A program made the position numbers and the translations under genes. This document shows positions 1-64,000 of a stretch of 64,000 bases of DNA, one piece after another. The DNA is taken from contig JACKFJ010000001.1 of assembly GCA_020632535.1 (NCBI GenBank), positions 346,890 through 410,889 on the forward strand. Direction: 5' to 3'. This DNA is from Candidatus Omnitrophota bacterium (lineage in GTDB: Bacteria > Omnitrophota > Gorgyraeia > Zapsychrales > JANLHA01). Each line of letters begins with the position of its first letter. The first letter of the stretch is position 1. Below the pieces are notes generated by a model. It worked only from the letters and a program-made list of their open reading frames with translations, searched no databases and was not told where the DNA came from.

Positions 1-500
1 AGAAATACGTTGAAATTCCTTCAGATAAAATCCGTTTTGATCAGGCGCCGCGCATGAAAGCCGACGAGATTACCGACGCCACAATGCAACTTCTACAATC
101 CGGAGAATTCAAATTTGGTCGTCTCAATTATCCCAACGGTGATATGGTCGGCCATACGGGCGTTCCCGCCGCGATTATTACATCTGTTGAAGCGGTTGAT
201 GAAGGTCTTACAAAACTTGTTAAAGTTGTTTCAGATCTTAAAGGAATTTGTGTCATTCTTGCCGATCACGGGAATGCGGATGAAATGTTTACTGTTAAGA
301 ACGGGAAGAAAATTGTTAGTACCGCGCATTCGCTTAATCCGGTTCCTTTTATTATTGTTGATCCGCAATATCAGGGGGAGTATGAAATTGCCGATCTTAA
401 GGAGCGTGGTCTCGCTAATGTCGCTGCGACGTTATTTAATTTGCTCGGTTATGAACAGCCCAAAGATTATGCGCCATCATTAATTCGGTTTAAATCTTAG
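1..500 (+). CDS. gpmI: 2,3-bisphosphoglycerate-independent phosphoglycerate mutase, C-terminal fragment (5' end outside window; codon phase enters at nt 3)
   Basis: Frame is open from the window edge. C-terminal iPGM signatures ILADHGNADEM and TAHSLNPVPFII. Stop at 498-500. Confidence 0.8.
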   Translation, partial: KYVEIPSDKIRFDQAPRMKADEITDATMQLLQSGEFKFGRLNYPNGDMVGHTGVPAAIITSVEAVDEGLTKLVKVVSDLKGICVILADHGNADEMFTVKNGKKIVSTAHSLNPVPFIIVDPQYQGEYEIADLKERGLANVAATLFNLLGYEQPKDYAPSLIRFKS

Positions 501-616
501 TTTTTTCTCGCCAGTTTTGTTCTTTCAAAAGCTTTTAATTCCGTTTTAGTCGTTCGTTGCGTACGCTCTGTGTATATGCTATTCTTTATCTGTGTTTCCA
601 ATTATAAGGAGAAGAT

Positions 617-3600
617 ATGCCAACTAAGAAATTCGTCTATGTGTTTGTTGTTTTGTCTTTTGTTATTAATTTAATATCTCCAACATTTTCATTCGCCCAA
701 GAAATTGATTTAAAACTCCCGCCTCCATCCAAAATCAAACCGATCAGTAAAGTTTACGCGCCGGCGATGATTAAAGCGGTTACGGTTAATCCGAAAGATC
801 CGTTTCTTTTTGATTTCATTATTGATCGTGGGGATAGTGATCTGAGCGACGAGGCTTTTGAAGTTGAGACACAGAAACTTGTTAAATATTTTTTAGCTGC
901 GTTAACAATTCCGGAAAGTGATTTGTGGGTCAATCTTTCTCCGTACGAAAAAGATGCGATGGTGCCGCAAGTTTTGGGCGTGACGGAATTAGGCAAGGAC
1001 TTGCTGGTTGAAGACTATTATTTAAAGCAAGTCACGGCCGCGATGACGAATCCCAATACACCGACGGGTAAGAAGTTTTGGTCCTTGGCATACGCGAAAG
1101 CGCAAGAACTTTATGGAACGAAGCAAGTTCCGATTAATACTTTTAGCAAGGTGTGGATTGTCCCAGATCAGGCAACTGTCCTTGAAAAAGACGGCAGCGC
1201 CTTTATCGCCGACAGTCATTTGAAGGTTTTTCTTGATCAGGATTATTTAGCAATTACAAAGAATTTGGATAATAAGGAGATTGGTACAGACAAACTGGGG
1301 ACAGCTAAAACACAGGATATTAATGGTTTTTCGTCGGCGATTATTCGTGACGTTGTTTTACCCGAAATTGAAAAAGAAGTTAATGCCGGCGAGAATTTTG
1401 CCACGGTTCGGCAGATTTACAGTTCAGCAATTTTAGCCGCGTGGTACAAAAAGCGTTTGAAGGAAAGCCTTCTTGGTAAACTTTACGCGGATCAAGGCAA
1501 AGTCGCGGGTGTCAACGCGGCAGACATGGATTCAGGGGACAAGATTTTTGAGAAATACACGGCGGCCTTAAAGACTGGTGCGTATAACATTATCAAACAG
1601 GATTTTGATCTTTCGACGCAAAAAATTTTACAGCGTAAATATTTTTCTGGCGGTGTCAAAATGGCTCCGACCGCGAGTACGGCAATTAAGCAATGGACTC
1701 CACAAGTAGTTGAGACATTGAATCCGGCAGCCAAGCTCGCTGTCTCGTCAGCGGTTGCAAGTATTCAAAGAGCTTCCTCTGGCGCGGTAGGTCAAGCAAA
1801 AGTACCTTCGCGTTTTTCTGTCGCTAGTGTTCGTGTCGCAAATGCTTCCGCGGCTGTTACCGAGCGTGTAAATGCAAGAGTGCAAAATAATCAATCGTTT
1901 CGATCCACAGGAGCATGGGACAGTGCTGAAATTGCTCGTACACTTTTAGAGAGATTGCAAGAAGCCCCTGCTCAAGATTCAAGTGTGATTGAAGATCTTG
2001 CGATTCGTGCCGCATTAACAACAACTCCTGCTAATTTATCAACTGCTCTCAATTTGAATTCTACTTTGCAAGGCCTTCCAGAGAATACGAAAAATAGTAT
2101 GCGTGATGGGTTGGCAAATGTTAAACCAGAAATGATTGGGAACCCCGGGTTAGTTAATGGAACTTCGCCGGTACGGACATTGATCGAAGTTGCTAAGAGA
2201 AATCCAAGTGATATGTTAGATAGTCTTGGAATGGGATCAGCGGAATTGGCGATGTATCTCGTTGCAAAGGAAGGCCCCCAATCCGATAGTCAATTAGAAA
2301 AAATTGGTTTTACTCCGGAGCAAGTATCACGTATTCAAGGGTATGTTAGTCGTTTGGAGGAAACAGCTCCCGCTAAATGGACCGAACTTAAAACACATGT
2401 TAATAATCCCGGGATTTTTGCAAATGAAGCAAATAATCTCTTGGCTAATGCGCATCAATTGGATGCGACGGGAAGAACAGAAAGTTTTCAGCAGTTTAAG
2501 CAACAAATGCCAAGAGCGATTGCGGACTTAAGTGGGACACAGGCAGTTTCATCAAGCAGTGCTTTACAAGAGCGCAATGATTTGCAAGCGGTTATTTTAA
2601 TTAACAGTGTACAGCAAGCAGGTCTTGCAAATTATTATGAGCAAAGTTCTAATCCGCAAATTCGAGATAATGCGTCAAAAATTAGTGCTGCAATGGTAAA
2701 AGTTGCAGAAAATCCAAATAATTTCCGAAATCCATCAGCGCTCGTTATGGCTTTGGAATCTACCGACAGAAGCTTGTCTCCAGAGGTGATCTTGGCTGTT
2801 TCGAATGCCCCGGCAATTGCTGAACTTGCCAATGTGCAGCGGACTTCTTTTTCAAATCAGCAAAATGCTTTGAGTGCATTGCCATTTGCTGATGAAGCAA
2901 CGATTAGTCAGGCTTTGTCTGCCGCTGGTGTTGCAAACGCGCCACAAGTGGCAAAAAATTTTACGACATTTCGTAACGAAAATCCGACAGCCGCGAGAAA
3001 TACATCCACACTCGCAAGTGCTAATCAAAGTGAAATGGCCGGTGCTTTCGAGCAAGCCGCAACAACTTCAGGTTTTCAGCAAGCGATGACGCCGTATGTC
3101 GCGACAAATTCGGATCCGCAATGGAGTGTGTTAGCTTTTGCTCCAGAGAATGACGTAGCGGAAGCGATTAGAGTTTCGGCAAAAAAGACAATGACCGAAG
3201 CACGTGCGGCTGCAAAACAAATTGCAGATGTTCGTCGCAAAAATCCAAGCGCATTGCGCAATGCTGATACGTTCAGGGCTGCTGTTGAAGCTCCTGTGGC
3301 AGAGGACATAGGGAATTTGGTTGCGCAAAATGCTTTTGTCGGGCTAGTCAATAGATATTCACCACCGACAGCCGCGATTAACAAAGCCAATATTAATGTT
3401 GTTGCGCATCAGCTGTACGGCGCGATGTCAGAAAAAGATCGAAGTGATTTGCGTCTTACAAGCGTTGCACAGGTCGGAAGATTATTGGCGTCGGCGCAGG
3501 GAAGTGGCGCTTTGAATGATGCGGATAAACTCGCGAGTACGCGTAAACTTAATACTCTTTTGACATTGCCAAGTGTTCAACCCGTAGCGAGAAATCTGTT

Positions 3601-4132
3601 GGGGGAAGGACCCACAACAGCATCTTCAACTATTAATTACATCCAAAATGTTTTAGCTCCTAATGTTAATGACGCGACATTAGTAAAATCTATTAATGAT
3701 TCCTTACCTAAAAAATTCACTGCGCCACAAAAAGGTTTAGTCGCAGAGGGGTTTTCGACAATTAAGCAAACTGCTGCTGAAAATCCGGCTTTAGCGGCAA
3801 GAATTGCTGAGGTGGCAACGGTTAGTCAACTTATGGCCGTCATAGAAAGTGACGCTTCTTTGTCGGGAAAGATTAGTGGAGCGCAAATAGCCCAGATGCA
3901 ACGGGTAGAAGATCGTGATATTCAGAAACTCGGTGGTATCGATTTAAGTGCGGAGCGTATGGACTTGCAGATTAATCGCGACGGAAATGGTGTGGTCTTG
4001 CCGATTTCTGATCAAGACCTTAAAGATTTAAAAATTGATGGTTTAGCTCCAATTATTCTTGGTGTTGAGCCAGCAACGCCGGCTAGCGTGCCGTTCTTGA
4101 TGAATTTGTCTGGTGGAACGACCGGTAAATAA
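617..4132 (+). CDS. large secreted/surface protein of unknown function (1171 aa)
   Basis: RBS aaggagaag precedes the ATG. N-terminal signal-like segment VYVFVVLSFVINLISPTFSFAQE. Ordered-looking N-terminal (~330 aa) and C-terminal (~90 aa) regions flank ~750 aa of Cys-free Ala/Ser/Asn/Gln-rich sequence with recurring NP-x-A and FRN motifs. A hairpin terminator follows. Confidence 0.75.
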   Translation: MPTKKFVYVFVVLSFVINLISPTFSFAQEIDLKLPPPSKIKPISKVYAPAMIKAVTVNPKDPFLFDFIIDRGDSDLSDEAFEVETQKLVKYFLAALTIPESDLWVNLSPYEKDAMVPQVLGVTELGKDLLVEDYYLKQVTAAMTNPNTPTGKKFWSLAYAKAQELYGTKQVPINTFSKVWIVPDQATVLEKDGSAFIADSHLKVFLDQDYLAITKNLDNKEIGTDKLGTAKTQDINGFSSAIIRDVVLPEIEKEVNAGENFATVRQIYSSAILAAWYKKRLKESLLGKLYADQGKVAGVNAADMDSGDKIFEKYTAALKTGAYNIIKQDFDLSTQKILQRKYFSGGVKMAPTASTAIKQWTPQVVETLNPAAKLAVSSAVASIQRASSGAVGQAKVPSRFSVASVRVANASAAVTERVNARVQNNQSFRSTGAWDSAEIARTLLERLQEAPAQDSSVIEDLAIRAALTTTPANLSTALNLNSTLQGLPENTKNSMRDGLANVKPEMIGNPGLVNGTSPVRTLIEVAKRNPSDMLDSLGMGSAELAMYLVAKEGPQSDSQLEKIGFTPEQVSRIQGYVSRLEETAPAKWTELKTHVNNPGIFANEANNLLANAHQLDATGRTESFQQFKQQMPRAIADLSGTQAVSSSSALQERNDLQAVILINSVQQAGLANYYEQSSNPQIRDNASKISAAMVKVAENPNNFRNPSALVMALESTDRSLSPEVILAVSNAPAIAELANVQRTSFSNQQNALSALPFADEATISQALSAAGVANAPQVAKNFTTFRNENPTAARNTSTLASANQSEMAGAFEQAATTSGFQQAMTPYVATNSDPQWSVLAFAPENDVAEAIRVSAKKTMTEARAAAKQIADVRRKNPSALRNADTFRAAVEAPVAEDIGNLVAQNAFVGLVNRYSPPTAAINKANINVVAHQLYGAMSEKDRSDLRLTSVAQVGRLLASAQGSGALNDADKLASTRKLNTLLTLPSVQPVARNLLGEGPTTASSTINYIQNVLAPNVNDATLVKSINDSLPKKFTAPQKGLVAEGFSTIKQTAAENPALAARIAEVATVSQLMAVIESDASLSGKISGAQIAQMQRVEDRDIQKLGGIDLSAERMDLQINRDGNGVVLPISDQDLKDLKIDGLAPIILGVEPATPASVPFLMNLSGGTTGK

Positions 4133-4155
4133 AAAAGTTTTACGAGGTAAATTCT

Positions 4156-4190
4156 AAGGGAATCAGCTTAAAACTGATTCCCTTTTTATT
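4156..4190 (+). terminator. rho-independent terminator after the large secreted protein gene
   Basis: aagggaatcag / ctgattccctt stem followed by a T-run (tttttatt). Confidence 0.6.
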
Positions 4191-4250
4191 TGTAAAAAAG
4201 CGATATTTTATGCCTAAACGACTTAAATTTCGATAAAATACAGACTAAAT

Positions 4251-5930
4251 ATGCGCTTGAAAGAACTTCATAATTATTCCCACGTACAACTTCTTTTATT
4301 CCTTTTTATTTTGAGTTTTATTTTCTTGATGATGGGTAATGGGACTTTGAGTTTAACGCATCCGGATGAGGTGTTTTATATTCAAACCGCTAAGGAAATG
4401 ATTCAAAAGCATAGTTGGATGACGCCGTATATTTTTGACGCTCCGCAATTTGAAAAGCCAATATTTGCGTATTGGCTTTTTATTATCGCCATTAAAATTT
4501 TTGGGCTAACATCGTTTGCTGGTCGTTTTGCTCCTTCTTTGTTTGGAATGTTGGCGATACCAGTAATTTATGGTGTGGCTTGGGTTTTATTCAAAAATAA
4601 GCGCTTGTCCTTTTTGTCCAGCTTAATTTTAATGACGAGCGTTATTCATATTGCCTTATCGCGCGCGGTCTTGACTGATATGATTTTTTCAGTTTGGGTG
4701 ACACTTGCGATTGGCGCTTTTTATTGGGGATATCAAAATCAACAGAATAAAAATAAAAGTTTACTTCTTTGTGGGGTGTTTTGTGGGTTTGCGGTTTTGA
4801 CGAAGGGGTTATTGGGGATTTGTTTTCCCTTTGGAGCAATCGCCTTATTTCTATTATTTAAAAAAGATGTTCAGTTTTTAAAAAGTTGGTACACATTATT
4901 TGCTAGTATTGTGATCCTTGTGATTGCTTTACCTTGGCATATTGTGATGTTTCATCTTTATGGTCAGCCCTTTCTTCATGAATATTTTCAAAATGTCCAT
5001 TTTCGCCGTATTCTGGAAGCTGAGCATGCAAGAGCGAATACTTGGTATTTTTATCCTTTTACCGTCGTTATGGGTGTCATGCCGTGGACGGTATTTTTGT
5101 TTTCTGCGATAGGTGCTTTTATCGCGGGGTTAAAAGCGAAGGGTAAGGACCAACAGCCATTATTATTTCTTTTGGCGTGGGTGATCTCGATGTTCATTTT
5201 TGTTCAACCGGCCGCTTCAAAACTAGCGAGTTATATTCTTCCAATCTTTCCGGCAATGGCAATTATCTTAGCTTATTACTTGGATAAAGTTATTTGGGGT
5301 TCGACGGCAAATCTCTCTTCGGGTTTTCGAAGATCGGGGTATTTTTGGGTTGTGATGCTATTTTTAGCGGCGATTGCGATTCCATTTGCGGCTCAAAAAT
5401 ACAGTTCGTATATTCCAACATATGTTCCGGTATGGTTCTTGATTTTTGCGCTCATTGCGACGGGGACTATTCTTTTTGTGAACTTGCGACGAAATAAATT
5501 CATTCGAGTTATAGGGATTATCCCCGTTATACCATTTGTGATAATCATGACATGCGCTTTAATTTATAAGCATGCCGAAATTTGGGTGTCATGTAAAACG
5601 GTTTCCGAGGAATTAAAAAAATATGATCAAAGTAACAGTACAGTATTAACCAGTAAATTCTATGTTCGTGGTGTGCGTTATTATACAGATCGTCCAGTTG
5701 CCGTTATCGATCTTGCTGGCGCGCCATTCTTTAGTCATCATCCGATCCCTTTTTTGGATGAGGATAATAAAGTCTTAAAATTCTTAAACACGCAAGCAGT
5801 CACGTTTTGTATTGTTAAAAAATCAAGTTTTGAGAATTTAGAGCGTATCATTTTGCGCGGCAATTTTAAATTGACGGTTTTGTCCAGTCGGGGAGGGAAA
5901 TACCTTTTAAAAATTATTCGGCCAAATTAG
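4251..5930 (+). CDS. GT-C membrane glycosyltransferase, ArnT/PMT (GT39/GT83) family
   Basis: Many hydrophobic helices. The first periplasmic loop has HPDEVFYIQTAKEM (a DE-x-x-Y type motif of ArnT/PMT_2 enzymes). Confidence 0.75.
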   Translation: MRLKELHNYSHVQLLLFLFILSFIFLMMGNGTLSLTHPDEVFYIQTAKEMIQKHSWMTPYIFDAPQFEKPIFAYWLFIIAIKIFGLTSFAGRFAPSLFGMLAIPVIYGVAWVLFKNKRLSFLSSLILMTSVIHIALSRAVLTDMIFSVWVTLAIGAFYWGYQNQQNKNKSLLLCGVFCGFAVLTKGLLGICFPFGAIALFLLFKKDVQFLKSWYTLFASIVILVIALPWHIVMFHLYGQPFLHEYFQNVHFRRILEAEHARANTWYFYPFTVVMGVMPWTVFLFSAIGAFIAGLKAKGKDQQPLLFLLAWVISMFIFVQPAASKLASYILPIFPAMAIILAYYLDKVIWGSTANLSSGFRRSGYFWVVMLFLAAIAIPFAAQKYSSYIPTYVPVWFLIFALIATGTILFVNLRRNKFIRVIGIIPVIPFVIIMTCALIYKHAEIWVSCKTVSEELKKYDQSNSTVLTSKFYVRGVRYYTDRPVAVIDLAGAPFFSHHPIPFLDEDNKVLKFLNTQAVTFCIVKKSSFENLERIILRGNFKLTVLSSRGGKYLLKIIRPN

Positions 5931-5993
5931 AGTGATTTTGTTGCGATCTGCAGTATGACGGGCATTCTGCAGAACATGAACAGGAGGAAACTC

Positions 5994-6200
5994 ATGGTCA
6001 AAGGGAAGATCAAATGGTTTAATAATAAAAAAGGTTTTGGATTCATTGTTGGAGAAGGCGGGAATGATGTTTTCGTGCATTTTTCCGCGATTAAACAAGA
6101 TGGTTACAAAACCCTTACAACCGATGATCAAGTTGAATATGAGTTAATTAAAAGCGATAAGGGCGATCAGGCTCAGAATGTGAGAAAAATCAGCGTCTGA
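5994..6200 (+). CDS. cold-shock protein (CspA family)
   Basis: [15 protein letters not shown] and DVFVHFSAI (RNP1/RNP2 motifs). RBS aggagg lies 7 nt upstream of ATG 5994, so the longer ORF from 5955 is probably an N-terminal over-extension. Confidence 0.9.
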
Positions 6201-6284
6201 TTTGGATAATCTTTGAGGATTAAGCGCCAGGATCTCCGTCAATAACGATGGGTTTCTGGCGTTTTAACAGAAAGCCAATTCCAC

Positions 6285-7166
6285 ATGAATGTTAAGTTGA
6301 ATTCGAATAAAGTCTGGCAATTTTCCTGCTGTTTGGCAAATCGTGATTCGTTGACGGGAGAACTTCTTTATGGTGTCTTATTGCAGGCAGGGATTAAGCC
6401 GGAGGAAATTGTTGAAATAAAGCAAAAAAAACAGCATAAAATTATTGTTTATTTTTCTTTAAAGAATTTTGCGCAAAAACTAGTGACACGTATTGCTAAG
6501 CTCAATTTGCGTGGTGTTGTGATGTCACTGAAAATTTTAAGAAAGAGTGATTGGCAGGATCGTTGGAAAAAGGGAATTAAGCCATTTGCGCTTACAAAGC
6601 GTATCGATATCGTTCCTCGTTGGGCGGCAAAGCAATATCGAAAAACAAAAAAGATCCCGATTTATATTGATACCAATTTAGCTTTTGGAACAGGGCTGCA
6701 TGAGACGACACGATTTATGGCGCAATTGATCGAAAAGAGTCGCGCTAATTTTCAATCTTTTCTTGATGTGGGCACCGGCAGTGGAATTTTGTCCATTGTC
6801 GCGCATATTAGTGGAGCAGAGAGCATTGTGGCCATGGATATTGATAGGCAAAGTATCGGCGTGGCTAAATCCAACTTTGCCGCGAACAATGTCATGAATA
6901 TCAAAATTTTTTGTGCCGATTTACAAAAATGGAAGAAGCAAGCAAAATATGATATTGTCGCTGCGAATCTTGTCAGCAATGATCTTATTGCATTTGGCAA
7001 TAAACTTGTTGCTGTGGTCAAATCACAAAAGTATTTAGCGGTTTCGGGGATTTCTCTAAAGAATTTGGCATTAGTACGAAAATCTTTTGCTAAACTTGCT
7101 TTGAGTGAAGTAAAGATTTTACGCGGCAAAATGTGGGCGGCGATATTGTATCAAAGGAAAAGTTGA
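6285..7166 (+). CDS. prmA: ribosomal protein L11 methyltransferase
   Basis: LAFGTGLHETTRFMAQLIE and FLDVGTGSGILSI (SAM-binding motif) in the PrmA arrangement. Confidence 0.85.
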   Translation: MNVKLNSNKVWQFSCCLANRDSLTGELLYGVLLQAGIKPEEIVEIKQKKQHKIIVYFSLKNFAQKLVTRIAKLNLRGVVMSLKILRKSDWQDRWKKGIKPFALTKRIDIVPRWAAKQYRKTKKIPIYIDTNLAFGTGLHETTRFMAQLIEKSRANFQSFLDVGTGSGILSIVAHISGAESIVAMDIDRQSIGVAKSNFAANNVMNIKIFCADLQKWKKQAKYDIVAANLVSNDLIAFGNKLVAVVKSQKYLAVSGISLKNLALVRKSFAKLALSEVKILRGKMWAAILYQRKS

Positions 7167-7167
7167 A

Positions 7168-7584
7168 ATGATCCCTGCCGGGAATTCAAAATATACTAAA
7201 ATAATTGCTTGGATGCGAGTGCTTGGTGTCGTTGAGAAGGATTTTTGTGAACAATTTTTATGTTCACCGGGCAAGGGTGGACAAAACGTCAATAAAGTTG
7301 AAACAGCCGTATATTTGACGCATGCCCCAACCAGCTTGAGTGTCAAGTGTCACAGTCAACGCACGCAAGGCGCGAATCGCCTTGAAGCTTGGTTAACCCT
7401 TTTAGGAAAAATCGAAAAGGAGCAGAAGCGTCGTCGACAAGTTGAAGTTGCGAAAAGAGAAAAACTACGGCGACAAAAGCGCGGCCGGAGTTCTTTGGGT
7501 AAGGAAAGAATGCTAGCGAATAAAAAACTGCATGCGCGTAAGAAACTTGAACGTAGTCAAAAGTTTCACCGTCACGAGACTTAA
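7168..7584 (+). CDS. GGQ-domain peptidyl-tRNA hydrolase, ArfB/ICT1-like ribosome rescue factor (start uncertain; alternative ATG at 7213)
   Basis: GKGGQNVNKVETAVYLTHAPTSLSVKCHSQRTQ (release-factor GGQ domain) followed by a long Arg/Lys-rich C-terminal tail. No codon-recognition domain is present. Confidence 0.7.
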   Translation: MIPAGNSKYTKIIAWMRVLGVVEKDFCEQFLCSPGKGGQNVNKVETAVYLTHAPTSLSVKCHSQRTQGANRLEAWLTLLGKIEKEQKRRRQVEVAKREKLRRQKRGRSSLGKERMLANKKLHARKKLERSQKFHRHET

Positions 7585-7585
7585 T

Positions 7586-8344
7586 ATGAATAAAATTTTT
7601 GGTATTATAATAAGTTTTATTCTCGTTTTAGGGATGTCTTCATCAGTTTACTCTCGTGAACCGCTTATGGTTTTCGCGGCCGCGAGTTTGAGTGACGCGC
7701 TTAAGGAGCTGGGAATTATTTTTGAAAAGGAATATAAAGTTCCTGTTCGTTTTAATCTTGGCGGGTCTTTATCTTTGCGTTTGCAGATTGAGAATGGATC
7801 GCCGTGTGATGTGTTTTTAGCGGCCGATCAAGCGAGTATGTCTAAGTTGGTCGCAAAGAAAATGATTGAAGAAAAGGACTCCGTGAATTTGCTTCGTAAT
7901 CGACTGGTCATTGTTGCGGATACGGATTATGAGGAGAATTTTAGCAGTTTATATGATTTACATCTGAATGCTGGCGATAATCTCGCGATCGCGGATCCCA
8001 AGATCGCGCCTGCGGGTGTTTACGCGATGCAGGCACTCACTAAGGCGGGATTAAAGGATAAGTATCAGGATTTTATTGTACCGGCGCTTGATGTGCGTGC
8101 GGCTTTAGCGCTTGTTCAAAGTGGGAACGCAAAATATGCGATTGTTTATTCTTCGGATGCCCGCCTTGTGCGACATGTCAAAGTCATTTATCAAGTTCCT
8201 AGTCAATTACATGACCCCATTATTTATACGGCTACGACTTTGAAGTCGATTATTAACCCGGTCCCGAGTCGTAATTTTTTGACCTTTTTGCAGACTAATG
8301 AGAGTAAAATGATATTTCAAAAATATGGTTTTCAATCTTTTTAA
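7586..8344 (+). CDS. modA: molybdate ABC transporter substrate-binding protein
   Basis: Signal peptide, then VFAAASLSDALKEL and IADPKIAPAGVYA motifs typical of ModA. ATG 7586 sits directly after the upstream stop. Followed by modB and modC. Confidence 0.85.
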   Translation: MNKIFGIIISFILVLGMSSSVYSREPLMVFAAASLSDALKELGIIFEKEYKVPVRFNLGGSLSLRLQIENGSPCDVFLAADQASMSKLVAKKMIEEKDSVNLLRNRLVIVADTDYEENFSSLYDLHLNAGDNLAIADPKIAPAGVYAMQALTKAGLKDKYQDFIVPALDVRAALALVQSGNAKYAIVYSSDARLVRHVKVIYQVPSQLHDPIIYTATTLKSIINPVPSRNFLTFLQTNESKMIFQKYGFQSF

Positions 8345-9020
8345 TACTGAACTCTGGTCGGCCGTAGGATTATCTTTGCTGTGCGGTTTATTAAGCGCCT
8401 TGCTAAGTATTCCGTGGGGTATCTTTTGGGGTTGGATTTTTGCTCGAAAAGATTTTACCGGCAAAATCATTCTTCAGACTTTGATTTATTTACCGCTGGT
8501 ATTGCCGCCAGTATTGACAGGGTATGTTTTGTTAATGCTTCTGGGACGCAATGCCATCGTTGGAAAATGGCTATTTGATATTTTTCATTTGAGTTTTGTC
8601 TTAAATTGGAAGGGCGCGCTTTTGGCGTCTGTTGTTGTGGGTTCACCATTTATGGTTGAAGCGATGCGACAGTCTTTTAAAAATATTGATGAACGATTGG
8701 AAATGGTTGCCCGTGGATTAGGCGCGGATTCTTGGAAAGCTTTTGCGACGATCACGATGCCTTTGGCGCGCAATGGCTTGATCGGCGGTTTCTTTTTGGT
8801 TTTCGCGCGCAGTATTGGTGAATTTGGAGCTACGATTATTATTGCTGGAAATATTCCAAATAAGACGCAGACGATCCCTTTAGCAATCTTTTCAAGTATT
8901 CTCAATGGGGAGGAAAGTCGCCTGTGGCCGTTGGTGCTATTTGCTGTCATTTTTTCATATGCCGGATTAGCTCTAAATAATTTTTATCATCGTCAGGCTG
9001 AGAAGGGGCACAGAGATTAA
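8325..9020 (+). CDS. modB: molybdate ABC transporter permease
   Basis: Multi-TM protein with an EAA-loop-like MVEAMRQSFKNIDERLEMVARGLGA. Sits between modA and modC. Confidence 0.85.
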   Translation: MVFNLFNTELWSAVGLSLLCGLLSALLSIPWGIFWGWIFARKDFTGKIILQTLIYLPLVLPPVLTGYVLLMLLGRNAIVGKWLFDIFHLSFVLNWKGALLASVVVGSPFMVEAMRQSFKNIDERLEMVARGLGADSWKAFATITMPLARNGLIGGFFLVFARSIGEFGATIIIAGNIPNKTQTIPLAIFSSILNGEESRLWPLVLFAVIFSYAGLALNNFYHRQAEKGHRD

Positions 9021-10084
9021 TGTTTGTCCGCTTTAATATTCAAACGACCCTTAATTCTTTTGAGCTCCATGTCTCGGGAGAATTTCGAAATGGCATTACC
9101 GGTATTTATGGTCCGTCGGGGAGTGGAAAAACAACGCTTTTAAAATGTTTGGCGGGCTTTATTACACCTAATTCCGGCCAAATCACTGTTAATGAGCAAG
9201 TTTATTTTTCATCGGACACTAGTGTTGTCGTGCCGCTTGAAAATCGTCGTATCGCAATGGTGTGGCAAGATACGCTGCTTTTCCCACACATGACGGTTGA
9301 ACAAAATATTTTTTATGGACGGGGTAAGGACTGTTTAGCGTCTTTTTGTACCGGCGTTATTGATATTTTAGCGATTAAACCGCTTCTAAACCGTAAGCCT
9401 ATTAATCTTTCCGGTGGAGAAAAGCAACGAGTCGCGATTGCTCGTGCGCTTTTGCATGAGCCGGAGTTACTGCTTTTGGATGAACCTGTCTCGTCGCTTG
9501 ATCAAGCCTCACGTGAGAAGATACTGTCGTATTTGATAGTTATTAATCAGGAATTTAAAATTCCAATTTGTTATGTGAGTCACTCGATTTCGGAGTTAAT
9601 GTTTTTGTGCCATGAAGTTTTAACCATCGAGAGGGGCCATCGGGTACGTTTTGACAATCCAGAAAAAGTTTTTATTAATGAAAAAGAACTTTCGCAAATG
9701 GATGAGGATTTCGAAAATATTCTTGAGCTTCCTGTTCGGAATGTGCGTCGTGATGAAAGAATAGCGGAGTTAAACTTTGGTGGTGGGGTTTTAGTCGCGA
9801 CGTATCACCATTTAGCTGGATCCGCAGTTTTAAAGATCGGCCTTAAAGCCAAGGATATTTTAATTGCTCTTGAACCAATCACTGGTATTAGTGCGCGAAA
9901 TAAGATTCCTGCTGTAATCGAAAAAATTCAGTCGACGGCAGATATGGTTATGTTGTGCTGCCGCGTTAATAATTGTCGCTTGTGGGTTGAAGTCACGCCT
10001 GCTTCGTTTCGCGAACTCGGGTTACATATTTCACAAACGGTGTATTTAATTATCAAGACACGTTCGATACGTATTTTGGATTAA
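9020..10084 (+). CDS. modC: molybdate ABC transporter ATP-binding protein with C-terminal TOBE/Mop-like domain
   Basis: Walker A GPSGSGKTT, ABC signature LSGGEKQRVAIARAL, Walker B LLLLDEP, and a C-terminal beta-rich extension. Confidence 0.85.
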   Translation: MFVRFNIQTTLNSFELHVSGEFRNGITGIYGPSGSGKTTLLKCLAGFITPNSGQITVNEQVYFSSDTSVVVPLENRRIAMVWQDTLLFPHMTVEQNIFYGRGKDCLASFCTGVIDILAIKPLLNRKPINLSGGEKQRVAIARALLHEPELLLLDEPVSSLDQASREKILSYLIVINQEFKIPICYVSHSISELMFLCHEVLTIERGHRVRFDNPEKVFINEKELSQMDEDFENILELPVRNVRRDERIAELNFGGGVLVATYHHLAGSAVLKIGLKAKDILIALEPITGISARNKIPAVIEKIQSTADMVMLCCRVNNCRLWVEVTPASFRELGLHISQTVYLIIKTRSIRILD

Positions 10085-10101
10085 AATCTCAGGGGGATTG
10101 T

Positions 10102-10569
10102 ATGAAAGTCAAGGTCATTAAGAAATCGGATGGAATGGTTGATATTAGTGGCAAAAGCGTTACGGCGCGGATGTCCATTGCGACGGGTACTATTCGTTTA
10201 AGTAAAAAGGCTTTTGGCATTTTGTTGTCAGCGGGTTCGCCCAAGGGTGATGTTTTTGAGACGGCGAAAGTAGCCGCGATTATGGCGGCAAAAGCTACGC
10301 CGAGCATCATTCCGTTATGTCATCCGCTTGTGCTCAATAAAGTTAATATAGGCTTTGAATCTCATTTAAAAAGCTCTATGATAACTGTCATTGCAAAAGT
10401 CAAGTCCGACGGTAAGACGGGAGTGGAAATGGAAGCTTTGACGGCCGTGAGCGCGGCTTGCTTAACGATTTATGACATGATGAAATGGGCGGACAAGACA
10501 ATGGTTATTTCGGATATTCAGGTTATTGAGAAGCGTGGTGGCAAAAGCGGTGATTTTATTAAGAGTTAA
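10102..10569 (+). CDS. moaC: cyclic pyranopterin monophosphate synthase
   Basis: IIPLCHPL, GVEMEALTAVSAACLTIYDM and VIEKRGGKSG motifs typical of MoaC. Confidence 0.9.
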   Translation: MKVKVIKKSDGMVDISGKSVTARMSIATGTIRLSKKAFGILLSAGSPKGDVFETAKVAAIMAAKATPSIIPLCHPLVLNKVNIGFESHLKSSMITVIAKVKSDGKTGVEMEALTAVSAACLTIYDMMKWADKTMVISDIQVIEKRGGKSGDFIKS

Positions 10570-10570
10570 A

Positions 10571-10701
10571 GCGAGACTGTTGAAAGGAACTTTCTTGTTC
10601 AAACAGTCCTCGCGCTAGCCGCTTTATAAAATTTTAAAAGCTTTTATAGGAAAGCGGCTAGACTGCGGAACTCGCCAGAAAGTTCCTTTCAACAGTCTCG
10701 C
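10571..10701. repeat. 131-nt nested inverted repeat (long hairpin) between moaC and the GT2 gene
   Basis: Perfect 25-nt arms: gcgagactgttgaaaggaactttct (10571-10595) pairs with agaaagttcctttcaacagtctcgc (10677-10701). An inner perfect 11-bp pair is ctagccgcttt (10615-10625) with aaagcggctag (10651-10661). Confidence 0.85.
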
Positions 10702-10710
10702 CATAAACAT

Positions 10711-11427
10711 ATGATGAAAAAATATCTCGTTGGCATTTGCGCTTATAATGAAGGAGATAAGATTCGCCGCGTTATGCAAAAATTTTGCGATGATACGGTT
10801 TATGATCTTGTTATCGTTGACGATGCTTCAACGGATGGCGCATTGCAAAATATTCCAGCAGATCGACCGATTACGATTATTCGTAATGAAATACAAAAGG
10901 GCGCGGGGTATGGTGTCCGGAAGATTTTTGAATATGCGCGCGCCAAGGGCTATGACGCTTTATTTTTTGTTTCCGGAAATGATAAAGACGATCCAGCAGA
11001 TATTGTCAAACTCAAGGATGCGATTGAGCGCGGGTATGATCTGGTGCAAGGATCGCGGTATTTGCCGGGTGGTCAGCACGGGCATATGCCATTATACCGT
11101 CGGGTGGCGACGCAATTTATGCATCCGCTTCTTTTTTCCTTTTTTAGTGGGAAAAAAATAACCGATAGTACCAATGGTTTTCGCGCGGTAAGGTTATCGC
11201 TTTTGGATGATACGCGGATCAATTTGAATCAAGATTGGCTTAATGAATATGAGCTAGAACCATATCTTTTTTTTAAGGCGATTCGGCTGGGTTTTAAAGT
11301 GACAGAAGTTCCGGTTACAAAAATTTATCCGCTCAAGATTGAAGGGTATACCAAAATGAAACCATTTTCAGGGTGGTGGAGTATTTTACGACCGCTTTTT
11401 TATTTAGGTTTTGGATTTAAGAAATGA
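10711..11427 (+). CDS. family 2 glycosyltransferase (polyprenol-phosphate sugar synthase / DPM1-ArnC-like)
   Basis: ICAYNEGDKI ... VIVDDASTDG ... FVSGNDKDDP ... GSRY, the GT-A DxD-type architecture. Confidence 0.8.
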   Translation: MMKKYLVGICAYNEGDKIRRVMQKFCDDTVYDLVIVDDASTDGALQNIPADRPITIIRNEIQKGAGYGVRKIFEYARAKGYDALFFVSGNDKDDPADIVKLKDAIERGYDLVQGSRYLPGGQHGHMPLYRRVATQFMHPLLFSFFSGKKITDSTNGFRAVRLSLLDDTRINLNQDWLNEYELEPYLFFKAIRLGFKVTEVPVTKIYPLKIEGYTKMKPFSGWWSILRPLFYLGFGFKK

Positions 11428-13055
11428 ATTATGAAAGTCTAAAAATTCACAAATACTTGCCTCTTGCCGCCGCTTTAATTATCTTTCTGGGCATCCTTTT
11501 TCGTTTTCATCACATTACTGCGAATGATTTCGTCTTTTATGACGAAGGATATTATTTGAATTGGAATCGTCCTCTTGGTGAAGCATTGAGTCATCATCGA
11601 TTCACCGGTTTTGAAGAAATTGTTAAGGCTGTTGATGCCTATAGCCGTCGGAGTTTGGCGAGTGGAAAGGCGCTGTGGTTTATGCTTGTTGATGCGCGTT
11701 TTTTCTTTGCGGATGTTTCAGAATGGTTTATTGCCAGACTTTGGGCGGCATTTTTAGGTGTTGTGACGCTTGGGTTGACATTCTTGTTTGCGCGCAAATT
11801 CTTTAATAATAACAGGATTGCGTGGTTGGCAACGGCTCTTTTGGCCGTTTTACCAAGCCACGTTTTTTATTCGCGAATTGGAATGCAGGAATCGTTAAGT
11901 ACGGTTTTAGTGCTCGCGGGTTTTTATTTTTATCTTTTGCCGTCAACTTTTAAATTCAGGCGCATCATTCTTGCTGGAGTTTTTTGGGGATTGGCGTATT
12001 TTTCAAACTATCGTTTGATTATGCTCCCAGTTTTGATCACATTTTGCGAATTGTATTTAGCGATTTCGTTGAAGCGTTGGCCTGATTTTCGTCGCTGGCT
12101 TTGGGCAATTGTGGCTTTTTTAGCGTGTCTTGTTATCGGTGGAAACTTAAATAATGGACAAAATTCTGTCGTGATCTTTTCGTGGGTATTCCATCAGGCG
12201 AGTATGGCGACGCAGCAGCGTGATTGGCTAAATATATTTTCTTACCCATACTATCTTTTTCGTTTAGAAACTTTTCTTTTTGCTGTGTTCTTTTTTGCAA
12301 ATTTTTATTTGTTCTTAAAGAGAGATCGACAAGTGTTATTGCCCTTTGCGCTTGTTTTAGTACAAATGGCGGTTTTTACATGTGCGAGCGAGAAGGGTGC
12401 TAGGTATGTTGGTGTTGTATTACCTTTTATGGCTATGGCGGTGGCATATCTTATTCACAATTTATTCGTGCATTCCAAAGATAAGGTTTTTCGCCTGACG
12501 ATTTTTGTGCTATCGGGCACAATGATGGTCATGATGGTTCATAAATCTTTGCTTCTTGTTATCAGTCAATCTGCGTACCGGAGTTCGGCAGCCGACATTT
12601 CTGCATTAGATTCAAATGCCAAATTTATGTCCAGCCAGAATTATATTCAAAGTCTTTACGCAGCAAAGGAAGCGGATGTTCATGCTGTGCCGTCTAGCTT
12701 TGAGGTTTTAATCAATGAATACAAGGATGGATATCGGTATTTGATTCTTTGTCCGCAAGCTTATATCTCGCTGACGGAAGATAAACAGCGCTTTACACCA
12801 GTGTTGCGGGGATATTTGGGATTTTTAGTTGCGCGGTTTGAGCCAAAAAAGGTTTACGAGAATTTTAGTCCAGAATTATTGGAGCGCTTTGTTCTTGAGC
12901 ACAATGAAAATTTACCCCGATCGATCCGTTTTTTAAATTCTGCGAAGCGTCAGCATTTTGGGGTTTTACGTGTTTACGATCTTGATAAAATTATTCCGCC
13001 GATGCTTGCCGCGATTGCGAAAGCTCAAGTGAATACGACAGAGAAATCACCATAA
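11424..13055 (+). CDS. multi-pass membrane protein, probable GT-C glycosyltransferase (PMT_2/ArnT-like)
   Basis: Start overlaps the GT2 stop (ATGA). FYDEGYY loop motif follows the first TM helix. About 10 or more hydrophobic helices and a soluble C-terminal domain. Confidence 0.6.
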   Translation: MNYESLKIHKYLPLAAALIIFLGILFRFHHITANDFVFYDEGYYLNWNRPLGEALSHHRFTGFEEIVKAVDAYSRRSLASGKALWFMLVDARFFFADVSEWFIARLWAAFLGVVTLGLTFLFARKFFNNNRIAWLATALLAVLPSHVFYSRIGMQESLSTVLVLAGFYFYLLPSTFKFRRIILAGVFWGLAYFSNYRLIMLPVLITFCELYLAISLKRWPDFRRWLWAIVAFLACLVIGGNLNNGQNSVVIFSWVFHQASMATQQRDWLNIFSYPYYLFRLETFLFAVFFFANFYLFLKRDRQVLLPFALVLVQMAVFTCASEKGARYVGVVLPFMAMAVAYLIHNLFVHSKDKVFRLTIFVLSGTMMVMMVHKSLLLVISQSAYRSSAADISALDSNAKFMSSQNYIQSLYAAKEADVHAVPSSFEVLINEYKDGYRYLILCPQAYISLTEDKQRFTPVLRGYLGFLVARFEPKKVYENFSPELLERFVLEHNENLPRSIRFLNSAKRQHFGVLRVYDLDKIIPPMLAAIAKAQVNTTEKSP

Positions 13056-13056
13056 T

Positions 13057-14085
13057 ATGGTCAAGACATTGTTGTTTTCAGACGCTTTAAATCAACTGAA
13101 TCTTCCCGGATTAAAAAGAAATCTTTTTTCATCGGACGATTGGACAAATATTATTTTAAAAACATACAATGCGAAGATATTTATTAAATATATTGAGCGG
13201 AGCAATGAGGTCGTCAGTTATATTATTTATGCTGCTGTTAAGAACTTTCTTGAGTGGAAAATTTGTATTCTTTCGTATTCAGATTATTGTGATGGGTATG
13301 TTGAAACCCTTGAAGATTGGAAGCAGTTTTTTTCTTCGTTACGGGCGGAGTATCCTCAATACCGTTTAGCTTTGCGCAATCTTCGTGATCCCTTGCCTTT
13401 GCAGATGCCTGAATTCAAACGTTTGAGTCAAGAAAAGTTTCACAGTCTAGATTTGCGTCCTGACTTGCGGCAAATTTGGAAGAATACGCATGATTCATTT
13501 AAATCAGCGGTTAAACAATCCGAAAAAAGTGGTGTTCGTGTTCGAAGGTGTGAAAAAAAGGAATTGCGAAATTTTTACAGCTTGCATTTAAATGTTAGGA
13601 AAGTAAAGTATAAAATATTTCCGCAGCCCTATCGTTTTTTTGAAGTCATTTGGGATGAAATGATCGCTAAAGGAAAAGGCGCTTTACTTGGAGCGTATTC
13701 GCCTCAGGGAGAGTTTATTGGTGGAAATATTTATTTATTGTGTGGGGACACTTTTTATTATAAGTTTAATACTTCGTCAATGTCCGCGCTTAAGTACCGT
13801 CCTAATAATCTTTTGTTTTGGGAAGGGATTAAGTATGCCAAAGCCCTCAAGTGCGCGTCACTGGACTTGGGTTCGAGTGGTAGTGAACAAAAGGGCTTAA
13901 TACTTTTTAAAGATCATACTGGTGCCGTGGCCAGTGAAATCCAGCATTTGGGTTTTGAACCTCCGGATTATAAATTTAGTCAAAAGCGTATTCTCAAATT
14001 TATGACAAAAGCGTTTACACTTCCTTTTATTCCTAACAGTATGGTTCGATGGGGGAGTTCAATGATTTATCCTTATTTGGCGTGA
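13057..14085 (+). CDS. FemAB / GNAT-fold (Acetyltransf_6-like) aminoacyl- or acyl-transferase
   Basis: YYKFNTSSMSALKYRPNNLLFWEGIKYAK ... LDLGSSG ... GLILFKDHTGA resembles FemAB-family / BioF2-like acetyltransferase domains. Assignment is from memory of the family pattern. Confidence 0.5.
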   Translation: MVKTLLFSDALNQLNLPGLKRNLFSSDDWTNIILKTYNAKIFIKYIERSNEVVSYIIYAAVKNFLEWKICILSYSDYCDGYVETLEDWKQFFSSLRAEYPQYRLALRNLRDPLPLQMPEFKRLSQEKFHSLDLRPDLRQIWKNTHDSFKSAVKQSEKSGVRVRRCEKKELRNFYSLHLNVRKVKYKIFPQPYRFFEVIWDEMIAKGKGALLGAYSPQGEFIGGNIYLLCGDTFYYKFNTSSMSALKYRPNNLLFWEGIKYAKALKCASLDLGSSGSEQKGLILFKDHTGAVASEIQHLGFEPPDYKFSQKRILKFMTKAFTLPFIPNSMVRWGSSMIYPYLA

Positions 14086-14089
14086 TCTT

Positions 14090-14830
14090 ATGAATATGGA
14101 TTTGCAAAAATTATTTGAGTCATGGGGCGATACGGCAAAAGGTGAATATATTGATCAGCAGTGGCTTTTAAGTAAATGGGAAGTTGTTGAGGGCGTTGTC
14201 TGGCCGATTGAAAAAATTAATTTAATGACGCAGACGATTGTCGATGGCATCGAATTGAAAAAAACCGACACATTGGCCGATCTGGGATGTGGTGGCGGTT
14301 GGATCCTAAAGCAACTTAAGCCATATAGCAAAAGTGTTGTTGGTTTAGATTTTTCACAATCGATGCTGCGTAAGGCTGTGGAATTTTGTCCTTCTGAAAA
14401 ACTTGTTTGCGGTGAGATTGGTCGATTGCCTTTTCATGAAGCCAGTTTTGACTGTGCGATAAGTTATTTTGTTTTCTTAAACTTTCTTGATGATGACTTT
14501 GTTGAGCAGGGTTTGATCGATGTATTAAGGATTTTGAAAAGGGGAGGGCGAGCTTTGATTGGTCAACTGCCCGATCAGTCGCGTTCGCAAGATTATGATC
14601 GAGCTAAAAGCGAGTATTTTGCGTACTGTGCAAAGACTTTTAAGTTAGGAGAGAGTCATCGTGAGGTTTGTCAGGCGCCACAAAAACTTTTTGATATTGA
14701 GAAATTGCGGAATTTTCTCCAGCGTGAGGGCATTACGTACGAGTTAAAGAAATCCTTTAATCCGTTTTATTGCCCGGGAGCAGAGCCAGTTGTTGATTGG
14801 CGTTTTGATTTAGTTTTGCATAAGACGTAA
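14090..14830 (+). CDS. class I SAM-dependent methyltransferase
   Basis: Motif I LADLGCGGGW, then VVGLDFS and ILKRGGRALI. Confidence 0.75.
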   Translation: MNMDLQKLFESWGDTAKGEYIDQQWLLSKWEVVEGVVWPIEKINLMTQTIVDGIELKKTDTLADLGCGGGWILKQLKPYSKSVVGLDFSQSMLRKAVEFCPSEKLVCGEIGRLPFHEASFDCAISYFVFLNFLDDDFVEQGLIDVLRILKRGGRALIGQLPDQSRSQDYDRAKSEYFAYCAKTFKLGESHREVCQAPQKLFDIEKLRNFLQREGITYELKKSFNPFYCPGAEPVVDWRFDLVLHKT

Positions 14831-14846
14831 TAAGAATGTTTGAAAA

Positions 14847-14876
14847 TTGATCTATAAAAAGTTTTTCTGATATAAT
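14847..14876 (+). promoter_or_regulatory. candidate sigma70-type promoter with extended -10, upstream of glgP
   Basis: TTGATC (14847-14852), 18 nt spacer, TGaTATAAT (14868-14876). The glgP TTG start at 14912 is preceded by gggaga. Confidence 0.5.
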
Positions 14877-14911
14877 GTCGGCAACTTTAATCAATACATT
14901 GGGAGAAGATA

Positions 14912-16939
14912 TTGAACGCTAAGAAATCATCCGCTATTTTTGGTTTTGAAGAATTGTCCGCAGCTATCGAAAATTATTCTGGCAAATATGGGGAGGATGT
15001 TACTGATACCTCCTATTTTGGATTTCCTGTTGATGCTGTTTTAAACGCCGAAAAAAAGTTGCTTTCCTCAACGGATAAATCGGTCGCGTATTTTTCGATG
15101 GAATACGGTTTGGCACCAAGCATTTATAATACGTTCCAATTGACGCGTCCTATGAGCGAGAAAAATCAATTTTTTCGTCACGAAGTTTTTTCAAACAATT
15201 GGATGTGTGATTATCTTTTCAAAATTGAAATTGATAAAATGTTGGATATTCCCATTTATGGTGGCGGTTTGGGAGTTCTTGCTGGGGACACAATCAAAAG
15301 TGCCGCCGATCTCGGCGTTTCTTTCGTTGGGATAGGCATTTTATGGAACAAAGGGTATTTTAAACAGAATTTTTGGTATAAGCACGGTCAAGTTCCCGAG
15401 GAGATGCAGTGGGATCCGTATTCGTATCCGGGATTGATTCCGCTTAAGAATATTGTCACCATTGATACGAAAGAAGGACCACTCGCTTTGCGTCTTTGGA
15501 AATACTATGTTTATAGTTATGATAAAAAATTTTCTTGCCCACTTATTCTTTTGGATTCCAATTTGCCGCAGAATTCGCCGCATTTTCAAAAATTGACGGA
15601 TCAGCTCTATCGCAGTGATGATGTTTGGTGGAAAATTTTTCAGCGTTCTTTACTCGGCATCGGTGGTATGAAGGCCTTGAGAAGCTTAGGTTACAACATT
15701 GATTGCTATCATCTCAATGAAGGCCACGCCGCGTGCGCGCTGTTGGAGCAATATGTTTCATTAGAAGATAAAGGCCAGATGGAGGATTTTAAAAACAAAT
15801 TTGTTTTTACATGTCACACGCCAGTTGAGGCAGGTCATGATAAATTTAATGTCAGCGATATGGCGAAGGTCTTAAACAAAGAATATATCGATGCCGCGGA
15901 AATGTTCGGCAAAGCAACTCCGGAGTCGACGCAGGTTAATTTTACGATTATGGCACTTAACAATTGCCGTCATGCGAATGCCGTCGCGCAAAAGCATGGA
16001 GAAGTTATGCGTTATCAATTTCCGAAATATGCATCAAAAATTGACGCGATCACAAACGGGATACATTCGCACACATGGGTTTCGGAAAGCTTTAGTAAAT
16101 TATTTGATCAATATCACAATGTGATTGGGGATTGGCGTAAGGAACCGGAAGCTTTGGTTAAAGTTAAGAATTTGATTCGGGACGAGAACTTCCGTCGTGA
16201 TACTTTTGCCGCTCATCAGATTAATAAGAAGAATCTTATTGATATCATTCGGCATTGGCAATTGCGTGATGATGTTTTTACGATTGGTTGGGCTAGGCGG
16301 ATTGCGGGTTATAAGCGACCGGCATTGATTTTTCATGATATTCGAAAAATTATTGAATTGGCACAGGATATTGGTCCGATTCAGATTATTCTGGCTGGGA
16401 AAGCACATCCCAATGATAATATCGGGGCCGCGCATATTGACGATATTCTTGATCACATTGATGAGTTAAACAGTCATAAAGATTTGATCAAGGTTTTGAT
16501 TCTTGAGAATTATGATACATTTTTTGGTAAACTTTTGACCAATTCCGTTGATGTGTGGCTGAATAATCCTTTGCCTCCGTTTGAAGCTTCGGGAACAAGC
16601 GGGATGAAGGCAATTATTAACGGTGTTGTACAAATGACAACGCTCGACGGGTGGGTTGTGGAAGCGGTCAATGATGATATTGGCTGGATTTTTGGGTATC
16701 AGCACTCTGGTGAAAATATTGGAACTGAAAGCGATTTGCGTTTGGACGAAGATTCTAAGGCACTTGTGCAAACTTTGAAAGCGGCAATGATTTTGTATTA
16801 TGAGACTTTAAAAGCTGGTAATCTTAATGTCAACAGTCCGTGGATTGACAAGATGATTCATTGCGTTGAACGTAGCGCATTTTTTAATACACAGCGCATG
16901 GTTAAGGAATACCGCGAAAAAATGTGGCAAATTCGTTAG
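14912..16939 (+). CDS. glgP: alpha-glucan phosphorylase (GT35)
   Basis: GGLGVLAGD near the N-terminus and EASGTSGMK (PLP-lysine motif). TTG start. Confidence 0.85.
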
Positions 16940-16946
16940 AGAATAT

Positions 16947-17762
16947 ATGCGTCAATATTTGGAATTATGCAAGTATATCCTCGAGCACGGGGAAAAGAAA
17001 GAAGATCGAACTGGGACTGGAACATTGTCAGTTTTTGGTCATCAATCCCGTTATGATTTGCGTGATGGCTTTCCCATTATAACGACAAAAAAAATTCTTT
17101 TTAGTGCGGTTGTTCGGGAACTTTTATGGTTTTTAAAGGGTTCAACAAATATCAATGACGGTTTGAAAGAATTTACACCCATTTGGAACGCGTGGGCTAA
17201 AGAGGATGGTGAGCTTGGCCCAATTTATGGGTATCAATGGCGCAAGTGGGAAAAGTTTGTTCGTGATGAGAGTCGCGGGGATTATCGCAAAGAGTATGTT
17301 GATCAGATCTCGCAAGTGATAGAACAAATCAAAAAGAATCCCAATTCTCGTCGGCATATTGTCAGCGCGTGGAATGTCGCGGATATTGATCGAATGGCAT
17401 TGCCACCGTGCCATACATTTTTTCAGTTTTATGTTTGCAGCGGTCGGCTTGATTGTCAATTATATCAGCGTTCTGCGGACGTGGCTTTGGGGGTGCCATT
17501 TAATATTTCCAGTTATGCTTTGCTTTTGAGTATGGTTGCCGCTGAATGTGATTTGACTCCTGGGATCTTTGTCCACACTCTCGGGGACGCACACATCTAT
17601 CTTAATCACGTCGAGGGAATTCAAACACAGCTGACACGTTCTTGTAAACCGCTGCCACGCTTACAGCTTCCACGAAAGAAAGTTTTGGATTATGTTTTTG
17701 AAGATATTGAGCTTATAGATTATCAGCATGATGCGTTTATCAAATTCCCCATCGCAGTATGA
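16947..17762 (+). CDS. thyA: thymidylate synthase
   Basis: [43 protein letters not shown] (catalytic Cys) and DAHIYLNH. The ORF extension from 16866 overlaps glgP and is not used. Confidence 0.95.
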
Positions 17763-18295
17763 TCCCATTTAGCATTATTGTAGCCGTCGATAGTAAGTTG
17801 GGCATTGGTAAAAGTGGTGGTTTGCCTTGGCATTTACCCGCGGATTTAAAGTATTTCAAAATGATTACAACAGCGACATCTTTACCAGAAAAAATAAACG
17901 CGGTTGTGATGGGTCGCAAAACATGGGAGTCTATTCCCATGCAATTTCGTCCTTTGCCAAAACGACTTAATGTTGTGATTTCAAGGCAAAAGAATTTACC
18001 TCTGCCCGACAATGCGATTCATGCGCAAAGTTTAGACGGCGCCTTAAGTTTTCTCAGAAACGAGGAAAGTCGTTTGGGGGAAATTTTTGTGATTGGTGGA
18101 GCGCAGATTTTTAATGAAGCGATAAAAAATCCATATTGTCAAAAAATTTATTTAACACGAGTTGAAAGTGAGTTTGTCTGCGACACATTTTTCCCCGATT
18201 TCCACGCGCAATTCTCTCAAGTTGCTTGTTCATCGCCTGTGCTTGACGAGGGGGTTACTCTAGTCTTTTGTCAATATGAGCGAAAAACGAAATAG
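17759..18295 (+). CDS. folA: dihydrofolate reductase
   Basis: [40 protein letters not shown] and VIGGAQIF. Start overlaps the thyA stop (ATGA). Confidence 0.9.
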
Positions 18296-18511
18296 CTGAT
18301 TTTTGCCTGCCAAAACAGTGAGCGCTTCCTTTTGATATACTAAACACATCCTAAGTCTATTAATGTCAAGTATTTATATACGTGCGGATTCTTTTAATTT
18401 CTTTTAAAACTTAACTGCGCGCTATAGGCAAAGATCACATTTGATTTTATACTTAGTGTATTACTTTCGATGATCTTCGACATGTGGAGATAGTCTTACG
18501 AAAGGTGGCGT

Positions 18512-19705
18512 ATGCAGCAGAATATGTCCCCGTCAAAATATGTTCTTCTTGTTGATGATGAAAAGCCGCAGGCACGTATTTTAAGCATGCTTTTGGAAAC
18601 GAGAGGATATGATGTTGAAACTGCTTTTTCGGGTGTAGAAGCATTTAAGAAAATTTCTCCTGACTGCGATATTGTGATCCTTGATCTTATCCTTCCCGAT
18701 ATTAATGGTTTTGAAATTTGCCGCCGACTTAAACAAGATAAAGAATTAAAGCATATTCCGGTTATTATTTTGAGTGCTTATTCCGTTACCGAGGATAAAT
18801 TAAAGAGCTTTTATCTTGGAGCTGACGATTTTATAGCAAAACCTTGTGAACATGAAGAGTTATTCGCGCGTATGGATGCGATTCTGCGTCGTCATGATGG
18901 AGGTATTCTTCCCGCGGAAGACAAAATTGTAACTGAACTGCATCGTATTTTGAGTAATCGTGATGTTGTTTCGTATTATCAGCCTATTTATCAATTGCAG
19001 CCTTTTGAACTTTTGGGATTTGAAACTTTAACTCGTCCAGTTACGACTGGTCATATGCAGAATCCCGAGCAGTTTTTTAAAATGGCATTGCAGTATGGTG
19101 TGTATCCGGAAATGGAGCTTATGGCATGGGCTAATGCGTTTGCGGCAATTGCTGAAACAAAGTTTACTGGAAAAGTTTTTCTAAATTGTAATCCCTATTT
19201 TATTGAATCGGTGTCCTTTGCACGGGTGCGGACTTTGCTTGAACGATTTAAAATCGATCCCAATAATGTGATCCTTGAAATTACGGAAATGTCCGCGATT
19301 CCTGATTTCGCGCTTTTTTATCAACATCTTAAACCATATAAAGAATATGGCCTTTCTTTTGCGATTGATGATTTGGGTCGTGGTTACGCGAGTTTAGAAT
19401 CGCTTGTTGAAATTCATCCGAATTATGTCAAGATTGACGGCTATATAATTCGCGATTTATATCGTGATGATTTGAAACGGAGCATCGTTGAATTTGTGGT
19501 CGGTTTTTGCAAACAACACGGAATTCTTGTTGTGGCAGAAGGGATTGAAACCCAAAGAGATCTTGACGCGGCTCGCAATCTCGGACTGAAAGCCGGACAA
19601 GGGTATTATTTTTGTAAGCCACAAAGTCAGCTTTCTTTGCAGAATTTTAATGCTTTGGCACAATTAGCCAAATTCCAACCTAATGGGAATCTCTATAGTA
19701 TTTAA
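18512..19705 (+). CDS. response regulator with receiver domain and EAL (c-di-GMP phosphodiesterase) domain
   Basis: REC: LVDDEKPQARIL ... DIVILDLILPDINGFE ... ADDFIAKP. EAL: YYQPIY, GFETLTRP, LEITE, AIDDLGRGYASL, VKIDG, VAEGIETQ, GQGYYF. Confidence 0.85.
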   Translation: MQQNMSPSKYVLLVDDEKPQARILSMLLETRGYDVETAFSGVEAFKKISPDCDIVILDLILPDINGFEICRRLKQDKELKHIPVIILSAYSVTEDKLKSFYLGADDFIAKPCEHEELFARMDAILRRHDGGILPAEDKIVTELHRILSNRDVVSYYQPIYQLQPFELLGFETLTRPVTTGHMQNPEQFFKMALQYGVYPEMELMAWANAFAAIAETKFTGKVFLNCNPYFIESVSFARVRTLLERFKIDPNNVILEITEMSAIPDFALFYQHLKPYKEYGLSFAIDDLGRGYASLESLVEIHPNYVKIDGYIIRDLYRDDLKRSIVEFVVGFCKQHGILVVAEGIETQRDLDAARNLGLKAGQGYYFCKPQSQLSLQNFNALAQLAKFQPNGNLYSI

Positions 19706-19782
19706 TTTCCGCGTTAATAGTAATCAAACAAATCCTATCTGTTGTATTTCGAGTTGTTTATAAATATTTTAAGAAAAATATT

Positions 19783-19810
19783 TTGGCAATCAAAAGGCTT
19801 TATGTATAAT
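19783..19810 (+). promoter_or_regulatory. candidate sigma70-type promoter for glgB
   Basis: TTGGCA (19783-19788), 16 nt spacer, TGtATAAT (19803-19810). The predicted transcription start falls downstream of the 19815 ORF start, which favours ATG 19845. Confidence 0.5.
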
Positions 19811-19844
19811 ACCTTTGCGTATAAAACCCAGCCAAAGGAGCCCA

Positions 19845-21824
19845 ATGCCAAAGCTCAAAGAAAATCTTACTCGCAAATTGAAGGTCCCCGCAATGCAAAA
19901 TATTTATCATGATGTTTCGCGGTTTGCCGAACAAGATAGTTATCTTTTTAAGGAGGGTAATCACTTTCAGCTTTATGAAAAGCTTGGCGCGCATCAAATG
20001 CAGCGCGACGGTGTCGATGGTATTTATTTTGCGGTTTGGGCTCCAAACGCTCAATGGGTTTCTGTCATTGGTGATTTTAATGGATGGAACAATCAGACTC
20101 ATAAGCTAGCCAATCGCTGGGATAGTTCAGGTATTTGGGAGGGGTTTATTCCGCATTTAGCTCACGGTGAAGTTTATAAATATCATATTGCCTCTCGACA
20201 CAATGGTTTTCAAGCTGAAAAAGCTGATCCTTTCGCATTTGCTACAGAAGTCCCGCCTCGAACTGCTTCAAAAGTTTGGAACATCGATTATCAATGGCAA
20301 GATCAACAATGGATGAAAAGTCGCGGTCCAAAGAACGCGGCGCAGGCGCCGTATTCGGTTTATGAAGTGCATTTGGGTTCATGGCGGCGTGTTCCAGAAG
20401 ATGGCAATCGTTCATTAACATATCGTGAGCACGCAAATTATCTTGTTGATTATGTCAAGAAAATGGGATTTACGCATGTGGAATTGATGCCGATTATGGA
20501 ACATCCTTTTTATGGGTCGTGGGGGTATCAATGTTTGGGATATTTTTCGCCGACGAGCCGTTACGGTGATCCGCAAGACTTAATGTTTTTGATTGATTCT
20601 TTTCATCAAAATGGAATTGGCGTTATTTTGGATTGGGTGCCGTCGCATTTTCCGGGTGATGGCCATGGTTTGGCTTATTTTGACGGGACACATCTCTTTG
20701 AACATAGTGATCCTCAAAAAGGCTTTCATCCCGATTGGAAAAGTTATATTTTTAATATGGGTCGCAGTGAAGTCAAAGAATTCTTGATTTCGAGCGCGCT
20801 TTTTTGGTTTGATAAATATCATGTGGATGGTTTGCGCGTTGACGCTGTGGCGTCGATGCTGTATTTAGATTATTCACGAAAAGAGGGGGAGTGGATTCCC
20901 AATGTTTATGGCGGTCGTGAAAACTTAGAAGCGATTGGGTTTTTGCGGCAAATGAATGAAGTCATTTATCAGAAATTTCCTGACGTGCAGATGATCGCGG
21001 AAGAGTCTACGGCTTGGGGGGGTGTTTCCCGTCCGACGAATTATGGTGGATTAGGATTTGGCATGAAATGGAACATGGGTTGGATGCATGATACGCTCGA
21101 GTATTTTACGAAAGAGCCGGTTTTTCGTAAATTTCATCACAGTGAATTGACATTTAGCATGTTATACGCGTTTACGGAAAATTTTACTTTGTCACTGTCC
21201 CACGATGAAGTTGTTCATGGGAAGGGGTCAATTTTTTCTCGAATGCCGGGGGACGATTGGCAGCGATGGGCGAATATGCGACTTTTGTATGCGTATATGT
21301 TTGCTCATCCGGGTAAAAAATTGCTTTTTATGGGTAATGAATTTGGGCAGTGGGCGGAATGGAAGCACGAGGAAAGTCTTGATTGGCACGTGATGCAATA
21401 TTCTCAGCATGGTGGTATTCAGAGTTTGGTTCGCGATCTTAATAGACTCATTATTAAAGAGCCGGCGCTGCATACTTTTGATTTTGAAGGAAATGGTTTT
21501 GAGTGGGTTGATCATAGTGATTGGCAAAGTAGTATTCTTGCCTTTTTACGTAAAGGTTCTTCGCCGGATGATACGGTTATGATCATTTGTAATTTTACAC
21601 CTGTTGTGCGTCATGATTATCGAATTGGTGCTCCCGCTGATGGATTTTGGCAAGAAATTTTTAACAGCGACGCGCAATTTTACGGCGGTGTTAATCTTGG
21701 GAATTGTGGCGGGGTGCAGGCTGATCCCATACCGTGGCATGGCCGAGAATTTTCAGTTTTGCTCACATTGCCACCATTAGGTGTTGTATACCTTAAAAGG
21801 TCGTTAAAAAAGATTGCAAAATAG
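19845..21824 (+). CDS. glgB: 1,4-alpha-glucan branching enzyme (GH13)
   Basis: RBS aaaggag precedes ATG 19845. YEVHLGSW, GVILDWVPSHF, DGLRVDAVASMLY, IAEESTAW and SHDEVVHGK (GH13 conserved regions I-IV). Confidence 0.9.
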   Translation: MPKLKENLTRKLKVPAMQNIYHDVSRFAEQDSYLFKEGNHFQLYEKLGAHQMQRDGVDGIYFAVWAPNAQWVSVIGDFNGWNNQTHKLANRWDSSGIWEGFIPHLAHGEVYKYHIASRHNGFQAEKADPFAFATEVPPRTASKVWNIDYQWQDQQWMKSRGPKNAAQAPYSVYEVHLGSWRRVPEDGNRSLTYREHANYLVDYVKKMGFTHVELMPIMEHPFYGSWGYQCLGYFSPTSRYGDPQDLMFLIDSFHQNGIGVILDWVPSHFPGDGHGLAYFDGTHLFEHSDPQKGFHPDWKSYIFNMGRSEVKEFLISSALFWFDKYHVDGLRVDAVASMLYLDYSRKEGEWIPNVYGGRENLEAIGFLRQMNEVIYQKFPDVQMIAEESTAWGGVSRPTNYGGLGFGMKWNMGWMHDTLEYFTKEPVFRKFHHSELTFSMLYAFTENFTLSLSHDEVVHGKGSIFSRMPGDDWQRWANMRLLYAYMFAHPGKKLLFMGNEFGQWAEWKHEESLDWHVMQYSQHGGIQSLVRDLNRLIIKEPALHTFDFEGNGFEWVDHSDWQSSILAFLRKGSSPDDTVMIICNFTPVVRHDYRIGAPADGFWQEIFNSDAQFYGGVNLGNCGGVQADPIPWHGREFSVLLTLPPLGVVYLKRSLKKIAK

Positions 21825-21835
21825 CTCTGTCAATA

Positions 21836-24271
21836 ATGGCCGATAATAATAAAAAATATATTTGTCTTCACGGCCATTTCTATCAGCCTCCTCGGGAAAA
21901 TCCTTGGCTTGAGGAAATTGAAATCCAGGACTCCGCTCATCCGTACCGCAATTGGAATGAACGTATTACCGCTGAATGTTACGCGCCGAATTCTGCTTCT
22001 CGTATTCTTGATGATAAGGGTCATATTCGCGACATCATCAATAATTATTCGAAAATGAGTTTTAACTTTGGCCCGACTTTATTGGCGTGGCTCGAGCGTT
22101 TTTCTCCTTTGGTATACAATGCCATTCTTGAAGCTGATAAGATCAGTCTTGGTAACTTTTCTGGACATGGGGCCGCCATTGCGCAAGCGTATAATCATAT
22201 GATTTTGCCGTTATGCAATGAGCGTGACCGACGCACGCAGGTGGCATGGGGCATAGCCGATTTCGAGGCGCGTTTTAAGCGCAAACCGGAGGGGATGTGG
22301 CTTCCCGAAACAGCCGTGAACACCGCGTCATTGGAAATGCTCGCTGAATTTGGAATTCAGTTTACGATTCTCGCGCCACGTCAGGCGAAGAGAATAAGAA
22401 GAAAAGGTGAGAAAAGTTGGCACAATATTAAAGATGCTAATATTGATTCACAGCAGGCATATGATTGTCATTTGCCTTCGGGAAAATCAATTGTGCTCTT
22501 TTTTTATGATGGGCCAATATCCCATGATATTGCTTTCGCGGGATTATTGAATAATGGTGAGAATTTTGCGGCACGATTGATTAATTCTTTCCCAAAGGAT
22601 TCGGGGCAATCTCGGCTTGTCACGGCGGCAACCGATGGTGAAACGTTTGGACATCATCATCGTTTTGGAAATATGGCATTATCATATTGTTTGCATTTGC
22701 TTGAGTCTAACAAATCAATATCCAACACGATTTATGGGGAATATTTGAGTCAAAATGCTCCTGCTTTTGAAGTTGAGATTTTTGAGGATTCGTCGTGGAG
22801 TTGTGCCCATGGCGTTGAACGTTGGAGAAGTGATTGTGGCTGTAAAGTTGGGAATAATCAATGGCAGCAAAAATGGCGCGCGCCATTGCGTGAATCTTTA
22901 GACTGGCTGCGTGATACAACAGCCCATCACTTTGAAAATGGGATGGCGGGGTTTTGTCAGGATCCGTGGCAGGCTCGTGATCAGTATATTTCCGTGCTCC
23001 TTGATCGTTCGCAATTATCGATTGAAAAATATTTTGCAAATTATTTTCGAGCGACATTGGCGAAAGAGGAGAAAGTGAGAGCTTTAAAGCTTTTGGAATT
23101 AGAGCGCCACGCGATGTTTATGTATACAAGCTGTGGCTGGTTTTTTGATGAGATTTCTGGCATTGAGACGGTGCAGATTTTGCGTTACGCGGCACGCGTG
23201 ATTCAATTGACGAGGGAAGTTGTCGGCATCGATCTTGAAGACGAATTTATTCGTCGTCTGGAACTTGCGCCAAGTAATATGACGGATGTTAAAAACGGGG
23301 CAGATGTTTATCGTCGATATGTTAAGCCGTCGAGTATCAGCCTTTTAAATGTGGGTGTTCATTTCGCGATATTATCTGCTTTTGAAAAATTTCCGGAAAC
23401 AGCCCATATCTATTGTTATACGATTCGTACGCTAGTTTCTCATGAATATGAGATCGGTAAACAAAGACTTTCAATTGGACGTGTTCTTATTCGTTCCTTA
23501 ATCACATGGGAAGAGGTTGAAGTCGATTTTTCGGTTTTGTATTTTGGTGAGTACAATTTAAACGGCGGTGTTCGTTATCATGTTAATTCCGACGCATTTA
23601 AGGCAATGCATGATGATTTGCATCATTGTTTTATCAAAAGCGATATTACGCAAGTCATTACATTGATGAATAAATATTTCGATAAAGATAATTATTCATT
23701 GTGGGATTTATTTAAGAACGAACAGGGCAAGGTTCTCAATCAAATTTTTGAATCGACAATGGATGTCATTTCGGCAAATTTTCGTGAAATTTATGAACAT
23801 TACTATCCTTTGATGCGGATTAGGTCGGATATCAAAGTTTCGCTGCCTAAGGCTTTGGCCATGACGGTGGAATTTGTTTTAACGCGCGACATGACGATGG
23901 TACTCGAAAATGATTTTCTGGATTTAGATAAATTGGAGCGTCTCGCGCAGGAAATGCGGCTTTGGACATTTACCCGTGATAAAGAAAACTTGGGGTTTGT
24001 CGCAGGAAAGAGAGTGGAGAAATTGATGGCGCATTTTTACGCTAATCCGCATGACATTGATGTCGGCCGATCAATCGCGACCGTTTTGCGTATTTTGCGA
24101 ACATTGTCATTAGATATTGATTTATGGAAAACACAGAATTATTATTTTGCAATGTTTAAGAGTATTTACCCTATTATGAACGAGAAGAAAAAGCAGGGCG
24201 AGGAATCCGCGCATCACTGGGTCGCTGGATTTGAAAACTTAGGGCGTTACTTAAAAGTCGCATTATCGTAG
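21836..24271 (+). CDS. glycoside hydrolase family 57 protein with long C-terminal helical (DUF3536-like) region
   Basis: CLHGHFYQPPRENPW, GAAIAQAYNHMILPL, WLPETAV and TDGETFGHHH match GH57 conserved blocks. Confidence 0.8.
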   Translation: MADNNKKYICLHGHFYQPPRENPWLEEIEIQDSAHPYRNWNERITAECYAPNSASRILDDKGHIRDIINNYSKMSFNFGPTLLAWLERFSPLVYNAILEADKISLGNFSGHGAAIAQAYNHMILPLCNERDRRTQVAWGIADFEARFKRKPEGMWLPETAVNTASLEMLAEFGIQFTILAPRQAKRIRRKGEKSWHNIKDANIDSQQAYDCHLPSGKSIVLFFYDGPISHDIAFAGLLNNGENFAARLINSFPKDSGQSRLVTAATDGETFGHHHRFGNMALSYCLHLLESNKSISNTIYGEYLSQNAPAFEVEIFEDSSWSCAHGVERWRSDCGCKVGNNQWQQKWRAPLRESLDWLRDTTAHHFENGMAGFCQDPWQARDQYISVLLDRSQLSIEKYFANYFRATLAKEEKVRALKLLELERHAMFMYTSCGWFFDEISGIETVQILRYAARVIQLTREVVGIDLEDEFIRRLELAPSNMTDVKNGADVYRRYVKPSSISLLNVGVHFAILSAFEKFPETAHIYCYTIRTLVSHEYEIGKQRLSIGRVLIRSLITWEEVEVDFSVLYFGEYNLNGGVRYHVNSDAFKAMHDDLHHCFIKSDITQVITLMNKYFDKDNYSLWDLFKNEQGKVLNQIFESTMDVISANFREIYEHYYPLMRIRSDIKVSLPKALAMTVEFVLTRDMTMVLENDFLDLDKLERLAQEMRLWTFTRDKENLGFVAGKRVEKLMAHFYANPHDIDVGRSIATVLRILRTLSLDIDLWKTQNYYFAMFKSIYPIMNEKKKQGEESAHHWVAGFENLGRYLKVALS

Positions 24272-24279
24272 GAGTTGAA

Positions 24280-25776
24280 ATGTTTCAGAGATCAAGCGGA
24301 ATCCTTTTGCATATAACATCATTGCCGTCCTTGGGTGGAATTGGTGATTTTGGACCGGCGGCGTATGATTTTGCGGATTTTTTGCATGCGTCTGGACAAA
24401 AGTATTGGCAAATTCTGCCGTTAAATCCGACAGATTTTGTATATGGGAATTGTCCCTATAGCAGTCCATCCGCGTTTGCCATGAATATGCTTTTTATCAG
24501 TCCGGAGTTGCTTGTCAATGATGGATTGTTAAAAAAGGATGAATTAAGTACGTTGCCGACCCCCTTAGTCGCGGATAAGGTCGATTACAATACAGTTATT
24601 GATAAAAAAATTAAACTTTTGGATCAAGCGTTTGGGCGATTTAAGAATAGTGAGCAGGAAAATAATGATTTTGTCACGTTTTGTGAAAGAAATAGTTTTT
24701 GGCTTGAGACGTATGCCGCGTTTGTGATTTTTAAAAAACGCTTTAATGGCATGATTTGGAGTGATTGGCCGGATGACATTCGGGCGGGACGAGAGGCGAT
24801 TTTGAAGGAATTTCGTGCGAAATTTGTCGAGGATATCAAGCGCGTCAAGTTTTTTCAGTACATTGCTTTTAAGCAATGGGCTTTGCTTCGTGAATATTGC
24901 CTGCAAAAGGGGATTTCTTTTATTGGTGATATTCCAATTTATGTCAATGAGGATAGTGCCGATGTTTGGGGGAATCCGTACTTTTTTAAGTTAAGCGCGG
25001 CATTCAAACCCGTCTTTGTTGCCGGAGTTCCACCAGACTATTTTAGTAAAACTGGTCAGCGTTGGGGCAATCCGATTTATGATTGGGAGCGTATTAAAGC
25101 TTCGAATTATGAGTGGTGGATGCAGCGTATCCGTCATAATTTGAATTTATTTGATGTGATTCGTATTGATCATTTTCGGGGCTTAATGGGGTATTGGGAA
25201 ATTCCGGCTGATGAAAAAACGGCAGTCAATGGGCACTGGACAAAAGGGCCGGGAGAGAATTTTCTCGCGCATTTGCGAAAAGAGTATCCTAATCTTCCAA
25301 TTATCGCTGAAGATTTGGGTCTTATTACGGCGGATGTTAGTGAGGCGATGCAAAAATTTAATTTGCCCGGAATGAAAGTTCTCCATTTCGCGTTTGGTGG
25401 CGATCTCAAACATCCCTATTTGCCGGAGAATTATCCCGAGCAATGTATTGTTTATACGGGTACGCATGATAATAATACGACGAGAGGTTGGTTTAATTGT
25501 GATGCTTTACCGCAGGAAAAGGAATTTTTAAAGACGTATTTGAAAAAAGAAGTACGTGAGGAAACGATCGCAACGGATCTTATTGATGTGGCATTAAAAT
25601 CGCGCGCGGTTTTATCAATCGTGCCCATGCAGGATGTTCTTAATCTCAATGAAAAGAGTCGCATGAATACTCCGGGTACGGTCTTGGATAATTGGGAATG
25701 GCGTCTCGTTACCGGCAGTCTTACAAAGAACCTTTCGCAGATGTTGCGGCAACTAATTAAGAAGAGCAATCGCTAA
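24280..25776 (+). CDS. malQ: 4-alpha-glucanotransferase (amylomaltase, GH77)
   Basis: RSSGILLHITSLPS, GDIPIYV, GQRWGNPIYDW, IRIDHFRG, IIAEDLG and TGTHDNNT. Confidence 0.9.
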   Translation: MFQRSSGILLHITSLPSLGGIGDFGPAAYDFADFLHASGQKYWQILPLNPTDFVYGNCPYSSPSAFAMNMLFISPELLVNDGLLKKDELSTLPTPLVADKVDYNTVIDKKIKLLDQAFGRFKNSEQENNDFVTFCERNSFWLETYAAFVIFKKRFNGMIWSDWPDDIRAGREAILKEFRAKFVEDIKRVKFFQYIAFKQWALLREYCLQKGISFIGDIPIYVNEDSADVWGNPYFFKLSAAFKPVFVAGVPPDYFSKTGQRWGNPIYDWERIKASNYEWWMQRIRHNLNLFDVIRIDHFRGLMGYWEIPADEKTAVNGHWTKGPGENFLAHLRKEYPNLPIIAEDLGLITADVSEAMQKFNLPGMKVLHFAFGGDLKHPYLPENYPEQCIVYTGTHDNNTTRGWFNCDALPQEKEFLKTYLKKEVREETIATDLIDVALKSRAVLSIVPMQDVLNLNEKSRMNTPGTVLDNWEWRLVTGSLTKNLSQMLRQLIKKSNR

Positions 25777-25841
25777 ATTCTAAAATAGATAATGGCCTTT
25801 ATTCCCTTGAGGGAAGTGAGTGGCTGTGTTAGAATTTTTCC

Positions 25842-26396
25842 ATGAAGCGTGTGTATGTCTTTCTTTTATTTTTCCTGGTTGTAAATTCCGTAGGTTGCAG
25901 TAGTCACCGTCGTGACAGTGTCACTTCGGGTGCGGCTCTTTCGCCTTTGAAGGAAGCCCGCATTTTTCAAAAAGATCAGTTTGCTAAAGGTGGGAATATT
26001 CTAATTGTTCCTTTTAGCGCTGGTGAAAATGTGTCGGCGAGTGATGATTTGGATCATGTTGCGCTCATGATTGTCAGAGGTATTGCCGATGTTTTGGGTT
26101 CAGAGCAAAAGCCTTTCAAGGTTCTTGTTCGTCAAGATGCTCAAGAAGCTGATATTGTGATTAAGGGTCGCATTTTGCAAATGGATTTAAAGAAAAATCT
26201 TAAAAAACCTTGGGCCCAACGTGTACGAAAGCTGACCCTTGAAATTGAAGGATCGGTGCTCGCGGTTGAGCCGGAGGAAATTTTAGCTAAGTTTTCGCAG
26301 ATTAAAAAAAGCAAGAGTCGAGCCGATAGTCTTGAGTCTATGGGATACGTGATGGGGACTGAAATTGGGCAATTTTTGCTGTCGAATGCTCGATAA
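25842..26396 (+). CDS. lipoprotein, function unknown
   Basis: Signal peptide with lipobox-like VNSVGC. No recognisable domain. Confidence 0.6.
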   Translation: MKRVYVFLLFFLVVNSVGCSSHRRDSVTSGAALSPLKEARIFQKDQFAKGGNILIVPFSAGENVSASDDLDHVALMIVRGIADVLGSEQKPFKVLVRQDAQEADIVIKGRILQMDLKKNLKKPWAQRVRKLTLEIEGSVLAVEPEEILAKFSQIKKSKSRADSLESMGYVMGTEIGQFLLSNAR

Positions 26397-26420
26397 AATA
26401 TTTGTTATGGGAGTACGTGC

Positions 26421-27389
26421 GTGATTGTTGTTACTGGCGGTGCCGGATTTATTGGGAGTTGTATTATTGCGCGACTAAATTCGTTCGGGTGGAGTGAGAT
26501 TATTGTCGTCGATCATCTTCCCAATGGCGTTGAAAGCAGTGAAAACCTTAAGAAAAAGAAATACGTCCAATATCTGGATAAAGCCGATTTTTTAAAAGCC
26601 GTTGAATCGGACACCGTTGACGCAAAAGTTGAAATTGTGATTCACATGGGCGCGTGCAGTGACACCACGGGAACAGACGCCAAGTATTATGAGGAAAACA
26701 ACTTTTTGTATACTAAGCGTTTGGCGCAGTGGTGTTTAAAAAAGAATGTGCGCTTTATTTATGCCAGTTCCGCCGCGACGTATGGTGATGGGCAGCAGGG
26801 GTATTGTGATGACGAGGCGACGATACGGAAATTAAAGCCGTTGAATTTGTACGGTGAGTCTAAACACAAGTTTGATCTTTGGGCTTTAGATCAGAAAGTC
26901 ACTGATCGCATGGTGGGTCTTAAATTCTTTAATGTTTTTGGCCCTAATGAATATCATAAGGGTCAGATGCGCAGCGTCGTTGCCAAGTCATACACCACAT
27001 TACAGAAGGAAGGTCATATATCGCTTTTTAAATCCTATCGCCCAGAATTCAAAGACGGTGAGCAAAAGCGGGATTTTATTTATGTGAAGGACGCGGTGGA
27101 TGTCGTTGTTTATTTTATGGAAAATCCGCAAATCAATGGGATTTTTAATTTAGGAACAGGGCAAGCACAAACGTGGAATGATTTGGCCAAAGCTCTTTTT
27201 GCCAGCGTTGGTCGGGAATTAAAAATCGAGTACATTGAAATGCCCGAACAGTTGCGTTCACAATACCAATACTTTACTCAAGCGGACATGGACAAGCTTC
27301 GACGCAGCGGATATACAAAGTCATTTATGAGCCTTAATGATGCCGTCAAAGATTATGTTGGATATTTAAAAAACAACAGTACTTATTAA
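26421..27389 (+). CDS. hldD: ADP-L-glycero-D-manno-heptose 6-epimerase
   Basis: VTGGAGFIGS, YASSAATYG, LNLYGESK, FFNVFGPNEYHKG, KRDFIYVKD and GIFNLGTG are collinear with HldD/RfaD. GTG start. Confidence 0.85.
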   Translation: MIVVTGGAGFIGSCIIARLNSFGWSEIIVVDHLPNGVESSENLKKKKYVQYLDKADFLKAVESDTVDAKVEIVIHMGACSDTTGTDAKYYEENNFLYTKRLAQWCLKKNVRFIYASSAATYGDGQQGYCDDEATIRKLKPLNLYGESKHKFDLWALDQKVTDRMVGLKFFNVFGPNEYHKGQMRSVVAKSYTTLQKEGHISLFKSYRPEFKDGEQKRDFIYVKDAVDVVVYFMENPQINGIFNLGTGQAQTWNDLAKALFASVGRELKIEYIEMPEQLRSQYQYFTQADMDKLRRSGYTKSFMSLNDAVKDYVGYLKNNSTY

Positions 27390-27391
27390 CT

Positions 27392-28291
27392 ATGTCAGCA
27401 TTGATTCTTATAATCGCGTTTTTTGTTATCCTCACTTTTGTGATTGGCGCGTCACTTCTTTTTCGGGGATACGAAAACATCGCCTCTGGAGAGATCGCGC
27501 CGGCCGGCGAATTAAAAAAGACGCAGGCAGATTTAAAACTTTCTAAAGATGAAACTGAGAAATTACGTGTTCAAGCAAATAGTTTGGCGGTTGGTCTTGA
27601 GGAAATGAAGAGCAAGTTGGCGTGGGCACAAGGCAATGTTAAAACGTTAGAGGAGACCATTGGCAAAGCGGCCGAAACACAAGCGCGTCTTAATCAAATT
27701 GAGATGGATTTGAATTTTCTTTCACAAAAAGCTGATTCGCAGGCGCGTGAGGCCATTGACGTTATTACCCGACTGGCAGCCGAGAGGGATGCTTTACAGA
27801 AAACGATTACCGAAAAAACTGCAACCACTAACACGGCGCAGGTCACGCAGTTAACCGATGAAAATAGTAAGCTCAAGATTCAAATTGACGGGTATGCCAG
27901 CAAGGTTAAAGATTTAGAAGCGGTTGTGAAATCGGCGCAAGATGCCGCAAGTCAAGTTGCCGTAGCCGAAGAGGAATTGAAGAAAGTGCGTTTACAAAAT
28001 GAGGAGCGTGTGGTTCAGGCCAATGCCGCGCTTGTTAAGATAAACAGCGAAGTTGAATTATTAAACAGTCAGATTATGGAAAAGGATCAGCGTATTAAGA
28101 AATTTACCGAGGAAGCTTTCTCGATTAAAGATAAAGAAGATTTGCAAAAACGTCTCGATGATATGCAGGCTGCGAATCAACATTTGCGGGATAAGGAAAA
28201 AGTGCTCACGTATAAGCTTGCTCAATCGCGCGCGCAAGCCATGACTTTGGAAAAGATTTGTGAAGAGTTTAAGCAGCAGGTTGGCGGTTAG
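27392..28291 (+). CDS. membrane-anchored coiled-coil protein, function unknown
   Basis: N-terminal TM helix ALILIIAFFVILTFVIGASLLF, then ~260 aa of heptad-like Glu/Lys/Gln/Ala-rich sequence. Confidence 0.6.
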   Translation: MSALILIIAFFVILTFVIGASLLFRGYENIASGEIAPAGELKKTQADLKLSKDETEKLRVQANSLAVGLEEMKSKLAWAQGNVKTLEETIGKAAETQARLNQIEMDLNFLSQKADSQAREAIDVITRLAAERDALQKTITEKTATTNTAQVTQLTDENSKLKIQIDGYASKVKDLEAVVKSAQDAASQVAVAEEELKKVRLQNEERVVQANAALVKINSEVELLNSQIMEKDQRIKKFTEEAFSIKDKEDLQKRLDDMQAANQHLRDKEKVLTYKLAQSRAQAMTLEKICEEFKQQVGG

Positions 28292-28308
28292 GCTATGGAG
28301 GAAGGGTT

Positions 28309-28728
28309 GTGATTGTTGCCGGTGATATTATGTCTGAAGATGTTATCGATGTTTCGGGGACGATGTTGATTCGACAAGTCGCGCATTTGATGTTGCGCAA
28401 GCGCGTTTCCGCTTTTCCGGTCGTGGACAAAAAGGATGGACTGGTTGGGATTATTTCGATGACGGATCTTTTTATGATGATCAATAAAGCTTTTATAAAA
28501 AATACTGACGCGGAGTTTCACAAGCGTTTGGCGATGTTTCGGGATATGACCGTCAGTGATATTATGACCAGAAAAGTCATTTCGATTCTGCCTGAAACAA
28601 CGCTTGATGAAATTGTCAATTTGGTTGCGAAAAAGAAGGTCCATGTTTTTCCGGTTATGTCAAAGAAGAAAATTGTTGGGATTGTTAGCCGTCACGATAT
28701 TCTTAACGCGGTCTTTTCGTACGATTAA
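28309..28728 (+). CDS. CBS-domain pair protein
   Basis: Two CBS repeats: IMSEDVIDV...SAFPVVDKKDGLVGIISMTDL and IMTRKVISI...HVFPVMSKKKIVGIVSRHDIL. Confidence 0.8.
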   Translation: MIVAGDIMSEDVIDVSGTMLIRQVAHLMLRKRVSAFPVVDKKDGLVGIISMTDLFMMINKAFIKNTDAEFHKRLAMFRDMTVSDIMTRKVISILPETTLDEIVNLVAKKKVHVFPVMSKKKIVGIVSRHDILNAVFSYD

Positions 28729-28741
28729 CAGGAGGTTGGTT

Positions 28742-29185
28742 ATGAGCTTAAATGTTGTGGAAAGTTTTTTACTTCGTCAGGAAACTGTTTTGCATGCCTT
28801 AGAGCAACTGCAGTCTCTGCGCAATAATTATCGGGAAGCGCGTAAAATTTCGGGGGAATGCCGTGAAAAGATGTTTTATTATTTTCGCGTGCAAGATGAG
28901 AAATTTTATAAAAGTCTTGAGGACTTTTTTGCTGAAAATCGCCCAGCATTAAAAATGATTGAATTTTTAACTCTTGATCTTAAGGAAGTGAAAGTTAAAA
29001 CATTTAATTTCTTTGTGAAGTATGGCGTTGATAATCCTTTGGAACAAGGGCGGAATTTCGCGCGTGATTTGCGTGTTTATCGTCAGGAGATTTTGCATAG
29101 GTTTCGCGTCGAGGAAAGTTATCTTCTTCCGCTTTTAAAGAGGATGTCTGAGGAAAGTGGTCATTGGCTGGCAGGTAAATCATGA
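28742..29185 (+). CDS. hypothetical helical protein
   Basis: ATG 28742 is preceded by caggagg. The longer ORF from 28604 overlaps the CBS gene in another frame. No motif recognised. Confidence 0.5.
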   Translation: MSLNVVESFLLRQETVLHALEQLQSLRNNYREARKISGECREKMFYYFRVQDEKFYKSLEDFFAENRPALKMIEFLTLDLKEVKVKTFNFFVKYGVDNPLEQGRNFARDLRVYRQEILHRFRVEESYLLPLLKRMSEESGHWLAGKS

Positions 29186-29691
29186 TTAAAATGGTACTAG
29201 GTTTATTTTTGGCTTCATTGCTTTCCATGACGGGTTGCTCTCTGATGCAGGAGGAGGCGAAAGTTTTGTGGGGATCAAGCACGAAGGCCCTGGAAGATGC
29301 CAGAGGAGAAGCGGTTAAAAAGATTTTTGCTTGTCATCCGGACGAATGCTTTGATCGGATTATTCAATATTGCAATATTGAAACTGAAATGACCAAACAA
29401 GACGCGGATGGTTTTGAAAGGATCAATCCTGAGCAACTTTCGCGTTTGGATGATGATAAAACGATAAAAGTTAAAAATTTGGAAGTTTTTATAAAGGATC
29501 GTAAAAATAAAAAAATTGTTGTTATGGGGATTCCGGGGCACGTCAATACAACAGAAGCCGGAATTTTCTTTACTACGATTGAAGGCAAGGGAACATCCGT
29601 TGAAGTCGTATCTTTGAGTACCGCGGCTAAAATCAAAGCTGCAAATTTGATTTTTGCGGCTTTAGGTAAGGACTTTAAAGAAATTCAGTAA
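29182..29691 (+). CDS. lipoprotein, function unknown
   Basis: Lipobox LLSMTGCS. Start overlaps the upstream stop. Confidence 0.6.
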   Translation: MIKMVLGLFLASLLSMTGCSLMQEEAKVLWGSSTKALEDARGEAVKKIFACHPDECFDRIIQYCNIETEMTKQDADGFERINPEQLSRLDDDKTIKVKNLEVFIKDRKNKKIVVMGIPGHVNTTEAGIFFTTIEGKGTSVEVVSLSTAAKIKAANLIFAALGKDFKEIQ

Positions 29692-29692
29692 A

Positions 29693-30250
29693 ATGATTGA
29701 ACATGAAATGCTTTTTCTTGGGCTTTTAGTTGACGGTCCCAAGCATGGGTACGAGATTAAGCGCAAAATTGACGAGGAACTTTTTCCGTTTGTCGGGTTG
29801 AAAGTCAAGTCGATTTACTATCCATTAAAAAAAATGGAGCAGTTGAAATTAATTCACAAAGATGTTGGTCGTGAAGGAAAGTATCCCGAAAAGTTTGTTT
29901 ACAGTATCACGCCGCAGGGTCGTAAAATCTTTGATCATCTAATCACCGATAGTTTTGTTTCGATTGAGCGGCCTTTCTTTAATATTGATCTTTCTTTGTA
30001 TTTTTTGCCTTATGTCGATCAGAAAATTGCGCATAAGAAGTTGCGGGGGCGCGTTATTTTTTTGAAGCGAATCAAGCGTGACTTGACCGTTTTGCATCAC
30101 AAGCACTCGCCGAATCTTGAGCAACATTTGTCCATTATTCTTGAGCATGATTTAGACCTTGTCGAAGCTGAAATCAAGTCTTTGACCCGCCTGTTGGACA
30201 TGCTGCAAGTCCCACCTAAATCTCCCAAATCTGACCGAAGAAGTGCTTGA
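29693..30250 (+). CDS. PadR-family transcriptional regulator (long form with C-terminal domain)
   Basis: LLVDGPKHGYEIKRKI ... SIYYPLKKMEQLKLI ... KFVYSITPQGRK, the winged-helix PadR signature. Confidence 0.8.
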   Translation: MIEHEMLFLGLLVDGPKHGYEIKRKIDEELFPFVGLKVKSIYYPLKKMEQLKLIHKDVGREGKYPEKFVYSITPQGRKIFDHLITDSFVSIERPFFNIDLSLYFLPYVDQKIAHKKLRGRVIFLKRIKRDLTVLHHKHSPNLEQHLSIILEHDLDLVEAEIKSLTRLLDMLQVPPKSPKSDRRSA

Positions 30251-30274
30251 CAACAAAGTATTTTTTACTAAAAT
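30247..30274 (+). promoter_or_regulatory. candidate sigma70-type promoter of the accessory locus, overlapping the PadR stop codon
   Basis: TTGACA (30247-30252; the PadR TGA is 30248-30250), 16 nt spacer, TAAAAT (30269-30274). An AT-rich 150-nt leader follows. Confidence 0.45.
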
Positions 30275-30404
30275 CAAAGTATTAAAATTTTACTAGTATT
30301 GTGCTTTCTTTCTAATTGTAATTTGATTTAAGAGAGAAAGCATCATGCTGTACCACAATCATTTTAATCAGGCTGTAATGACTCAATTACTATAAGTACT
30401 ACAT

Positions 30405-31928
30405 ATGAATACATTTGCAATTCTTCAAGAAAATGCCGCAAAGTATGGAAATAAGCCAGCTCTTATTTTTCATGATCATATTGTGACGTTTGCTGATCTT
30501 CCGGCTAAGGTTTTTCGCTTGGCGAATGCTTTGCAGAAGGCGGGATTGCAAAAAGGCGACCGTCTTGGGATTTGTCTTGCGAATGGCCCTGAATTTGTTT
30601 ATGCGTATTTAGCGGGCTTTATTTGTGGCGCGGTGGTTGTTCCGCTTGACTTTATGCTTAAAAGTGATGAGATTTCTTCATGTTTAACGCACTCGGAAGC
30701 AAAAATTTTTATTGCTGCTGATCGTCCTGATCTTAATCTTTCTGTTATTCGTGACACAATTCCAACTCTCAGAGAAACGATTGTTTTTAATCGTGAAAAA
30801 GGCGCGGCCAATCCATTTCAACAATGTCTCGACGCCTCTTTTGAATCACCATTAAAAGTTGAAGTCAATGACACTGATCCTGCTTTAATTATGTATACAT
30901 CGGGAACAACTGGAAGCCCCAAGGGGATTTTGCTTAACTATCAGCATCTAAAGGGTTCGCCGGAAGCGATGAAGTACTTTGTCGATTTAACGGATAAAGA
31001 CATTAAGCTTGCCGCGATTCCCTTTAGTCATGTTGCTGGGTTTATTTATATTCAAAACTGCATCATTTTTGGTATTACGCTCGTGATTATGGACCGTTTT
31101 AACCCGTATGAATTTTTGCGGCTTGTTCAGGAGCATAAGGTGAGCTGTTTTCACATTGTTCCGGCGATGTATACAGCACTTTTGTCGTTAAAACAGATTG
31201 AAAAATTTGATTTGTCATCATTGCGATGGGTTGTGGTTTTTGGCGCTCCAAGCTCGCCTGAAATTATGGAGCGTTTTCATAAATATTGTCCTAACGCGCA
31301 ATTGCTTAATGGTTGGGGCATGACCGAAACTTGTCCGCCTAACACGGTGACACCTTTAGGCAGTCGCAATATCGCCAGCGTCGGCAAACCTTCACCATTA
31401 TCTGAAATCAAGATTGTTGATGAAGAGGATCGTGAAGTTGCCGTGGGGAAAATCGGTGAGATTTTGATACGTGGCTGGATTGTGATGAAGGAATATTATA
31501 AAGATCCCGAAAGCACTGCGCAGATGAAGCGCAATGGGTGGCTTTATACGGGTGATATTGGTCGTAAAGATGAGGAAGGGTTCATTTATATCGTCGGACG
31601 TAAAAAAGAAATGATCAAAGTCGCGGGGCAAATTGTTTACGCGCCAGAAGTTGAGTCTGCTTTTTACAAGCATGAATCTGTTCTTGAAGCCGCAGTTATT
31701 GGTGTGGCTGATGATATGCGCGGGGAGGTCGTTAAAGCTTTTATTGTTCTAAAGCAAGGACAGCACGTCTCTCCGGAAGATTTGCGCTATTTTGCTCGTG
31801 AGCATTTGGCGAATTTTAAAGTTCCACAAACGATCGAAATACGCGGTCAATTGCCTAAGAATCGTACGGGGAAAATTGATAAAGAAATTTTAAAATGCGA
31901 AAGGAAAAGCGATGCAAAATATGCGTAA
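30405..31928 (+). CDS. acyl-CoA synthetase / AMP-dependent ligase (ANL superfamily)
   Basis: MYTSGTTGSPKG (A3), GWGMTE, YTGDIGRKDEEGFIYIVGRKKEMIK and PKNRTGKI (A10 Lys). Confidence 0.85.
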   Translation: MNTFAILQENAAKYGNKPALIFHDHIVTFADLPAKVFRLANALQKAGLQKGDRLGICLANGPEFVYAYLAGFICGAVVVPLDFMLKSDEISSCLTHSEAKIFIAADRPDLNLSVIRDTIPTLRETIVFNREKGAANPFQQCLDASFESPLKVEVNDTDPALIMYTSGTTGSPKGILLNYQHLKGSPEAMKYFVDLTDKDIKLAAIPFSHVAGFIYIQNCIIFGITLVIMDRFNPYEFLRLVQEHKVSCFHIVPAMYTALLSLKQIEKFDLSSLRWVVVFGAPSSPEIMERFHKYCPNAQLLNGWGMTETCPPNTVTPLGSRNIASVGKPSPLSEIKIVDEEDREVAVGKIGEILIRGWIVMKEYYKDPESTAQMKRNGWLYTGDIGRKDEEGFIYIVGRKKEMIKVAGQIVYAPEVESAFYKHESVLEAAVIGVADDMRGEVVKAFIVLKQGQHVSPEDLRYFAREHLANFKVPQTIEIRGQLPKNRTGKIDKEILKCERKSDAKYA

Positions 31929-32676
31929 AGAAATACATATGACAGGTCAAGATTTGATGGGTATGGTGCAATTGCGGCCGGAAGATTTGGGTGGGTATGC
32001 CTTAGTGCCGGGTCCCAAGGAACGCCTTGACGCGATTGTTAAGAAATTAGCAAATCCGGTTAAGAATTTTTCGTTTATGGAATACAACATGTTTACCGGT
32101 GATTATAATGGCACAAAAGTTACCGCGATTAATGGGGGACGTTTTGCGGCGGATACTGGGATCACGACGGAAATCCTTTGCAACGCGCAGGCAAAAGTTA
32201 TGATTCGCTTAGGTAGTTGCGGGGCTTTGCGCGAAGACATTAAGGTCGGAGATTTGATCGTTGTTGAAAGCACATTTAGCGGTGAGGGGGTAACGCCGTA
32301 TTATGTCGATAAAAATTTTAAAACCGTATCCGATAAGAAATTATCTGACGATCTTGTCGGCATCGCTCGAAAATCTGGCAATACTGTTCACGTCGGAAAA
32401 TGCTGGTCAACCGACGCAATTTTGAGGGAAACCCGTGAGAATGTCGGTAAAGCTGTGGCGGAAGGCGCGATTGCGGTTGATATGGTCAGTTCAGTTTTTT
32501 TAACGATTTGCCAACTTTATAAAATACCTGCCGCAGTTATTTTGGCGGTCAGTGATAATGTAATTACGGGTGAAATGGGATTTTTAAACACGGATTATTA
32601 TATGGCAGAAGGAACGATGATCAATGTCGTCTTTGACTTGATTAAACAACGGGAAGCGGCAAAAACGGGAGTTTAG
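31912..32676 (+). CDS. nucleoside phosphorylase, PNP_UDP_1 (hexameric NP-I) family; substrate unknown
   Basis: ALVPGPKERLDAI, FTGDYNGTKVTAINGG, VMIRLGSCGAL, VGDLIV and AIAVDMVSS are collinear with DeoD/Udp/MTA-phosphorylase-type enzymes. Alternative starts at 31921 and 31939. Confidence 0.75.
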   Translation: MQNMRKEIHMTGQDLMGMVQLRPEDLGGYALVPGPKERLDAIVKKLANPVKNFSFMEYNMFTGDYNGTKVTAINGGRFAADTGITTEILCNAQAKVMIRLGSCGALREDIKVGDLIVVESTFSGEGVTPYYVDKNFKTVSDKKLSDDLVGIARKSGNTVHVGKCWSTDAILRETRENVGKAVAEGAIAVDMVSSVFLTICQLYKIPAAVILAVSDNVITGEMGFLNTDYYMAEGTMINVVFDLIKQREAAKTGV

Positions 32677-32679
32677 GTT

Positions 32680-33651
32680 TTGAAAAAAGAGTCACCATTG
32701 TTTTGGCCAGCATATTTAAAGGGCGATATTCTTTTTGTCCTCGATGAGACGCTTGTCCCGAAGCAGTTAAAATACGTCAAGGTCAGGAATATCGACGAAG
32801 CGGTCGCGGTTATTTGTGAAATGAAGACGCGCGCTTTTGGACAGTTTCTTGTTGTTTTGAGTACTTTTCTTTTAGAGTTTAATCGTCAGCCGCAGTTAAA
32901 CGGTGAAGAATTGCTCGAGAAAATCCGCAATGTCGCGCACGCGCTTAATCATAGTCGTCCGACTTTTCCATTTAGTGAAGTCACGAGCGTTGTGGTACAT
33001 TGGGCGCATGGCGCTTTGGATGCAGGGCAGGATGTTCGCGCCATTGTTATAAAAAATGTGAATGGGTATTTGCAGGGGATTCGCCATCGGCGTTTGGATC
33101 GCGTGGCAAAAATTGCGGCAAATATCAAGGATGGTGATAGTGTTTTAACTCATTGTAATGTGAGCGGCGAATTGGCTATGGCCGCCGCGATATGTCGTGA
33201 ACAAAAAAAGGATGTTCAATTTTATTGCACAGAAACCCGTCCTTATTTTCAAGGCGCAAAATTGACATATTGGGAATTAAAGCAAATGGGTGCAGATGTT
33301 ACGCTCGTCGCTGATAATGCGATTGCGACATTGATGGCTGACAAAATGGTCAATAAGGTTATCGTCGGTTCGGATCGCAATTGCGCCAATGGAGACTTTG
33401 CAAATAAAATCGGGACATATCAAATTGCCGTATTGGCAAACGAGTTTAAGGTTCCGATGCTTGTTTTGACGCAACCATCACAAAAAATTAAATCAGGTGC
33501 TGATATTCCCGTTGAGATTCGTGATGAAAGTGAGTTGTTGCAGTTTAATGGTCGCAAAGTTTTTAGCAGTAAGGTCAAAGGACTTTATCCGGGTTTTGAT
33601 GTTGTTCCGCACCATTACGTGAGAAAAGAGATTGCAATCGATGTCCACTGA
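32680..33651 (+). CDS. eIF-2B alpha/beta/delta-like sugar-phosphate isomerase (MtnA / ribose-1,5-bisphosphate isomerase family)
   Basis: VLTHCNVSG, CTETRPYFQGAKLTYWELKQMGADVTLVADNA, VIVGSDRNCANGDFANKIGTYQIA. TTG start. Confidence 0.8.
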   Translation: MKKESPLFWPAYLKGDILFVLDETLVPKQLKYVKVRNIDEAVAVICEMKTRAFGQFLVVLSTFLLEFNRQPQLNGEELLEKIRNVAHALNHSRPTFPFSEVTSVVVHWAHGALDAGQDVRAIVIKNVNGYLQGIRHRRLDRVAKIAANIKDGDSVLTHCNVSGELAMAAAICREQKKDVQFYCTETRPYFQGAKLTYWELKQMGADVTLVADNAIATLMADKMVNKVIVGSDRNCANGDFANKIGTYQIAVLANEFKVPMLVLTQPSQKIKSGADIPVEIRDESELLQFNGRKVFSSKVKGLYPGFDVVPHHYVRKEIAIDVH

Positions 33652-34201
33652 GATTAAAAATGTCACGCTCATTTACGGGGCTTTTAAGGAAGATTTTTTT
33701 ACGGCTTTAAAAAAATGTCAAGTTAAGGATATTGTTGTCCTCGAAGGTCGTCCGACTTTGGAATCGAGTCGCCATGCCGTTTTGAATTTAAAAAAGATTG
33801 GAATTATTCCGACGATTATCGCGGACAATATGGCGGGTTATTTGTTTTCGAAAGGATTGGTTAAAGAAACTTGGTTAGCAAGTCAGGCGGAAGATAAGGC
33901 GGGGGCGATGTGTGAGATTGGGGCTTTGATTTTGGCTGTTTTGGCAAAAAATCATCAAATCCCGGTTTTTACATATGCCGCCGAAAAAAAGCGCAAGCCA
34001 TTGGGCAAGCCGGCCGATTTACAGAAATTTAATGGTCAAAGTGTTGTTACTGGCAAAATCAAAGCGTTCGTACCGTTGATCGAATGGGTTCCGGCAAAAT
34101 ATTTGCGCTCATTGCGAAAAAATGCAGGGCGTAAAGCCATTTCGCCGAGATTGTTGCGTCGTCCGAACGAACTCCTTGCAATAGGAGGTGCAAATGAATA
34201 A
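33641..34201 (+). CDS. short eIF-2B-like paralogue (C-terminal Rossmann-like half only)
   Basis: DIVVLEGRPTLESSRHAVLNLKKIGIIPTIIADNMAGYL ... CEIGALILAVLAKNHQIPVF mirrors the second half of the MtnA family. The N-terminal domain is absent, and both ends overlap the neighbouring genes. Confidence 0.55.
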   Translation: MSTEIKNVTLIYGAFKEDFFTALKKCQVKDIVVLEGRPTLESSRHAVLNLKKIGIIPTIIADNMAGYLFSKGLVKETWLASQAEDKAGAMCEIGALILAVLAKNHQIPVFTYAAEKKRKPLGKPADLQKFNGQSVVTGKIKAFVPLIEWVPAKYLRSLRKNAGRKAISPRLLRRPNELLAIGGANE

Positions 34202-35300
34202 TGACATTATTTTGAGTTTAAAACGAAACATCGAAGCCATTGGACGTTTGCTCTGGGAAAAAGATCTTGTTACAGGTTTGAATGGAAATATCAGCACGCG
34301 TTTGAGTGATGAAAATATTTTAATTACCGCAACCAAAACGTGTTTAGGCCTATTGCAGGAAAATGACATTGTTGAATTAGACTTGGAAGGCAATGTTGTT
34401 GGCGATGGTCAGGCTTCTAGTGAGCGCCTGTTGCATGTCGCAATTTATAAGGCATTTCCAGAAATGAGCGCGGTGGTGCATACGCACACGGCGTATACCA
34501 ATGCTTATTTTCTTGAGAATGACAGTTTGACGCCGCGGATTTTTGAATCCAAATTGTATTTAGGTGATGTCAGCGCGGTCCCGCAATTGACGCCCGCTGT
34601 TTCGGATGTTGGGCCGGTTCTTGAAGCTCTTAAGTCCAACAGTATTGTTGTGTTAAAAAATCATGGTGTTGTCGCGATGGGAAAAGATTTGTTTGATTGT
34701 TTTCTTCTTGTGCAGTGCTTGGAAGAGGCGGTCAAGATTGACGCGATTAGCCGTTTGTATCATCGTTTTACAGATGTCAATGATTTGAAACCTTCTTTGA
34801 AGATCGGGAAACCTGAAGTCGCCAGCAAAAAAGTTGAACCTAAGGTTAAGAAATTGCCAGATTCTTTCTCGCAAGAGGAGCTTGATTCAACTGCAAAGAT
34901 TTCAGAAAGTCCGGTGGTGCCTAAAAAATTTAAACTTTTTTCGGGTGAACAGATTGGTGAAATTGTCCGTTTGGTTAATGCTGATGTGCAAATGCAAGAT
35001 CTCGGCAAGAAGACAAAAATGACGATGTCTTTGGCCGTTAAACTCAATGAGACCGGTGAGGTGTTTTGTTTTCATTTTGAAGATGGGCAGATTATTGAAA
35101 TTGATAAAGACAAAGAGCCCGAATTTTTAATTTCCGCGCCCGAAAATATTTGGCGCGCGGTGTTTAATCGGCAAATTGATCCATTTGTCGCGACAACGCA
35201 AAAGAAAATGCACTTGCAGGGCGATTTCGCTAAGATTTCCAAATGGTATGCGCCGTGCAGTCGTATTTTTGAACTTTGGGCACAGGTTCCAATCGAATAA
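34188..35300 (+). CDS. class II aldolase/adducin-domain protein fused to a C-terminal SCP2-like lipid-binding domain
   Basis: N-terminal part: GLNGNISTRL, ASSERLLHVAIY, AVVHTHT (Zn His ligands), LKNHGVVAMG. C-terminal part: EFLISAPENIWRAVFNRQIDPFVATTQKKMHLQGDFAKISKW resembles the SCP2 C-terminal pattern. Confidence 0.75.
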   Translation: MQMNNDIILSLKRNIEAIGRLLWEKDLVTGLNGNISTRLSDENILITATKTCLGLLQENDIVELDLEGNVVGDGQASSERLLHVAIYKAFPEMSAVVHTHTAYTNAYFLENDSLTPRIFESKLYLGDVSAVPQLTPAVSDVGPVLEALKSNSIVVLKNHGVVAMGKDLFDCFLLVQCLEEAVKIDAISRLYHRFTDVNDLKPSLKIGKPEVASKKVEPKVKKLPDSFSQEELDSTAKISESPVVPKKFKLFSGEQIGEIVRLVNADVQMQDLGKKTKMTMSLAVKLNETGEVFCFHFEDGQIIEIDKDKEPEFLISAPENIWRAVFNRQIDPFVATTQKKMHLQGDFAKISKWYAPCSRIFELWAQVPIE

Positions 35301-36803
35301 ATGACAACGATCAAAACACAAATTCAGGAATTTAAGTTTTCTGTCAACGGCAATTTACGCCATGGCCGTGACGGAAAGTTCTTTGACTGTGTCAATCCTT
35401 CGACGGGTGACGTGTTTGCGAAAGTCGCGGATGCTAGCGTAGAAGACATGAAAGACGCGATCGCCAGCGCGCGTTACGCTTTTGACTGTGGCGAGTGGTC
35501 GGGTTTCAAACCCGAGGACCGTGGAAAATATTTAGCACAATTTGCAAATTTGATCCGGGAGAACGCCAAACTTCTCGCGGAATTAGAAATGCTTTCGACC
35601 GGCAAGACTTTAAAGCACACGACCTTTATCGACGTGCCGACTTGCGCGGATACATTTGAGTATTTTGCTGGTGCCGGTGCTCTTTTAAATGATGTGCCCA
35701 ATCCCGTTTCGGGTCCGGTTAAAAGTGTGACAGCGTATGAGCCGATGGGTGTTGTTGGGAGTATTATTCCGTGGAATTATCCCCTGATTATGCTGGCGTG
35801 GAAAATCGCGCCGGCACTTTTAGCAGGCAATACCGTTGTGTTAAAACCGTCGTCGTTGGCGAGTGTGTCGATCGCAAAATTTGCCGAAATCATTGAGCAA
35901 GCCGGTTTACCCAAGGGCGTTTTAAACATCGTAACAACAAGTCGCCACGAAGTGGCTGAAGTACTCGTGAAAAGTAAAAGTGTTGATATGATTAGTTTTA
36001 CCGGCGGCACCGAGACAGGTAAAGAGATCATGAAAATGTGCAGTGAGACGACAAAAAAACTTTCTTTAGAGCTCGGCGGGAAATCGCCGACAATTATTTT
36101 TGAAGATTGTGACTTAGAAACCGCTGTCGGCGGCACAATGTCCGCGATTTTTATTAATCAAGGACAAATGTGCACGGCGGGTTCACGACTTTTGATTGAT
36201 GAAAAGATTGCCGAGCCATTTTTGCGGCTGCTTGTCGAGAAGACAAAAAGTTTAAAAATCGGCCCCGCGACGAGTTACGAAACGGATTTTGGCCCATTAA
36301 TTAACGTCGCGCATCGCGATAAAGTTTTAGAGTGTATTAAAAAAGGTATCAAAGAAGGCGCGGTGGTTTTGTGCGGCGGTAAAATTCCCGAATCGGAAGA
36401 ATTAAAAAGTGGTGCGTACATTGAACCGACGATTTTAAGCAAAGTCAATAATCAAATGACCGTCGCGCGGGAAGAAATTTTCGGACCGGTTTTGGTGGTC
36501 ATGAAATTTAAGGATGAGGACGAAGCTGTTTTGGTCGCCAATGATTCCTCATACGGTTTGGCGGCGTCAGTATGGAGTAAGGATTTAGTAAAGGCAAATC
36601 GTGTCGCGAAAAAATTGCAGTGCGGCACTGTGTGGATCAATACATACGGCGCATTTTTTAATGAAGCCCCTTTTGGGGGATATAAGCAAAGTGGATTTGG
36701 GCGGCAATTGGGTCTTGAGGGTTTGTTGGCCTACACACAATCCAAACATATCTGCATTGATCAAACTCCGGGAGGTCGTCCGCTTGTTGCGGCATGGTTC
36801 TGA
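35301..36803 (+). CDS. NAD(P)+-dependent aldehyde dehydrogenase
   Basis: PWNYPL, FTGGTETGK, LELGGKSP (catalytic Glu), NQGQMCTAGSR (catalytic Cys) and EEIFGPV. Confidence 0.9.
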   Translation: MTTIKTQIQEFKFSVNGNLRHGRDGKFFDCVNPSTGDVFAKVADASVEDMKDAIASARYAFDCGEWSGFKPEDRGKYLAQFANLIRENAKLLAELEMLSTGKTLKHTTFIDVPTCADTFEYFAGAGALLNDVPNPVSGPVKSVTAYEPMGVVGSIIPWNYPLIMLAWKIAPALLAGNTVVLKPSSLASVSIAKFAEIIEQAGLPKGVLNIVTTSRHEVAEVLVKSKSVDMISFTGGTETGKEIMKMCSETTKKLSLELGGKSPTIIFEDCDLETAVGGTMSAIFINQGQMCTAGSRLLIDEKIAEPFLRLLVEKTKSLKIGPATSYETDFGPLINVAHRDKVLECIKKGIKEGAVVLCGGKIPESEELKSGAYIEPTILSKVNNQMTVAREEIFGPVLVVMKFKDEDEAVLVANDSSYGLAASVWSKDLVKANRVAKKLQCGTVWINTYGAFFNEAPFGGYKQSGFGRQLGLEGLLAYTQSKHICIDQTPGGRPLVAAWF

Positions 36804-36900
36804 CTAAAACATCCTCGGACTATCGCGATTTTTCTTATGACAAAAATCATCAGTTGGTTGAAAAAGTAATTTTAAAAACAGTAAATAAGGAGCAAGCACA

Positions 36901-38388
36901 ATGAAAGTTCTATTTTTAACACCACCGCTAAAAGCTTGGGATTCACATGGAGATCACAAAGCCGCCAATCAAATGCACGCGCAGCTTGCCGCCTATTTAC
37001 GTGAAAAAAAATTAGCTGAGGTTGCTGCTTTGGATTGCCGCGCCTTGGACATGACATGGGAAGACATGATTAAGGAAGTTGCTAAAATCAAGCCGGGTCT
37101 CGTTTTTGTCGGAGAGCTTTTGCATTCGACATGCGGGGCGGCCGTTATTGGTTATTTTAACGATGCTTTAAAGTTAATAAAAGAGTACGACAAAAATATT
37201 AAAACAGTGGCTGGCGGACTTTGGTATTCGGGCGACTATGATCGGCAAATGCGTTTAAATCCGTGGATCGATTATATCATGATCGGTGAAGCCGAATTGA
37301 CATTAGAGGATCTCTTGATCAATTTTCGTGATCAGAAAAAAGATGAAAAGGACATTCCCGGCCTTGTTCATCGCGATGCTCAGGGAACGATCGTAGTTGG
37401 GCCGCATCGGGACATGATTCCTGATCTCAATGTTTTGCCGATGCCAGCTTATGATCTTTTTCCGATGGAAAAATACGTTGGCCATACGTATTGGAAACCA
37501 TTCGCGGAGCTTATGACATCGCGCGGCTGTCCGGGCAAATGCCATTTTTGTTACGAATGGGCTTTGTATGATTCGCGCACGGCCGCAAAAGATTTTACAT
37601 CATGGCGCGGATTAAAAGGTAAGCGCATTGTTGATGAATTAGATCTTCTCGAAAAAACTTACGGTGTGACAACAATCGTCTTTCAAGATGACGCCTTTAA
37701 CACCGACACCGCGGCGATGATTGAGTTCTGCGAAGAAAAATTAAAACGTGGTAATAAAATTGACTGGGTGTGTTTAGGTCGTGCGGATCAATGGATTCTT
37801 CAGCAAGACATTTTGCCACTCATGAAAAAGGCGGGACTATTTCTTGCCTTGACCGGCGTTGAGGTTGAGGACGATTTGAGTTTACACAAAAGTGGAAAAG
37901 GGATAACGATTGCGCAGATTAAAAAAACCGTCGATATCTTGCGACAAAACGATATTGGATCCGTCGGAACAGTTTTGATTGGGCTTAAGGAGGACACCGA
38001 AGCAAAAATTAAAGAGCGTTTGCGAATTGCTGATGAAATTGACCCCGATGTGTTCGCGCTTGATTATTTAACACCAGTTCCTAATTCACCGGACTGGAGA
38101 TACGGGATTAAAAAGGGTTGGTTTGATCCCGAAAAAATTGATCTAAAGACTTGGGATTTTCAACATCCGGTTATCCCGACTGACTTTTTAACAGTTGAAG
38201 AAGTCGGACGTTTAGGGGCGTGGTGTATGCGTGAATATTATTCCAAGCCAGAGAGAATTCATCGCATTTTTTCCAGCAACTATGACGAAAAAGTCAAGTT
38301 ATGCGTTAAGGACTTCATGGCGAATATTGCCAAATGGGAAGCTAACTCGCGCATGCCAGCGACAACAGGCATCGCCGTAAATAAGTAA
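36901..38388 (+). CDS. B12-binding-domain radical SAM enzyme (class B rSAM)
   Basis: N-terminal cobalamin-binding-like domain (MKVLFLTPP...). Radical SAM cluster motif SRGCPGKCHFCYEW (CxxxCxxC). RBS aaggag. Confidence 0.85.
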   Translation: MKVLFLTPPLKAWDSHGDHKAANQMHAQLAAYLREKKLAEVAALDCRALDMTWEDMIKEVAKIKPGLVFVGELLHSTCGAAVIGYFNDALKLIKEYDKNIKTVAGGLWYSGDYDRQMRLNPWIDYIMIGEAELTLEDLLINFRDQKKDEKDIPGLVHRDAQGTIVVGPHRDMIPDLNVLPMPAYDLFPMEKYVGHTYWKPFAELMTSRGCPGKCHFCYEWALYDSRTAAKDFTSWRGLKGKRIVDELDLLEKTYGVTTIVFQDDAFNTDTAAMIEFCEEKLKRGNKIDWVCLGRADQWILQQDILPLMKKAGLFLALTGVEVEDDLSLHKSGKGITIAQIKKTVDILRQNDIGSVGTVLIGLKEDTEAKIKERLRIADEIDPDVFALDYLTPVPNSPDWRYGIKKGWFDPEKIDLKTWDFQHPVIPTDFLTVEEVGRLGAWCMREYYSKPERIHRIFSSNYDEKVKLCVKDFMANIAKWEANSRMPATTGIAVNK

Positions 38389-38398
38389 AGGGAATGTA

Positions 38399-38686
38399 AT
38401 GACAACGACATTTATCAAAATGCATTGGGATCCAAAAACCGAAGAATTGTTTTTGGCCACGATCAAAAAGATTCCGCTTTTTCATCGGGACATCGCCCGC
38501 GAAGTTGTGGAAAAAAAGGCACAGATTAACGCGCAGGCGCGAGGATCGACTTCGGTCGAAGAAAGCGATGTCGTCGATGCGTTTTTCTCGGAAGTTCCCA
38601 AAGCATTCTATAGTTTAATGGTCCGAATTTTAGATGAGGCAGGTTTAGATTATGGCAAGCATATTTCCGCGCAAGGCAAAAAGTAA
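38399..38686 (+). CDS. small PCP_red-like (protochlorophyllide-reductase C-terminal-domain-like) protein
   Basis: W-x5-E-x8-KIPLFHRDIAREVVEKKAQINAQARGSTSVEESDV follows the pattern I recall for PF08369 proteins that accompany BchE-type rSAM enzymes. Confidence 0.45.
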   Translation: MTTTFIKMHWDPKTEELFLATIKKIPLFHRDIAREVVEKKAQINAQARGSTSVEESDVVDAFFSEVPKAFYSLMVRILDEAGLDYGKHISAQGKK

Positions 38687-39143
38687 AGACACGATTCTTC
38701 ACGAGTTTATGTTTTTGGAAGCACCAATTGAGGCTGTTTCCGCAGAACTGATCGCATGGGGCGAATCTACTTGGTGGCCGCAAGATTCATTGTGGAAATA
38801 TATTCGTCAGACCGACGGACCTGTCGCGGTTGGGACGCAATATGTAATTAAGATTAACAAAAAGTCCGCACCGGATTGGGCCGCGGAAGTCACTCAGCTT
38901 TTACCAAATCGTGTGATTGAAAGGACTTTTACCAAGGGTCTTTTTAAAGGTTTTGAACGCATCATGATGGAAGAGCGCGCCAACGGAACGCGTGTTGATT
39001 ATGAATTGCATTTTCAAATTCGCGGTCCGTTAAATCTGATTCTTTGGCCTTTGGTTTTGCGAAAGCAGTATGTCTCAACGATTAAGACAACACTTGACGC
39101 GTTGCGAAATTTTTTAATTGCGGAAGCCAAAAAGCATTTGTAA
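38652..39143 (+). CDS. SRPBCC/START-fold protein (polyketide_cyc2-like); start uncertain (alternative ATG 38709)
   Basis: About 150 aa in the alpha/beta pattern of the SRPBCC superfamily (IEAPIEAV...W...TQYVIKI...RVIERT...VDYELHF). Start 38652 overlaps the upstream gene by 35 nt. Confidence 0.55.
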   Translation: MASIFPRKAKSKDTILHEFMFLEAPIEAVSAELIAWGESTWWPQDSLWKYIRQTDGPVAVGTQYVIKINKKSAPDWAAEVTQLLPNRVIERTFTKGLFKGFERIMMEERANGTRVDYELHFQIRGPLNLILWPLVLRKQYVSTIKTTLDALRNFLIAEAKKHL

Positions 39144-39160
39144 AGTTGGAGTCATTCAAA

Positions 39161-40159
39161 ATGAAAATTGCTGTGATCGGAGCCGGAGCCATTGGATCAG
39201 TTGTCGCCGCGGGATTGTTCAAATCCAACGTCGACGTTCTGCTGGTTGGACGGGCTGATCAAGTCGCAGCCATTAAGGAACGGGGACTGACAATAAAGCG
39301 TTTTGATGGCACTGAAACGCTTAATGTTCCGGTAGCAGAGCGCTTGGATCGTGAATTTGATCTGGTGATTTTTACGACAAAAACGCAGGATGTTGATGAT
39401 GCGTACATGCAAAATTCAGAGTTTATGGAAAATTGTCTGGTGTTGGCGACACAAAACGGGGTGCAGGGAGACAATATTTTAAGTCCACATTTTTTCCCGG
39501 AACGCGTGATAAGCAGTATTGTGATGTTTGGCGCGACCTATGTTAAGCCCGGCGAAGTCACTTACAATTTTCCGGGTGACTGGATTATTGGCAAACGTTT
39601 TGTGATGAATGATATTAAAGTCCATGAGATTGCGGACATTTTAAAGAAAAGTTTTTCGGTTGAAGTGACTGACAATATATTAGGGATGAAATGGTTAAAG
39701 CTTTTCGTTAATTTTAATAATTGTATTCCGGCCTTGATCGGCAAGTCGATGCAGGAAACTTTTACCGATATGGATTTGTGCCGCTTGAGCGTCTCACTTT
39801 TAAAGGAAGCCTTGCCGATTGTACAGAGCGCTAATATCAAACTTGTGTCATTGCCGCAATTTCCTGTTGAGCGGGTGCAAGGCTTAGCGGCCATGCCATT
39901 AGAACAAGGCGCTGGCATTATGAATAAGACATTGACGGGATTAAGCAAAGAGCCGCTTTATGGGTCAATTCTACAAAGTATTTTGCGTGGCAAGACCAGT
40001 GAAATTGATTTTATTAATGGGGAAGTTGTGGCAATCGCATCAGGAATGAGAATGGATGCTCCACTTAATCGTAAAGTTGTGCGTATGGTTCACACCGTTG
40101 AAGAGACGGGAAAGTTTTTTTCAGCAGAAGAAGTTAAAAAGGAATTTAGTTTGGTCTAA
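39161..40159 (+). CDS. 2-dehydropantoate 2-reductase family (ApbA/PanE-like) NAD(P)H oxidoreductase
   Basis: MKIAVIGAGAIGS Rossmann start. LVLATQNG, KLFVNFNNCI and EIDFINGEV match the KPR family. Confidence 0.8.
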   Translation: MKIAVIGAGAIGSVVAAGLFKSNVDVLLVGRADQVAAIKERGLTIKRFDGTETLNVPVAERLDREFDLVIFTTKTQDVDDAYMQNSEFMENCLVLATQNGVQGDNILSPHFFPERVISSIVMFGATYVKPGEVTYNFPGDWIIGKRFVMNDIKVHEIADILKKSFSVEVTDNILGMKWLKLFVNFNNCIPALIGKSMQETFTDMDLCRLSVSLLKEALPIVQSANIKLVSLPQFPVERVQGLAAMPLEQGAGIMNKTLTGLSKEPLYGSILQSILRGKTSEIDFINGEVVAIASGMRMDAPLNRKVVRMVHTVEETGKFFSAEEVKKEFSLV

Positions 40160-40163
40160 TAAT

Positions 40164-40251
40164 CTGTCATCCCCGAATGTTCGTATCGGGGATCTATAGT
40201 TTATGGATTCCCGCTTAAAGATAGTAGCCTTCGGCTATAGGCGGGAATGAC
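40164..40251. repeat. family-A palindromic repeat element, copy 1 (inverted orientation)
   Basis: ctgtcatccccga...tcggggatc hairpin plus ggattcccgc...gcgggaatgac hairpin. Termini are tgtcat.../...atgac. Confidence 0.8.
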
Positions 40252-40270
40252 CTGAGGGATGGAGTTTTAT

Positions 40271-41527
40271 ATGGCACGACGAGTCGTAGTTACTGGTATC
40301 GGAATTGTTTCACCCAATGGCGTCGGTAAAGAAGCCTGTTGGAAAAGTATGATCAATGGCGTGTCGGCGGTTAAACGTGTGACCGAGTTTGATGTGACAC
40401 CTTTTAATACCAAAATTGCCGCGCAGGTCAGAGATTTTGATCCTGTCATGTTGGGCTTGACGTGGGAAGAAAGTATGCGCATGGATCGCTATGTGCAGTT
40501 TGCGGTTGTCAGCGCGCGTATGGCCCTAGAAGATTCCCATTTGAATTTGAGCAAAGTTAATCCCCAGCGAATTGGTGTTTCTCTTGCCAACGCGATTTGC
40601 GGGACCAAATATATGGAAGAGGAATTTGCGCTTGTGACCGACAGCGGCAAAAATCCAATTAATCCCGCGATTGTTCGCCCTGATCTTTATGACGCGGCGA
40701 TGTTTAATACACCGTCGAGCGAAATTTCCGCGAAGTATGGACTTAAAGGTGTTTGCAATACGATCTCGACGGGTTGTACTGCGGGAACTGATTCGGTAGG
40801 GTTTTCGTTTGAAACGATTATGGATGGCGATGCGGATATTATGGTGACCGGTGCGGCCGAAGCCCCGATTACCCCGATCACATTTGGCGCGTTTGATACC
40901 GTCAATGTTCTTTCAGCGATGAATGAATTTCCAGAAAAAGCGTCTCGTCCTTTTGATGCGAAGCGCAATGGTTTTGTCATTTCTGAAGGCGCAGGTGTTC
41001 TCATTCTCGAAGAATTACAACATGCCAAGAAGCGTGGCGCACGGATTTATTGTGAAGTCGTTGGTTTTGGGACGACCAACAATGCTTTTCATATGACGGA
41101 TTTACCTCCGGATGGCGACGCGATGGCCGATTGCATTAATATTGCGATGGATGAAGCAAAAGTCAAGCCACAAGACATCGATTATCTTAATGCCCACGGT
41201 TCCTCGACGAGGCAGAATGATGTTTTTGAAACGAGCGCGTATAAAATGGCTTTAGGAGATCACGCGTACAAAATTCCAATCAGTTCGCTTAAGTCGATGA
41301 TTGGCCATCCCTTGGCTGGCGCCAATGGTTTGGAACTTGCCGTTGGATGTATGATTTTTGAACGTAATATTTTGCCGCCGACAATCAATCAAGAATTTCC
41401 AGATCCACAATGTGATTTAGATTATATCCCCAACGTGAGTCGTGAAAAGAAAGTTAATGTCATGTTAAAAACTTCGAGCGGTTTTTCGGGGATCCACTCG
41501 GCCATGGTGTTAAGAAGATTTGAATAA
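40271..41527 (+). CDS. type II polyketide synthase ketosynthase alpha (KS-alpha)
   Basis: RRVVVTGIGIVSPNG. TISTGCTAGTDSVG with the Cys codon at 40775-40777. EAPITPITFGAFD, ASRPFD, FHMTD, NAHGSST, PDPQCDLDYIP and SSGFSGIHSAMVLRR. Collinear with actinorhodin-type KS-alpha as I remember it. Confidence 0.9.
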   Translation: MARRVVVTGIGIVSPNGVGKEACWKSMINGVSAVKRVTEFDVTPFNTKIAAQVRDFDPVMLGLTWEESMRMDRYVQFAVVSARMALEDSHLNLSKVNPQRIGVSLANAICGTKYMEEEFALVTDSGKNPINPAIVRPDLYDAAMFNTPSSEISAKYGLKGVCNTISTGCTAGTDSVGFSFETIMDGDADIMVTGAAEAPITPITFGAFDTVNVLSAMNEFPEKASRPFDAKRNGFVISEGAGVLILEELQHAKKRGARIYCEVVGFGTTNNAFHMTDLPPDGDAMADCINIAMDEAKVKPQDIDYLNAHGSSTRQNDVFETSAYKMALGDHAYKIPISSLKSMIGHPLAGANGLELAVGCMIFERNILPPTINQEFPDPQCDLDYIPNVSREKKVNVMLKTSSGFSGIHSAMVLRRFE

Positions 41528-41561
41528 AATGAGCGATATATTTTATAAAATGGAGTTTTAA

Positions 41562-42794
41562 ATGCAGCCTATTGCGATTACCGGTATCGGTTTAGTTACA
41601 CCCAGCGGGATTGATAAAAGAAAGTTTTGGTCGAATATTGTCCATGGCCGATCCGTCATTAAGAAAATTGATCGTTTTGACGCATCATTATATGAATCTC
41701 ATATTGCCGGACAAGTGCATGAATTAGACGCATACAGCAATGTCTCCTCGCGGCTTTTAAAAAAGATCGATTTATTTTCGCATATGGGTTTGGTCGCCTC
41801 CGAAATCGCGATCACTGACGCTAAGCTAGATCTTGCGCAAGAGAACTTGAAACGCGCTGGTATTTTTATGGGTAATGCCATTGGCGGTTGGCTCTACGCC
41901 GAAACCGAATTGCGTGATTTGTATCTAGAGGGAAGAGAAGGCGTAAGCCCATTTATGGCCTCCGCGTGGTTTCCCGCCGCGCCGCAAGGTCAAATTTCCA
42001 TTCATTACGGCATTAAGGGCTACAGCAAAACCATCGTCGCTGATCGAGCGAGTTCTCTGATGGCCATCGGCTATGGCGCAAAAAATTTATTGCGCGGCAA
42101 AAACGACTTTATTCTTGCCGGCGGCATGGAGGCGCCTGTCACACCGTACGCGCTTTTGTGTTGCAACACATCGGGGTGTCTTTCTTCTAATAATGACGAA
42201 GCCGAAACCGCGTATCGGCCGTTTGATAAACAACGTGACGGGTTTGCCATTGCTGAGGGCGCGGGAATTTTGATTTTAGAACCACAAGAGCGTGTCAAAT
42301 CGCGCGGTGCACATGTGTATGGCAATATTATTGGTTTTGCGACGACGACAGATGGTGTGAATCGTATTGAACCTGCGACGGACGGTGTGGAATTGGCCCG
42401 CGCGATCAAAATGGCTTTGGATGATGCCGGCCTTGCGCAGAAAGATATTGATTATATTTGTGCCGACGGTGCGGGCGGACTTTTAAGCGATATTTCTGAA
42501 ACCAAGGCGATCAAATTAGTCTTTGGTGATTACGCTAAAAAGATCCCAATTTCAGCGCCCAAAGCCGTTTTCGGAAATATGTTAGGCGCGTGCGGCGCGC
42601 TTGATGTGATAACGACATTGTTGGCGATGGAGCATGACCTTATTCCACCGACGATTAATCTCAAAATGCCTGACCCACAATGTGATTTAGATTATGTTCC
42701 CAATGAAGCGCGTGCCAAAGTTATAAAAAATGCGATGGTCATCAATCGCGGCCGCGGCGGCATCAATTGCGTTTTAGTTTTGCAGAAACCTTAA
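41562..42794 (+). CDS. type II PKS ketosynthase beta / chain-length factor-like subunit (catalytic triad absent)
   Basis: KS fold (IAITGIGLVTPSG, AWFPAAPQGQISIHYG). TIVADRASSLMAIG replaces the Cys motif, with Arg codon CGA at 42045-42047. TTDGV replaces HMTD and CADGAGG replaces NAHGSST. PDPQCDLDYVP is retained. Confidence 0.85.
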   Translation: MQPIAITGIGLVTPSGIDKRKFWSNIVHGRSVIKKIDRFDASLYESHIAGQVHELDAYSNVSSRLLKKIDLFSHMGLVASEIAITDAKLDLAQENLKRAGIFMGNAIGGWLYAETELRDLYLEGREGVSPFMASAWFPAAPQGQISIHYGIKGYSKTIVADRASSLMAIGYGAKNLLRGKNDFILAGGMEAPVTPYALLCCNTSGCLSSNNDEAETAYRPFDKQRDGFAIAEGAGILILEPQERVKSRGAHVYGNIIGFATTTDGVNRIEPATDGVELARAIKMALDDAGLAQKDIDYICADGAGGLLSDISETKAIKLVFGDYAKKIPISAPKAVFGNMLGACGALDVITTLLAMEHDLIPPTINLKMPDPQCDLDYVPNEARAKVIKNAMVINRGRGGINCVLVLQKP

Positions 42795-42800
42795 CGTGTT

Positions 42801-42865
42801 TGTCATTCCCGCGAAAGCGGGAATCCATAGAAGCGGATCCCCGATACAAGCGCTCTGGGATGACA
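42801..42865. repeat. family-A palindromic repeat element, copy 2
   Basis: tgtcattcccgcgaaagcgggaatcc hairpin, then a degenerate ggatccccga...ctgggatgaca hairpin. Lies between the CLF and ACP genes. Confidence 0.8.
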
Positions 42866-42884
42866 TGATTATTAGGAGGAGTGT

Positions 42885-43115
42885 ATGTCAGTTGAAGAGC
42901 AAGTCAAAGCTGTTTTTAAAAAAGTCCTTGATATCAATCCATCCGAAATCAAACCCAATGAACAGTTAGGCGCGTCATTAGGCATTGATTCAACGGAATT
43001 AGTTGAGATTTCCGTCGGGATCAAAAAGGAAATTGGAGTTGCGTTAGCGGATAGCGAACTTAAAAAATCACACACATTTAACGAAATCATCAAAATCATT
43101 GAGTCAAAGAAATAA
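42885..43115 (+). CDS. acyl carrier protein (PKS-associated)
   Basis: 76 aa, four-helix pattern, phosphopantetheine-attachment motif LGIDSTELVE. RBS aggagga. Confidence 0.85.
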   Translation: MSVEEQVKAVFKKVLDINPSEIKPNEQLGASLGIDSTELVEISVGIKKEIGVALADSELKKSHTFNEIIKIIESKK

Positions 43116-43123
43116 TAAAAACA

Positions 43124-43232
43124 CTGTCATTCCCGGGACCTTTGGGAGTACCCGGTACGAGGGTGCAATCTCTTAGCGGGAATCCATTATTTTAAAGTTA
43201 TGGATCCCCGATTAAAGCATTCGGGGATGACA
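43124..43232. repeat. family-A palindromic repeat element, copy 3 (first hairpin carries a ~40-nt insertion)
   Basis: ctgtcattcccg[ggacc...ctctta]gcgggaatcc, then ggatccccgattaaagcattcggggatgaca. Confidence 0.8.
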
Positions 43233-43245
43233 AAAGCAGGTAATT

Positions 43246-44043
43246 ATGATCATCGACCTTTCCTTACCTATCGACGACAAACTCGTCGAAACCCATGATG
43301 CCAAAATCGACCGCATTTCGCATGCACAAGGTGTTGAGCATTTTAATTGGGTTGTTATGAAAAATCAGCCCGGCGGTCAAGAACGTTTTGACAAAGGCGA
43401 GCGCGTCGCGACCAAAGAAGAAATTCCTGACGGCGAAATGTTATCACTCGAAATCGTTCATTCATCCGTTCATATGGGTAGTCACGTTGACGCGCCGTTT
43501 CATTATGGCAGCACATGCGAAGGCAAGCCTGCCAAGCAAATTATGGATGTTCCGCTTGAGTGGTGTCTTGGTCCCGGTGTTGTTTTAGATTTTACCCACA
43601 TTCAATTTCCCGCCGCAATTGGCAAAAAAGATGTACAAGACGCTTTAGCAAAAATCAATTACAAACTAAAACCGATGGATATTGTTTTGCTTTATACTGG
43701 CGGTGACAAGTTGCTCGGCACAGATGATTATGTTAATAAATATGTCGGTTGCACAGTAGACGCGATTGAATATTTGCTGGATCAGGGTATCAAGATGATG
43801 GGTGTGGACACGATTGGTTTAGATCGGCCATGCTTTTTGATGTTTAAGGAATTTTTGACGACGAAAGATAAGAGTAAGATTTGGCCATGCCATTTCTTGG
43901 GTCGTCGTAGGGAATATTGTCACATGGAGCGCTTGGGAAATTTGGGCGCGATACCCAAACCATTTGGTTTTACGGTTTCTTGTTTGCCGGTTAAAGTTAG
44001 AAATGCCGGAGCGGGATGGAGCCGCGTTGTCGCGATTGTTTAA
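43246..44043 (+). CDS. cyclase-family protein (PF04199; kynurenine-formamidase / putative polyketide cyclase fold)
   Basis: The family motif HxGTHxDxPxH is present as HMGSHVDAPFH. Also MGVDTIGLD. Confidence 0.75.
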   Translation: MIIDLSLPIDDKLVETHDAKIDRISHAQGVEHFNWVVMKNQPGGQERFDKGERVATKEEIPDGEMLSLEIVHSSVHMGSHVDAPFHYGSTCEGKPAKQIMDVPLEWCLGPGVVLDFTHIQFPAAIGKKDVQDALAKINYKLKPMDIVLLYTGGDKLLGTDDYVNKYVGCTVDAIEYLLDQGIKMMGVDTIGLDRPCFLMFKEFLTTKDKSKIWPCHFLGRRREYCHMERLGNLGAIPKPFGFTVSCLPVKVRNAGAGWSRVVAIV

Positions 44044-44061
44044 TTTATGGAGGATTCGCTG

Positions 44062-44565
44062 ATGTTTAAAAAATTAATATTAGGTATGTTTATTTTTCTT
44101 TTGACGAGTGTAGCGTCGGCGGATGTTTTGGTGTTTAAATCAGGAAAGACTGTTGAAGGACTTATCACTAAAGTCACCGAAACAGGTATTACCTTTCAAT
44201 CAGGGAATGATACTTTAGGCGTAAGCTATACGCAAATCAAGGATATCCGTGAATCGACTGGGCCGAATGCAAGAAATAGTCCCCATATCGCGATAGCCCG
44301 AGGAGACGGTGTTTCGCAAGCGAGTGCTGGGACTCAAACAAAAAAAGTGGTTGTGTATATGACAAGTTGGTGTGGGTATTGTCGAAAAATGACCGCTTTT
44401 TTAAAGCAAAATGGAATAGCTTACACTGCGCATGATATTGAAAAGAATGATATGGCCAAGAAGATGTATCAAAAGTATGGTGGACAGGGTGTTCCTCTTG
44501 TCATTGTTGGCGAGAAGGTCATTCGTGGTTATAATCCTGATGGCGTTGTTGCCGCGTTGCGATAA
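44062..44565 (+). CDS. exported glutaredoxin/thioredoxin-fold protein
   Basis: Signal peptide MFKKLILGMFIFLLTSVASA. C-terminal VVVYMTSWCGYCRKM (CxxC) ... GVPLVIVGEKVIRGYNP. An alternative upstream start exists at 44047. Confidence 0.7.
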   Translation: MFKKLILGMFIFLLTSVASADVLVFKSGKTVEGLITKVTETGITFQSGNDTLGVSYTQIKDIRESTGPNARNSPHIAIARGDGVSQASAGTQTKKVVVYMTSWCGYCRKMTAFLKQNGIAYTAHDIEKNDMAKKMYQKYGGQGVPLVIVGEKVIRGYNPDGVVAALR

Positions 44566-44573
44566 AGATAATT

Positions 44574-44852
44574 GTGAGTGAAGAAAATTATAAATTTAAT
44601 ATTCCTGACGAAATTTACGGTCAAGTCATCGATGGCATTGATTTGCAGATTTTAAGCTCGGACTCGGTGCGGATTATCGAAGCGTATGTAAAGCAGGAAG
44701 GGGAGCTAAGCGAAATTCAAGAACGGGTTTTACATCAATGCGAGCGTGAGCTTCAGGTAGTTATTCTTAAGACTGAAGGTAAGCTTCGTGAATATTTTAA
44801 GCAGGTTTTGCACGGCATCATGGATGTCATTAAAAAGTTGAAGCATATATAA
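44574..44852 (+). CDS. hypothetical protein (92 aa, GTG start)
   Basis: ORF only. Helical, acidic, no motif recognised. Confidence 0.4.
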   Translation: MSEENYKFNIPDEIYGQVIDGIDLQILSSDSVRIIEAYVKQEGELSEIQERVLHQCERELQVVILKTEGKLREYFKQVLHGIMDVIKKLKHI

Positions 44853-44867
44853 ACATTCGGAGGTCAG

Positions 44868-44907
44868 TTATGGGACACACACGTAATTCAATTGTTATCA
44901 GTGCACC
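44868..44907 (+). repeat. 40-bp direct repeat, upstream copy (duplicated RBS-proximal 5' end of the aromatase/cyclase gene)
   Basis: ttatgggacacacacgtaattcaattgttatcagtgcacc is identical to 45452-45491. Weaker similarity extends ~10 nt further upstream (cggag..ag). Creates a 16-codon stub ORF, 44870-44920. Confidence 0.9.
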
Positions 44908-44949
44908 TGATCGATTTTAATTTAGAACTATACCTCGAAAGGACATAAA

Positions 44950-45135
44950 ATGATATCTCCCAAAAAAGAAATGACAAAAATTATTGAACGACAGCCAGAG
45001 GACAGCTCGTATGACGAAATCCTTCGTGAACTTGCTTTTGCCCGAATGATTGACCGTGGACTAAGCGACTCCAAGGCTAAGCGTACAATTAGTAATGCGC
45101 AAATGAAACAAAGGATTGTTAAGTGGCAGAAATAA
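44950..45135 (+). CDS. type II antitoxin (ParD/RelB-like addiction-module component)
   Basis: 61 aa. SYDEILRELAFARMIDRGLSDSKAKRTISNAQMKQRI is the pattern of small antitoxins paired with ParE/RelE toxins. Overlaps the toxin start by 13 nt. Confidence 0.65.
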   Translation: MISPKKEMTKIIERQPEDSSYDEILRELAFARMIDRGLSDSKAKRTISNAQMKQRIVKWQK

Positions 45136-45425
45136 AGTGGACCAAAGAAGCGCAAACTTGGCTTAAGGATATCCATGATTATATCGCGCTTGAAAATGCG
45201 AAGGCAGCAGCCAAAATTATTGAAGAAATTTTTCAGAGGGCACAGATTTTAAAACGTTTGCCGGAGATTGGTTACAAATATGATCGTTACCCCAATGTTA
45301 ATATCCGTATTTTGCTTTACGGGCATTATCGTATCGCGTATTTGATTAAAAGGGATCACAATATTGATATTTTGGGTGTTTTTCATGGCGCGTTAGATAT
45401 TGATCGGTACATTCAAAAATCGTAA
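45123..45425 (+). CDS. type II toxin, RelE/ParE family
   Basis: 100 aa. IKWTKEAQTWLKDIHDYIA ... GHYRIAYLIKRDHNIDILGVFHGALD is the typical ParE/plasmid-stabilisation toxin layout. GTG start. Confidence 0.75.
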   Translation: MAEIKWTKEAQTWLKDIHDYIALENAKAAAKIIEEIFQRAQILKRLPEIGYKYDRYPNVNIRILLYGHYRIAYLIKRDHNIDILGVFHGALDIDRYIQKS

Positions 45426-45451
45426 TAATATAAATTAAAACGGAGATAAGT

Positions 45452-45491
45452 TTATGGGACACACACGTAATTCAATTGTTATCAGTGCACC
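45452..45491 (+). repeat. 40-bp direct repeat, downstream copy (authentic 5' end of the aromatase/cyclase gene)
   Basis: Identical to 44868-44907. Confidence 0.9.
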
Positions 45492-45909
45492 GTATAGTTT
45501 GGTTTTCGACATTTCCAATAAGATTGAACGTTGGACAGAATTGTTCGGCGATGAATATGTGAGCGCCGAAGTTTTGGAACGCAAGGACAATGAAATTGTT
45601 TTTCGCTTAACCGACGACGAAAAAAAGTCGTGGGTTTCCAAACGATGGCTTTTTAAGGAACACAATCTCGCGTATGCGTCACGGTATGAGCCGATGTTTC
45701 CGTTTCGCTATATGAAAATTATCTGGCTGTATAACGAAACTTCCGAAGGCACGGAAATGATTTGGATGCAGGATTTTGCGATGGATGAAAAATTTACCAA
45801 ATTCACAGAGACACAGATTGAAGGCTTTATTAATGAGCATTCACAGCATAATATGAAAATATTTAAAAAGGTCATTGAGGCTGAGGCTAAAGTAACAGTG
45901 GACAAATAG
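45454..45909 (+). CDS. SRPBCC aromatase/cyclase (TcmN N-terminal-domain / WhiE-ORFVI-like ARO/CYC)
   Basis: TRNSIVISAPYSLVFDISNKIERWTELFGDEY ... SWVSKR ... FRYMKIIWLY ... GTEMIWMQDFAMDE parallels the TcmN ARO/CYC sequence as I recall it ([30 protein letters not shown] ... MRWVQEFDM). Confidence 0.8.
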   Translation: MGHTRNSIVISAPYSLVFDISNKIERWTELFGDEYVSAEVLERKDNEIVFRLTDDEKKSWVSKRWLFKEHNLAYASRYEPMFPFRYMKIIWLYNETSEGTEMIWMQDFAMDEKFTKFTETQIEGFINEHSQHNMKIFKKVIEAEAKVTVDK

Positions 45910-45910
45910 T

Positions 45911-46100
45911 CCTGTCATTCCTGCAATCTTTTATCGGGAATCCATGAATATAAGTAATCCTGTCATTCCCGCAATCTTTTAGCGGGAATCCATGAATATA
46001 AGTGGATCCCCGATAGTAACATTCGGGGATGACATGTTGAATCATTCGGGGATGACATGTTGAATCATTCGGGGATGACATGTTGAATCATTGGGGATGA
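45911..46100. repeat. family-A repeat cluster, copy 4: a 48-nt unit x2, then a 23-nt unit x3.5
   Basis: cctgtcattcc(t/c)gcaatctttta(t/g)cgggaatccatgaatataagt at 45911-45958 and 45959-46003. attcggggatgacatgttgaatc at 46021-46043, 46044-46066 and 46067-46089, plus a partial attggggatga at 46090-46100. Confidence 0.9.
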
Positions 46101-47245
46101 GAAGGCTGGGAGTTTGTATTAGTAGTCGCAAAGTCACGTTTTTTCTTTTTTGTCTGGCGAATGTAACAATTTCGTTTAATTTTGCGGCTTTGGCTGCAGC
46201 AGTACCTCTGATGAGCAAGGGACTGCAGCAAAGCGAAAATGTTGTTTCTCAGATTTCCGCGTATTACATGATTCCATATGGAATCGGCGCGCTTATCTAC
46301 GCGCCTTTAGCGCGAATGATAAGCGTAAAGTGGATTCTCGCGGTCGCGATGGCGGTGTATGGAATTTTAAGTTTTGTTTGCGCGCTAAATTCGTCAATTA
46401 CGATCATTCTCGGAACTCGAGTTGTGATGGGTTTAGCGGCAGCGTGCGTAATTCCTTTATGTTTGATTTCAGTGGGAAGCATATTTGAAAAAGATGTTCG
46501 TGGCCGCATGGTCGGTTTATTTTTCTCGACGAGCTTTATCGCGTCTGTTGCCGGCATAGCTGTTAGTGGATTGTGTGATTGGCGCTGGCTGTTTATTGTG
46601 CCGGGCATTTTGGGTATTGTGACTGCCATTTTTATGGTATATGGCGCCCAAGCCATTCTAAAAGTAGGGCAGCTGCCCCCAGTTGATTATTTGCGAGTTT
46701 GGCGACAAAAGAGTGTCAGAAATATTTTGTTGTTTATTTTTGTGTTGAGCTTTTTGTATCACGGGATTCATAAATGGCTCGCGGTTTATTTACATCGTCA
46801 ATACGGATTAGAGCAGTGGGCCATTAGCGCGCTTTTTATTCTCATCGCGTTGACCGGCGCGGTTGGGCAAAATGTGGGCGGATATATCACGGATCATCTT
46901 GGCCGTCGTGTGGCGTGTTATTGGGGTGTGATGATTTTAGCGGCGGCGACCGTATTACTCTTCGGAAAATATTCTTTATTTATTTTAGCGGGTATTTTAG
47001 CGGTATTTTCGATGGGTTGGGCGCTTGGGCATAATGGGATTTCAACGGTTTTGACGGACTTTCCCGACGAGAACCGCAGCGAAATCGCCGGATTGAACTC
47101 CGCGATACGCTTTTTTAGCGGCGGCTTAGGGTTTTTTGTTGGTGGGCCGTTTGTCGAAAGGAACATTGCGCTCACGTTTTGTGGATTTGGCATTGTCATG
47201 TTTTTGTCTTCGTTTTTTGTTAAGAAAATTATACCGAAATCATAA
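46097..47245 (+). CDS. MFS transporter
   Basis: About 12 TM helices. MFS loop motif-like GRMVGLFF. The start (ATG 46097 or TTG 46091) lies inside the last degenerate 23-nt repeat. Confidence 0.8.
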   Translation: MRRLGVCISSRKVTFFLFCLANVTISFNFAALAAAVPLMSKGLQQSENVVSQISAYYMIPYGIGALIYAPLARMISVKWILAVAMAVYGILSFVCALNSSITIILGTRVVMGLAAACVIPLCLISVGSIFEKDVRGRMVGLFFSTSFIASVAGIAVSGLCDWRWLFIVPGILGIVTAIFMVYGAQAILKVGQLPPVDYLRVWRQKSVRNILLFIFVLSFLYHGIHKWLAVYLHRQYGLEQWAISALFILIALTGAVGQNVGGYITDHLGRRVACYWGVMILAAATVLLFGKYSLFILAGILAVFSMGWALGHNGISTVLTDFPDENRSEIAGLNSAIRFFSGGLGFFVGGPFVERNIALTFCGFGIVMFLSSFFVKKIIPKS

Positions 47246-47257
47246 AGGGGGAATGAA

Positions 47258-48031
47258 ATGGTTAATCTCAAGGGAAAGAACGCGATTATTACCGGAGCCA
47301 GCAAAGGGATTGGTAAGGCGGTGGCGATGCGCTTGGCCGAGAATGGAATTAATATTGCCATTGCTGCGCGTACCAAAGGACCGCTGGATGAAGCGGTCGC
47401 TGATATCAAAAGCAAGACTGGTGTTAAGGTTATTGGCATTGTGACCGATGTTGCCAAAATGGCAGATTTAGAAAATTTGGTAAATACAGCGATGAAAGAG
47501 TTTGGGCATATTGATATTCTTGTTAATAATGCGGGAGTTTCTAGCCAATATCTTTTCGAGAAGCAGCCGATCGAAGAATTTGAAAAACTTGTATACACCA
47601 ATTATCTTGGATATATCCGCATGATCAAATTGCTTATCGATCATTTTGTTGCCCGTAAAGGCGGCTCGATTATCAATATGGTTTCTGGATCGACGTTGGT
47701 TGATCCGATTCCGCGAACATTTTTAGTTTACAGTTCGCTAAAAGTTGGTTTGCGGGCGTTTTTAAAAGGCCTGTTTTGGGAAATGCGTGATAAGGGCATT
47801 AAGGTTACATCCATTTTGCCCGGTGTTGTCGATAGTGATTTGACGGGGCATTTGCAGGATATTACGACGGAACAAAAAGACCGGCTTATGTCGCCGCAAG
47901 CCGTCGCGGATATGGTGATGTTCGCTTTATCATGTCCGGCCAACAGTTGTCCACTGGAGCTTGCTGTCATTAATCAGCAGACGCCGTGGACCAAGCCCGT
48001 GATTGACTATGCTCAGGCACAGGCTAAATGA
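47258..48031 (+). CDS. short-chain dehydrogenase/reductase (possible polyketide ketoreductase)
   Basis: TGASKGIGKAVA (TGxxxGxG), NNAG, S...YSSLK (Ser-Tyr-Lys triad). RBS aaggggg. Confidence 0.85.
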   Translation: MVNLKGKNAIITGASKGIGKAVAMRLAENGINIAIAARTKGPLDEAVADIKSKTGVKVIGIVTDVAKMADLENLVNTAMKEFGHIDILVNNAGVSSQYLFEKQPIEEFEKLVYTNYLGYIRMIKLLIDHFVARKGGSIINMVSGSTLVDPIPRTFLVYSSLKVGLRAFLKGLFWEMRDKGIKVTSILPGVVDSDLTGHLQDITTEQKDRLMSPQAVADMVMFALSCPANSCPLELAVINQQTPWTKPVIDYAQAQAK

Positions 48032-48113
48032 GCACATGATTTACACGCGATAGCGACGTAAATCAGTAGTGCGAATTTATGCCGCCTAATTGGCGGCCAA
48101 ATAGGAGAGGGAC

Positions 48114-48347
48114 ATGGACAAAACCGTATTCGTATTTCCAAAAAACAAGTTTCAAGAAATTCGTGTCGGCATCCGCGAGTATAAGGGAAATGATTTGATT
48201 GATATCCGCACTTGGACGCTGACGCAGGGATCGGAAGAAATGGTTCCGACGGCAAAAGGTGTTTCGATTAATGTAAACCTGATCGCGGATTTAAAAAAGG
48301 CTTTAGAAGAAGTTGAGAGCGAACTAAAAAAGAATAAGTTGATCTAA
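48114..48347 (+). CDS. PC4/YdbC-like ssDNA-binding family protein
   Basis: 77 aa. EIRVGIREYKGNDLIDIRTW ... PTAKGVSI resembles bacterial PC4-fold (YdbC-type) proteins. Confidence 0.5.
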   Translation: MDKTVFVFPKNKFQEIRVGIREYKGNDLIDIRTWTLTQGSEEMVPTAKGVSINVNLIADLKKALEEVESELKKNKLI

Positions 48348-48350
48348 ATT

Positions 48351-49253
48351 ATGTCAGGTATTATTGATACCCATAGTCACTATTTTCCGCCAAAAATCGC
48401 GGAGAACACCGCCTTTTTTAAAGTCGGCTGGTCTGATCTTGATCGTCAGCTTTCGATGATGGATCAATGCGGTATCGAAAAAGCTGTTCTCCTTTATCCG
48501 ACGAGTGACGCGCATTTGAATATGGGCGGGTGGGGGAATTTAGCAAAGATTTATAATGAAGCGATTGGGTCGGTTGTTAAAAAATATCCCGATCGATTTG
48601 TCGGCGCGGGTATTTTGCCGCCGGACAATGTTGGTGAAGGTTTAAAGAATGTGATGGATTTGAATTTGAAAGTGTTGTCTTTAGCGTCGAGCTATGATGG
48701 AAAATATTTAGATGATGAAAAGTTTTTTTCTGTTTATGATTTTGCCGCAAAGGAAAATGTTGCCATTCATGTGCATCCGCAAATTATAAATCCTATTGGT
48801 GATGATCGTTTGCGTGATCCATTACTTACGCCTGTTTTGGGATATGTTTTTGACGTTTCGGTGTGTTTGGGAAAGATGATGATGGCGGGTATTTTTGACA
48901 CGTTTCCAAAAGCGAAATTTATCTTTGCGCATTATGGTGGTGTCCTTCCGGTGGTCAAAGAACGTTTTGACAACACATACCAGATGCTGCGTAAGCGCAA
49001 TTATGTTAAGGACTTAGGTCGCACTCCGGGTGAGATCTTTAAGAATTTGTATTTTGACACAAGCGGGTCAAAATCATTGGCTTCGTTACTTTGCAGCTTG
49101 GAAGTCACTGATAGTCAACACATTTTGTTCGGGAGCGATTATCCCGCCAATCAGGGTTTGGGCGAGTCAATTGATGTGATTCAAAATTCGGCGATTGCCG
49201 CAAGTGCGAAGAGTCAGATTTTACGTGATAACGTCGCGCAGATTATTAAATAA
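48351..49253 (+). CDS. amidohydrolase-2 (ACMSD-type metal-dependent hydrolase/decarboxylase) family protein
   Basis: IIDTHSHYFP (HxH), HVHP, FAHYGG and FGSDYP (terminal Asp) are typical of PF04909. Confidence 0.75.
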   Translation: MSGIIDTHSHYFPPKIAENTAFFKVGWSDLDRQLSMMDQCGIEKAVLLYPTSDAHLNMGGWGNLAKIYNEAIGSVVKKYPDRFVGAGILPPDNVGEGLKNVMDLNLKVLSLASSYDGKYLDDEKFFSVYDFAAKENVAIHVHPQIINPIGDDRLRDPLLTPVLGYVFDVSVCLGKMMMAGIFDTFPKAKFIFAHYGGVLPVVKERFDNTYQMLRKRNYVKDLGRTPGEIFKNLYFDTSGSKSLASLLCSLEVTDSQHILFGSDYPANQGLGESIDVIQNSAIAASAKSQILRDNVAQIIK

Positions 49254-49425
49254 TAAAATTGCGCGGAATTAATTTGTTTTTAAGATATTTAATTTTCTGC
49301 ATTTGTTGGTCGTTTATAATTCGTGAATATTTCGATCAAATCCTCGACGGAGAACGACAGGATATAAAATATTTTCCGCAAATATAAATGTTTTAAATTT
49401 TTCTAAAATTCGTAGAAAAAAATAG

Positions 49426-49453
49426 TTGACAAAAATATTTACTCTGCTATTCT
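49426..49453 (+). promoter_or_regulatory. candidate rRNA operon promoter with A/T-rich UP-like region
   Basis: TTGACA (49426-49431), 16 nt spacer, TATTCT (49448-49453). Preceded by ttttaaatttttctaaaattcgtagaaaaaaata. Confidence 0.45.
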
Positions 49454-49458
49454 TATTG

Positions 49459-49502
49459 AACCTTTGGGAACGCCTAAAGGTTTGTTATTCGATCTTTGAC
49501 AT
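49459..49502 (+). promoter_or_regulatory. rRNA leader antitermination-like elements: boxB-like hairpin plus boxA-like sequence
   Basis: Hairpin aaccttt/aaaggtt (49459-49482), then gatctttgacat (49491-49502). This shares TCTTTGACA with the 16S-23S spacer element at 51593-51604. Confidence 0.5.
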
Positions 49503-49548
49503 CTTTTTATCATGCATTACCCGAAGATTTAATTGATTTAGCCAAAGT

Positions 49549-51095
<1,547 letters not shown>

Positions 51096-51285
51096 CTTTT
51101 TTTTATCGTCGCAAGGCGAGAGAGAAGGAAAACCAGTCTTATGTGTACGGACAAACCATCAGTCAATTGATGGGAGTTTTAATTGAGTAAATGAAAGAGC
51201 GTTTTGGAGCAAATTGCTTCAAAACACTTGGCTAGTTTTATTTGGTAATGCAAAATCATGGGTTAGTTAGGGCCAAAATTTTCGG

Positions 51286-51362
51286 GGGCCCATAGCTCAG
51301 TTGGTTAGAGCACCGTCTTGATAAGGCGGGTGTCAGTGGTTCAACTCCACTTGGGCCCACCA
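51286..51362 (+). tRNA. tRNA-Ile (anticodon GAT), CCA encoded
   Basis: Cloverleaf by hand: acceptor gggccca/tgggccc, D arm gctc..gagc, anticodon loop ttGATaa, T arm agtgg ttcaact ccact, then a-cca. Confidence 0.95.
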
Positions 51363-51441
51363 ATTTTTCAGCGGTGATCGTTGCATATGTCGTGGTAATG
51401 CATTGCCCCACTGGAGAATCAACTTCACGTTGAAATAACTT

Positions 51442-51514
51442 GGGGCTGTAGCTCACCTGGTAGAGCACCTGCTTTGCAAGCAGGGGGTAAGGAGTTCGAT
51501 CCTCCTCAGCTCCA
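51442..51514 (+). tRNA. tRNA-Ala (anticodon TGC), CCA not encoded
   Basis: Acceptor ggggctg/cagctcc with the G3:U70 identity pair, anticodon loop ttTGCaa, T arm aggag ttcgatc ctcct. Confidence 0.95.
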
Positions 51515-51567
51515 CTTTTTCTATCAGTTAAGCTATAAAAATGATAAAAAGATCAATATAGAATTTT

Positions 51568-51638
51568 GGGACTACCGTAAGGTAGTCCCACTTGTTCTTT
51601 GACAGTTATGGAATAAAAGGGTAACAATGAATCGAGAA
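51568..51638 (+). promoter_or_regulatory. spacer boxB-like hairpin, boxA-like element and the 5' strand of the 23S processing stem
   Basis: gggactacc gtaa ggtagtccc (51568-51589). tgttctttgaca (51593-51604). cagttatggaataaaagggtaa (51603-51624) is perfectly complementary to 55354-55375, and gaatcgagaa (51629-51638) pairs with ttcttgattc (55341-55350). Confidence 0.7.
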
Positions 51639-53628
51639 TGGTTTACCATAGTTTGTGATCAAATTATTAAGAGTATACGATGAATGACTTGGCAGACTAA
51701 GGCGATGAAGGACGTGATAAGCAGCGATATGCTTCGGGGAGCCGCAAATAGGCTTTGATCCGGAGATTTCCGAATGGGGCAACCCCGTTAGGGTTATACC
51801 TAACGATGGCTCTCTGAATACATAGGAGAGATCAAGCGAAACGCTGAGAATTGAAACATCTAAGTATCAGCAGGAATAGAAACCGAAAGGGATTCCCCCA
51901 GTAGCGGCGAGCGAAAAGGGAAAAGGCTAAACCTTACAGTTTACTGTGAGGGGTTGTGGGGCCTCAATATGGGATTGTTTAGTGGTAGGCGAAGCGGCTG
52001 GAAAACCGCACCATAGGAAGTGAAAGTCTTGTAGCCGAAATTACTAAGCACCTTAGAGGTACCCCAAGTACTACGGGGCACGGGAAATTCCGTAGGAATC
52101 TGGCCCGACCATGGGCTAAGCCTAAATACTAAAGTCTGACCGAAAGGGAACTAGTACCGTGAGGGAACGTTGAAAAGAACCCCGGCGAGGGGAGTGAAAT
52201 AGAACCTGAAATTGTATACTTACAAGCTGTCAGAGGCCTATGCATACCTTCGGGTATGAATGGCTGATGGCGTACCTTTTGCATAATGGACCGACGAGTT
52301 ATTATATCGTGCAAGCTTAAAGGCTTATGGCCTGTAGGCGCAGCGAAAGCGAGTCTGATAAGGGCGACAATAAGTACGATATAACAGACCCGAAACCAGG
52401 TGATCTATCCATGGCCAGGTTGAAGCTGTGAGAAATCTCAGTGGAGGACCGAACCCATAAACGTTGAAAAGTTTAGGGATGAGCTGTGGATCGGAGTGAA
52501 AGGCTAATCAAACTTGGAAATTGCTGGTTCTCCCCGAAATAGTTCTAGGACTAGCCTCGGGAAATATCATGATAGGGGTAGAGTTACTGAATAGGCTAGG
52601 GGGCTTACCAGCCTGCCAAACCTAACCAAACTCCAAATACTATCATGTTTTAACCGGGAGTTAGACATTGGGGGCTAAGCTTCAATGTCGAGAGGGAAAC
52701 AGCCCAGACCATCGACTAAGGTCCCAAATATCATCTAAGTGGTAAAGGAAGTGGAATCACATAAACAGCCAGGATGTTGGCTCAGAGGCAGCCATCATTT
52801 AAAGAGTGCGTAACAGCTCACTGGTCGAGTGACTTCGCGCCTAAAATGAACGGGGCTCAAGATGATAACCGAAGTCATGGCTTTTATCTTTCTTCGGAAA
52901 GAAAAGGGGTAGGGGAGCGTAACGTCAAGCGTTGAAGGTGTACCGTAAGGAGCACTGGAGTAGACGTTAGTGATACTGTCGGTATGAGTAGCGAAAACTA
53001 TGGCGAGAAACCATAGCGTCGAAAATCTAAGGTTTCCTGGGGAAGGTTAATCCACCCAGGGTTAGTCGATCCTAAGTTGAGGCCGAAAGGCGTAAGCGAT
53101 GGATATCTGGTTAATATTCCAGAACCGGCTATGAACGTTATCAGCTTAGTGTGACGCAGTGGGCTAGTTACGCGGGGTGTTGGATGTCCCCGTTTGGGCT
53201 AATAGTCCTGTTTAATCGCAGGATGAGGAGCTTGACAACCTGCGGCTACGGCCAAAGGAATGGTAATGAGGCTAGGCTGTCAAGAAAAACCACTAAGTGA
53301 GTATCATAGCTGATCGTACCGTAACCCGACACAGGTAGATGATCATAGAATGATAAGACGCTCGAGAGAAATGTCTCTAAGGAACTAGGCAAAATGACCC
53401 CGTAACTTCGGGAAATGGGGTGCCTGATTGGTCAAGTCCCTCGCGGATGTAGCCATGATGGTCACAGTAAAGAGGCCCGGTCGACTGTTTAGTAAAAACA
53501 CATCACTTTGCTAACTCGAAAGAGAACGTATAAGGTGAGACACCTGCCCAGTGCTGGAAGGTTAACGGGAGAGGTCAGCGCAAGCGAAGCTTCGAACCGA
53601 AGCCCCAGTAAACGGCGGCCGTAACTAT

Positions 53629-54341
53629 AGACAAGACCAACTGTAGTTGTAAAATTTGGCTATATGCTGGAACGTCCTGTTAAGCTGATCGTACGCGCCT
53701 TCATTGAAAGGATGCGTGACAATCGATTAGATAGGGATAATCAGCAGGAAAGGTCTGAAAATGAATCCAGAAATCGGATATTACCTTGCCGGTTTTGCGG
53801 ATGGAGAAGGAAGTTTTAATATTTCTTTTCGCCGCAGGCAAGATTATAAAATTCCATGGAAAATTTCTCTGTGTTTTAATATTTCCCAAAAAGATAAAGT
53901 TATCTTGGCTTTATACAAACATCATTTAGGATGCGGTACGTTACGCGGTAGGCCTGACGGTGTTTGGTATTATGAGGTCAATAACTTCAATGCCATCCGA
54001 GAAAAGGTAATACCTTTTTTCAAAAAATATCATTTTCTTTCTGCAAAGAAGAAACGCGATTTTGCGAAATTCTGCCAAGCCGTAGAAATGATAGAACAAG
54101 GCAAACATCTGCACTATGAAGGTATAAAGGAAGTATTAGAATTACGAAGAGAAATGAACGACGGAGGGAAACGCAAATTCAGTGAAAATGATATCCTCCG
54201 CGCTTTTCAGAAATCCTCAGAGACTATACGCCAAATCCCATCGCAAGATGGGAATGATATAGTCCGATCTTCAGAGAAATCTGAAGTCATCAAAGTAAGA
54301 ATTGATGAGCAGGGTTAAAAGTAACCTTGTTAACATAAATG
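53629..54341 (+). mobile_element. group I intron at the 23S U1917 (E. coli numbering) site
   Basis: The 5' exon ends in U (53628) and the intron ends in G (54341). Removing 53629-54341 restores ccgtaactataacggtcctaaggtagcg. A candidate internal guide gtagttgt (53643-53650) pairs with exon gtaactat (53621-53628), giving a U:G pair at the splice site. Carries a LAGLIDADG ORF. Confidence 0.85.
53761..54318 (+). CDS. LAGLIDADG homing endonuclease (single-motif, I-CreI-like size)
   Basis: YLAGFADGEGSFNISF motif at residues 8-23. 185 aa, with a basic C-terminal half. Located entirely within the 23S intron. Confidence 0.85.
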   Translation: MNPEIGYYLAGFADGEGSFNISFRRRQDYKIPWKISLCFNISQKDKVILALYKHHLGCGTLRGRPDGVWYYEVNNFNAIREKVIPFFKKYHFLSAKKKRDFAKFCQAVEMIEQGKHLHYEGIKEVLELRREMNDGGKRKFSENDILRAFQKSSETIRQIPSQDGNDIVRSSEKSEVIKVRIDEQG

Positions 54342-55397
54342 AACGGTCCTAAGGTAGCGAAATTCCTTGTGGGGTAAGTTCCCACGCGCACGAATGGTGT
54401 AACGAATTGGGCGCTGTCTCGGAGACATACTCGGTGAAATTGTAGCGGCGGTGAAGATGCCGTCTACCCGCACCAAGACGAAAAGACCCCAGAACCTTTA
54501 CTGCATTCTGGTATTGAGTTTTGGTCCTATTTGTGTAGGATAGGTGGGAGGCTTTGAAGCTCGGGCGCTAGCTCGGGCAGAGCCAACGGTGAAATACCAC
54601 CCTGATAGTATTAGAATTCTAATCCTGTCCCGTGAAACCGGGCAGGCAACAGTGCCAGATGGGCAGTTTGACTGGGGCGGTTCCCTTCTAAAGAATAACG
54701 AAGGGGTTCAAAGGTCTCCTCATGACGGTTGGCAATCGTCAGTAGAGTGTAAAGGCATAAGGAGGCTTAACTGCGAGTCCGACAGGACGAGCAGATACGA
54801 AAGTAGGACTTAGTGATCCGGTGGTTGGTCATGGGACTGCCATCGCTCAACGAACAATAGGTACTCTGGGGATAACAGGCTGATCGCGCTCGAGAGTTCA
54901 TATCGACAGCGCGGATTGGCACCTCGATGTCGGCTCATCCTATCCTGGGGCTGTATAAGGTCCCAAGGGTCCGGCTGTTCGCCGGTTAAAAGGGTACGTG
55001 AGCTGGGTTTAGAACGTCGTGAGACAGTTCGGTCTCTATCTGGTGTGGGCGTGTGATACTTGAAGGGGAGATCTTCTTAGTACGAGAGGACCGGAAGATA
55101 CGAACCACTGGTGTTCCAGTTATCCTGCCAAGGGTAATGGCTGGGTAGCCAAGTTCGGAATGGATAAGCGCTGAATGCATATAAGTGCGAAACCAACCCC
55201 AAGATAAGGTATCGATTCTGCGTAAGCAGAGAGAGGCTCCTTGTAGACTACAAGGTTGATAGGCTGCGAGTGTAAGTTCTGAAAGGAATTCAGCTAAGCA
55301 GTACTAATAAGCCGAGAGTTTGATCACTTAAAAAAGCTTTTTCTTGATTCGTTTTACCCTTTTATTCCATAACTGAAAATTTCATGAAACGGAATTT

Positions 55398-55459
55398 TCA
55401 TTGCAAAGTTAAAGTGTGTAGCAATCTAAATTGCTTCGTCATTTCGTTCTTCGCAATGA
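55398..55459 (-). repeat. family-B repeat element in the 23S-5S spacer
   Basis: The reverse complement reads cattgcgaagaac..gacgaagcaa..ttagattgctac. The same three blocks occur in forward orientation at 62665-62717. Termini tcattgca / tcgcaatga are inverted. Confidence 0.65.
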
Positions 55460-55467
55460 TAGATATA

Positions 55468-55584
55468 TTCCGGTAACATTGCTGAAGGGGCAACACCCGT
55501 TCCCATACCGAATACGGAAGTTAAGCCCTTCGAGGTCGATGGTACTTTAGTCGCAAGGCTACGGGAGAGTAGAACGTTACCGGT
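55468..55584 (+). rRNA. rrf: 5S ribosomal RNA
   Basis: ccggtaac...gttaccgg terminal helix. cccgttcccataccgaatacggaagttaagc and ggtactttagtcgcaaggctacgggagagtag match conserved 5S blocks. Confidence 0.9.
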
Positions 55585-55591
55585 TTAATTT

Positions 55592-55625
55592 AACCCTGCA
55601 TCAGAAATGATGCAGGGTTTTTTAT
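55592..55625. terminator. bidirectional rho-independent terminator (rRNA operon and the convergent minus-strand gene)
   Basis: aaccctgcatc agaaa gatgcagggtt stem-loop, flanked by a T-run on the + strand and an A-rich stretch upstream. Confidence 0.7.
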
Positions 55626-55631
55626 TTGTAT

Positions 55632-56129
55632 TTAGGAACTTGTTTGCGGTAAAGTTGGTTGACGAAACGCGTAGAGAAATGTGGTGATATAAGAGGGTAA
55701 ATGCAAAATCAGGATAATGTTAATGACAGATAAAGCAATTCGGATATCTGTATGGAACAGTGCTTGTATTTGTTTGACATCAAAGTTGTGGCCAACAAAG
55801 ATTAAAATGATTCGAAACAGAAAAAACCATTGCCATGTTTTGCGAGAAAAAAATCGCTCGATATGTACCGCGTGAGTGGGTTTGAGAAAACAATAAAAGG
55901 GGATAATCGCGAGGATGTCAAAAAGCACTGCGACGATATTGAGCAAATACCCGACGAGAAAAACCGAATCAAAACTGATTAAGATCGTGTAGTAGAGCCG
56001 AGGTGGTGAGCTGGGTTGAAGAAAGTAAAACCCTCCGCTTACACAAGCAAAAACATATAGCAGTAAAAAAATGGTCCAGAACCAACTTGGCTTTTTTTGC
56101 ATGCGGTATATTAGCATAAAAAAGTTCAA
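55632..56129 (-). CDS. small integral membrane protein, function unknown
   Basis: The only convincing minus-strand gene in the window. Has 4-5 hydrophobic helices. Its 3' end abuts the bidirectional terminator. Confidence 0.6.
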   Translation of the reverse strand: MNFFMLIYRMQKKPSWFWTIFLLLYVFACVSGGFYFLQPSSPPRLYYTILISFDSVFLVGYLLNIVAVLFDILAIIPFYCFLKPTHAVHIERFFSRKTWQWFFLFRIILIFVGHNFDVKQIQALFHTDIRIALSVINIILILHLPSYITTFLYAFRQPTLPQTSS

Positions 56130-56173
56130 ATTTTTCTTTGCGAAAAATAAATTGTTTGTGGTACTATTAAACC

Positions 56174-56566
56174 ATGCAACAGGAGTTAGATAATATCATT
56201 ATGAGCATCTGTGAGAAAGATTCCCGCTACAATGAGGACGCATACGAATTTGTCCTTGAATCCTTAGCCTATACCCAAAAGAAATTTAAGCGTCCAAAGC
56301 ATGTCAGCGGCAAGGAGCTTTTGGATGGTATTAAGGAACTCATGATGGAGCAGTACGGGCCGATGACTCTGCCTGTTCTAAAGCATTGGGGCATTAAGAG
56401 TACCGAGGATTTTGGCCATATTGTTTTTAACCTTCTGGAAAACAAAGTTCTCAGCAAGACGGAAGAGGACAATCTCGAAGATTTCAAAAATGTTTATGAT
56501 TTTGATGTTGTTTTTGACAAAGGTTATCGCCACAAATTAAACCGCAAGATTAGCCGTTTGCGTTAA
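56174..56566 (+). CDS. conserved hypothetical protein (resembles the Planctomycetes/Verrucomicrobia-restricted Minf_1886-type family)
   Basis: DSRYNEDAYEFVLESL ... HVSGKELLDGIKELMMEQYGPM ... WGIKSTEDFGHIVFNLLENKVLSKTEEDNLEDF matches the pattern I recall for that family. Confidence 0.55.
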   Translation: MQQELDNIIMSICEKDSRYNEDAYEFVLESLAYTQKKFKRPKHVSGKELLDGIKELMMEQYGPMTLPVLKHWGIKSTEDFGHIVFNLLENKVLSKTEEDNLEDFKNVYDFDVVFDKGYRHKLNRKISRLR

Positions 56567-56593
56567 AAATAAAGGTTAAAGAGTAAATTTAAA

Positions 56594-56625
56594 GACAGGG
56601 TTGACATAACCTTGTCTTTTTCTTT
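56594..56625 (+). terminator. rho-independent terminator
   Basis: gacagggtt gacat aaccttgtc (one G:U pair) followed by ttttctttac. Confidence 0.5.
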
Positions 56626-56637
56626 ACTATTAAATTG

Positions 56638-58719
56638 ATGTCCAAACTTACCCAAACATCTGTACAATTTCTCAAGGGTGTTGGTCCTGCCCGAAAAAAG
56701 ATTCTTGAAAATCTGGGCGTCCAAAGCGTTGAAGATTTATTGTATCTTTTTCCTCGTCGTTATGAAGATCGCAGTAAAATGACGTTATTGTCACAAGTTA
56801 AGATTGGCGAATTTCAAACTGTAAGCGGAAAGGTGATTGCCCGCGGCAGTCGTCAGAGTTGGTTTACGCGTAAACATGTTTACGAAACAGTAATAGACGA
56901 CGGGACGGGCAGGATTTTTGGCGTGTGGTTTAATCAGCCGTATCTTGATAATTATTTCCAGCCCGGTACGGAGGTGGTTCTTTACGGCCAAGCCGCGCTT
57001 TATAAAAATCGTATTCAAATGATTTCACCTGAATATGAAATTATCGATAAAAGCGATAAGAGTTTGAGCATGGGTCGTATCGTTCCTATTTATCCGTTGA
57101 CCAAGGGTATTTCACAGCGCTATTTGCGTAAAATCATTCATAACTGTATTGCGACGTATTCGAGTGATCTTATCGATACATTGCCGGTTGCAACGCGCAA
57201 CAAGCATCGCTTGTTAAATATTAATGAGAGTTTGGAGAATATCCATTTTCCTGAAAATCAGATCAAGCAGGAAGAAGCTCAGAGACGAATATCATTTGAA
57301 GAATTCTTATTTTTTCATCTTTCGATTATTAAGCGTCGCATGAATGTTTTGGCGCAACCGGGTACGCAGCATGTCGTTGATGAAAAATTTCGCGCAAAAT
57401 TTAAATCTTGCTTTCCGTTCTCATTTACCAATGCGCAGAAAAGAGTTATGGAGGAGATTGTCGGCGATATGCGCAAAGCGTCGCCGATGTTGCGGCTTCT
57501 TCAGGGCGATGTGGGTTGTGGTAAAACGGTGGTGGCTTTAATGGGGTGCTTAGCCGCTATTGAAAATAAAAAGCAAAGTGTTTTTATGGCTCCGACGGAA
57601 ATATTAGCGCGACAACATTTCGAGAATATTAAAAAGATTCTTGAAAACAGTGAATTTCAAAATATCCATTGTTCGCTTTTGGTGGGGAGTTTGCCGGAAA
57701 ATGAAAAGATCGAACTGCGCAAAAAAATTAAAACTGGGACGATTGATCTTTTGATTGGAACGCACGCTCTTTTAAGCGAAGATGTTCGATTTAAAGATTT
57801 AAGCTATGTGGTTATTGACGAGCAGCATAAATTTGGCGTGCGGCAACGCGCGTTTATATCGCAAAAGGGGTTGAATCCCGACGTGCTTGTGATGACGGCA
57901 ACACCGATTCCGCGCACATTAAGTCTGACGCTTTTTGGTGATTTAGATGTTTCGACCATTGATGAATTGCCGCCGGGGCGAGGAAAAATCGGGACTAAGG
58001 TTTTGCCGCTGGAAAAAGCACCTAATGTTTATGCTTTTATTCGCGATGAAGTTGCCAAAGGAAGACAAGTGTATATTATTTATCCTCTGGTTGATGAATC
58101 CGAAGCTTTGGATTTGAAGGCCGCGCAAACGAGTTTTAAGCATTTTGAGAAAAACGAATTTAAAGGTTTAAAAGTTGGCCTCGTCCATGGGCAGATGAAA
58201 CGTGACGACGCGGATGCCGTGATGCAAAAGTTTAAAAAAGGCGAAATTCAGATTTTAGTCGCGACATCAGTACTCGAAGTTGGGGTTGATGTTCCTAATG
58301 CCACGGTGATGGTGATCGAACATGCTGAGCGCTTTGGCTTGGCACAATTGCACCAATTGCGCGGCCGTATTGGTCGCGGCAGTAAAGAAAGTTTTTGCTT
58401 TTTACTTTCTGATCCTGTAACGCCGGAGGCGATTGCTCGGCTTAAGGCGATTGTTTCAACGACGGATGGTTTTAAAATCGCGGAAGCGGATTTGATGATT
58501 CGCGGTCCCGGACAATATTTTGGCCGCCATCAACATGGACTTAATGAATTGCGCTTTGCGAATCCTTTACTACAAATCGATATTTTGCAGTTGGCACGGC
58601 TTGAAGCTGAAGATTTGACTCAAGCCGATCCAGAATTAAACGACCCCAAAAACCAAAATTTTAAGGAAATCATTCAAAAACGCTATCCCGATTACCTGAC
58701 AATGGCAACGGCAGGATAG
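56638..58719 (+). CDS. recG: ATP-dependent DNA helicase RecG
   Basis: Wedge/OB region, GDVGCGKT (Walker A), VIDEQHKFG (DEQH), MTATPIPRTL, QLHQLRGRIGRG and TDGFKIAEADL. Confidence 0.9.
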   Translation: MSKLTQTSVQFLKGVGPARKKILENLGVQSVEDLLYLFPRRYEDRSKMTLLSQVKIGEFQTVSGKVIARGSRQSWFTRKHVYETVIDDGTGRIFGVWFNQPYLDNYFQPGTEVVLYGQAALYKNRIQMISPEYEIIDKSDKSLSMGRIVPIYPLTKGISQRYLRKIIHNCIATYSSDLIDTLPVATRNKHRLLNINESLENIHFPENQIKQEEAQRRISFEEFLFFHLSIIKRRMNVLAQPGTQHVVDEKFRAKFKSCFPFSFTNAQKRVMEEIVGDMRKASPMLRLLQGDVGCGKTVVALMGCLAAIENKKQSVFMAPTEILARQHFENIKKILENSEFQNIHCSLLVGSLPENEKIELRKKIKTGTIDLLIGTHALLSEDVRFKDLSYVVIDEQHKFGVRQRAFISQKGLNPDVLVMTATPIPRTLSLTLFGDLDVSTIDELPPGRGKIGTKVLPLEKAPNVYAFIRDEVAKGRQVYIIYPLVDESEALDLKAAQTSFKHFEKNEFKGLKVGLVHGQMKRDDADAVMQKFKKGEIQILVATSVLEVGVDVPNATVMVIEHAERFGLAQLHQLRGRIGRGSKESFCFLLSDPVTPEAIARLKAIVSTTDGFKIAEADLMIRGPGQYFGRHQHGLNELRFANPLLQIDILQLARLEAEDLTQADPELNDPKNQNFKEIIQKRYPDYLTMATAG

Positions 58720-58825
58720 CTCGGGTGGCGCGATGGGGAGTTCTCTGCTCGCCCGCAGCGTTAGCGAGGACGAGTAGAGTCCCGAATCGACAGCGTAAGT
58801 TCCGCAATTTGCGGGGGACCCGAGC
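58719..58825 (+). other. GC-rich 107-nt element closed by an 8-bp stem; possible structured RNA or orphan repeat
   Basis: gctcgggt (58719-58726) pairs with acccgagc (58818-58825). Internal hairpins are ctcgc..gcgag and ccgca att tgcgg. Composition is clearly more GC-rich than the surrounding intergenic DNA. Confidence 0.3.
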
Positions 58826-58865
58826 ATGGTTTTATGAGATGCGTGCTGGTAAATAAGTTTATTTT

Positions 58866-58874
58866 TGATATAAT
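58866..58874 (+). promoter_or_regulatory. extended -10 promoter element immediately upstream of rsmD
   Basis: TGaTATAAT ends 9 nt before the rsmD ATG (58884). No Shine-Dalgarno sequence lies in between. Confidence 0.4.
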
Positions 58875-58883
58875 TTAACACTT

Positions 58884-59456
58884 ATGAGAATTCTTGGCGG
58901 AAAATTTAGAGGCAGAAACATTTATATGCCTGCCACCATACGGCCTACACAAAATGTGACCAAGCAGTCGATTTTTAATCTGCTCGGCCATGATTTGGAA
59001 GGCCAAAGCGTACTTGAACTTTTTGCCGGCAGCGGCGCCGTCGGTATTGAGGCACTGTCACGCGGCGCTAAAAGTGTAACTTTTGTTGAGCATGACCCCA
59101 AATGTGTGGACGTTATCCGTAAGAATTTAGAAATTTTGGGGTATGATTTGACCCTGCAAAGAGAACCGGTTTGTGAAGTTATTCATACCGACGCTTTCGC
59201 GGCAATCAAGGGTTTGGCCACGCGCAATCGCAAATTTGATCTTATCTTTTTTGATCCACCATATGGGCTTGATCTGGGGAAAAAAGCCTTGAAAACCCTA
59301 GGTGCCTATGATATATTACATCCCAATTGTTTTGTCGTCGTGGAATACTCTAAACGTGAGCGATTACCTGACTTAGAATCGAATTTTAATTTAGTTACCG
59401 AGCGGCAATACGGCAAATCTTATCTAGCGATTTTCCAAAGTATCACGCCAGCTTAA
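58884..59456 (+). CDS. rsmD: 16S rRNA (guanine966-N2)-methyltransferase
   Basis: RPTQNVTKQSIFN, LELFAGSGAVGIEALSRGA and FFDPPY. Confidence 0.85.
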   Translation: MRILGGKFRGRNIYMPATIRPTQNVTKQSIFNLLGHDLEGQSVLELFAGSGAVGIEALSRGAKSVTFVEHDPKCVDVIRKNLEILGYDLTLQREPVCEVIHTDAFAAIKGLATRNRKFDLIFFDPPYGLDLGKKALKTLGAYDILHPNCFVVVEYSKRERLPDLESNFNLVTERQYGKSYLAIFQSITPA

Positions 59457-59476
59457 TTTAAAAATATTGATAATTT

Positions 59477-59959
59477 ATGCCAAAAACAGCCATTTATCCG
59501 GGAAGCTTCGACCCAGTGACCAACGGTCATATTGATCTTATTACCCGGGCCGCAAGAATCTTTGATAAAGTTATTGTGGCGGTGGCGCATAATTACCACA
59601 AAAAGCCGATTTTTACCACACCTGAACGCGTAAAAATGCTTAAAGAAACAACAAAAGGCATCAAAGGTGTCACGGTGGAGAGTTTTGAAGGATTGGTTAT
59701 TGAATACGCGCACACAAAGAAAGTCAATGTCCTAATTCGCGGTTTGCGAATGATTTCAGATTTTGAATATGAATTCCAAATGGCTTTAACGAATCGTCGT
59801 TTAGCGCAAGATATTGAAACAGTTTTTTTGATGCCTTCTGAAAGTTACGCCTTTTTGTCTTCGACACTCTTAAAAGAGGCGGCAGCACTTGGCGCGGATG
59901 TGTCGCAGTTTGTTCCTAAGTCTGTTGAAAAGCCCTTAAAGGAACGATTACGTCGGTGA
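59477..59959 (+). CDS. coaD: phosphopantetheine adenylyltransferase
   Basis: AIYPGSFDPVTNGHIDLI, LIRGLR and SDFEYEFQMALTNR. Confidence 0.9.
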   Translation: MPKTAIYPGSFDPVTNGHIDLITRAARIFDKVIVAVAHNYHKKPIFTTPERVKMLKETTKGIKGVTVESFEGLVIEYAHTKKVNVLIRGLRMISDFEYEFQMALTNRRLAQDIETVFLMPSESYAFLSSTLLKEAAALGADVSQFVPKSVEKPLKERLRR

Positions 59960-60369
59960 AAATCAAGGTTAAGGAAATTCCCCGCGCGGGTCTGGAGATC
60001 AAGGACAATATCAGCGCCGACGAAATAGGGTTGACTGGCAATGAATTGAAAGTTATTGCTCCGCTTAAAGTTCGTGCTGATATTCAAAAAGCGCGTGATG
60101 TTATTAATGCCGAGATTGAGGTCACGGGAAAATATGAGTTTTCTTGCGCGCGCTGTTTAGAGGCCGTGATCGTTGACCGCAAAGATGATTTTTCGATTCA
60201 TGTTGATATAGAGCCGGCAATGGATGTCGTTGATCTTGGCGAAGAGATTCGACAGGAAATGCTTTTGGATATTTCGACGATTGTGTTGTGTAAGCAAGAT
60301 TGTAAGGGAATTTGCCCGATGTGCGGAGCGAATTTGAATTTAGAAAAGTGCAAGTGTAAAAATAAATAA
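59956..60369 (+). CDS. yceD: YceD/DUF177 family protein (large-subunit rRNA accumulation protein)
   Basis: Sits directly upstream of rpmF. C-terminal Cys cluster CKQDCKGICPMCGANLN..CKC. GTG start overlaps the coaD stop. Confidence 0.75.
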   Translation: MKIKVKEIPRAGLEIKDNISADEIGLTGNELKVIAPLKVRADIQKARDVINAEIEVTGKYEFSCARCLEAVIVDRKDDFSIHVDIEPAMDVVDLGEEIRQEMLLDISTIVLCKQDCKGICPMCGANLNLEKCKCKNK

Positions 60370-60380
60370 GGAGCATCAAA

Positions 60381-60590
60381 ATGCCATTACCAAAAAGACA
60401 ACATTCCGTCCAGCGCGGTCGCAAGCGCCGGACACATTGGAAAGCAAAGGTCGCGGGCTTAAGCGCTTGCACCAATTGCAAAAAGCCAATCATTTCTCAC
60501 CGTGTTTGCCCGTTTTGCGGTTTTTATAATGGGAAACCTGTCGTTGTTAAAGTCGCTAAAGTCAAAAAAGATAAGGGTCAGGCAAATTAA
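60381..60590 (+). CDS. rpmF: 50S ribosomal protein L32
   Basis: MPLPKRQHSVQRGRKRRTHWK and zinc ribbon CTNCKKPIISHRVCPFCG. Confidence 0.9.
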   Translation: MPLPKRQHSVQRGRKRRTHWKAKVAGLSACTNCKKPIISHRVCPFCGFYNGKPVVVKVAKVKKDKGQAN

Positions 60591-60594
60591 GGAC

Positions 60595-60652
60595 CTGAAT
60601 GCCGGCATAGTCGATCAAAATGTTGATCGCTTTGCCGGTGTTCAGTGCTTTT
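60595..60652 (+). terminator. long imperfect hairpin plus T-run between rpmF and plsX (terminator/attenuator candidate)
   Basis: ctgaa-tgccggca-..cgatcaa aat gttgatcg..-tgccggtg-ttcag, followed by tgctttt. Confidence 0.4.
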
Positions 60653-60666
60653 AAAGGGGTGCTGCT

Positions 60667-61653
60667 TTGAAAATTGTCGTAGACGCAATGGGTGGAGATC
60701 ATGCGCCGGGGGCGGTGATCGCGGGAGTTGTTGAAGCGATTAAAGAATCAGATGTTACGATTGTGCTTATCGGACGCAAACCTGACATTGAAGCGGAATT
60801 AAAAAAGTTTGAATATCCATTACAGCAAATCGAAATTGTTCACACCGATGAAGTCGTCGGTATGGATGAGCCGGCAACGACTGTTCTTCGTAAGAAAAAG
60901 AATTCTTCGATTTCCCTAGGTGTTAACCTTCTTAAAGATTCACAATATCATGCCTTTATTAGCGCTGGAAATACCGGTGCTGTTGTCGCGGCCTCGACGA
61001 TTAATCTGGGGATGTTGCCGGGAGTCGAGCGTCCCGCCATTGGTTTGACAATTCCCACTCTCAAAGGTTTTTCGTTTTTAATCGACGTCGGTGCCAACAC
61101 CGATCCTAAGCCACAGCATCTTTTGCATAATGCTCAGATGGGCGCGGTGTATGTGCGTGAAGTTTTGGATAAACCCAATCCGACGGTTGGATTACTAAAT
61201 ATCGGCGAAGAAGCGACCAAGGGCACAGATTTTGTTAAAGAGATTCACAAATTGCTTTCTGAAAAAGTTAAAAATTTTATTGGTAATACCGAAGCCAACG
61301 AGGTTTATACCGGCCGTTCGGATTGCATTGTTTGCGATGGATTTGTCGGCAATATTGTTTTGAAAGTTTCTGAAGGTTTAATGGAATCCGCCGGAACATT
61401 GATGCGCCGCGAGATTGCAAAGAGTCCGATCGCGATTTTTGGAGCGTTTTTGGTGAAATCGAAATTGATGAATGTCAAAAAACAAGTTGATTACGCGGAA
61501 TATGGTGGCGCGCCACTTTTGGGTGTTAACGGTATTGTCATGATCAGCCATGGCCGTTCCAGTCCGAAAGCGATCAAGAACGCGATTCGCGCGACGATGA
61601 GGGAAGTCGAACACGACATTATCGGCGCTTTACAAAAAGAGATTATGGCATGA
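60667..61653 (+). CDS. plsX: phosphate acyltransferase PlsX
   Basis: KIVVDAMGGDHAP, SAGNTGA and GAPLLGVNGIVMISHGRS. TTG start. Confidence 0.9.
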   Translation: MKIVVDAMGGDHAPGAVIAGVVEAIKESDVTIVLIGRKPDIEAELKKFEYPLQQIEIVHTDEVVGMDEPATTVLRKKKNSSISLGVNLLKDSQYHAFISAGNTGAVVAASTINLGMLPGVERPAIGLTIPTLKGFSFLIDVGANTDPKPQHLLHNAQMGAVYVREVLDKPNPTVGLLNIGEEATKGTDFVKEIHKLLSEKVKNFIGNTEANEVYTGRSDCIVCDGFVGNIVLKVSEGLMESAGTLMRREIAKSPIAIFGAFLVKSKLMNVKKQVDYAEYGGAPLLGVNGIVMISHGRSSPKAIKNAIRATMREVEHDIIGALQKEIMA

Positions 61654-62627
61654 GAAATGTTGGAATTATTTCCGTTGGCAGTTATGTTCCCAAAAAGGTT
61701 TTGACGAATTTGGATTTGACCAAAATGGTCGAAACAAGCGATGAGTGGATTACTTCGCGTACGGGAATCAAAGAGCGTCGTATCGCCGCGATGGGTGAGC
61801 GTACCAGCCATTTGGCAATCAACGCCGCCAAAGATGCTTTGCATCGCGCAGACTTTGACCCTGCCCATTTAGAACTTATTATTGTCGCGACAATTAGTCC
61901 GGATAGCAATTTTCCGTCGGTCGCGTGTTTAGTGCAAAAAGAATTAGGCGCGATCAATGCCACCGCTTTTGACGTGAGTGCCGCGTGCGCGGGGTATCTT
62001 TTCGCGATGACGACGGCGAAACAATATATTTTAAGTGGAATGTATAAGAATGCTTTGGTTATTGCCGCGGAAAAAATTACTTCCCTGATTGACTGGTCGG
62101 ATCGTAATACCTGTGTTCTATTTGGGGATGGCTCTGGCGCGTGTTTGTTGGGCGAAGTCGATCATGATCGCGGTATTGTTGCTGACTATTTGCATTCGCA
62201 AGGTGAGCACAATGAAATGATGAAGGTTGTCAGTGAGGATCGCGAACCTTTGAATCAAACATCAAAAACGATGCCCATGCCGTATGTTGTCATGCAGGGG
62301 CAAGAGCTTTTTAAGGTCGCGGTAAATTCTATGGCTGATGCCGTCGAGATTGTTGTCAAAAAAGCCAAGTTGCAACTTTCGGATATTGATTGTGTTGTAC
62401 CGCATCAGGCCAATGATCGGATTATTTCGGCAGTGGCAAAAAAACTCGAAATTCCAAAAGAAAAAATTTTTATTAACATTGATCGTTACGGCAACATGTC
62501 GGCGGCATCGATCGCGGTGGCATTTTTTGAAGCGATTGATCAGAAGCGCATCAAAAAAGGCAACACGGTTGTTTTGGTGGCCTTTGGTGCCGGTCTTGTC
62601 ACCGCCGCGACGGTAGTACGGTGGTAA
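61650..62627 (+). CDS. fabH: 3-oxoacyl-ACP synthase III
   Basis: DEWITSRTGIKERR, AFDVSAACAGY (catalytic Cys), VPHQAN, GNMSAASI and FGAGL. Confidence 0.9.
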   Translation: MRNVGIISVGSYVPKKVLTNLDLTKMVETSDEWITSRTGIKERRIAAMGERTSHLAINAAKDALHRADFDPAHLELIIVATISPDSNFPSVACLVQKELGAINATAFDVSAACAGYLFAMTTAKQYILSGMYKNALVIAAEKITSLIDWSDRNTCVLFGDGSGACLLGEVDHDRGIVADYLHSQGEHNEMMKVVSEDREPLNQTSKTMPMPYVVMQGQELFKVAVNSMADAVEIVVKKAKLQLSDIDCVVPHQANDRIISAVAKKLEIPKEKIFINIDRYGNMSAASIAVAFFEAIDQKRIKKGNTVVLVAFGAGLVTAATVVRW

Positions 62628-62637
62628 TAGATTTTAC

Positions 62638-62717
62638 CATTGCAAGGAGTTCTGTACTTATTCCCATTGCGAGGAGCTCCGTAGGAGCGACGAAGCAACC
62701 TCTTTTAGATTGCCACG
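62638..62717 (+). repeat. family-B repeat element between fabH and fabD
   Basis: ccattgcaaggag (62638-62650) and ccattgcgaggagc (62665-62678), then gacgaagcaac (62690-62700) and ttagattgccac (62706-62717). Same blocks as the inverted copy at 55398-55459. Confidence 0.65.
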
Positions 62718-62760
62718 TCGACCCTTAACCTCCTCGAAAGGGGATTTCAATCGATAACAT

Positions 62761-63684
62761 ATGAAACCAATAGCTCTCATTTTCCCCGGACAAGGCGCGC
62801 AAAAAGTTGGAATGGGCGCGGAGTTTTATCAAAATTCTCCTGCGGCCAAAGCCATTTTTGATGAAGCCGACAAAATTCTAAATAACGGTTTAGCCGACGT
62901 AATTTTTAACGGCCCGCAAGAAAAACTCACCACAACCGCGTATTGCCAACCCGCGATTTTGACGATGAGTGTGGCTGCTCTCAAAGCTTTCGAAGCACAT
63001 CCCAAATTTCAAAATGTTTCGGTGATGTTTACTGCCGGATTAAGTCTAGGTGAATATTCCGCCTTGGCCGCATCAGGTGCATTGTCTTTTGCCGAAGCAT
63101 TGCGCCTCGTCGAACGCCGCTCTTTTTTTATGGAAGAGGCAACCAAGTTAAATCAGGGCAAGATGGCCGCCATTATCGGTTTACAAAAAGATGCCGTCAC
63201 TAAGGTTTGTTATGAAACAGGCGCCGAGGTCGCGAATTTTAATTCACCGGAGCAGATTGTCATTACCGGTCACGGTCCCAAAGTTGAAGCCGCGTGCGAA
63301 AAACTTAAAGCCGCAGGCGCCAAAAGTGTCATCCCGCTAGATGTCAGCGGGGCGTTTCATTCAACTTTGATGCAATCCGCCGCGGACAAATTTATTGTTG
63401 AACTTCCCAAAGTTAAAATCAACACACCGCATATTCCTATCGTCAGCAATGTGGACGCTTTGCCATCCACCGATTCGGTGACAATTCAAAAAAATCTTGG
63501 GTTACAAATCACCTCATCCGTCCAATGGGTCGCCTCCGTCGAGTATATGGCGTCACAGGGCGTGGAAGATTTTGTTGAAATCGGTCCCGGCAAAGTCCTC
63601 AAAGGCCTCATTCGCCGCATCAATGCCAATCTTCGTGTCCACAATATCGAAAAACCTGAGGATATTGACGCACTTCAAATTTGA
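62761..63684 (+). CDS. fabD: malonyl-CoA:ACP transacylase
   Basis: FPGQGAQKVGMG, GLSLGEYSAL (GxSxG), VSGAFHS and QWVASV. Confidence 0.9.
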   Translation: MKPIALIFPGQGAQKVGMGAEFYQNSPAAKAIFDEADKILNNGLADVIFNGPQEKLTTTAYCQPAILTMSVAALKAFEAHPKFQNVSVMFTAGLSLGEYSALAASGALSFAEALRLVERRSFFMEEATKLNQGKMAAIIGLQKDAVTKVCYETGAEVANFNSPEQIVITGHGPKVEAACEKLKAAGAKSVIPLDVSGAFHSTLMQSAADKFIVELPKVKINTPHIPIVSNVDALPSTDSVTIQKNLGLQITSSVQWVASVEYMASQGVEDFVEIGPGKVLKGLIRRINANLRVHNIEKPEDIDALQI

Positions 63685-63719
63685 GTCATTACAATTAAGA
63701 ATTGAATTGCTTTTAGGTA

Positions 63720-63749
63720 TTGACGAGGTCAAGTCTTTGCAGGTATAGT
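63720..63749 (+). promoter_or_regulatory. candidate sigma70-type promoter for the nucleotidyltransferase gene
   Basis: TTGACG (63720-63725), 18 nt spacer, TATAGT (63744-63749). Confidence 0.4.
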
Positions 63750-63780
63750 TATAACAAAATTATGTTAAGAGGATTTAGCC

Positions 63781-64000
63781 ATGAAAACATTAAAAACGTT
63801 AAAGAGCTTGTTCGACAAAAAAAGAGAATTGTTTAAAAAAACGTATCATGTTAAGGCTCTGGGGATTTTTGGGTCATATAGCCGTGGTAAGGCAACACCG
63901 AAAAGTGACCTTGATATGCTTGTCGATTTTTCACAAACACCTACTATGTTTAAATTTATTGAGTTTGAAAGGCAGTTAAGCCAAACTTTGGGTGTCAAAG
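63781..64000 (+). CDS. MNT-type (Pol-beta superfamily) nucleotidyltransferase, probable HEPN/MNT antitoxin; 3' end outside window
   Basis: ATG 63781 is preceded by aagagga. GIFGSYSRGKATPKSDLDMLVDF is the GS-x9-11-DxD minimal nucleotidyltransferase motif. The frame stays open to the window edge. Confidence 0.7.
   Translation, partial: MKTLKTLKSLFDKKRELFKKTYHVKALGIFGSYSRGKATPKSDLDMLVDFSQTPTMFKFIEFERQLSQTLGVK

Follow-up and report, generated by a model that had tools for sequence, protein, structure and literature searches.

A conserved co-directional gene array around a probable type II polyketide synthase beside the rRNA genes of an Omnitrophota bacterium

The chain-length factors (CLFs) of canonical type II polyketide synthases (PKSs) carry a Gln that is normally credited with decarboxylative (acetate) priming. 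A type II PKS cluster on a Priestia megaterium plasmid has the same core as the locus described here, namely a ketosynthase (KS), a CLF with the motif DRAS, an acyl carrier protein (ACP) with the motif DSTE, an AMP-ligase, a PF04199 cyclase and an SRPBCC protein, and its cyclase and SRPBCC protein are 42% and 41% identical to ours. A high-GC metagenome contig also combines a DRAS CLF with a DSTE ACP. There is one known case of a non-actinobacterial minimal PKS that requires an AMP-ligase, AntG (PMC6638757). For the Omnitrophota, KS–CLF pairs of "Ca. Omnitrophica" are already included in a published catalogue (PMC10132072), and 'ladderane' biosynthetic gene clusters have been reported for metagenome-assembled genomes (MAGs) (PMC9902471). 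In the searchable literature we found neither the conserved array reported below nor its linkage to the rRNA operon (rrn) described.

The locus lies in a 64,000-nt stretch of DNA from a Candidatus Omnitrophota bacterium (the window; positions refer to it, and all features named below are on the plus strand). We interpret 30.4-49.3 kb of the window as one co-directional biosynthetic array around a functional minimal type II PKS, an explanation of the whole region to which we assign a probability of about 0.72, with the product not shown. A sequence-only reading had proposed a type II aromatic PKS and had named three outcomes that would refute it: branching of the KS pair within FabF or aryl-polyene clades, failure of the SRPBCC protein against aromatase/cyclase models, and a chimeric join between the locus and the rRNA operon. 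None of the three was met and the interpretation is supported, although polyketide production itself has not been shown experimentally. All open reading frames named in that reading are present on the plus strand.

Extent and conservation of the array

About 19 genes adjoin the rRNA genes in the same order in at least 80 Omnitrophota species. They run from an AMP-ligase through a module of nucleoside phosphorylase, MtnA, aldolase-SCP2 and aldehyde dehydrogenase to a BchE-like B12 radical-SAM enzyme, the PKS core, a short-chain dehydrogenase/reductase (SDR) and an aromatic-acid-decarboxylase-like protein. The genes at 30405-40159, previously left undescribed, are members of this same conserved array. 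Gene order was checked in the genomes of 80 Omnitrophota species (312 genomes matched); the inspected loci were those closest to the query in similarity, and conservation throughout the phylum is therefore an extrapolation.

KS-alpha is 73-95% identical across related loci. Among array-bearing Omnitrophota the full-length 16S rRNA genes are only 80-94% identical, and both the order of the array and its position at rrn are retained. Loci L078, L079 and L042 are rearranged: their modules stand in another order, yet all of them stay together in one co-directional block. In the divergent locus L080, PadR is followed directly by the o95, ApbA and KS genes, with the upstream module absent between them. 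Intergenic gaps of ~100 nt are found at 36803/36901 and 40159/40259. The array is deeply conserved and is not a sporadic secondary-metabolite cluster. Retention of its order next to the rRNA genes in at least 80 species speaks for a core product and not an optional one, and the strong conservation of sequence and order suggests a lineage-wide, quasi-housekeeping aromatic product, which could be for example a redox-active or membrane-associated compound, and not a strain-specific antibiotic.

The polyketide synthase core

The catalytic ketosynthase KS-alpha is encoded at 40259..41527 (PF00109 3.8e-44, PF02801 1.8e-30); its probable start is 40271, which is plausible because orthologue alignments begin at residues 5-7. 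The Cys-His-His triad is intact, as had been claimed (TISTGCTAGTDSVG, with TGT at 40775-40777, FHMTD and NAHGSST), and 81 sequences all have Cys173, His278 and His313. The C-terminal PDPQCDLDYIP, which had been taken as a type II marker, does not discriminate type II PKSs, because B. subtilis FabF has PDEECDLDYVP. Against the PDB, KS-alpha scored highest with the actinorhodin KS (1TQY_A, 402 bits) and AntD (6SMO_B, 386 bits), followed by FabF (367 bits), and reached only ~210 bits with the aryl-polyene KS ApeR (7F27, 4EWG) and the highly reducing Iga ketosynthase (6KXD). Its best NCBIfam model is FabF, at 458 bits against a TIGR03150 cut-off of 494, and it passes the cut-off of the PRK07314 subfamily (443 vs 387). 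Among named relatives, a Laceyella 'minimal PKS ketosynthase', a TcmK-like protein of Streptomyces and a protein from Clostridium come nearest. In a neighbour-joining (NJ) tree with 100 bootstraps, built without maximum likelihood or MIBiG-wide sampling, KS-alpha fell together with AntD and with Laceyella and Clostridium sequences in the KS-alpha clade, though the bootstrap for this clade as a whole was only 49-66%.

The KS-beta/CLF-like subunit (41562..42794) starts 35 nt past the KS-alpha stop and, as proposed, has lost the triad, with Arg, Asn and Asp in place of Cys, His and His. The Cys-to-Arg change and the change of the second His to Asp are found in 67/67 orthologues, so that where canonical CLFs have Gln at the former Cys position, the Omnitrophota CLF has an invariant Arg. 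KS-beta shares with Streptomyces CLFs the Asp preceding the active-site position, the His-to-Asp change in an 'ADG' motif, and 'PK', and it is their sister in the NJ tree (bootstrap 99/100). It scores higher with FabF (314 bits) than with the Act CLF (250 bits), and the CLF grouping could thus partly reflect long-branch attraction of two degenerate lineages. FabF is again the best NCBIfam model (392 bits, TIGR03150 cut-off 494), and KS-beta lies narrowly under the PRK07314 cut-off (380 vs 387). NJ tree and PDB scores place KS-alpha not with FabF or aryl-polyene enzymes but with type II PKS KS-alphas, and the tree places KS-beta with Streptomyces CLFs.

The 76-aa ACP (42885..43115; PF00550 2.3e-10; GIDSTE) and the PF04199 'cyclase' (43246..44043; PF04199 2.9e-29; HMGSHVDAPFH) expected after KS-beta were both borne out by Pfam matches. 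The D-S-T-E motif around the ACP Ser is invariant in 62/62 sequences; no phosphopantetheinyl transferase was found in the window. The PF04199 protein, which has a metal-dependent hydrolase fold, is the most conserved of the array (median identity 85.6%), and its HxGxHxDxPxH motif is invariant in related loci. Members of this family are mostly hydrolases, such as kynurenine formamidase, and many 40%-identical homologues lie outside PKS clusters. The 151-aa SRPBCC protein (45454..45909) is borderline in Pfam (PF03364, 24.4 bits), but phmmer against the PDB matched it to the WhiE aromatase/cyclase (ARO/CYC) structures 3TVR and 3TL1 at ~1e-25 (3TL1, 9.4e-26) and to TcmN 2RER at about 5e-22 to 6.4e-22. 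It retains the TcmN pocket residues W28, F32, Y35, W65, S67, R69, M91, W95, W108, Q110 and N136. These matches uphold its assignment as a monodomain ARO/CYC of the TcmN/WhiE-ORFVI type, and it is present in 32/33 loci with a downstream flank.

Flanking genes and a proposed pathway

A PadR-family regulator gene (29693..30250; PF03551 5e-11) forms the 5' end of the array and was seen in 11 related loci where the upstream flank permits. Between it and the AMP-ligase lies the best sigma-70-like promoter match (30247..30274; TTGACA-16-TAAAAT, 11/12 matches), which is a consensus match only; the total of such hits in the region was not above the shuffled expectation. The AMP-dependent acyl-CoA/ACP ligase (30405..31928; PF00501 4.5e-87, PF13193) is FadD-like and not acetate-CoA-ligase-like, stays below the NCBIfam NF004837 cut-off (456 vs 476 bits), and occurs in 40 of the 49 loci with a full upstream flank. 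The nucleoside phosphorylase (31912..32676; PNP_UDP_1, PF01048 3e-31; 46/49 loci) is of Udp/DeoD/archaeal MTAP-like type and matches uridine phosphorylase and S. solfataricus MTA phosphorylase 1JDS in the PDB. It is followed by an MtnA-like (deoxy/methylthio)ribose-1-phosphate isomerase (32680..33651; PF01008 3.3e-50; TIGR00524 188.6 bits, cut-off 185.85; 46/49) and a short IF-2B/MtnA-like paralogue consisting of the C-terminal half only (33632..34201; PF01008 2.2e-11, profile positions 128-267; 47/49). Next come a class II aldolase with an SCP2 lipid-binding domain fused at its C-terminus (34188..35300; PF00596 1.7e-38, PF02036 2.4e-5), whose PDB matches are aldolases, including fuculose-1-phosphate aldolases, and an NAD(P)-dependent aldehyde dehydrogenase (35301..36803; PF00171 1.2e-173; 48/49). 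The fusion aligned over its full length in 55/57 orthologues. The B12-binding radical-SAM enzyme (36901..38388; PF02310 and PF04055; CPGKCHFC motif) has a median identity of 78% across loci and matches BchE (TIGR02026) at 180 bits over the full length, under the cut-off, and HpnJ at 124 bits. A conserved 95-aa protein of unknown function, o95 (38399..38686; weak DUF2621 and PCP_red matches), and an ApbA/PanE-family NAD(P)H oxidoreductase (39146..40159; PF02558 and PF08546; TIGR00745 162.9 bits, cut-off 141) are each found in 49/49 loci, and the weakly SRPBCC-like 163-aa protein between them (38652..39143; PF10604, E 0.015) is a facultative member (21/49).

Downstream of the core, the MFS transporter, SDR, amidohydrolase-2 and exported CxxC protein named in the sequence-only reading were all confirmed, but the CxxC protein does not belong to the conserved set. 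This glutaredoxin-like protein (44047-44565; PF00462), a 92-aa ORF, and a 61-aa ORF with a ParE toxin (45123-45425; PF05016) make up an insert at 44047..45425, in which GC falls to 0.39. Neither the CxxC protein nor ParE had an orthologue in the 80 related loci, and the 92-aa ORF had one in 3/80; the three occupy a variable slot. The MFS transporter (46091..47245; PF07690 1.8e-38; 28/33 loci) is the least conserved member, with 46% identity. The SDR, a candidate ketoreductase (47258..48031; PF00106 2.7e-49; 32/33), shows 31% identity with E. coli FabG and 29% with the ketoreductase of a Streptomyces type II PKS. A small PC4/p15-like protein with an ssDNA-binding fold (48114..48347; PF02229 9.9e-13; 29/33, 74% identity) precedes the Amidohydrolase_2 protein (48351..49253; PF04909 7.5e-15). 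The latter is a non-oxidative aromatic-acid-decarboxylase-like member of the ACMSD/LigW family, with 5-carboxyvanillate decarboxylase (87 bits), ACMSD, and gamma-resorcylate and 2,3-DHBA decarboxylases as top PDB matches.

What the array makes and what its upstream module does are inferences only; there are no product, transcript or enzyme activity data. In the pathway we propose, FabD of the nearby housekeeping FAS II cluster (plsX, fabH and fabD, 60667..63684; PF02504, PF08541/PF08545, PF00698), likely the malonyl-CoA:ACP transacylase used by the PKS, would load malonate onto the ACP, and KS-alpha/KS-beta would assemble an unreduced poly-beta-keto chain. First-ring closure and aromatisation (C9-C14 type) are predicted for the ARO/CYC; closure of further rings and/or chain release may fall to the PF04199 enzyme. 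Keto groups could be reduced by the SDR and the ApbA-like reductase, the terminal carboxylate removed by the ACMSD/LigW-like enzyme, and the product moved by the MFS protein. By analogy only, the BchE/HpnJ-like enzyme might perform an oxygen-independent oxidation, cyclisation or methylation, a job done in aerobes by O2-dependent oxygenases. Less certain, and again resting on analogy alone, is a DHAP-shunt-like route in which the phosphorylase, the MtnA-like isomerase and the class II aldolase would clear or use 5'-deoxyadenosine (or MTA) derived from SAM. The aldehyde dehydrogenase and AMP-ligase may then turn the released aldehyde into an activated acid, which could prime a PKS without the usual decarboxylative-priming Gln.

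Alternative readings and the rRNA junction

It is possible, though we consider it unlikely, that the array is two or three unrelated conserved operons (a 5'-deoxyadenosine/MTA salvage or DHAP-shunt operon, a radical-SAM enzyme and a PKS operon) that are adjacent by genomic inertia in small streamlined genomes beside a single rrn. Family and aldolase matches indicate that the shunt-like genes are self-sufficient in a function known elsewhere, the ~100 nt gaps could hold internal promoters, and L080 does without the upstream module; however, the order is kept down to 80% 16S identity, the three reshuffled loci remain co-directional blocks, the SCP2 fusion is present in nearly all aldolase orthologues, and the known shunt includes neither a FadD-like ligase nor an aldehyde dehydrogenase. 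To our knowledge, canonical DHAP-shunt aldolases have no SCP2 fusion. This fusion suggests a hydrophobic ligand, which would suit a further reading that we also regard as doubtful, namely that the upstream module is not for salvage and instead provides the starter or acts on an intermediate of the pathway. A 5'-substituted 5'-deoxyadenosine, either MTA or a radical-SAM-adenosylated intermediate (cf. adenosylhopane, HpnH/HpnG, and aminofutalosine, MqnE/MqnB), would be phosphorolysed, isomerised and cleaved by the aldolase, and after oxidation of the resulting aldehyde the AMP-ligase would load a non-acetate primer for KS-alpha/KS-beta. The Arg in place of the CLF Gln, the FadD-like ligase that still adjoins the PKS in L078, the AntG precedent, and weak secondary matches (phosphorylase to HpnG, 50 bits; radical-SAM enzyme to HpnJ) are in its favour. 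The argument is nonetheless purely by analogy: an HpnH/MqnE-type adenosylating radical-SAM enzyme is absent, the phosphorylase is nearer to Udp/DeoD than to HpnG or MqnB, and the Priestia and metagenome clusters have an Arg-type CLF without the shunt module.

It is very improbable that the KS pair belongs to a type II system of the fatty-acid-like, aryl-polyene, ladderane-type or highly reducing kind, with a lipid or polyene and not an aromatic polyketide as its product. FabF is the best NCBIfam model of both KS subunits and outscores the Act CLF for KS-beta, an SDR is present, and a B12 radical-SAM gene stands beside the KS genes, as in ladderane-type calls. Against this, KS-alpha prefers the Act KS and AntD to FabF and is distant from ApeR and Iga, the array contains no FabZ/FabA dehydratase and no enoyl reductase, the ARO/CYC with an intact pocket co-occurs in nearly all loci, the ladderane radical-SAM model TIGR04072 gives 66 bits against a cut-off of 360, and the window has a separate plsX-fabH-fabD cluster. 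The link between PKS and rRNA genes might also have been an assembly chimera, making the taxonomic attribution unsafe; metagenome assemblies classically break or are mis-joined at rRNA operons, and many of the related contigs stop within the 16S gene. This is effectively refuted. The rRNA operon (49549..55585; 16S, tRNA-Ile, tRNA-Ala, 23S with an intron, and 5S, by Rfam and ARAGORN) begins with the 16S gene at 49549-51095 after a spacer of 296 nt, in agreement with the ~300 nt claimed earlier, and the gene is 93.3% identical to that of the Omnitrophota MAG L002. The same junction was assembled independently, in different studies, in 35/41 related loci containing the last gene, with the 16S 130-1843 nt (median 213) downstream, and homology extends to the spacer in L001 and L002, the closest relatives. 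The junction shows no break in GC content or GC skew, and the downstream housekeeping genes lie on the same strand.

Identity of the ketosynthase pair and its partner enzymes

ORF calling of the window placed every substantial ORF between 29.7 and 49.3 kb on the + strand, and genes were assigned by Pfam and NCBIfam profile searches. The polyketide synthase (PKS) genes encode KS-alpha, the catalytic ketosynthase (40259–41527), KS-beta, the chain-length factor or CLF (41562–42794), an ACP (42885–43115), a PF04199 cyclase (43246–44043) and an SRPBCC protein of 151 aa (45454–45909), followed by an MFS transporter (46091–47245), an SDR (47258–48031), a PC4-like protein (48114–48347) and an Amidohydrolase_2 protein (48351–49253). 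The motifs quoted for this region in the sequence-only reading were all present, including TGT at 40775–40777. The array is preceded by the gene of a PadR regulator (29693–30250), a family whose members often respond to phenolic compounds. In promoter and terminator scans the total site counts were no better than those of shuffled sequence; one of the two individual sites worth mention is a good sigma-70-like site at 30247–30274.

Because Pfam and NCBIfam could not settle the identity of either the KS or the SRPBCC proteins, comparison with solved structures and a tree were required. At the profile level, the best matches of both KS subunits were FabF models. When KS-alpha was compared with solved structures by phmmer, the top match was the actinorhodin (Act) KS (1TQY_A, 402 bits), with Photorhabdus AntD (6SMO_B) at 386 bits, whereas FabF reached no more than 367 bits; the aryl-polyene ApeR (7F27, 4EWG) stood at about 210 bits and 6KXD, the Iga ketosynthase of highly reducing type, at 208 bits. 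A 5-residue insertion before the active site is common to KS-alpha, Act KS and AntD and is missing from FabF. The triad C173, H278 and H313 is present in KS-alpha and invariant in 81 sequences. In a neighbor-joining tree (numpy Kimura distances, 200 bootstraps), with genuine Streptomyces KS-alpha/CLF pairs from plasmids, E. coli FabF and FabB and PDB-derived sequences as references, the Omnitrophota KS-alpha fell inside the KS-alpha clade beside AntD, Laceyella and Clostridium, with a support of merely 49–66%. The phmmer scores and, within that limited clade support, the tree thus favor a KS-alpha/CLF pair, as had been proposed, over a place within the FabF or aryl-polyene clades.

The KS-beta gene starts 35 nt after KS-alpha, and the Cys and both His residues of the triad are all replaced in its product. 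KS-beta was sister to the Streptomyces CLFs with 99% bootstrap support, although long-branch attraction may contribute to this grouping. The two also have CLF-specific substitutions in common, namely an Asp before the active-site position, the change of the second His to Asp (‘ADG’) and ‘PK’. Glutamine at the former Cys position (KSQ, the decarboxylative priming residue), which was seen in 4/4 Streptomyces CLFs compared, was absent; the residue was Arg in all 67 Omnitrophota KS-beta sequences.

Several other identities were considered for the locus. A FabF or fatty-acid synthase (FAS) identity, which the profile matches might favor, was rejected because the two subunits scored only 458 and 392 bits with TIGR03150, under its cut-off of 493.75, and KS-beta is catalytically dead. 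The C-terminal PDPxCDLDY motif of KS-alpha, previously regarded as type II-style, cannot serve as an argument here, since FabF has the same motif. The housekeeping genes plsX-fabH-fabD stand apart from the array, at 60.7–63.7 kb of the window, indicating that the PKS is separate from fatty-acid synthesis and that FabD is available as malonyl transferase. An aryl-polyene or highly reducing type II PKS was rejected on the scores of about 210 bits for ApeR and 6KXD against 402 bits for Act KS, and no FabZ/FabA-like gene was found in the array by Pfam searches. ‘Ladderane’ cluster calls have been reported in Omnitrophota from the Cariaco Basin (PMC9902471), but the radical-SAM protein of the array scored 65.8 bits with TIGR04072, against a cut-off of 360, and had BchE as its top model, so that a ladderane-type cluster was rejected as well. 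The possibility of a decaying pseudogene cluster was ruled out by the catalytic motifs, which are all invariant.

The ACP matched PF00550 at 2.3e-10 and kept D-S-T-E in 62/62 sequences; its identity to E. coli AcpP was merely 28%. The SRPBCC protein was borderline in Pfam (PF03364, 24.4 bits versus 23.4; PF10604 under its cut-off) and had no NCBIfam match. Against solved structures, it matched ARO/CYC (aromatase/cyclase) proteins over residues 2–143 (WhiE-ORFVI 3TL1, 9.4e-26, and 3TVR, 1.3e-25; TcmN 2RER, 6.4e-22) and also WhiE 2KF2 and further TcmN entries, overall at 1e-25 to 1e-21 and over its whole length. In an alignment that we computed, the pocket and catalytic residues of the TcmN structural literature (Y35, R69, W28, F32, W65, S67, M91, W95, W108, Q110 and N136, TcmN numbering) were all present and conserved in 53/53 orthologues; W63 was replaced by Lys or Ser. 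The earlier assignment of this protein to the TcmN/WhiE type passed both comparisons, and judged from its sequence the protein is a monodomain ARO/CYC. Enzymes of this type act on unreduced chains and close the first ring at C9–C14. Among solved structures, the PF04199 protein resembles metal-dependent hydrolases, and the last gene of the array encodes a member of the ACMSD/LigW family, whose enzymes decarboxylate aromatic acids non-oxidatively.

We classify the locus as a type II PKS whose CLF is atypical and whose accessory genes form an unusual set of deep conservation. The interpretation as a type II PKS that had been put forward is supported by the KS pair, the ACP and the ARO/CYC, while the aromatic product itself remains an inference; without any chemistry, we place the probability that this is a functional aromatic-type PKS array at roughly 0.7–0.75. 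In such an array, FabD would load malonate onto the ACP, KS-alpha/KS-beta would build a poly-beta-keto chain, and the ARO/CYC and the PF04199 enzyme would cyclize this chain and release it. Reduction may fall to the SDR and the ApbA-like enzyme, decarboxylation to the LigW-like enzyme and transport to the MFS protein, under presumed regulation of the array by PadR. No PPTase gene was found in the window.

A KS-alpha search of the 50%-identity representative library gave no obvious Omnitrophota representative. The closest relatives there were unnamed metagenome proteins of 50–51% identity, and the matches included two unnamed environmental proteins, P0122 and P0123. The next relatives were Laceyella/Thermoactinomyces proteins with the source name ‘minimal PKS ketosynthase (KS/KS alpha)’, a cluster with the S. 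glaucescens ‘Putative tetracenomycin C polyketide putative beta-ketoacyl synthase 1’ and a Clostridium botulinum protein. The top library match, P0121 (869 aa), is an unrelated natural single-chain fusion of KS-alpha-like and KS-beta-like domains; its KS-alpha part is 42% identical to the KS-alpha of the window, and it has no ‘DRAS’ motif.

Conservation of the array and its linkage to the rRNA operon

The KS-alpha query retrieved at least 120 protein clusters at 80–90% identity; those with an organism name were all Omnitrophota/Omnitrophica MAGs, and one more was labelled only ‘hydrothermal vent metagenome’. Among species-representative genomes, 312 gave a KS-alpha match, of which the 80 best were compared. 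When every protein of the window was searched against these 80 loci by tblastn, the order from the AMP-ligase to the amidohydrolase was the same in almost all. Where 10 kb of upstream flank was fully available (49 loci), the 95-aa protein and the ApbA reductase were present in 49, the aldehyde dehydrogenase in 48, the short IF-2B paralogue and the aldolase-SCP2 protein in 47 each, the phosphorylase and the MtnA-like isomerase in 46 each, the radical-SAM enzyme in 44 and the AMP-ligase in 40. Downstream of KS-alpha, KS-beta, the ACP and the cyclase were found in 33/33 loci with at least 8 kb of downstream sequence, the ARO/CYC and the SDR in 32/33, PC4 in 29/33, and the MFS protein and the amidohydrolase in 28/33. 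Median identities fell from 86% in the cyclase through 81% in KS-alpha, 78% in the radical-SAM enzyme and 76% in KS-beta to 74% in the ARO/CYC, and KS-alpha identity ranged from 73 to 95% among genomes whose 16S differ by up to 20%. In three related loci (L078, L079 and L042) the order of the array is broken and its modules are permuted, yet they stay together as a single co-directional block, which argues for functional coupling. As the 80 loci are those closest to the query, ‘phylum-wide’ remains an extrapolation.

Two further features of the gene order were seen. Between the cyclase and ARO/CYC genes lies a variable slot (44047–45425) in which GC falls to 0.39; it carries the gene of an exported glutaredoxin-like CxxC protein, a 92-aa ORF and a ParE toxin gene that overlaps a 61-aa ORF, the last two probably a toxin-antitoxin pair. 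In the 80 related loci, orthologues of the glutaredoxin-like and ParE genes were lacking and only 3 had the 92-aa ORF; the spacing at the slot ranges from about 0.8 to 5 kb. The PC4/p15-like protein (77 aa, ssDNA-binding fold) is kept at 74% identity; its gene stands between those of the SDR and the decarboxylase-like protein, about 1.2 kb upstream of 16S, and has no obvious biosynthetic role.

The array adjoins the only visible rRNA operon (rrn), which comprises 16S (49549–51095), tRNA-Ile, tRNA-Ala, 23S and 5S. The last gene of the array is present in 41 loci, and in 35 of these 16S starts 130–1843 nt (median 213) downstream of it on the same strand. As for the six exceptions, four loci end within 220 nt past the last gene, L078 is rearranged, and in the divergent L079 a 1.3-kb flank after the last gene had no 16S match. 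Full-length 16S sequences from ten loci and the window were pairwise 80–94% identical, which corresponds to order-level to near class-level divergence; that of the window was 93.3% identical to ‘Candidatus Omnitrophota bacterium HK-STAS-OMNI-1’ (L002). GC content (0.40–0.45) and positive GC skew run unbroken across the array–rrn junction. Recurrence of the junction and continuity of GC led us to reject a chimeric assembly: the join is ancestral, and the attribution to Omnitrophota, earlier based on the adjoining 16S gene, is safe. The same adjacency gives the array genes a built-in taxonomic anchor in metagenomes.

As a rule, type II polyketide clusters are accessory to individual strains and patchy in their distribution. 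The present array of about 19 genes is conserved like a housekeeping operon, with its order and its rrn-side position kept. Together with the identities of KS-alpha (73–95%) and the cyclase (about 86%), this suggests that an aromatic polyketide has a core physiological role in Omnitrophota, an uncultivated and largely anaerobic phylum of ultra-small bacteria.

A housekeeping block (recG, rsmD-like, coaD, yceD, plsX, fabH and fabD) lies downstream of rrn at 55632–63684, so that the PKS array sits between glycogen-metabolism genes (14.9–25.8 kb) and the rrn/FAS region. The assigned genes of the 64 kb all share the + strand, whereas an unassigned 165-aa ORF (55632–56129) runs on the opposite one; GC skew stays positive over the whole 64 kb. 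A 1171-aa ORF at 617–4132 had no Pfam match at E ≤ 1e-4. The 23S gene (51657–55327) is 3671 nt long because of an insertion of about 712 nt (53630–54341) at E. coli position ~1917/1918. The insertion contains an ORF for a 185-aa LAGLIDADG homing endonuclease (53761–54318; PF00961, 2.7e-21), and part of it matched a group I intron model below threshold (54103–54286; 30.8 bits, E 7.6e-6). It has the appearance of a group I intron residing in the 23S gene of a bacterium.

Possible roles of the upstream module

Upstream of KS-alpha, the array encodes a FadD-like AMP-ligase (30405–31928), a PNP_UDP_1 nucleoside phosphorylase (31912–32676), an MtnA-like isomerase (32680–33651), a truncated IF-2B paralogue (33632–34201), a class II aldolase-SCP2 fusion (34188–35300), an aldehyde dehydrogenase (35301–36803), a B12-binding radical-SAM enzyme (36901–38388), two small proteins of unknown function (95 aa, 38399–38686; 163 aa, 38652–39143) and an ApbA/PanE-type reductase (39146–40159). 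The phosphorylase is Udp/DeoD-like and also matches the archaeal MTAP 1JDS (63 bits). The isomerase is marginally over the cut-off of TIGR00524 (188.6 versus 185.85 bits) and under that of the mtnA equivalog TIGR00512 (204 versus 279 bits). The aldolase matched unnamed aldolases and fuculose-1-phosphate aldolases at 60–70 bits, and its SCP2 fusion is kept in 55/57 orthologues. The radical-SAM enzyme had BchE and then HpnJ as top models, both under cut-off, and only weak PDB matches (AprD4, 54 bits; TokK, 36 bits), which are uninformative on its reaction; by analogy with BchE/HpnJ-like enzymes, it is plausible that it is an oxygen-independent stand-in for the O2-dependent oxygenases of aerobic pathways. 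With it and the non-oxidative decarboxylase, the array would offer an oxygen-independent tailoring set.

We ranked three readings of this module, all of them inferred and each specific role no more than tentative. Ranked first is a DHAP-shunt-type disposal of the 5'-deoxyadenosine made by the radical-SAM enzyme. The DHAP shunt and related 5-deoxyribose disposal (MtnP or MtnK, MtnA, Ald2; DrdK/DrdI/DrdA) proceed through nucleoside phosphorylase, MtnA-family isomerase and class II aldolase, three steps that the window, judged by protein family, encodes in identical order. The window differs in its Udp/DeoD-type phosphorylase, the extra truncated IF-2B paralogue, the fusion of the aldolase to SCP2, the addition of an aldehyde dehydrogenase and a FadD-like ligase, and the embedding of the module in a PKS array. 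Alternatively, the module might supply a non-acetate starter from aldehyde through acid to the ligase, which fits the missing Gln of the CLF and the precedent of AntG, a ligase that the Ant minimal PKS requires (PMC6638757). The third possibility, by analogy with adenosylhopane or aminofutalosine, is the processing of an adenosylated hydrophobic intermediate, which would account for both the conserved SCP2 fusion and the FadD-like ligase.

A joint reading, which we regard as improbable, is that Omnitrophota depend on the aromatic polyketide of the array as a primary metabolite, with its primer or building block derived from the ribose of SAM/adenosine. The route may be a phosphorylase-isomerase-aldolase-dehydrogenase-ligase sequence coupled to the BchE-like radical-SAM enzyme, and the product may be, for example, an anaerobically matured quinone-like redox carrier or the head group of a prenylated quinone. 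If true, core metabolism would here include a type II PKS that follows a new logic of starter units. A published puzzle might find its explanation as well: many Omnitrophota have a 4-hydroxybenzoate polyprenyltransferase but no chorismate-pyruvate lyase, and it is unexplained where the aromatic precursor of their quinones comes from (PMC10066038).

Relation to known polyketide systems

The mere presence of a KS-CLF pair in this lineage is not new, since ‘Candidatus Omnitrophica’ is among the 14 phyla of a type II PKS KS-CLF catalogue (PMC10132072), which for non-actinobacteria also notes pairs of the ‘type II KS + type II FAS-like’ kind. The main text of the principal Omnitrophota genomics paper mentions no secondary metabolites, biosynthetic gene clusters or rRNA operons (PMC10066038), and literature searches for Omnitrophota with ketosynthase and for Velamenicoccus with polyketide found nothing relevant. 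In the literature searched, the conserved array of about 19 genes with its fixed place upstream of rrn and its Arg-type CLF appears undescribed, as does the joining of a PKS to a nucleoside-to-aldehyde module and a BchE-like enzyme. The array offers this apparently unprecedented pairing and a CLF with Arg for Gln, and it is a compact and testable target for heterologous expression.

The ant cluster of Photorhabdus luminescens (AntD/AntE/AntF, AntG ligase, AntC cyclase, AntH ARO/CYC; PDB 6SMO; PMC6638757) is likewise a non-actinobacterial minimal PKS with an AMP/CoA-ligase, a cyclase, an ARO/CYC and an SDR ketoreductase, and AntD is 46% identical to the KS-alpha of the window. AntH is multidomain, termed tridomain (PMC6638757), in contrast to the monodomain protein of the window, and the window array has neither an AntB-like PPTase nor an AntI-like hydrolase. 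Conversely, the ant cluster, a sporadic pigment cluster and not a lineage-wide array, lacks the radical-SAM enzyme, the shunt-like module and the decarboxylase. The Streptomyces whiE (spore pigment) and tcm (tetracenomycin) systems have a monodomain ARO/CYC as in the window, and KS-alpha is 45–46% identical to Streptomyces KS-alpha sequences and the TcmK-like representative, whereas the CLF, with its Arg instead of Gln, is merely 33–36% identical to Streptomyces CLFs. Unlike whiE/tcm, the window array is without TcmI/TcmJ-type cyclases and O2-dependent oxygenases; those systems show no phylum-scale conservation.

The same core signature was found in two uncharacterized type II PKS clusters, on a Priestia megaterium plasmid (NZ_CP026738.1, 30459–38545) and on metagenome contig Ga0075163_10074555: a KS-alpha of 45–52% identity, a CLF that reads ‘DRAS’ (Arg) at the Cys position and ‘ADG’ at the second His, and an ACP with ‘DSTE’. 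A metagenome scan with P0122 gave five loci only, of which one was informative, namely this short, high-GC contig with ‘DRAS’/‘DSTE’. On the strength of such shared motifs, the PKS core can be assigned to an uncharacterized, non-actinobacterial, Arg-type branch of type II PKSs. The Priestia cluster additionally has a PF04199 cyclase (42% identity), a TcmN-like SRPBCC protein (41%) and an AMP-ligase, to which the ligase of the window is merely 23% identical. Both clusters are without the nucleoside-phosphorylase/MtnA/aldolase-SCP2/ALDH module, the B12 radical-SAM enzyme, the ApbA reductase and an adjoining rrn, and each has an alpha/beta hydrolase. The Priestia locus (NZ_CP026738.1, 28388–40441) lies on a mobilizable Bacillota plasmid, and its PKS cluster also carries several methyltransferases and cupins.

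Follow-up and report, generated by a model that had tools for sequence, protein, structure and literature searches.

Gene content and layout of the locus

We analysed a 64,000-nt stretch of DNA (hereafter, the window) from an Omnitrophota MAG. The genes and features relevant to this study are as follows.

29693-30250, + strand: PadR-family regulator (Pfam PadR), which opens the conserved block and occurs in 40 of 49 well-covered loci
30247-30274, + strand: highest-scoring sigma-70-like promoter match (TTGACA-16-TAAAAT, 11/12), lying between the PadR and ligase genes; it matches by consensus only, and such sites are no more numerous in the region than expected from shuffling
30405-31928, + strand: FadD-type AMP-forming acyl-CoA/ACP ligase (Pfam AMP-binding)
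31912-32676, + strand: DeoD-type (hexameric NP-I) nucleoside phosphorylase (Pfam PNP_UDP_1, E = 3e-31)
32680-33651, + strand: MtnA-like isomerase, aldose-1-phosphate to ketose-1-phosphate (Pfam IF-2B, E = 3e-50)
33632-34201, + strand: truncated IF-2B paralogue, 189 aa, C-terminal half only (Pfam, E = 2e-11)
34188-35300, + strand: class II aldolase with an SCP2 lipid-binding domain (Aldolase_II, E = 2e-38; VVHTHT)
35301-36803, + strand: hydrolytic NAD(P)+ aldehyde dehydrogenase, ALDH (Pfam Aldedh, E = 1e-173; ELGGKSP, QMCTAGSR)
36901-38388, + strand: B12-binding radical SAM enzyme (B12-rSAM), BchE/HpnJ-like, mean identity about 78% where present
38399-38686, + strand: small conserved protein with weak DUF2621/PCP_red similarity
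38652-39143, + strand: weakly SRPBCC-like protein, accessory
39146-40159, + strand: ApbA/PanE-family NAD(P)H ketoreductase
40259-41527, + strand: FabF-like ketosynthase (KS), active-site Cys present
41562-42794, + strand: chain-length-factor (CLF)-like KS paralogue, Arg instead of the active-site Cys
42885-43115, + strand: acyl carrier protein (ACP)
43246-44043, + strand: PF04199 cyclase/arylformamidase-fold protein (HxGxHxDxPxH motif), mean identity about 83%
45454-45909, + strand: SRPBCC (Polyketide_cyc2) protein
46091-47245, + strand: MFS transporter
47258-48031, + strand: FabG-like SDR ketoreductase
48351-49253, + strand: Amidohydro_2 family protein, the last gene ahead of the rRNA operon, also found in permuted clusters

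Coordinates and Pfam matches confirm the preliminary description of four neighbouring or overlapping salvage genes (phosphorylase, isomerase, aldolase and ALDH), all on the + strand at 31912-36803, followed 97 nt later by a B12-rSAM gene. Two features had been overlooked, the truncated IF-2B ORF and the SCP2 domain on the aldolase. Overlaps join the ligase to the phosphorylase (17 nt), the isomerase to its truncated paralogue (20 nt) and the paralogue to the aldolase (14 nt), and the aldolase and ALDH genes abut (35300/35301). The 97-nt gap between the ALDH stop and the B12-rSAM start yielded no hairpin, and an AAGGAG ribosome-binding site precedes the B12-rSAM. Genes for an enolase-phosphatase, a dioxygenase or RuBisCO, already reported missing nearby, were found nowhere in the window.

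Family assignments and catalytic residues

The series of enzymes and the order of their genes match those of the DHAP shunt, as had been proposed, the phosphorylase-isomerase-aldolase order agreeing with the published shunt (PMC12632272). The NP-I phosphorylase of the preliminary description, placed there in a shunt for methylthioadenosine (MTA) or 5'-deoxyadenosine (5'-dA), is DeoD-type rather than MtnP-type and is closest to Bacillus DeoD/adenosine phosphorylases. Its residues Arg38, Arg99, Ser102, Asp215 and Met18 are invariant (72/72 sequences). Met18 aligns with a His of uridine phosphorylase (Udp) that we take to bind the ribose 5'-OH, and a Met at this position would fit a 5'-deoxy or other non-hydroxyl substituent. 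DeoD/Udp have three arginines at the phosphate site, and one of these is Met56 here, so that cleavage by phosphorolysis, and not by hydrolysis, is less than certain.

The isomerase, which includes TETRPYFQGAKLT, belongs to the eIF-2B/MtnA family as first described, and by profile scores it is MtnA-like rather than R15P-isomerase-like (TIGR00524, 188.6 against a cutoff of 185.85; MtnA equivalog, 204 against 279; R15P isomerase, 141 against 314). Its two catalytic residues, Cys159 (in an HCN motif) and Asp232, do not vary, and it reads Cys-Asn-Val-Ser where R15P isomerases carry the 5-phosphate motif Cys-x-Ser-Lys (PMC5789824). The truncated paralogue, 28% identical to isomerase residues 170-315, has neither of the two catalytic residues (Cys, Asp) and is predicted to be non-catalytic; it is present in 46 of the 49 well-covered loci, with orthologues only ~45% identical on average.

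The aldolase domain (residues 1-197) is followed by a disordered linker and, at the C terminus, by an SCP2 domain (residues about 245-370). Glu79, His98, His100 and His159 of the aldolase are invariant, as is the SCP2 motif DPFVATTQKKM..GDFA..S.WYAPCSR.F..W, and the SCP2 domain is the most conserved part of the protein. The aldolase does not group with MtnB: MtnB models cover the N-terminal half only and reach 64 bits there, where their cutoffs are 137-226. Its nearest relatives are FucA_Meth/PRK08660-like, and DrdA (6btd) is among its structural matches.

These assignments bear on a route from ordinary ribonucleosides, in which a purine nucleoside would be converted via ribose-1-phosphate and ribulose-1-phosphate to DHAP and glycolaldehyde, and the latter via glycolate to a glycolyl primer yielding omega-hydroxy chains. 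The kinship of the phosphorylase with Bacillus enzymes is compatible with this route, as are the DeoC-family aldolase and PGM/PMM, pentose enzymes encoded in other architectures of the cluster. The aldolase also matches the haloarchaeal ribulose-1-phosphate aldolase model, but weakly (56.6, cutoff 300), and the route is similar to the haloarchaeal non-carboxylating pentose bisphosphate pathway minus its kinase and phosphatase, both of which are absent. The invariant Met at the position of the Udp His and the Cys-Asn-Val-Ser of the isomerase also argue against it, and we know of no report of an MtnA-type enzyme isomerising ribose-1-phosphate directly. We regard this route as very unlikely.

Cys291 and Glu257 of the ALDH are invariant. 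The ligase has as its best NCBIfam match the long-chain ligase PRK06187 (456 bits, cutoff 476), among PDB sequences it is nearest to FadD5, FadD13 and feruloyl-CoA synthetase, and it carries Gly at the position of what we take to be the pocket-limiting Trp of acetyl-CoA synthetase. The idea that the ALDH and the upstream ligase turn the aldehyde into an acyl-CoA gained strong backing: the ligase is present in 44 of the 49 loci and in two separate lineages (L035, L041) is in frame with the phosphorylase as a single ORF. Aldehyde oxidation is likewise retained in other clusters, through a tungsten AOR, encoded together with the ALDH in L102, or a molybdenum aldehyde oxidase, which in L089 adjoins the aldolase-SCP2 and ligase genes and stands in for the ALDH.

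Conservation of the module and its tie to radical SAM enzymes

The phosphorylase-isomerase-aldolase-ALDH arrangement is far beyond chance. It recurs in 80 of the 80 species-level genomes listed, out of 146 genomes matched, with identities across the 80 of about 55-75%. A relative at 47% identity also retains the gene order, between different flanks, and three metagenomic loci (L121, L160, L170) hold the same gene set in permuted order. Among the 49 well-covered loci, the isomerase and ALDH are each found in 48, the phosphorylase in 46 and KS/CLF in 45-46. The aldolase-SCP2 gene adjoins an AMP-ligase gene even in loci without phosphorylase and isomerase. Across the uncultured phylum Omnitrophota a fatty-acid/polyketide-like cluster is conserved, and the module is a fixed component of it.

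The B12-rSAM gene occurs in 43 of the 49 well-covered loci (88%), at positions that differ between architectures. Of 60 Omnitrophota loci, 8 lack it, and none of these 8 contains a CxxxCxxC ORF of 200 aa or longer; the gene has been lost in at least five lineages that retain the rest of the cluster. A strict producer-consumer tie therefore fails. The coupling suggested by the preliminary description is real as a link, evident in the 43 loci and in a distant relative whose aldolase forms a fusion with another kind of radical SAM enzyme (rSAM/SPASM) beside both IF-2B genes, but the claim that the module is dedicated to the neighbouring rSAM did not hold. The B12-rSAM is a frequent but dispensable member, and the salvage set is more tightly associated with the KS/CLF/ACP cluster and lipid carriers than with the rSAM.

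The same observations weigh on the view that the genes perform plain housekeeping salvage of 5'-dA or MTA beside biosynthetic genes, disposing of an rSAM by-product whose carbon the pathway does not use, which is the preliminary inference taken strictly. A stoichiometric lipid-modifying rSAM would make much inhibitory 5'-dA, and the shunt-like enzyme order, the frequency of the rSAM and the aldolase-rSAM fusion all fit such a role. However, the module persists in loci without any rSAM, moves with KS/CLF/ACP through permutations of gene order, and carries a ligase fusion and an SCP2 domain that disposal leaves unexplained. Searching with two exact peptide motifs, which sets a minimum, found it in only 146 of >700 Omnitrophota species, yet canonical MTA phosphorylase is widespread, being reported in 70-99% of the rest of the class Gorgyraeia apart from one small order without it (bioRxiv 10.64898/2026.06.07.730766). 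We do not read the module as free-standing housekeeping and consider this view distinctly unlikely.

The lipid-related features raise another explanation, radical adenosylation and two-carbon homologation of a lipid. A radical SAM enzyme would add a 5'-deoxyadenosyl radical to a lipid C=C; after removal of adenine, the isomerase and SCP2-aldolase would cut off C1'-C3' as DHAP and leave lipid-CH2-CHO, which the ALDH and long-chain-type ligase would convert to a two-carbon-longer lipid acid and then its thioester. Adduct formation of this kind is established for HpnH, which adds the radical to diploptene, and for MqnE, which adds it to an enol ether. The highly conserved SCP2 domain, the FadD5/FadD13-like ligase, Met18 and the aldolase-rSAM fusion agree with this scheme, as do the lipid exporters/carriers (MMPL, LolA-like/DUF1329, DUF1302) that flank the module in other architectures and, in L098 and L102, a CrtI-like desaturase gene that immediately precedes the one for the phosphorylase; L098 also has an rSAM gene close by. 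Against it stand the lineages that lost the rSAM from otherwise intact clusters and the score against the HpnG model (49.8), far under the cutoff of 187. The rSAMs found with the module fall into two classes, B12-binding and SPASM, that are unrelated to each other and not like HpnH or MqnE, and we know of no earlier example of adenosylation by a B12-type rSAM. A common by-product accounts more simply for the rSAM association, and we judge homologation unlikely.

A proposed extended DHAP shunt and related systems

We propose, with a probability of roughly 45%, that 30405-36803 encodes one pathway module, an extended DHAP shunt within a KS/CLF/ACP lipid or polyketide cluster. The DeoD-type phosphorylase would split a 5'-modified purine nucleoside into base and pentose-1-phosphate; the likeliest nucleoside is 5'-dA or a close analogue from SAM-consuming steps, with MTA the next candidate. 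The MtnA-like isomerase, perhaps helped by its dead half-paralogue, would form the ketose-1-phosphate, and the Zn-dependent class II aldolase would release DHAP and an aldehyde X-CH2-CHO. The ALDH would turn this aldehyde into an acid and the FadD-type ligase would turn the acid into a thioester. The acyl product most likely returns to the KS/CLF pathway, which it might prime, and the B12-rSAM would be a frequent, not required, substrate source or tailoring enzyme. With X = H the product would be plain acetate, which explains neither the SCP2 domain nor the FadD-type ligase. Counting against the extended shunt, the module proteins miss every equivalog-level HMM cutoff.

We infer the direction of flux. 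In the reverse direction, the SCP2-aldolase would join DHAP to a lipid aldehyde, and the isomerase and phosphorylase would go on to make a head group, a pentose or nucleoside linked to the lipid. Condensation is the reaction that class II DHAP aldolases favour, and SCP2, MMPL and LolA-like proteins, together with an LpxL-like acyltransferase, suggest an envelope lipid product. However, Glu257 of the ALDH is the general base typical of irreversible hydrolytic ALDHs, other clusters have aldehyde-oxidising enzymes (AOR, molybdenum oxidase) rather than reductases, an acyl-CoA/ACP reductase as aldehyde source is lacking, and the forward order has two biochemical precedents. Of the readings weighed here, reverse flux is the least probable.

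The proposed extended shunt shares nucleoside cleavage, an MtnA-type isomerase and a Zn class II aldolase with the known DHAP shunt (MtnP or MtnN+MtnK, MtnA, Ald2; DrdK/DrdI/DrdA in Bacillus thuringiensis), and its genes are contiguous in the same step order. It differs in its DeoD hexameric phosphorylase in place of MtnP, its additional catalytically dead half-MtnA paralogue, the fusion of the aldolase to SCP2, the dedicated ALDH and FadD-type ligase that would take the aldehyde to a thioester, and its location inside a KS/CLF/ACP cluster instead of a catabolic or regulated salvage operon.

The fluoroacetate pathway of Streptomyces cattleya and Nocardia brasiliensis (FlA, FlB, 5-FDRP isomerase, fuculose-type aldolase, fluoroacetaldehyde dehydrogenase) follows the same four-step logic, from a 5'-substituted 5'-deoxyadenosine to X-CH2-COOH, and its route from 5'-FDA through phosphorylase, isomerase, aldolase and ALDH is the gene order found here (PMC3999930). 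Unlike that pathway, neither the window nor the cluster has a fluorinase/DUF62-type SAM enzyme. FlB is an MTAP-type phosphorylase. The fl/nob clusters of fluoroacetate producers do not include the aldolase and ALDH genes, whereas here all the genes are contiguous and a ligase is added.

In the hopanoid side-chain (HpnH/HpnG/HpnJ) and futalosine (MqnE/MqnB) pathways, a PNP_UDP_1-family enzyme cuts the base off a radical-SAM-derived adenosyl adduct and ribose carbons are partly retained in the product. The rSAM here is weakly BchE/HpnJ-like, but HpnG, HpnJ and futalosine hydrolase models all score far under their cutoffs, adenosylating enzymes of the HpnH or MqnE type are lacking, and the ribose is handled by an isomerase and an aldolase that are absent from those pathways.

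Starter-unit ligases are known from type II PKS and aryl-polyene clusters (EncN of enterocin; the adenylating enzyme of aryl-polyene clusters). The cluster shares with these systems an AMP-ligase beside KS/CLF/ACP and a CLF lacking the active-site Cys; here, however, KS and CLF are FabF-like and the CLF has Arg (48/48 sequences), not the priming Gln. The presumed starter acid here would be nucleoside-derived, an origin that to our knowledge has not been described in such systems. Aryl-polyene clusters also include lipid export components (MMPL, LolA-like), as do related architectures of the module.

Gene content and conservation of the cluster

The genes at 31912–36803 had been described preliminarily as a module that disposes of a by-product of the adjacent radical SAM enzyme. 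That gene set proved correct in its families, motifs, overlaps and distance to the radical SAM gene, and we found that the region holds five ORFs, not four; a truncated IF-2B paralogue and an SCP2 lipid-binding domain fused to the aldolase had been missed. The genes are as follows.

31912–32676, + strand: phosphorylase of the PNP_UDP_1 family (PNP), 254 aa
32680–33651, + strand: IF-2B/MtnA-like protein (the isomerase, IF2B), 323 aa, containing TETRPYFQGAKLT
33632–34201, + strand: second IF-2B ORF (the short paralogue, IF2Bs), 189 aa
34188–35300, + strand: Aldolase_II protein with the VVHTHT motif and a C-terminal SCP2 domain (aldolase-SCP2), 370 aa
35301–36803, + strand: aldehyde dehydrogenase (ALDH) with ELGGKSP and QMCTAGSR, 500 aa
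36901–38388, + strand: B12-binding radical SAM gene (rSAM), starting 97 nt after the ALDH stop

The ORFs within 31912–36803 overlap or abut, and the 97-nt gap before the rSAM gene contains a Shine–Dalgarno sequence and no hairpin; scans for consensus terminators and promoters gave counts at chance level. Nearly all genes of the window (GC ~40–45%) lie on the + strand. The phosphorylase gene is preceded by genes for a PadR regulator and a FadD-type AMP-ligase. On the other side, the rSAM gene is followed by a small protein resembling DUF2621/PCP_red and one with weak similarity to SRPBCC proteins, and then by an ApbA-type reductase, a FabF-like KS, its Cys-less paralogue (CLF), an ACP, a PF04199 cyclase and a glutaredoxin-domain protein. 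The last part of the cluster encodes a Polyketide_cyc2 protein, an MFS transporter, a FabG-like SDR and an Amidohydro_2 protein, and an rRNA operon marks its end. The remaining genes of the window are housekeeping genes, including a separate plsX-fabH-fabD operon.

When one genome for each GTDB species was scanned, the aldolase-SCP2 fusion was found in at least 146 genomes, a lower bound because exact peptide motifs were required; all 80 listed of these 146 are Omnitrophota MAGs, some of them filed under a placeholder title "Planctomycetales". BLAST-based synteny showed that gene order is kept in essentially every locus, running lipoprotein, PadR, ligase, PNP, IF2B, IF2Bs, aldolase-SCP2, ALDH and (rSAM) in the 5′ part and small protein, (SRPBCC), ApbA, KS, CLF, ACP, cyclase and (SRPBCC, MFS, SDR) in the 3′ part. 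Co-occurrence was counted in the 49 loci that extend at least 9 kb to either side of the aldolase gene.

Table. Genes co-occurring with the aldolase gene (loci with the gene/loci counted).
IF2B: 48/49
ALDH: 48/49
PNP: 46/49
IF2Bs: 46/49
CLF: 46/49
KS: 45/49
ACP: 45/49
Ligase: 44/49
Cyclase: 44/49
B12-rSAM: 43/49

Eight of the 60 loci spanning the rSAM position lack the gene, usually leaving a gap of ≤277 nt. No ORF of ≥200 aa with a CxxxCxxC motif was found in these eight loci, which fall into at least five separate lineages in the ALDH tree.

The wider family was assembled from the contexts of SCP2-bearing representatives and 80 metagenome loci, the latter scanned with a 7-sequence subset of distant fusions, the 25-sequence alignment being too diverse. 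Its contexts comprise four architectures, A to D, and two outlying loci. Architecture A is that of the window and includes a relative of 47% identity with different flanks (L090). Architecture B has the same genes permuted (KS, CLF, ACP, cyclase, SRPBCC, MFS, SDR, rSAM and Amidohydro_2, then PNP, IF2B, aldolase-SCP2, ALDH and ligase), often without IF2Bs, and the idea that IF2Bs and the aldolase form an invariant pair was dropped on account of these type-B loci. In architecture C, PNP, IF2B, IF2Bs, aldolase-SCP2 and ALDH are flanked by MMPL, LolA-like/DUF1329 and DUF1302 genes, with a CrtI-like oxidoreductase immediately ahead of the phosphorylase and the B12-rSAM either upstream or between the two IF-2B genes; one such locus (L102) adds a CLF, an ACP, a cyclase and a tungsten aldehyde:ferredoxin oxidoreductase (AOR). 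Architecture D comprises MMPL, LolA-like, DUF1302, Zn-ADH, a DeoC-family aldolase, aldolase-SCP2, ligase, PGM/PMM and an LpxL-like acyltransferase. Of the two outlying loci, L089 combines aldolase-SCP2 and ligase with a molybdenum aldehyde oxidase, and L091 carries IF2B and IF2Bs followed by an aldolase in which a NirJ/AhbD-like radical SAM/SPASM domain replaces SCP2. This last fusion was seen in two independent sequences, P0149 and P0282; the aldolase of the latter (L091:1579-3252) is a relative with 41% identity, and a molybdopterin oxidoreductase gene follows it.

Enzymes of the module

The phosphorylase matched the NCBIfam models Udp and DeoD best, at 87–89 bits and far under their cutoffs; it scored 51 bits, again below cutoff, with the MTA/SAH nucleosidase model and matched neither the MtnP nor the MtnK model. 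The sequence models thereby identify neither the MtnP-type phosphorylase nor the MtnN plus MtnK pair that the DHAP shunt requires. With a profile of 31 orthologues, the closest PDB sequences were Bacillus DeoD-type purine/adenosine phosphorylases (101 bits, full length), and the hexameric methylthioadenosine (MTA) phosphorylase of S. solfataricus (1jds) scored 84 bits. The window enzyme could still possibly act as an MTA phosphorylase, because 1jds shows that a DeoD-like hexameric enzyme of this kind exists. Across 72 phosphorylase sequences, the phosphate-site residues Arg38, Arg99 and Ser102 are invariant, as are Asp215, at the position of DeoD Asp204 (Asn in the mutant chain 3uay), and Met18; the third phosphate-site Arg is replaced by Met56 in the window protein. 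In HMMER alignments Met18 stands opposite the uridine phosphorylase His that binds the ribose 5′-OH. In one species the phosphorylase gene is tandemly duplicated (L033:6918-8475), the copies being 68% and 52% identical to the window protein.

The isomerase scored 188.6 with TIGR00524, the eIF-2B_rel/MtnA subfamily model (cutoff 185.85), 204 with the MtnA equivalog models (cutoff 279) and 141 with the R15P isomerase model TIGR00511 (cutoff 314). Its best PDB sequence match was B. subtilis MtnA (2yrf, 143 bits), with R15P isomerases at ~100. The catalytic Cys159 (HCN motif) and Asp232 (GSDR..NGD) are invariant, and together the models and these residues identify the MtnA-type isomerase with catalytic Cys and Asp that the DHAP shunt requires. 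In the R15P isomerase of P. horikoshii, the 5-phosphate is bound by a Cys135-x-Ser137-Lys138 segment (PMC5789824); the corresponding segment of the window isomerase reads Cys-Asn-Val-Ser. The short paralogue IF2Bs corresponds to isomerase residues 170–315 at 28% identity, keeping the E-x-R-P motif and lacking both catalytic residues; its orthologues are ~45% conserved among themselves.

The aldolase domain has the fold of class II (Zn) aldolases and keeps Glu79, His98, His100 and His159, with the pattern and equal spacing of FucA Glu73/His92/His94/His155. FucA_Meth, PRK08660 "aldolase" and OtnC ranked first among the NCBIfam models, and no equivalog cutoff was passed. Grouping with MtnB dehydratases, named in the preliminary description as part of what would refute its reading, was not observed: MtnB models cover only the N-terminal half of the aldolase (residues 16–105; 64 bits vs cutoffs of 137–226), and in a search of 1.84 billion representatives the nearest standalone aldolases were FucA_Meth/PRK08660-like, with no MtnB match at E ≤ 1e-25. 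Only 30 proteins reached E ≤ 1e-30 in that search; among the 150 best representatives the SCP2 domain is present in 27, at identities as low as ~26–47%. In the AlphaFold model of aldolase-SCP2, a disordered linker (198–244) connects two confidently modelled domains. A Foldseek search of this model against the PDB returned FucA, YgbL, Aq_1979 and DrdA, each at 22–30% identity; it was unable to separate FucA, DrdA, YgbL and MtnB-like folds, and matches to the aldolase masked the SCP2 part. The SCP2 domain is the most conserved portion of the fusion. A 694-aa protein on a 3.4-kb ENA contig (P0156) joins an rSAM-like N-terminus to an aldolase-SCP2 missing its first ~55 residues; it may be a real fusion or a chimera produced by assembly or gene calling.

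The ALDH keeps Cys291 and the general base Glu257, as in irreversible hydrolytic ALDHs. Operation of the module in the reverse, synthetic direction is a weaker reading, opposed by this hydrolytic ALDH and by the aldehyde-oxidising enzymes of other clusters. The nearest relatives of the ligase are FadD5, FadD13 and feruloyl-CoA synthetase rather than acetyl-CoA synthetase. In two separate lineages, ligase and phosphorylase share one reading frame (L035:6161-8494, 778 aa; L041:4856-7222, 789 aa), and the internal Met of the phosphorylase is kept in both, so that independent initiation is possible.

All 56 KS sequences have the active-site Cys173, and all 48 CLF sequences have Arg at the active-site Cys position; the window ACP carries the DS motif. 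The cluster has the KS with a Cys-His-His triad, the Cys-less partner and the discrete ACP of a type II KS/CLF system. In classical type II PKSs, a Gln of the CLF is used for decarboxylative priming. This Gln is missing here because Arg occupies the position, and the combination of a priming Gln and an α-type KS that marks aromatic PKSs was not found. For both KS and CLF the highest scores came from FabF models (458 and 392 bits, compared with 180 and 202 for the PKS KS model).

Pathway readings

We propose, as the best reading, that the module is a pathway-integrated, extended DHAP shunt. A common logic runs through the loci, in which the aldolase would cleave a sugar-1-phosphate to an aldehyde, one of three oxidising enzymes (ALDH, AOR or a molybdenum oxidase) would turn the aldehyde into an acid, and the acid would pass to an AMP-ligase; the surrounding clusters always produce or transport lipid-like molecules. 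The acid, two carbons plus the 5′ substituent X, would be activated, and KS/CLF would probably take it up again as a primer. Met18, the recurrent rSAM association and the aldolase-rSAM fusion are indirect hints, read from sequence, that 5′-deoxyadenosine and/or MTA may be the substrates; a glycolate route from ordinary nucleosides is a weaker reading.

The proposal of disposal coupled to the rSAM stands in part. The association is frequent and independent of position, and it involves two unrelated rSAM classes and one fusion, which fits a shared 5′-deoxyadenosine-type substrate, but the loci lacking the gene speak against a fixed coupling. The link is real yet not obligatory, and the integrated shunt is therefore preferred. 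Canonical MTA phosphorylase is reported in 70–99% of the remaining class Gorgyraeia, one small order excepted (bioRxiv 10.64898/2026.06.07.730766), and the cluster was found in at least 146 of >700 Omnitrophota species; the module is therefore not general housekeeping.

The step order of the DHAP shunt from a nucleoside, extended by an ALDH, is also that of the route from 5′-fluoro-5′-deoxyadenosine to fluoroacetate (PMC3999930). The window shares its series of phosphorylase, isomerase, aldolase and ALDH but not its SAM-dependent 5′-halogenase, as no window ORF belongs to the fluorinase/chlorinase/DUF62 Pfam family. Classical methionine salvage, which the preliminary description named as possible while noting that enolase-phosphatase and dioxygenase genes are missing, is not supported by the window: the MtnB match is partial and sub-cutoff, and the MtnC, MtnD, MtnW and MtnX families are absent among window ORFs of ≥150 aa. 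A pentose bisphosphate/AMP route, also named earlier as possible, is not supported either, with no RuBisCO, NP-II phosphorylase, kinase or HAD phosphatase in the window. The ligase-phosphorylase fusion had suggested a path from AMP via R15P to RuBP, which we rejected because of the HMM scores and because the residues that bind the 5-phosphate are lacking; the aldolase scored 56.6 with the RU1PAldHalo model (cutoff 300). An anammox ladderane cluster was rejected as the source of the window, which is of Omnitrophota origin (its aldolase is 100% identical to a protein of a "Candidatus Omnitrophica" MAG); with the ladderane-type model the rSAM scored 65.8 (cutoff 360).

An X that is simply H would leave three features unexplained: the SCP2 domain, the ligase of long-chain type and the lipid exporters. 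Because of these features we keep open an alternative that we consider improbable, in which a radical SAM enzyme adds a 5′-deoxyadenosyl group to an unsaturated acyl chain and the ribose is then trimmed to a two-carbon stub: phosphorylase, isomerase and SCP2-aldolase would release DHAP, and ALDH and ligase would form the carboxyl or thioester end. Such processing of an adenosylated lipid would represent a previously unknown radical two-carbon homologation route to unusual envelope lipids.

Our literature searches turned up papers on the DHAP shunt and the fluoroacetate route and no description of the module, the aldolase-SCP2 fusion or the half-MtnA paralogue, also when Omnitrophota was paired with aldolase, radical SAM, SCP2 or nucleoside phosphorylase as a topic. 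One KS-CLF catalogue does no more than list Candidatus Omnitrophica (PMC10132072), and a study of Omnitrophota MAGs reports antiSMASH "ladderane" clusters that it leaves unexplained (PMC9902471). The extended DHAP shunt, if correct, would offer a rationale for both. It would mean that salvage of a SAM by-product was recruited, across a large uncultured phylum and related metagenomic lineages, into a lipid/polyketide assembly line, where it became fixed and co-evolves with the rest, with its own lipid-binding aldolase fusion, dead isomerase paralogue and activation step. It would also provide a natural nucleoside-to-acyl-thioester cassette, for example for halogenated or thio-substituted non-acetate primers of fatty-acid or polyketide synthases, and a test case for how cells cope with stoichiometric 5′-deoxyadenosine output in lipid modification. 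The enzymes are small and soluble, which makes the key questions accessible in vitro.

Other elements of the window

Upstream of the cluster (25842–29691) are genes for HldD, two lipoproteins, a coiled-coil membrane protein and a CBS-pair protein, which stay syntenic at the same positions in many Omnitrophota (loci L001–L084) and hint at an envelope-related neighbourhood. The epimerase passed the NCBIfam cutoff for ADP-heptose 6-epimerase HldD; the proteins labelled hyp169 and hyp184 are lipoproteins, and hyp299 is a poorly conserved transmembrane and coiled-coil protein. As envelope genes outside the pathway, these conserved genes were rejected as candidates for a fluorinase/DUF62-like SAM enzyme. 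Farther upstream, a 1171-aa ORF (617–4132) has no Pfam match at E ≤ 1e-4.

Within the cluster, a ParE-family toxin gene (45123–45425; Pfam E 3e-15) is inserted between the glutaredoxin-like and SRPBCC genes, with a small unannotated ORF upstream of it as a possible antitoxin (region 44950–45425); a neighbouring small ORF (44574–44852) was matched, among the related loci, only in L010. A PC4/p15-like protein with an ssDNA-binding fold (48114–48347; Pfam E 1e-12) lies between the SDR and Amidohydro_2 genes. The 23S rRNA match at 51657–55327 spans 3671 nt, compared with 2925 nt for the model, and the extra sequence, which is probably an intron or intervening element, contains a LAGLIDADG homing-endonuclease ORF (53761–54318; Pfam E 3e-21).

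Follow-up and report, generated by a model that had tools for sequence, protein, structure and literature searches.

The window, a stretch of 64,000 nucleotides from an Omnitrophota bacterium, contains one co-directional gene cluster of ~19 kb (29.7-49.3 kb). Four genes form its middle and encode a radical SAM enzyme (rSAM), a 95-aa protein (p95), a 163-aa protein (p163) and a reductase (KPR). They were found as open reading frames, all on the + strand, exactly where the first-pass annotation had placed them. The cluster comprises the following genes:

29693..30250, + strand, PadR-family regulator at the cluster head (Pfam PadR 5e-11), kept upstream in related loci
30405..31928, + strand, AMP-forming acyl ligase, fatty-acyl type (AMP-binding 4.5e-87)
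31912..32676, + strand, nucleoside phosphorylase or nucleosidase, PNP_UDP_1, hexameric NP-I type (Pfam 3e-31)
32680..33651, + strand, MtnA-type sugar-1-phosphate isomerase, IF-2B family, full length (IF-2B 3.3e-50)
33632..34201, + strand, half-size IF-2B paralogue, C-terminal domain only (IF-2B 2.2e-11)
34188..35300, + strand, class II aldolase family protein with a C-terminal SCP2-like lipid-binding extension (Aldolase_II 1.7e-38, SCP2 2.4e-5)
35301..36803, + strand, aldehyde dehydrogenase, Aldedh family (Aldedh 1.2e-173)
36901..38388, + strand, class B (B12-binding) radical SAM enzyme, 495 aa (Pfam B12-binding, Radical_SAM)
38399..38686, + strand, p95, four-helix PCP_red/DUF2621-like protein of 95 aa (family profiles and AlphaFold2 model)
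38652..39143, + strand, p163, SRPBCC/START-fold protein of 163 aa (family profiles and AlphaFold2 model)
39146..40159, + strand, KPR (ApbA/PanE) family NAD(P)H reductase (ApbA and ApbA_C both above cut-off)
40259..41527, + strand, KS-alpha-like ketosynthase, KS (PDB best matches, catalytic triad)
41562..42794, + strand, catalytically dead KS partner, CLF-like (triad substitutions)
42885..43115, + strand, acyl carrier protein (PP-binding 2.3e-10; DS motif present)
43246..44043, + strand, PF04199 'cyclase' family metal-dependent enzyme (Pfam 2.9e-29)
45454..45909, + strand, SRPBCC polyketide cyclase/aromatase-like protein (Polyketide_cyc 3.7e-5, Polyketide_cyc2 1.1e-4), kept in types A and C
46091..47245, + strand, MFS transporter (MFS_1 1.8e-38), kept in most type A loci
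47258..48031, + strand, SDR ketoreductase-like protein (adh_short 2.7e-49, KR 1e-11), kept in types A and C
48351..49253, + strand, Amidohydrolase_2 family protein (Pfam 7.5e-15), the last cluster gene in types A and C

The central genes are tightly packed ahead of KS, as had been described: the gap between rSAM and p95 is 10 nt, p95 and p163 overlap by 35 nt, p163 and KPR are 2 nt apart and 99 nt separate KPR from KS. Promoter and terminator scans of the cluster did not rise above chance; the highest-scoring promoter-like site (11/12) lay at 30247-30274, just past the PadR gene. The operon structure is therefore deduced solely from spacing and strand. The setting is an ordinary chromosomal one. 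The GC content of the cluster equals that of its flanks, where glycogen/thyA/folA genes and an rRNA operon are located, and the FAS II genes plsX-fabH-fabD lie apart from it at 60.7-63.7 kb.

The gene order recurs in 80 species-representative Omnitrophota genomes with no order violations, so the arrangement is far beyond chance. Co-occurrence was counted among the loci long enough to show the gene in question. KS was present in 53/53, the CLF-like partner in 47/47, the PF04199 cyclase in 40/40, KPR in 62/63, p95 in 69/70, the phosphorylase in 48/49 and the AMP-ligase in 43/45 of these loci. p163 is an optional accessory (23/63). The four genes had been regarded as a block of their own, which did not hold: p163 is dispensable, p95 was found as a separate gene only in Omnitrophota, and rSAM has further constant partners upstream, namely the AMP-ligase, the phosphorylase, the two IF-2B proteins, the aldolase-SCP2 protein and the aldehyde dehydrogenase. 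The cluster consists of three modules: a nucleoside-to-acid module from the ligase to the aldehyde dehydrogenase (module 1), rSAM with its helpers and KPR (module 2), and a type II PKS that extends from KS to the Amidohydrolase_2 protein and includes the MFS transporter (module 3). It is best explained as a vertically inherited biosynthetic cluster with the four genes as its central module.

Two other layouts were found besides that of the window (type A). In type B, from other Omnitrophota, an rSAM that is 45-46% identical sits between ligase and phosphorylase, module 1 is kept, and MMPL/DUF1329/DUF1302 lipid-type exporters are added; KS and CLF were not found within 10 kb of rSAM. At one type B locus, L086, the rSAM stop codon overlaps the start of the phosphorylase gene. 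In type C, from Ca. Desulfofervidus auxilii, an rSAM of 52-55% identity directly precedes KS and a KPR that is fused or translationally coupled to an aldehyde:ferredoxin oxidoreductase (AOR). The whole PKS is kept, and the phosphorylase-isomerase-aldolase trio was not found within 10 kb. The AMP-ligase is present in both types. AOR fills the role of the aldehyde dehydrogenase in type C, and an aldehyde-oxidising enzyme accompanies rSAM in every layout.

The rSAM subfamily is the sole element common to all three layouts. It is the hub of the cluster, joining the nucleoside-to-acid module to the type II PKS. The association with KS/CLF pairs that the first-pass annotation had proposed for checking was confirmed for type A, where the block always comes with both genes, but not for rSAM itself: since the 45-46% relative keeps its upstream partners with no KS/CLF within 10 kb, rSAM alone is not tied to PKS. 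The layouts also bear on the idea that two or three independent operons merely stay adjacent because the lineage rearranges slowly and keeps its chromosome order. Gaps of 97-130 nt at the ALDH/rSAM, KPR/KS and ACP/cyclase junctions would fit this, as would the flanking housekeeping genes, which are likewise syntenic in close relatives. However, the modules have been rearranged between phyla as well as in types B and C, and rSAM is nevertheless part of every layout retained, lying between ligase and phosphorylase in type B and directly before AOR-KPR and KS in type C. We regard an absence of functional coupling as highly improbable.

The rSAM matched Pfam B12-binding with 38.7 bits (cut-off 32.1) and Radical_SAM with 49.2 bits. 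Its CPGKCHFC motif starts at residue 210, and the three cysteines are invariant among 70 orthologues; the subfamily motif is SRGCPxxCxFCYEW. Identity across Omnitrophota is 74-92%. The best curated match was BchE (TIGR02026), aligned over residues 3-473 with 180 bits against a cut-off of 481, followed by HpnJ (124; cut-off 578), BzaD (98), HpnR (78) and the ladderane model TIGR04072 (66; cut-off 360). The class B assignment was thus upheld, and the enzyme, scoring below every curated cut-off, is by these profiles a member of no characterised subgroup. The nearest models (BchE, HpnJ, BzaD) are non-methylating families.

Most characterised class B rSAMs are methylases. This speaks for one of the two readings offered earlier, in which rSAM would be a cobalamin-dependent C-methyltransferase acting on an aromatic polyketide, with p95, p163 and KPR as accessories and the upstream block as merely syntenic catabolism of a SAM by-product or nucleosides. 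rSAM relatives of 32-33% identity adjoin a trans-AT-like type I PKS, and the PKS half of the cluster is aromatic-like with its cyclase, SRPBCC protein and KR. In one type II PKS pathway, an anthraquinone is methylated by a HemN-like rSAM (PMC9714029). Against methylation stand the non-methylating best HMM matches and a separate SAM methyltransferase gene in most relatives' loci. Moreover, the closest rSAM relative beyond type A, that of type B, keeps the upstream block and not the PKS, so the block is no passenger. Ordinary tailoring of this kind is in our view unlikely.

The helper proteins were compared with family profiles and by fold. The window's p95 falls short of the Pfam cut-offs for DUF2621 (22.4 vs 27.7) and PCP_red (16.2 vs 32.5), and among its family DUF2621 was matched by 15/15 members (best 6e-8) and PCP_red by 13/15 (best 1.3e-5). 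The top two PDB matches of the AlphaFold2 model (pLDDT 84), with weak E-values of 0.03-0.07, were 2kru, the PCP_red domain of DPOR subunit B, and 2l09, asr4154. At locus L090, Peptidase_U32 proteins next to an rSAM relative of 33% identity carry a fused p95-related domain. p95 is likely a partner of rSAM. The window's p163 alone had no significant Pfam match, and 7/16 family members matched Polyketide_cyc2; its model (pLDDT 91.6) is a helix-grip fold and gave 250 matches to SRPBCC/START proteins at E<=1e-3. Among the loci that have p163, it is 33-69% identical. KPR exceeded the TIGR00745 subfamily cut-off (162.9; cut-off 141.35).

In module 1, the best NCBIfam match of the ligase was long-chain-fatty-acid--CoA ligase (456 bits vs a cut-off of 476), and the acetate--CoA ligase model gave only 274 bits. 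The nearest relatives of the phosphorylase are uridine phosphorylase and the DeoD type, not the MtnP type; it also matched the Sulfolobus MTA phosphorylase 1jds, MTA/SAH nucleosidase and HpnG (3e-13). The full-length isomerase scored 188.6 against the eIF-2B_rel subfamily, above the cut-off of 185.85. Its half-size paralogue, which covers profile positions 128-267 of 280, is kept in types A and B. The PDB chains nearest to the aldolase were aq_1979 and fuculose-1-phosphate aldolases, and DrdA (6btd) was matched as well. The SCP2 match (2.4e-5) is weak here and in other loci; it recurs in L003 and L086. The aldehyde dehydrogenase resembles betaine-, aminobutyr- and phenylacetaldehyde dehydrogenases and, judged from these relatives, is probably non-acylating.

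The KS downstream is KS-alpha-like, as had been stated. Its best PDB matches were the actinorhodin KS 1tqy_A (402 bits) and AntD 6smo_B (386), ahead of every FabF (top score 367). Its Cys-His-His triad is invariant in 60 orthologues, bar one alignment gap at the first His. In the dead partner the triad is changed to Arg, Asp and Asn, conserved in 50/50 true orthologues. Asp-Arg replaces Gly-Cys, and the Cys position is Arg or Lys in type C, not the Gln of canonical CLFs. The PF04199 cyclase, at 79-94% identity, ranks with the best-conserved genes of the cluster. The Amidohydrolase_2 family includes non-oxidative aromatic-acid decarboxylases, and a decarboxylase role is presumed from the family.

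The second earlier reading was a modified fatty-acid or ladderane-like lipid pathway, in which KS and dead KS would pair for FAS-type elongation, like the heterodimer of anammox cluster I, and rSAM would rearrange the acyl chain. The dead partner is indeed more FabF-like than CLF-like in sequence, and relatives have parts that handle hydrophobic compounds. The anammox FabF2/FabFmut is a KS/CLF-like heterodimer whose cluster has been proposed for ladderane synthesis (bioRxiv 10.64898/2026.05.19.726425), and antiSMASH-type 'ladderane' calls were reported in Omnitrophota MAGs (PMC9902471). The analogy failed in the HMM test with TIGR04072. The KS pair scored only 280 and 203 bits with the two chains of 9s5h, which we take to be the anammox FabF heterodimer; the actinorhodin KS, AntD and FabF all score higher with KS. 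The cluster also has a cyclase, an SRPBCC protein and a decarboxylase-like enzyme, and neither dehydratase nor enoyl reductase was found among its genes. We consider a ladderane-like pathway very unlikely. We lean towards a hydrophobic product in view of the SCP2 domain, the long-chain type of the ligase and the lipid-type exporters that relatives have.

Our best explanation, held tentatively, is that the cluster makes a hydrophobic polyketide-type metabolite without O2. The rSAM would perform a non-methylating radical oxidation, cyclisation or rearrangement of an acyl or polyketide intermediate, BchE/HpnJ-like, with p95 presenting the substrate, and would consume several SAM per product. Module 1 would take up the co-product 5'-deoxyadenosine. 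Phosphorolysis, isomerisation of the 1-phosphate from aldose to ketose and aldol cleavage would yield DHAP and an aldehyde, which would be oxidised to a C2 acid and adenylated; the DHAP shunt and the fluoroacetate route proceed by these steps. The thioester so formed would prime the KS/dead-KS pair, which does not have the Gln of canonical CLFs. This Gln is thought to permit self-priming via malonyl decarboxylation. KPR and SDR would then reduce keto groups, the cyclases would fold the chain and Amidohydrolase_2 would decarboxylate.

This scheme draws on the synteny and co-occurrence, the three-layout hub pattern, the non-methylating nearest rSAM models, the ordinary chromosomal setting, the separate methyltransferase in most relatives, the PCP_red/DUF2621-like sequence and fold of p95 and the KS-alpha-like KS with its dead partner. 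The phosphorylase, isomerase and class II aldolase of module 1 correspond to the enzymes of 5'-deoxyadenosine salvage, and the same series serves the fluoroacetaldehyde route (PMC6079011). On the other side, pure salvage does not account for the SCP2 extension of the aldolase, for the conservation of a half-size isomerase, for the long-chain type of the ligase or for the type B exporters, nor for the AOR that type C retains though the trio is absent within 10 kb. The phosphorylase belongs with the UP/DeoD enzymes. Among characterised class B rSAMs most are methylases, and C-methylation is usual beside modular PKSs, where a 32% relative is found.

The features that salvage does not account for would fall into place if rSAM instead worked by radical adenosylation, like HpnH and MqnE, with a lipophilic acceptor R (olefinic or aromatic) that receives the 5'-deoxyadenosyl radical. 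Adenine would then be stripped off by the phosphorylase, which would act like HpnG and MqnB. The ribose would be cut to DHAP and R-CH2-CHO by the isomerase pair and aldolase-SCP2, and dehydrogenase (or AOR) and ligase would give R-CH2-CO-thioester. This C2-homologated product would be exported as a lipid in type B, or would serve as KS/dead-KS starter for a phenolic or quinone-like lipid in type A. Such adenosylation gives a role to the SCP2 fusion, the half-size isomerase, the long-chain-type ligase and the exporters beside module 1 in type B, and it fits the rSAM/phosphorylase overlap in L086 and the aldehyde-oxidising enzyme in every layout. The phosphorylase matches HpnG, and rSAM matches HpnJ and HpnR. 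However, HpnH and MqnE belong to other rSAM subfamilies, and adenosylation is not known from any B12-binding rSAM. No gene supplying R was found in the clusters, type C is without phosphorylase, isomerase and aldolase within 10 kb, and the SCP2 match is weak. A precedent is HpnH/HpnG, where a lipid-linked adenosine is processed by a PNP homologue (PMC13459092). We hold this adenosylation to be rather doubtful.

Among known systems, anammox ladderane cluster I (amxFabF2/amxFabFmut, amxACP, BchE-like rSAM) shares a KS with a dead partner, a dedicated ACP, a B12-type rSAM and a PVC-related lineage. At the Cys position its dead partner carries Val or Thr and ours Arg, and TIGR04072 and the 9s5h chains score as low as given above. 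BchE, the anaerobic Mg-protoporphyrin IX monomethyl ester oxidative cyclase, likewise combines an N-terminal B12-binding domain with an rSAM core, and p95 adjoining rSAM resembles the PCP_red domain of protochlorophyllide reductase subunit B. Unlike BchE, our rSAM remains far below the equivalog cut-off and has a PKS and a nucleoside module, not chlorophyll genes, nearby.

The hopanoid side-chain enzymes HpnH/HpnG/HpnJ/HpnN bring together the same families (B12-type rSAM, PNP_UDP_1 phosphorylase and, in type B, an MMPL-type exporter) and the principle that a PNP homologue processes an adenosyl group derived from SAM. The scores are far below the cut-offs, neither squalene-hopene cyclase nor HpnH was seen, and isomerase, aldolase and dehydrogenase after the phosphorylase would here trim the ribose, not keep it. 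The DHAP shunt or 5-deoxyribose salvage (MtnP or MtnK, MtnA/DrdI, Ald2/DrdA) has phosphorylase, MtnA-type isomerase and class II aldolase in one operon; with aldehyde dehydrogenase, the four module 1 steps equal those from 5'-FDA to fluoroacetate. In contrast, the block here has a UP/DeoD-type phosphorylase, an extra half-size isomerase and an SCP2-like aldolase extension, and it is always tied to one rSAM subfamily and a long-chain-type acyl ligase.

The aromatic type II PKSs of actinorhodin and of the Photorhabdus anthraquinone (AntA-I) have the closest KSs (actinorhodin KS, AntD), a triad-less partner, a discrete ACP, a PF04199 cyclase, SRPBCC, an SDR ketoreductase and an acyl ligase, AntG being comparable to ours. 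They differ in the canonical CLF Gln, which is Arg (or Lys) in the more FabF-like partner here, and the class B rSAM, the PCP_red-like protein and KPR are additions. Our host lineage is uncultured and, we assume, anaerobic. The cluster of Ca. Desulfofervidus auxilii is homologous (rSAM 52-55%, KS 65-68%, CLF 61% identical) and has KPR, ACP, cyclase, SRPBCC, SDR and Amidohydrolase_2 in the same order. It has neither p95 nor p163, and the phosphorylase-isomerase-aldolase block is missing as well. AOR, which is fused or coupled to KPR, stands in for the aldehyde dehydrogenase, and an FAD amine-oxidase-like protein and an FMN reductase are extra. The KS/CLF of this relative were tested by Cummings et al. 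2019 (PMC6638757).

Four tightly packed genes lie directly ahead of the ketosynthase (KS) gene, as the first-pass annotation had described. The open reading frame (ORF) calls placed them as follows:

36901-38388, forward strand: class B radical SAM enzyme, predicted (rSAM; ORF call, Pfam)
38399-38686, forward strand: 95-aa PCP_red/DUF2621-like protein (p95; ORF call, family-level Pfam matches, AlphaFold2)
38652-39143, forward strand: 163-aa protein with a predicted START fold (p163; ORF call, AlphaFold2, Foldseek)
39146-40159, forward strand: ApbA/PanE-type reductase (KPR; ORF call, ApbA and ApbA_C)

The KS gene starts at 40259, 99 nt past the end of KPR. The most informative partners of this block fall outside the coordinates given by the first-pass annotation. 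From 29693 to 49253 all genes are co-directional and tightly spaced. Upstream of the rSAM gene they encode, in order, a regulator of the PadR family, an AMP-forming ligase of the long-chain type, a phosphorylase (PNP_UDP_1), a full-length IF-2B isomerase of the MtnA type and its half-size paralogue, a class II aldolase extended at the C terminus by an SCP2-like region, and an aldehyde dehydrogenase (ALDH). The series from ligase to ALDH is called module 1 here. PNP_UDP_1, IF-2B and Aldolase_II follow one another in consecutive genes, clustered as in the DHAP shunt. The full-length isomerase scored 188.6 against eIF-2B_rel (subfamily cut-off 185.85). The MtnP model was not among the matches of the phosphorylase, whose nearest relatives were uridine phosphorylase, DeoD and the hexameric Sulfolobus MTA phosphorylase 1jds. 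The half-size paralogue is kept in both cluster types found in Omnitrophota:

33632-34201: half-length IF-2B paralogue, C-terminal domain only, overlapping the end of the full-length isomerase gene

Downstream of KPR follow the KS, a second KS-like protein, an acyl carrier protein (ACP), a PF04199 cyclase, a second SRPBCC protein, an MFS transporter, an SDR and an Amidohydrolase_2. Three genes at 44047-45425 separate the cyclase gene from that of the second SRPBCC protein: a glutaredoxin-like gene, an ORF of 92 aa and the gene of a ParE toxin. The first was present in no related locus and the other two were missing from nearly all, and the segment looks like a local toxin-antitoxin insertion within the cluster. 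Glycogen, thyA/folA and rRNA genes flank the cluster, and its GC content is ordinary. Neither promoter-like sites (45, against 40.8±6.5 expected from shuffled sequence) nor terminator-like sites (29, against 23.2±4.0) exceeded expectation. Two further observations concern the surroundings. The 23S rRNA gene (51657-55327) is 3671 nt long as compared to the 2925-nt model and contains an ORF (53761-54318) for a LAGLIDADG_1 homing endonuclease (2.7e-21); this ORF within an overlong gene suggests an LSU rRNA with an intron or intervening sequence. A 1171-aa ORF at 617-4132 had no Pfam match at E<=1e-5.

The architecture of the rSAM predicts a class B (cobalamin-binding) enzyme. The annotation had relied on the CPGKCHFC motif and an N-terminal B12-like domain, and Pfam bore it out with the B12-binding domain PF02310 on residues 28-138 (38.7 bits, cut-off 32.1) and the Radical_SAM core PF04055 (49.2 bits). 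The motif begins at residue 210, and C210, C214 and C217 were invariant in 70 orthologues. The enzyme fell outside any characterised subgroup. It scored 180.1 bits against the BchE equivalog TIGR02026 (cut-off 481.35), 123.9 against HpnJ (577.6) and 77.9 against HpnR (650), and these identities were rejected; the 64-kb window contains no bch or chl genes. The link to ladderane pathways that the annotation had raised was not supported, since the model of the ladderane-associated B12 rSAM, TIGR04072, gave 65.8 against a cut-off of 360. 'Ladderane' calls of biosynthetic gene clusters have been published for Omnitrophota metagenome-assembled genomes (MAGs), given without analysis (PMC9902471). We regard a ladderane-like lipid pathway as improbable. 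The nearest curated families were the non-methylating BchE, HpnJ and BzaD. A plain cobalamin-dependent C-methylation, with the nucleoside enzymes as a passenger salvage operon, is a doubtful reading of the locus.

For p95, the window protein stayed below the gathering cut-offs of PCP_red (PF08369; 16.2, cut-off 32.5) and DUF2621 (PF11084; 22.4, cut-off 27.7). At the family level, DUF2621 was matched by all 15 of 15 members (best 6e-8) and PCP_red by 13 of the 15 (best 1.3e-5). The AlphaFold2 model has four helices (pLDDT 84). Its two best Foldseek matches were 2kru, the PCP_red domain of protochlorophyllide reductase subunit B, and 2l09, the stand-alone asr4154, with probabilities of 0.99 and 0.96 but E values of 0.03-0.07 and TM-scores of 0.35-0.52. 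This putative helper protein may resemble a domain to which the BchE product binds. A literature search for DUF2621 and PCP_red returned nothing relevant.

No significant family match was obtained for p163 alone, and Polyketide_cyc2 was matched by 7 of 16 relatives. The AlphaFold2 model (pLDDT 91.6) shows a beta-alpha-beta6-long-alpha topology, and at E<=1e-3 it matched the PDB 250 times. The highest-ranking matches were throughout of the SRPBCC/START type (SMU.440, PYL receptors, norcoclaurine synthase). The modelled helix-grip fold puts p163 in the SRPBCC/START superfamily, in agreement with its annotation as an SRPBCC protein. A profile comparison of the p163 family with the downstream SRPBCC family (hhalign) gave no signal (probability 1%); the fold is settled by structure prediction only. 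Searching PDB sequences with p95, with p163 or with the p163 profile gave nothing useful. A Candidatus Omnitrophica MAG has an annotated protein identical to p163; conservation among orthologues was 33-69% identity, far below the other cluster genes.

KPR carries both domains of its annotated ApbA/PanE type, ApbA (101.3 bits) and ApbA_C (59.7 bits), above the Pfam cut-offs, and passed that of the apbA_panE subfamily TIGR00745 (162.9, cut-off 141.35). All equivalog models for PanE, the 2-dehydropantoate 2-reductase, were below cut-off (NF005092, 140 against 500; NF006083, 136 against 371). By these profiles KPR is a member of the ketopantoate reductase family and not a PanE equivalog.

The Cys-His-His triad of the KS is invariant in its orthologues, one alignment gap aside. 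Its best solved relatives were the actinorhodin KS-alpha (1tqy_A, 402 bits) and Photorhabdus AntD (6smo_B, 386), with all FabFs lower (FabF 367), and it is KS-alpha-like. In the second KS-like protein, Arg, Asp and Asn replace Cys, His and His. The Arg at the lost Cys position was found in 50 of 50 true orthologues, with Arg or Lys in the more distant locus of Candidatus Desulfofervidus auxilii; both His are replaced throughout the window's type of layout. The sequence of this dead KS is closer to FabF than to a chain-length factor (CLF), and the Gln of canonical CLFs is not present. This Gln is tied to priming, and since the partner subunit does not have it, a starter unit supplied to the KS pair is plausible. 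The ACP matched PP-binding (2.3e-10) and has its phosphopantetheinyl Ser in the motif LGIDSTEL. Together these genes look like an aromatic type II polyketide synthase (PKS). We considered the KS pair as part of housekeeping fatty acid synthesis and rejected this because plsX, fabH and fabD sit elsewhere in the window, at its right edge (60667-63684), apart from the KS/CLF cluster. Judged by position alone, this FabD is the closest candidate for a malonyl transferase serving the cluster ACP.

Homologue searches with the rSAM, p95 and p163 were filled up by Omnitrophota orthologues and yielded no distant names. For the rSAM there were more than 120 clusters at the 90%-identity level, 77-92% identical to it, and those with a name were all from Omnitrophota. 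A scan with one genome per species returned 80 loci at 74-92% identity, all in MAGs either of Omnitrophota or carrying the label 'uncultured Planctomycetales' or 'Verrucomicrobiota'. Presence was then counted by tblastn with the window proteins, using only loci long enough for each gene. The KS was present in 53/53 eligible loci, the CLF-like protein in 47/47 and the cyclase in 40/40. Likewise, p95 was found in 69 of 70, KPR in 62 of 63, the ALDH in 62 of 64, the phosphorylase in 48 of 49 and the ligase in 43 of 45, and p163 in 23 of 63. Gene order was not violated in any of these loci. From these counts, the block in this lineage always comes with the KS pair, which upholds its annotated tie to the PKS. 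The counts and the low conservation of p163 show at the same time that the four genes, annotated as a block, are not an autonomous unit. On one 7.2-kb contig (L032), the rSAM gene is not followed by p95 and KPR and only the phosphorylase matched, which could be a rearrangement or misassembly.

Representatives at 50% identity were needed to reach rSAM relatives at 46%, 41% and lower. The Omnitrophota orthologues then formed one cluster, followed by relatives at 46%, 41% and 41% and a continuum at 30-36%. Pairwise identities and the common motif SRGCPxxCxFCYEW set a subfamily of at least 40% identity. The more distant layouts show the rSAM as the hub. In type B, found in other Omnitrophota MAGs, many of them from hydrothermal samples, the rSAM is 45-46% identical to that of the window. 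The layout is (PadR)-(UbiE/CMAS-like methyltransferase)-AMP-ligase-rSAM-PNP-IF-2B-half IF-2B-aldolase/SCP2-ALDH-MMPL-DUF1329-DUF1302, and no KS/CLF, p95 or KPR was found within 10 kb. Type C belongs to Candidatus Desulfofervidus auxilii, a member of a different phylum, with an rSAM of 52-55% identity. Here an FAD amine-oxidase-like protein, an FMN reductase, the rSAM, an aldehyde:ferredoxin oxidoreductase (AOR), KPR and a 190-aa protein are followed by KS, dead KS, ACP, cyclase, SRPBCC, SDR and Amidohydrolase_2, with acyl ligases and DUF1329/DUF1302 genes upstream. The phosphorylase-isomerase-aldolase block is absent from this locus. Repeatedly, the uncharacterised rSAM clade with this motif travels with a type II PKS and with the enzyme series leading from nucleoside to acid. 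Mere synteny is highly improbable.

Several details of these loci may be added. In the complete genome LR991656 of Candidatus Desulfofervidus auxilii, the gene call joins AOR and KPR in a fusion of 940 aa (L131, 11477-14299) and the KS is split into two ORFs; on a metagenome contig (L111, 11477-14412), AOR and KPR are separate with a 4-nt overlap. One Omnitrophota MAG shows a second layout for this phylum, in which a KS/CLF cluster is flanked by two paralogues of the rSAM with 60% and 40% identity to that of the window (L088, 1-11446). Between KPR and KS, L088 (2553-3122) and L111 (14424-14999) encode a 189-191-aa protein (51% identity) with two repeats of the pattern FPC..ALxFGA...CPDGG. The L111 copy showed no relation to p163 and had no Pfam match, and for the L088 gene no such match is recorded. 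A Nitrospinae relative of the rSAM is an orphan, and none of the cluster genes lies near it. At 32-35% identity the contexts diverge. A 32% relative in a Spirochaetales MAG (L091, 2907-12334) lies directly 5' of the gene for a type I PKS that exceeds 2750 aa and has trans-AT-like features; a thioesterase and a MatE exporter are close by. An archaeal relative (32-35%) adjoins a GH3/AMP-binding gene. In L090 (3830-12374), a 33% B12-rSAM is found among three Peptidase_U32 proteins with DUF2621-like C-terminal regions, together with a HemN-like rSAM, a SPASM rSAM and UbiE-like methyltransferases. From this neighbourhood, the p95-type domain also accompanies the rSAM family when fused to U32.

For the pathway, we tentatively prefer a reading that we hold to be possible. 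The rSAM would catalyse an O2-independent oxidation, cyclisation or rearrangement in the manner of BchE, using several SAM per product. The 5'-deoxyadenosine released would be recycled by module 1 to DHAP and a C2 acid, and the ligase would convert this acid to a thioester that re-enters the pathway. Left unexplained are the SCP2 extension of the aldolase, the conserved half-size isomerase and the long-chain-type ligase, and also the MMPL/DUF1329/DUF1302 exporters of type B and the aldehyde-oxidising enzyme that in type C stands beside an rSAM without the trio. All of these fit better with a hydrophobic group on the sugar phosphate. Such a group would arise if the rSAM adenosylated a lipophilic acceptor and the ribose was trimmed by phosphorolysis, isomerisation and aldol cleavage to a two-carbon extension. 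The C4'-C5' carbons of SAM would then end up in R-CH2-COOH, which would be adenylated and serve as the starter of the type II PKS. If true, this would be a polyketide or lipid building block derived from the ribose of SAM, phylum-wide and common to Candidatus Desulfofervidus. However, we know of no B12-binding rSAM that adenosylates an acceptor, no acceptor gene is evident, and type C does not have the trimming enzymes; for these reasons we consider adenosylation rather unlikely. To our knowledge, radical adenosylation is known only from HpnH and MqnE. MqnE and MqnB use adenosylation followed by processing in the futalosine pathway. The same logic applies to HpnH and HpnG in hopanoids (PMC13459092).

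The core enzymes of the cluster are conserved at 74-95% identity in at least 80 species-level genomes. Because of this conservation and the ordinary chromosomal context, a core metabolite, for example a membrane or redox-active lipid, is more typical as the product than an accessory antibiotic. Omnitrophota are abundant and uncultured, and their physiology is largely inferred. Candidatus Desulfofervidus auxilii can be grown in enrichment culture, and the homologue in this partly cultivable organism would put the question within experimental reach. Cummings et al. 2019 chose this homologue, a type II PKS of an underexplored phylum. Three KS/CLF were soluble in E. coli, but its own was not one of them, and it has no known product (PMC6638757). 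Candidatus Omnitrophica appears by phylum name only in a KS/CLF catalogue (PMC10132072). We found no paper describing the cluster in Omnitrophota beyond this anonymous entry and possibly antiSMASH 'ladderane' calls.

We classified the cluster as a type II PKS with radical SAM tailoring, and it stands out by its phylum-wide conservation and unusual combination of modules. In our literature search, no type II PKS cluster was described that has a class B rSAM with a PCP_red-like partner, or that has a nucleoside-to-acid module. The search likewise gave no account of a dedicated pathway that recycles 5'-deoxyadenosine to a building block for a PKS, or of radical adenosylation as a C2 homologation. 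One type II PKS pathway uses a HemN-like rSAM, of class C, for the methylation of an anthraquinone (PMC9714029). For module 1, the known counterparts are the salvage of 5'-deoxyadenosine/MTA and the route from 5'-fluorodeoxyadenosine to fluoroacetate, both described or cited in PMC6079011. With the former it has in common the phosphorylase, the MtnA-type isomerase and the class II aldolase, and with its aldehyde dehydrogenase it matches the four steps of the latter.
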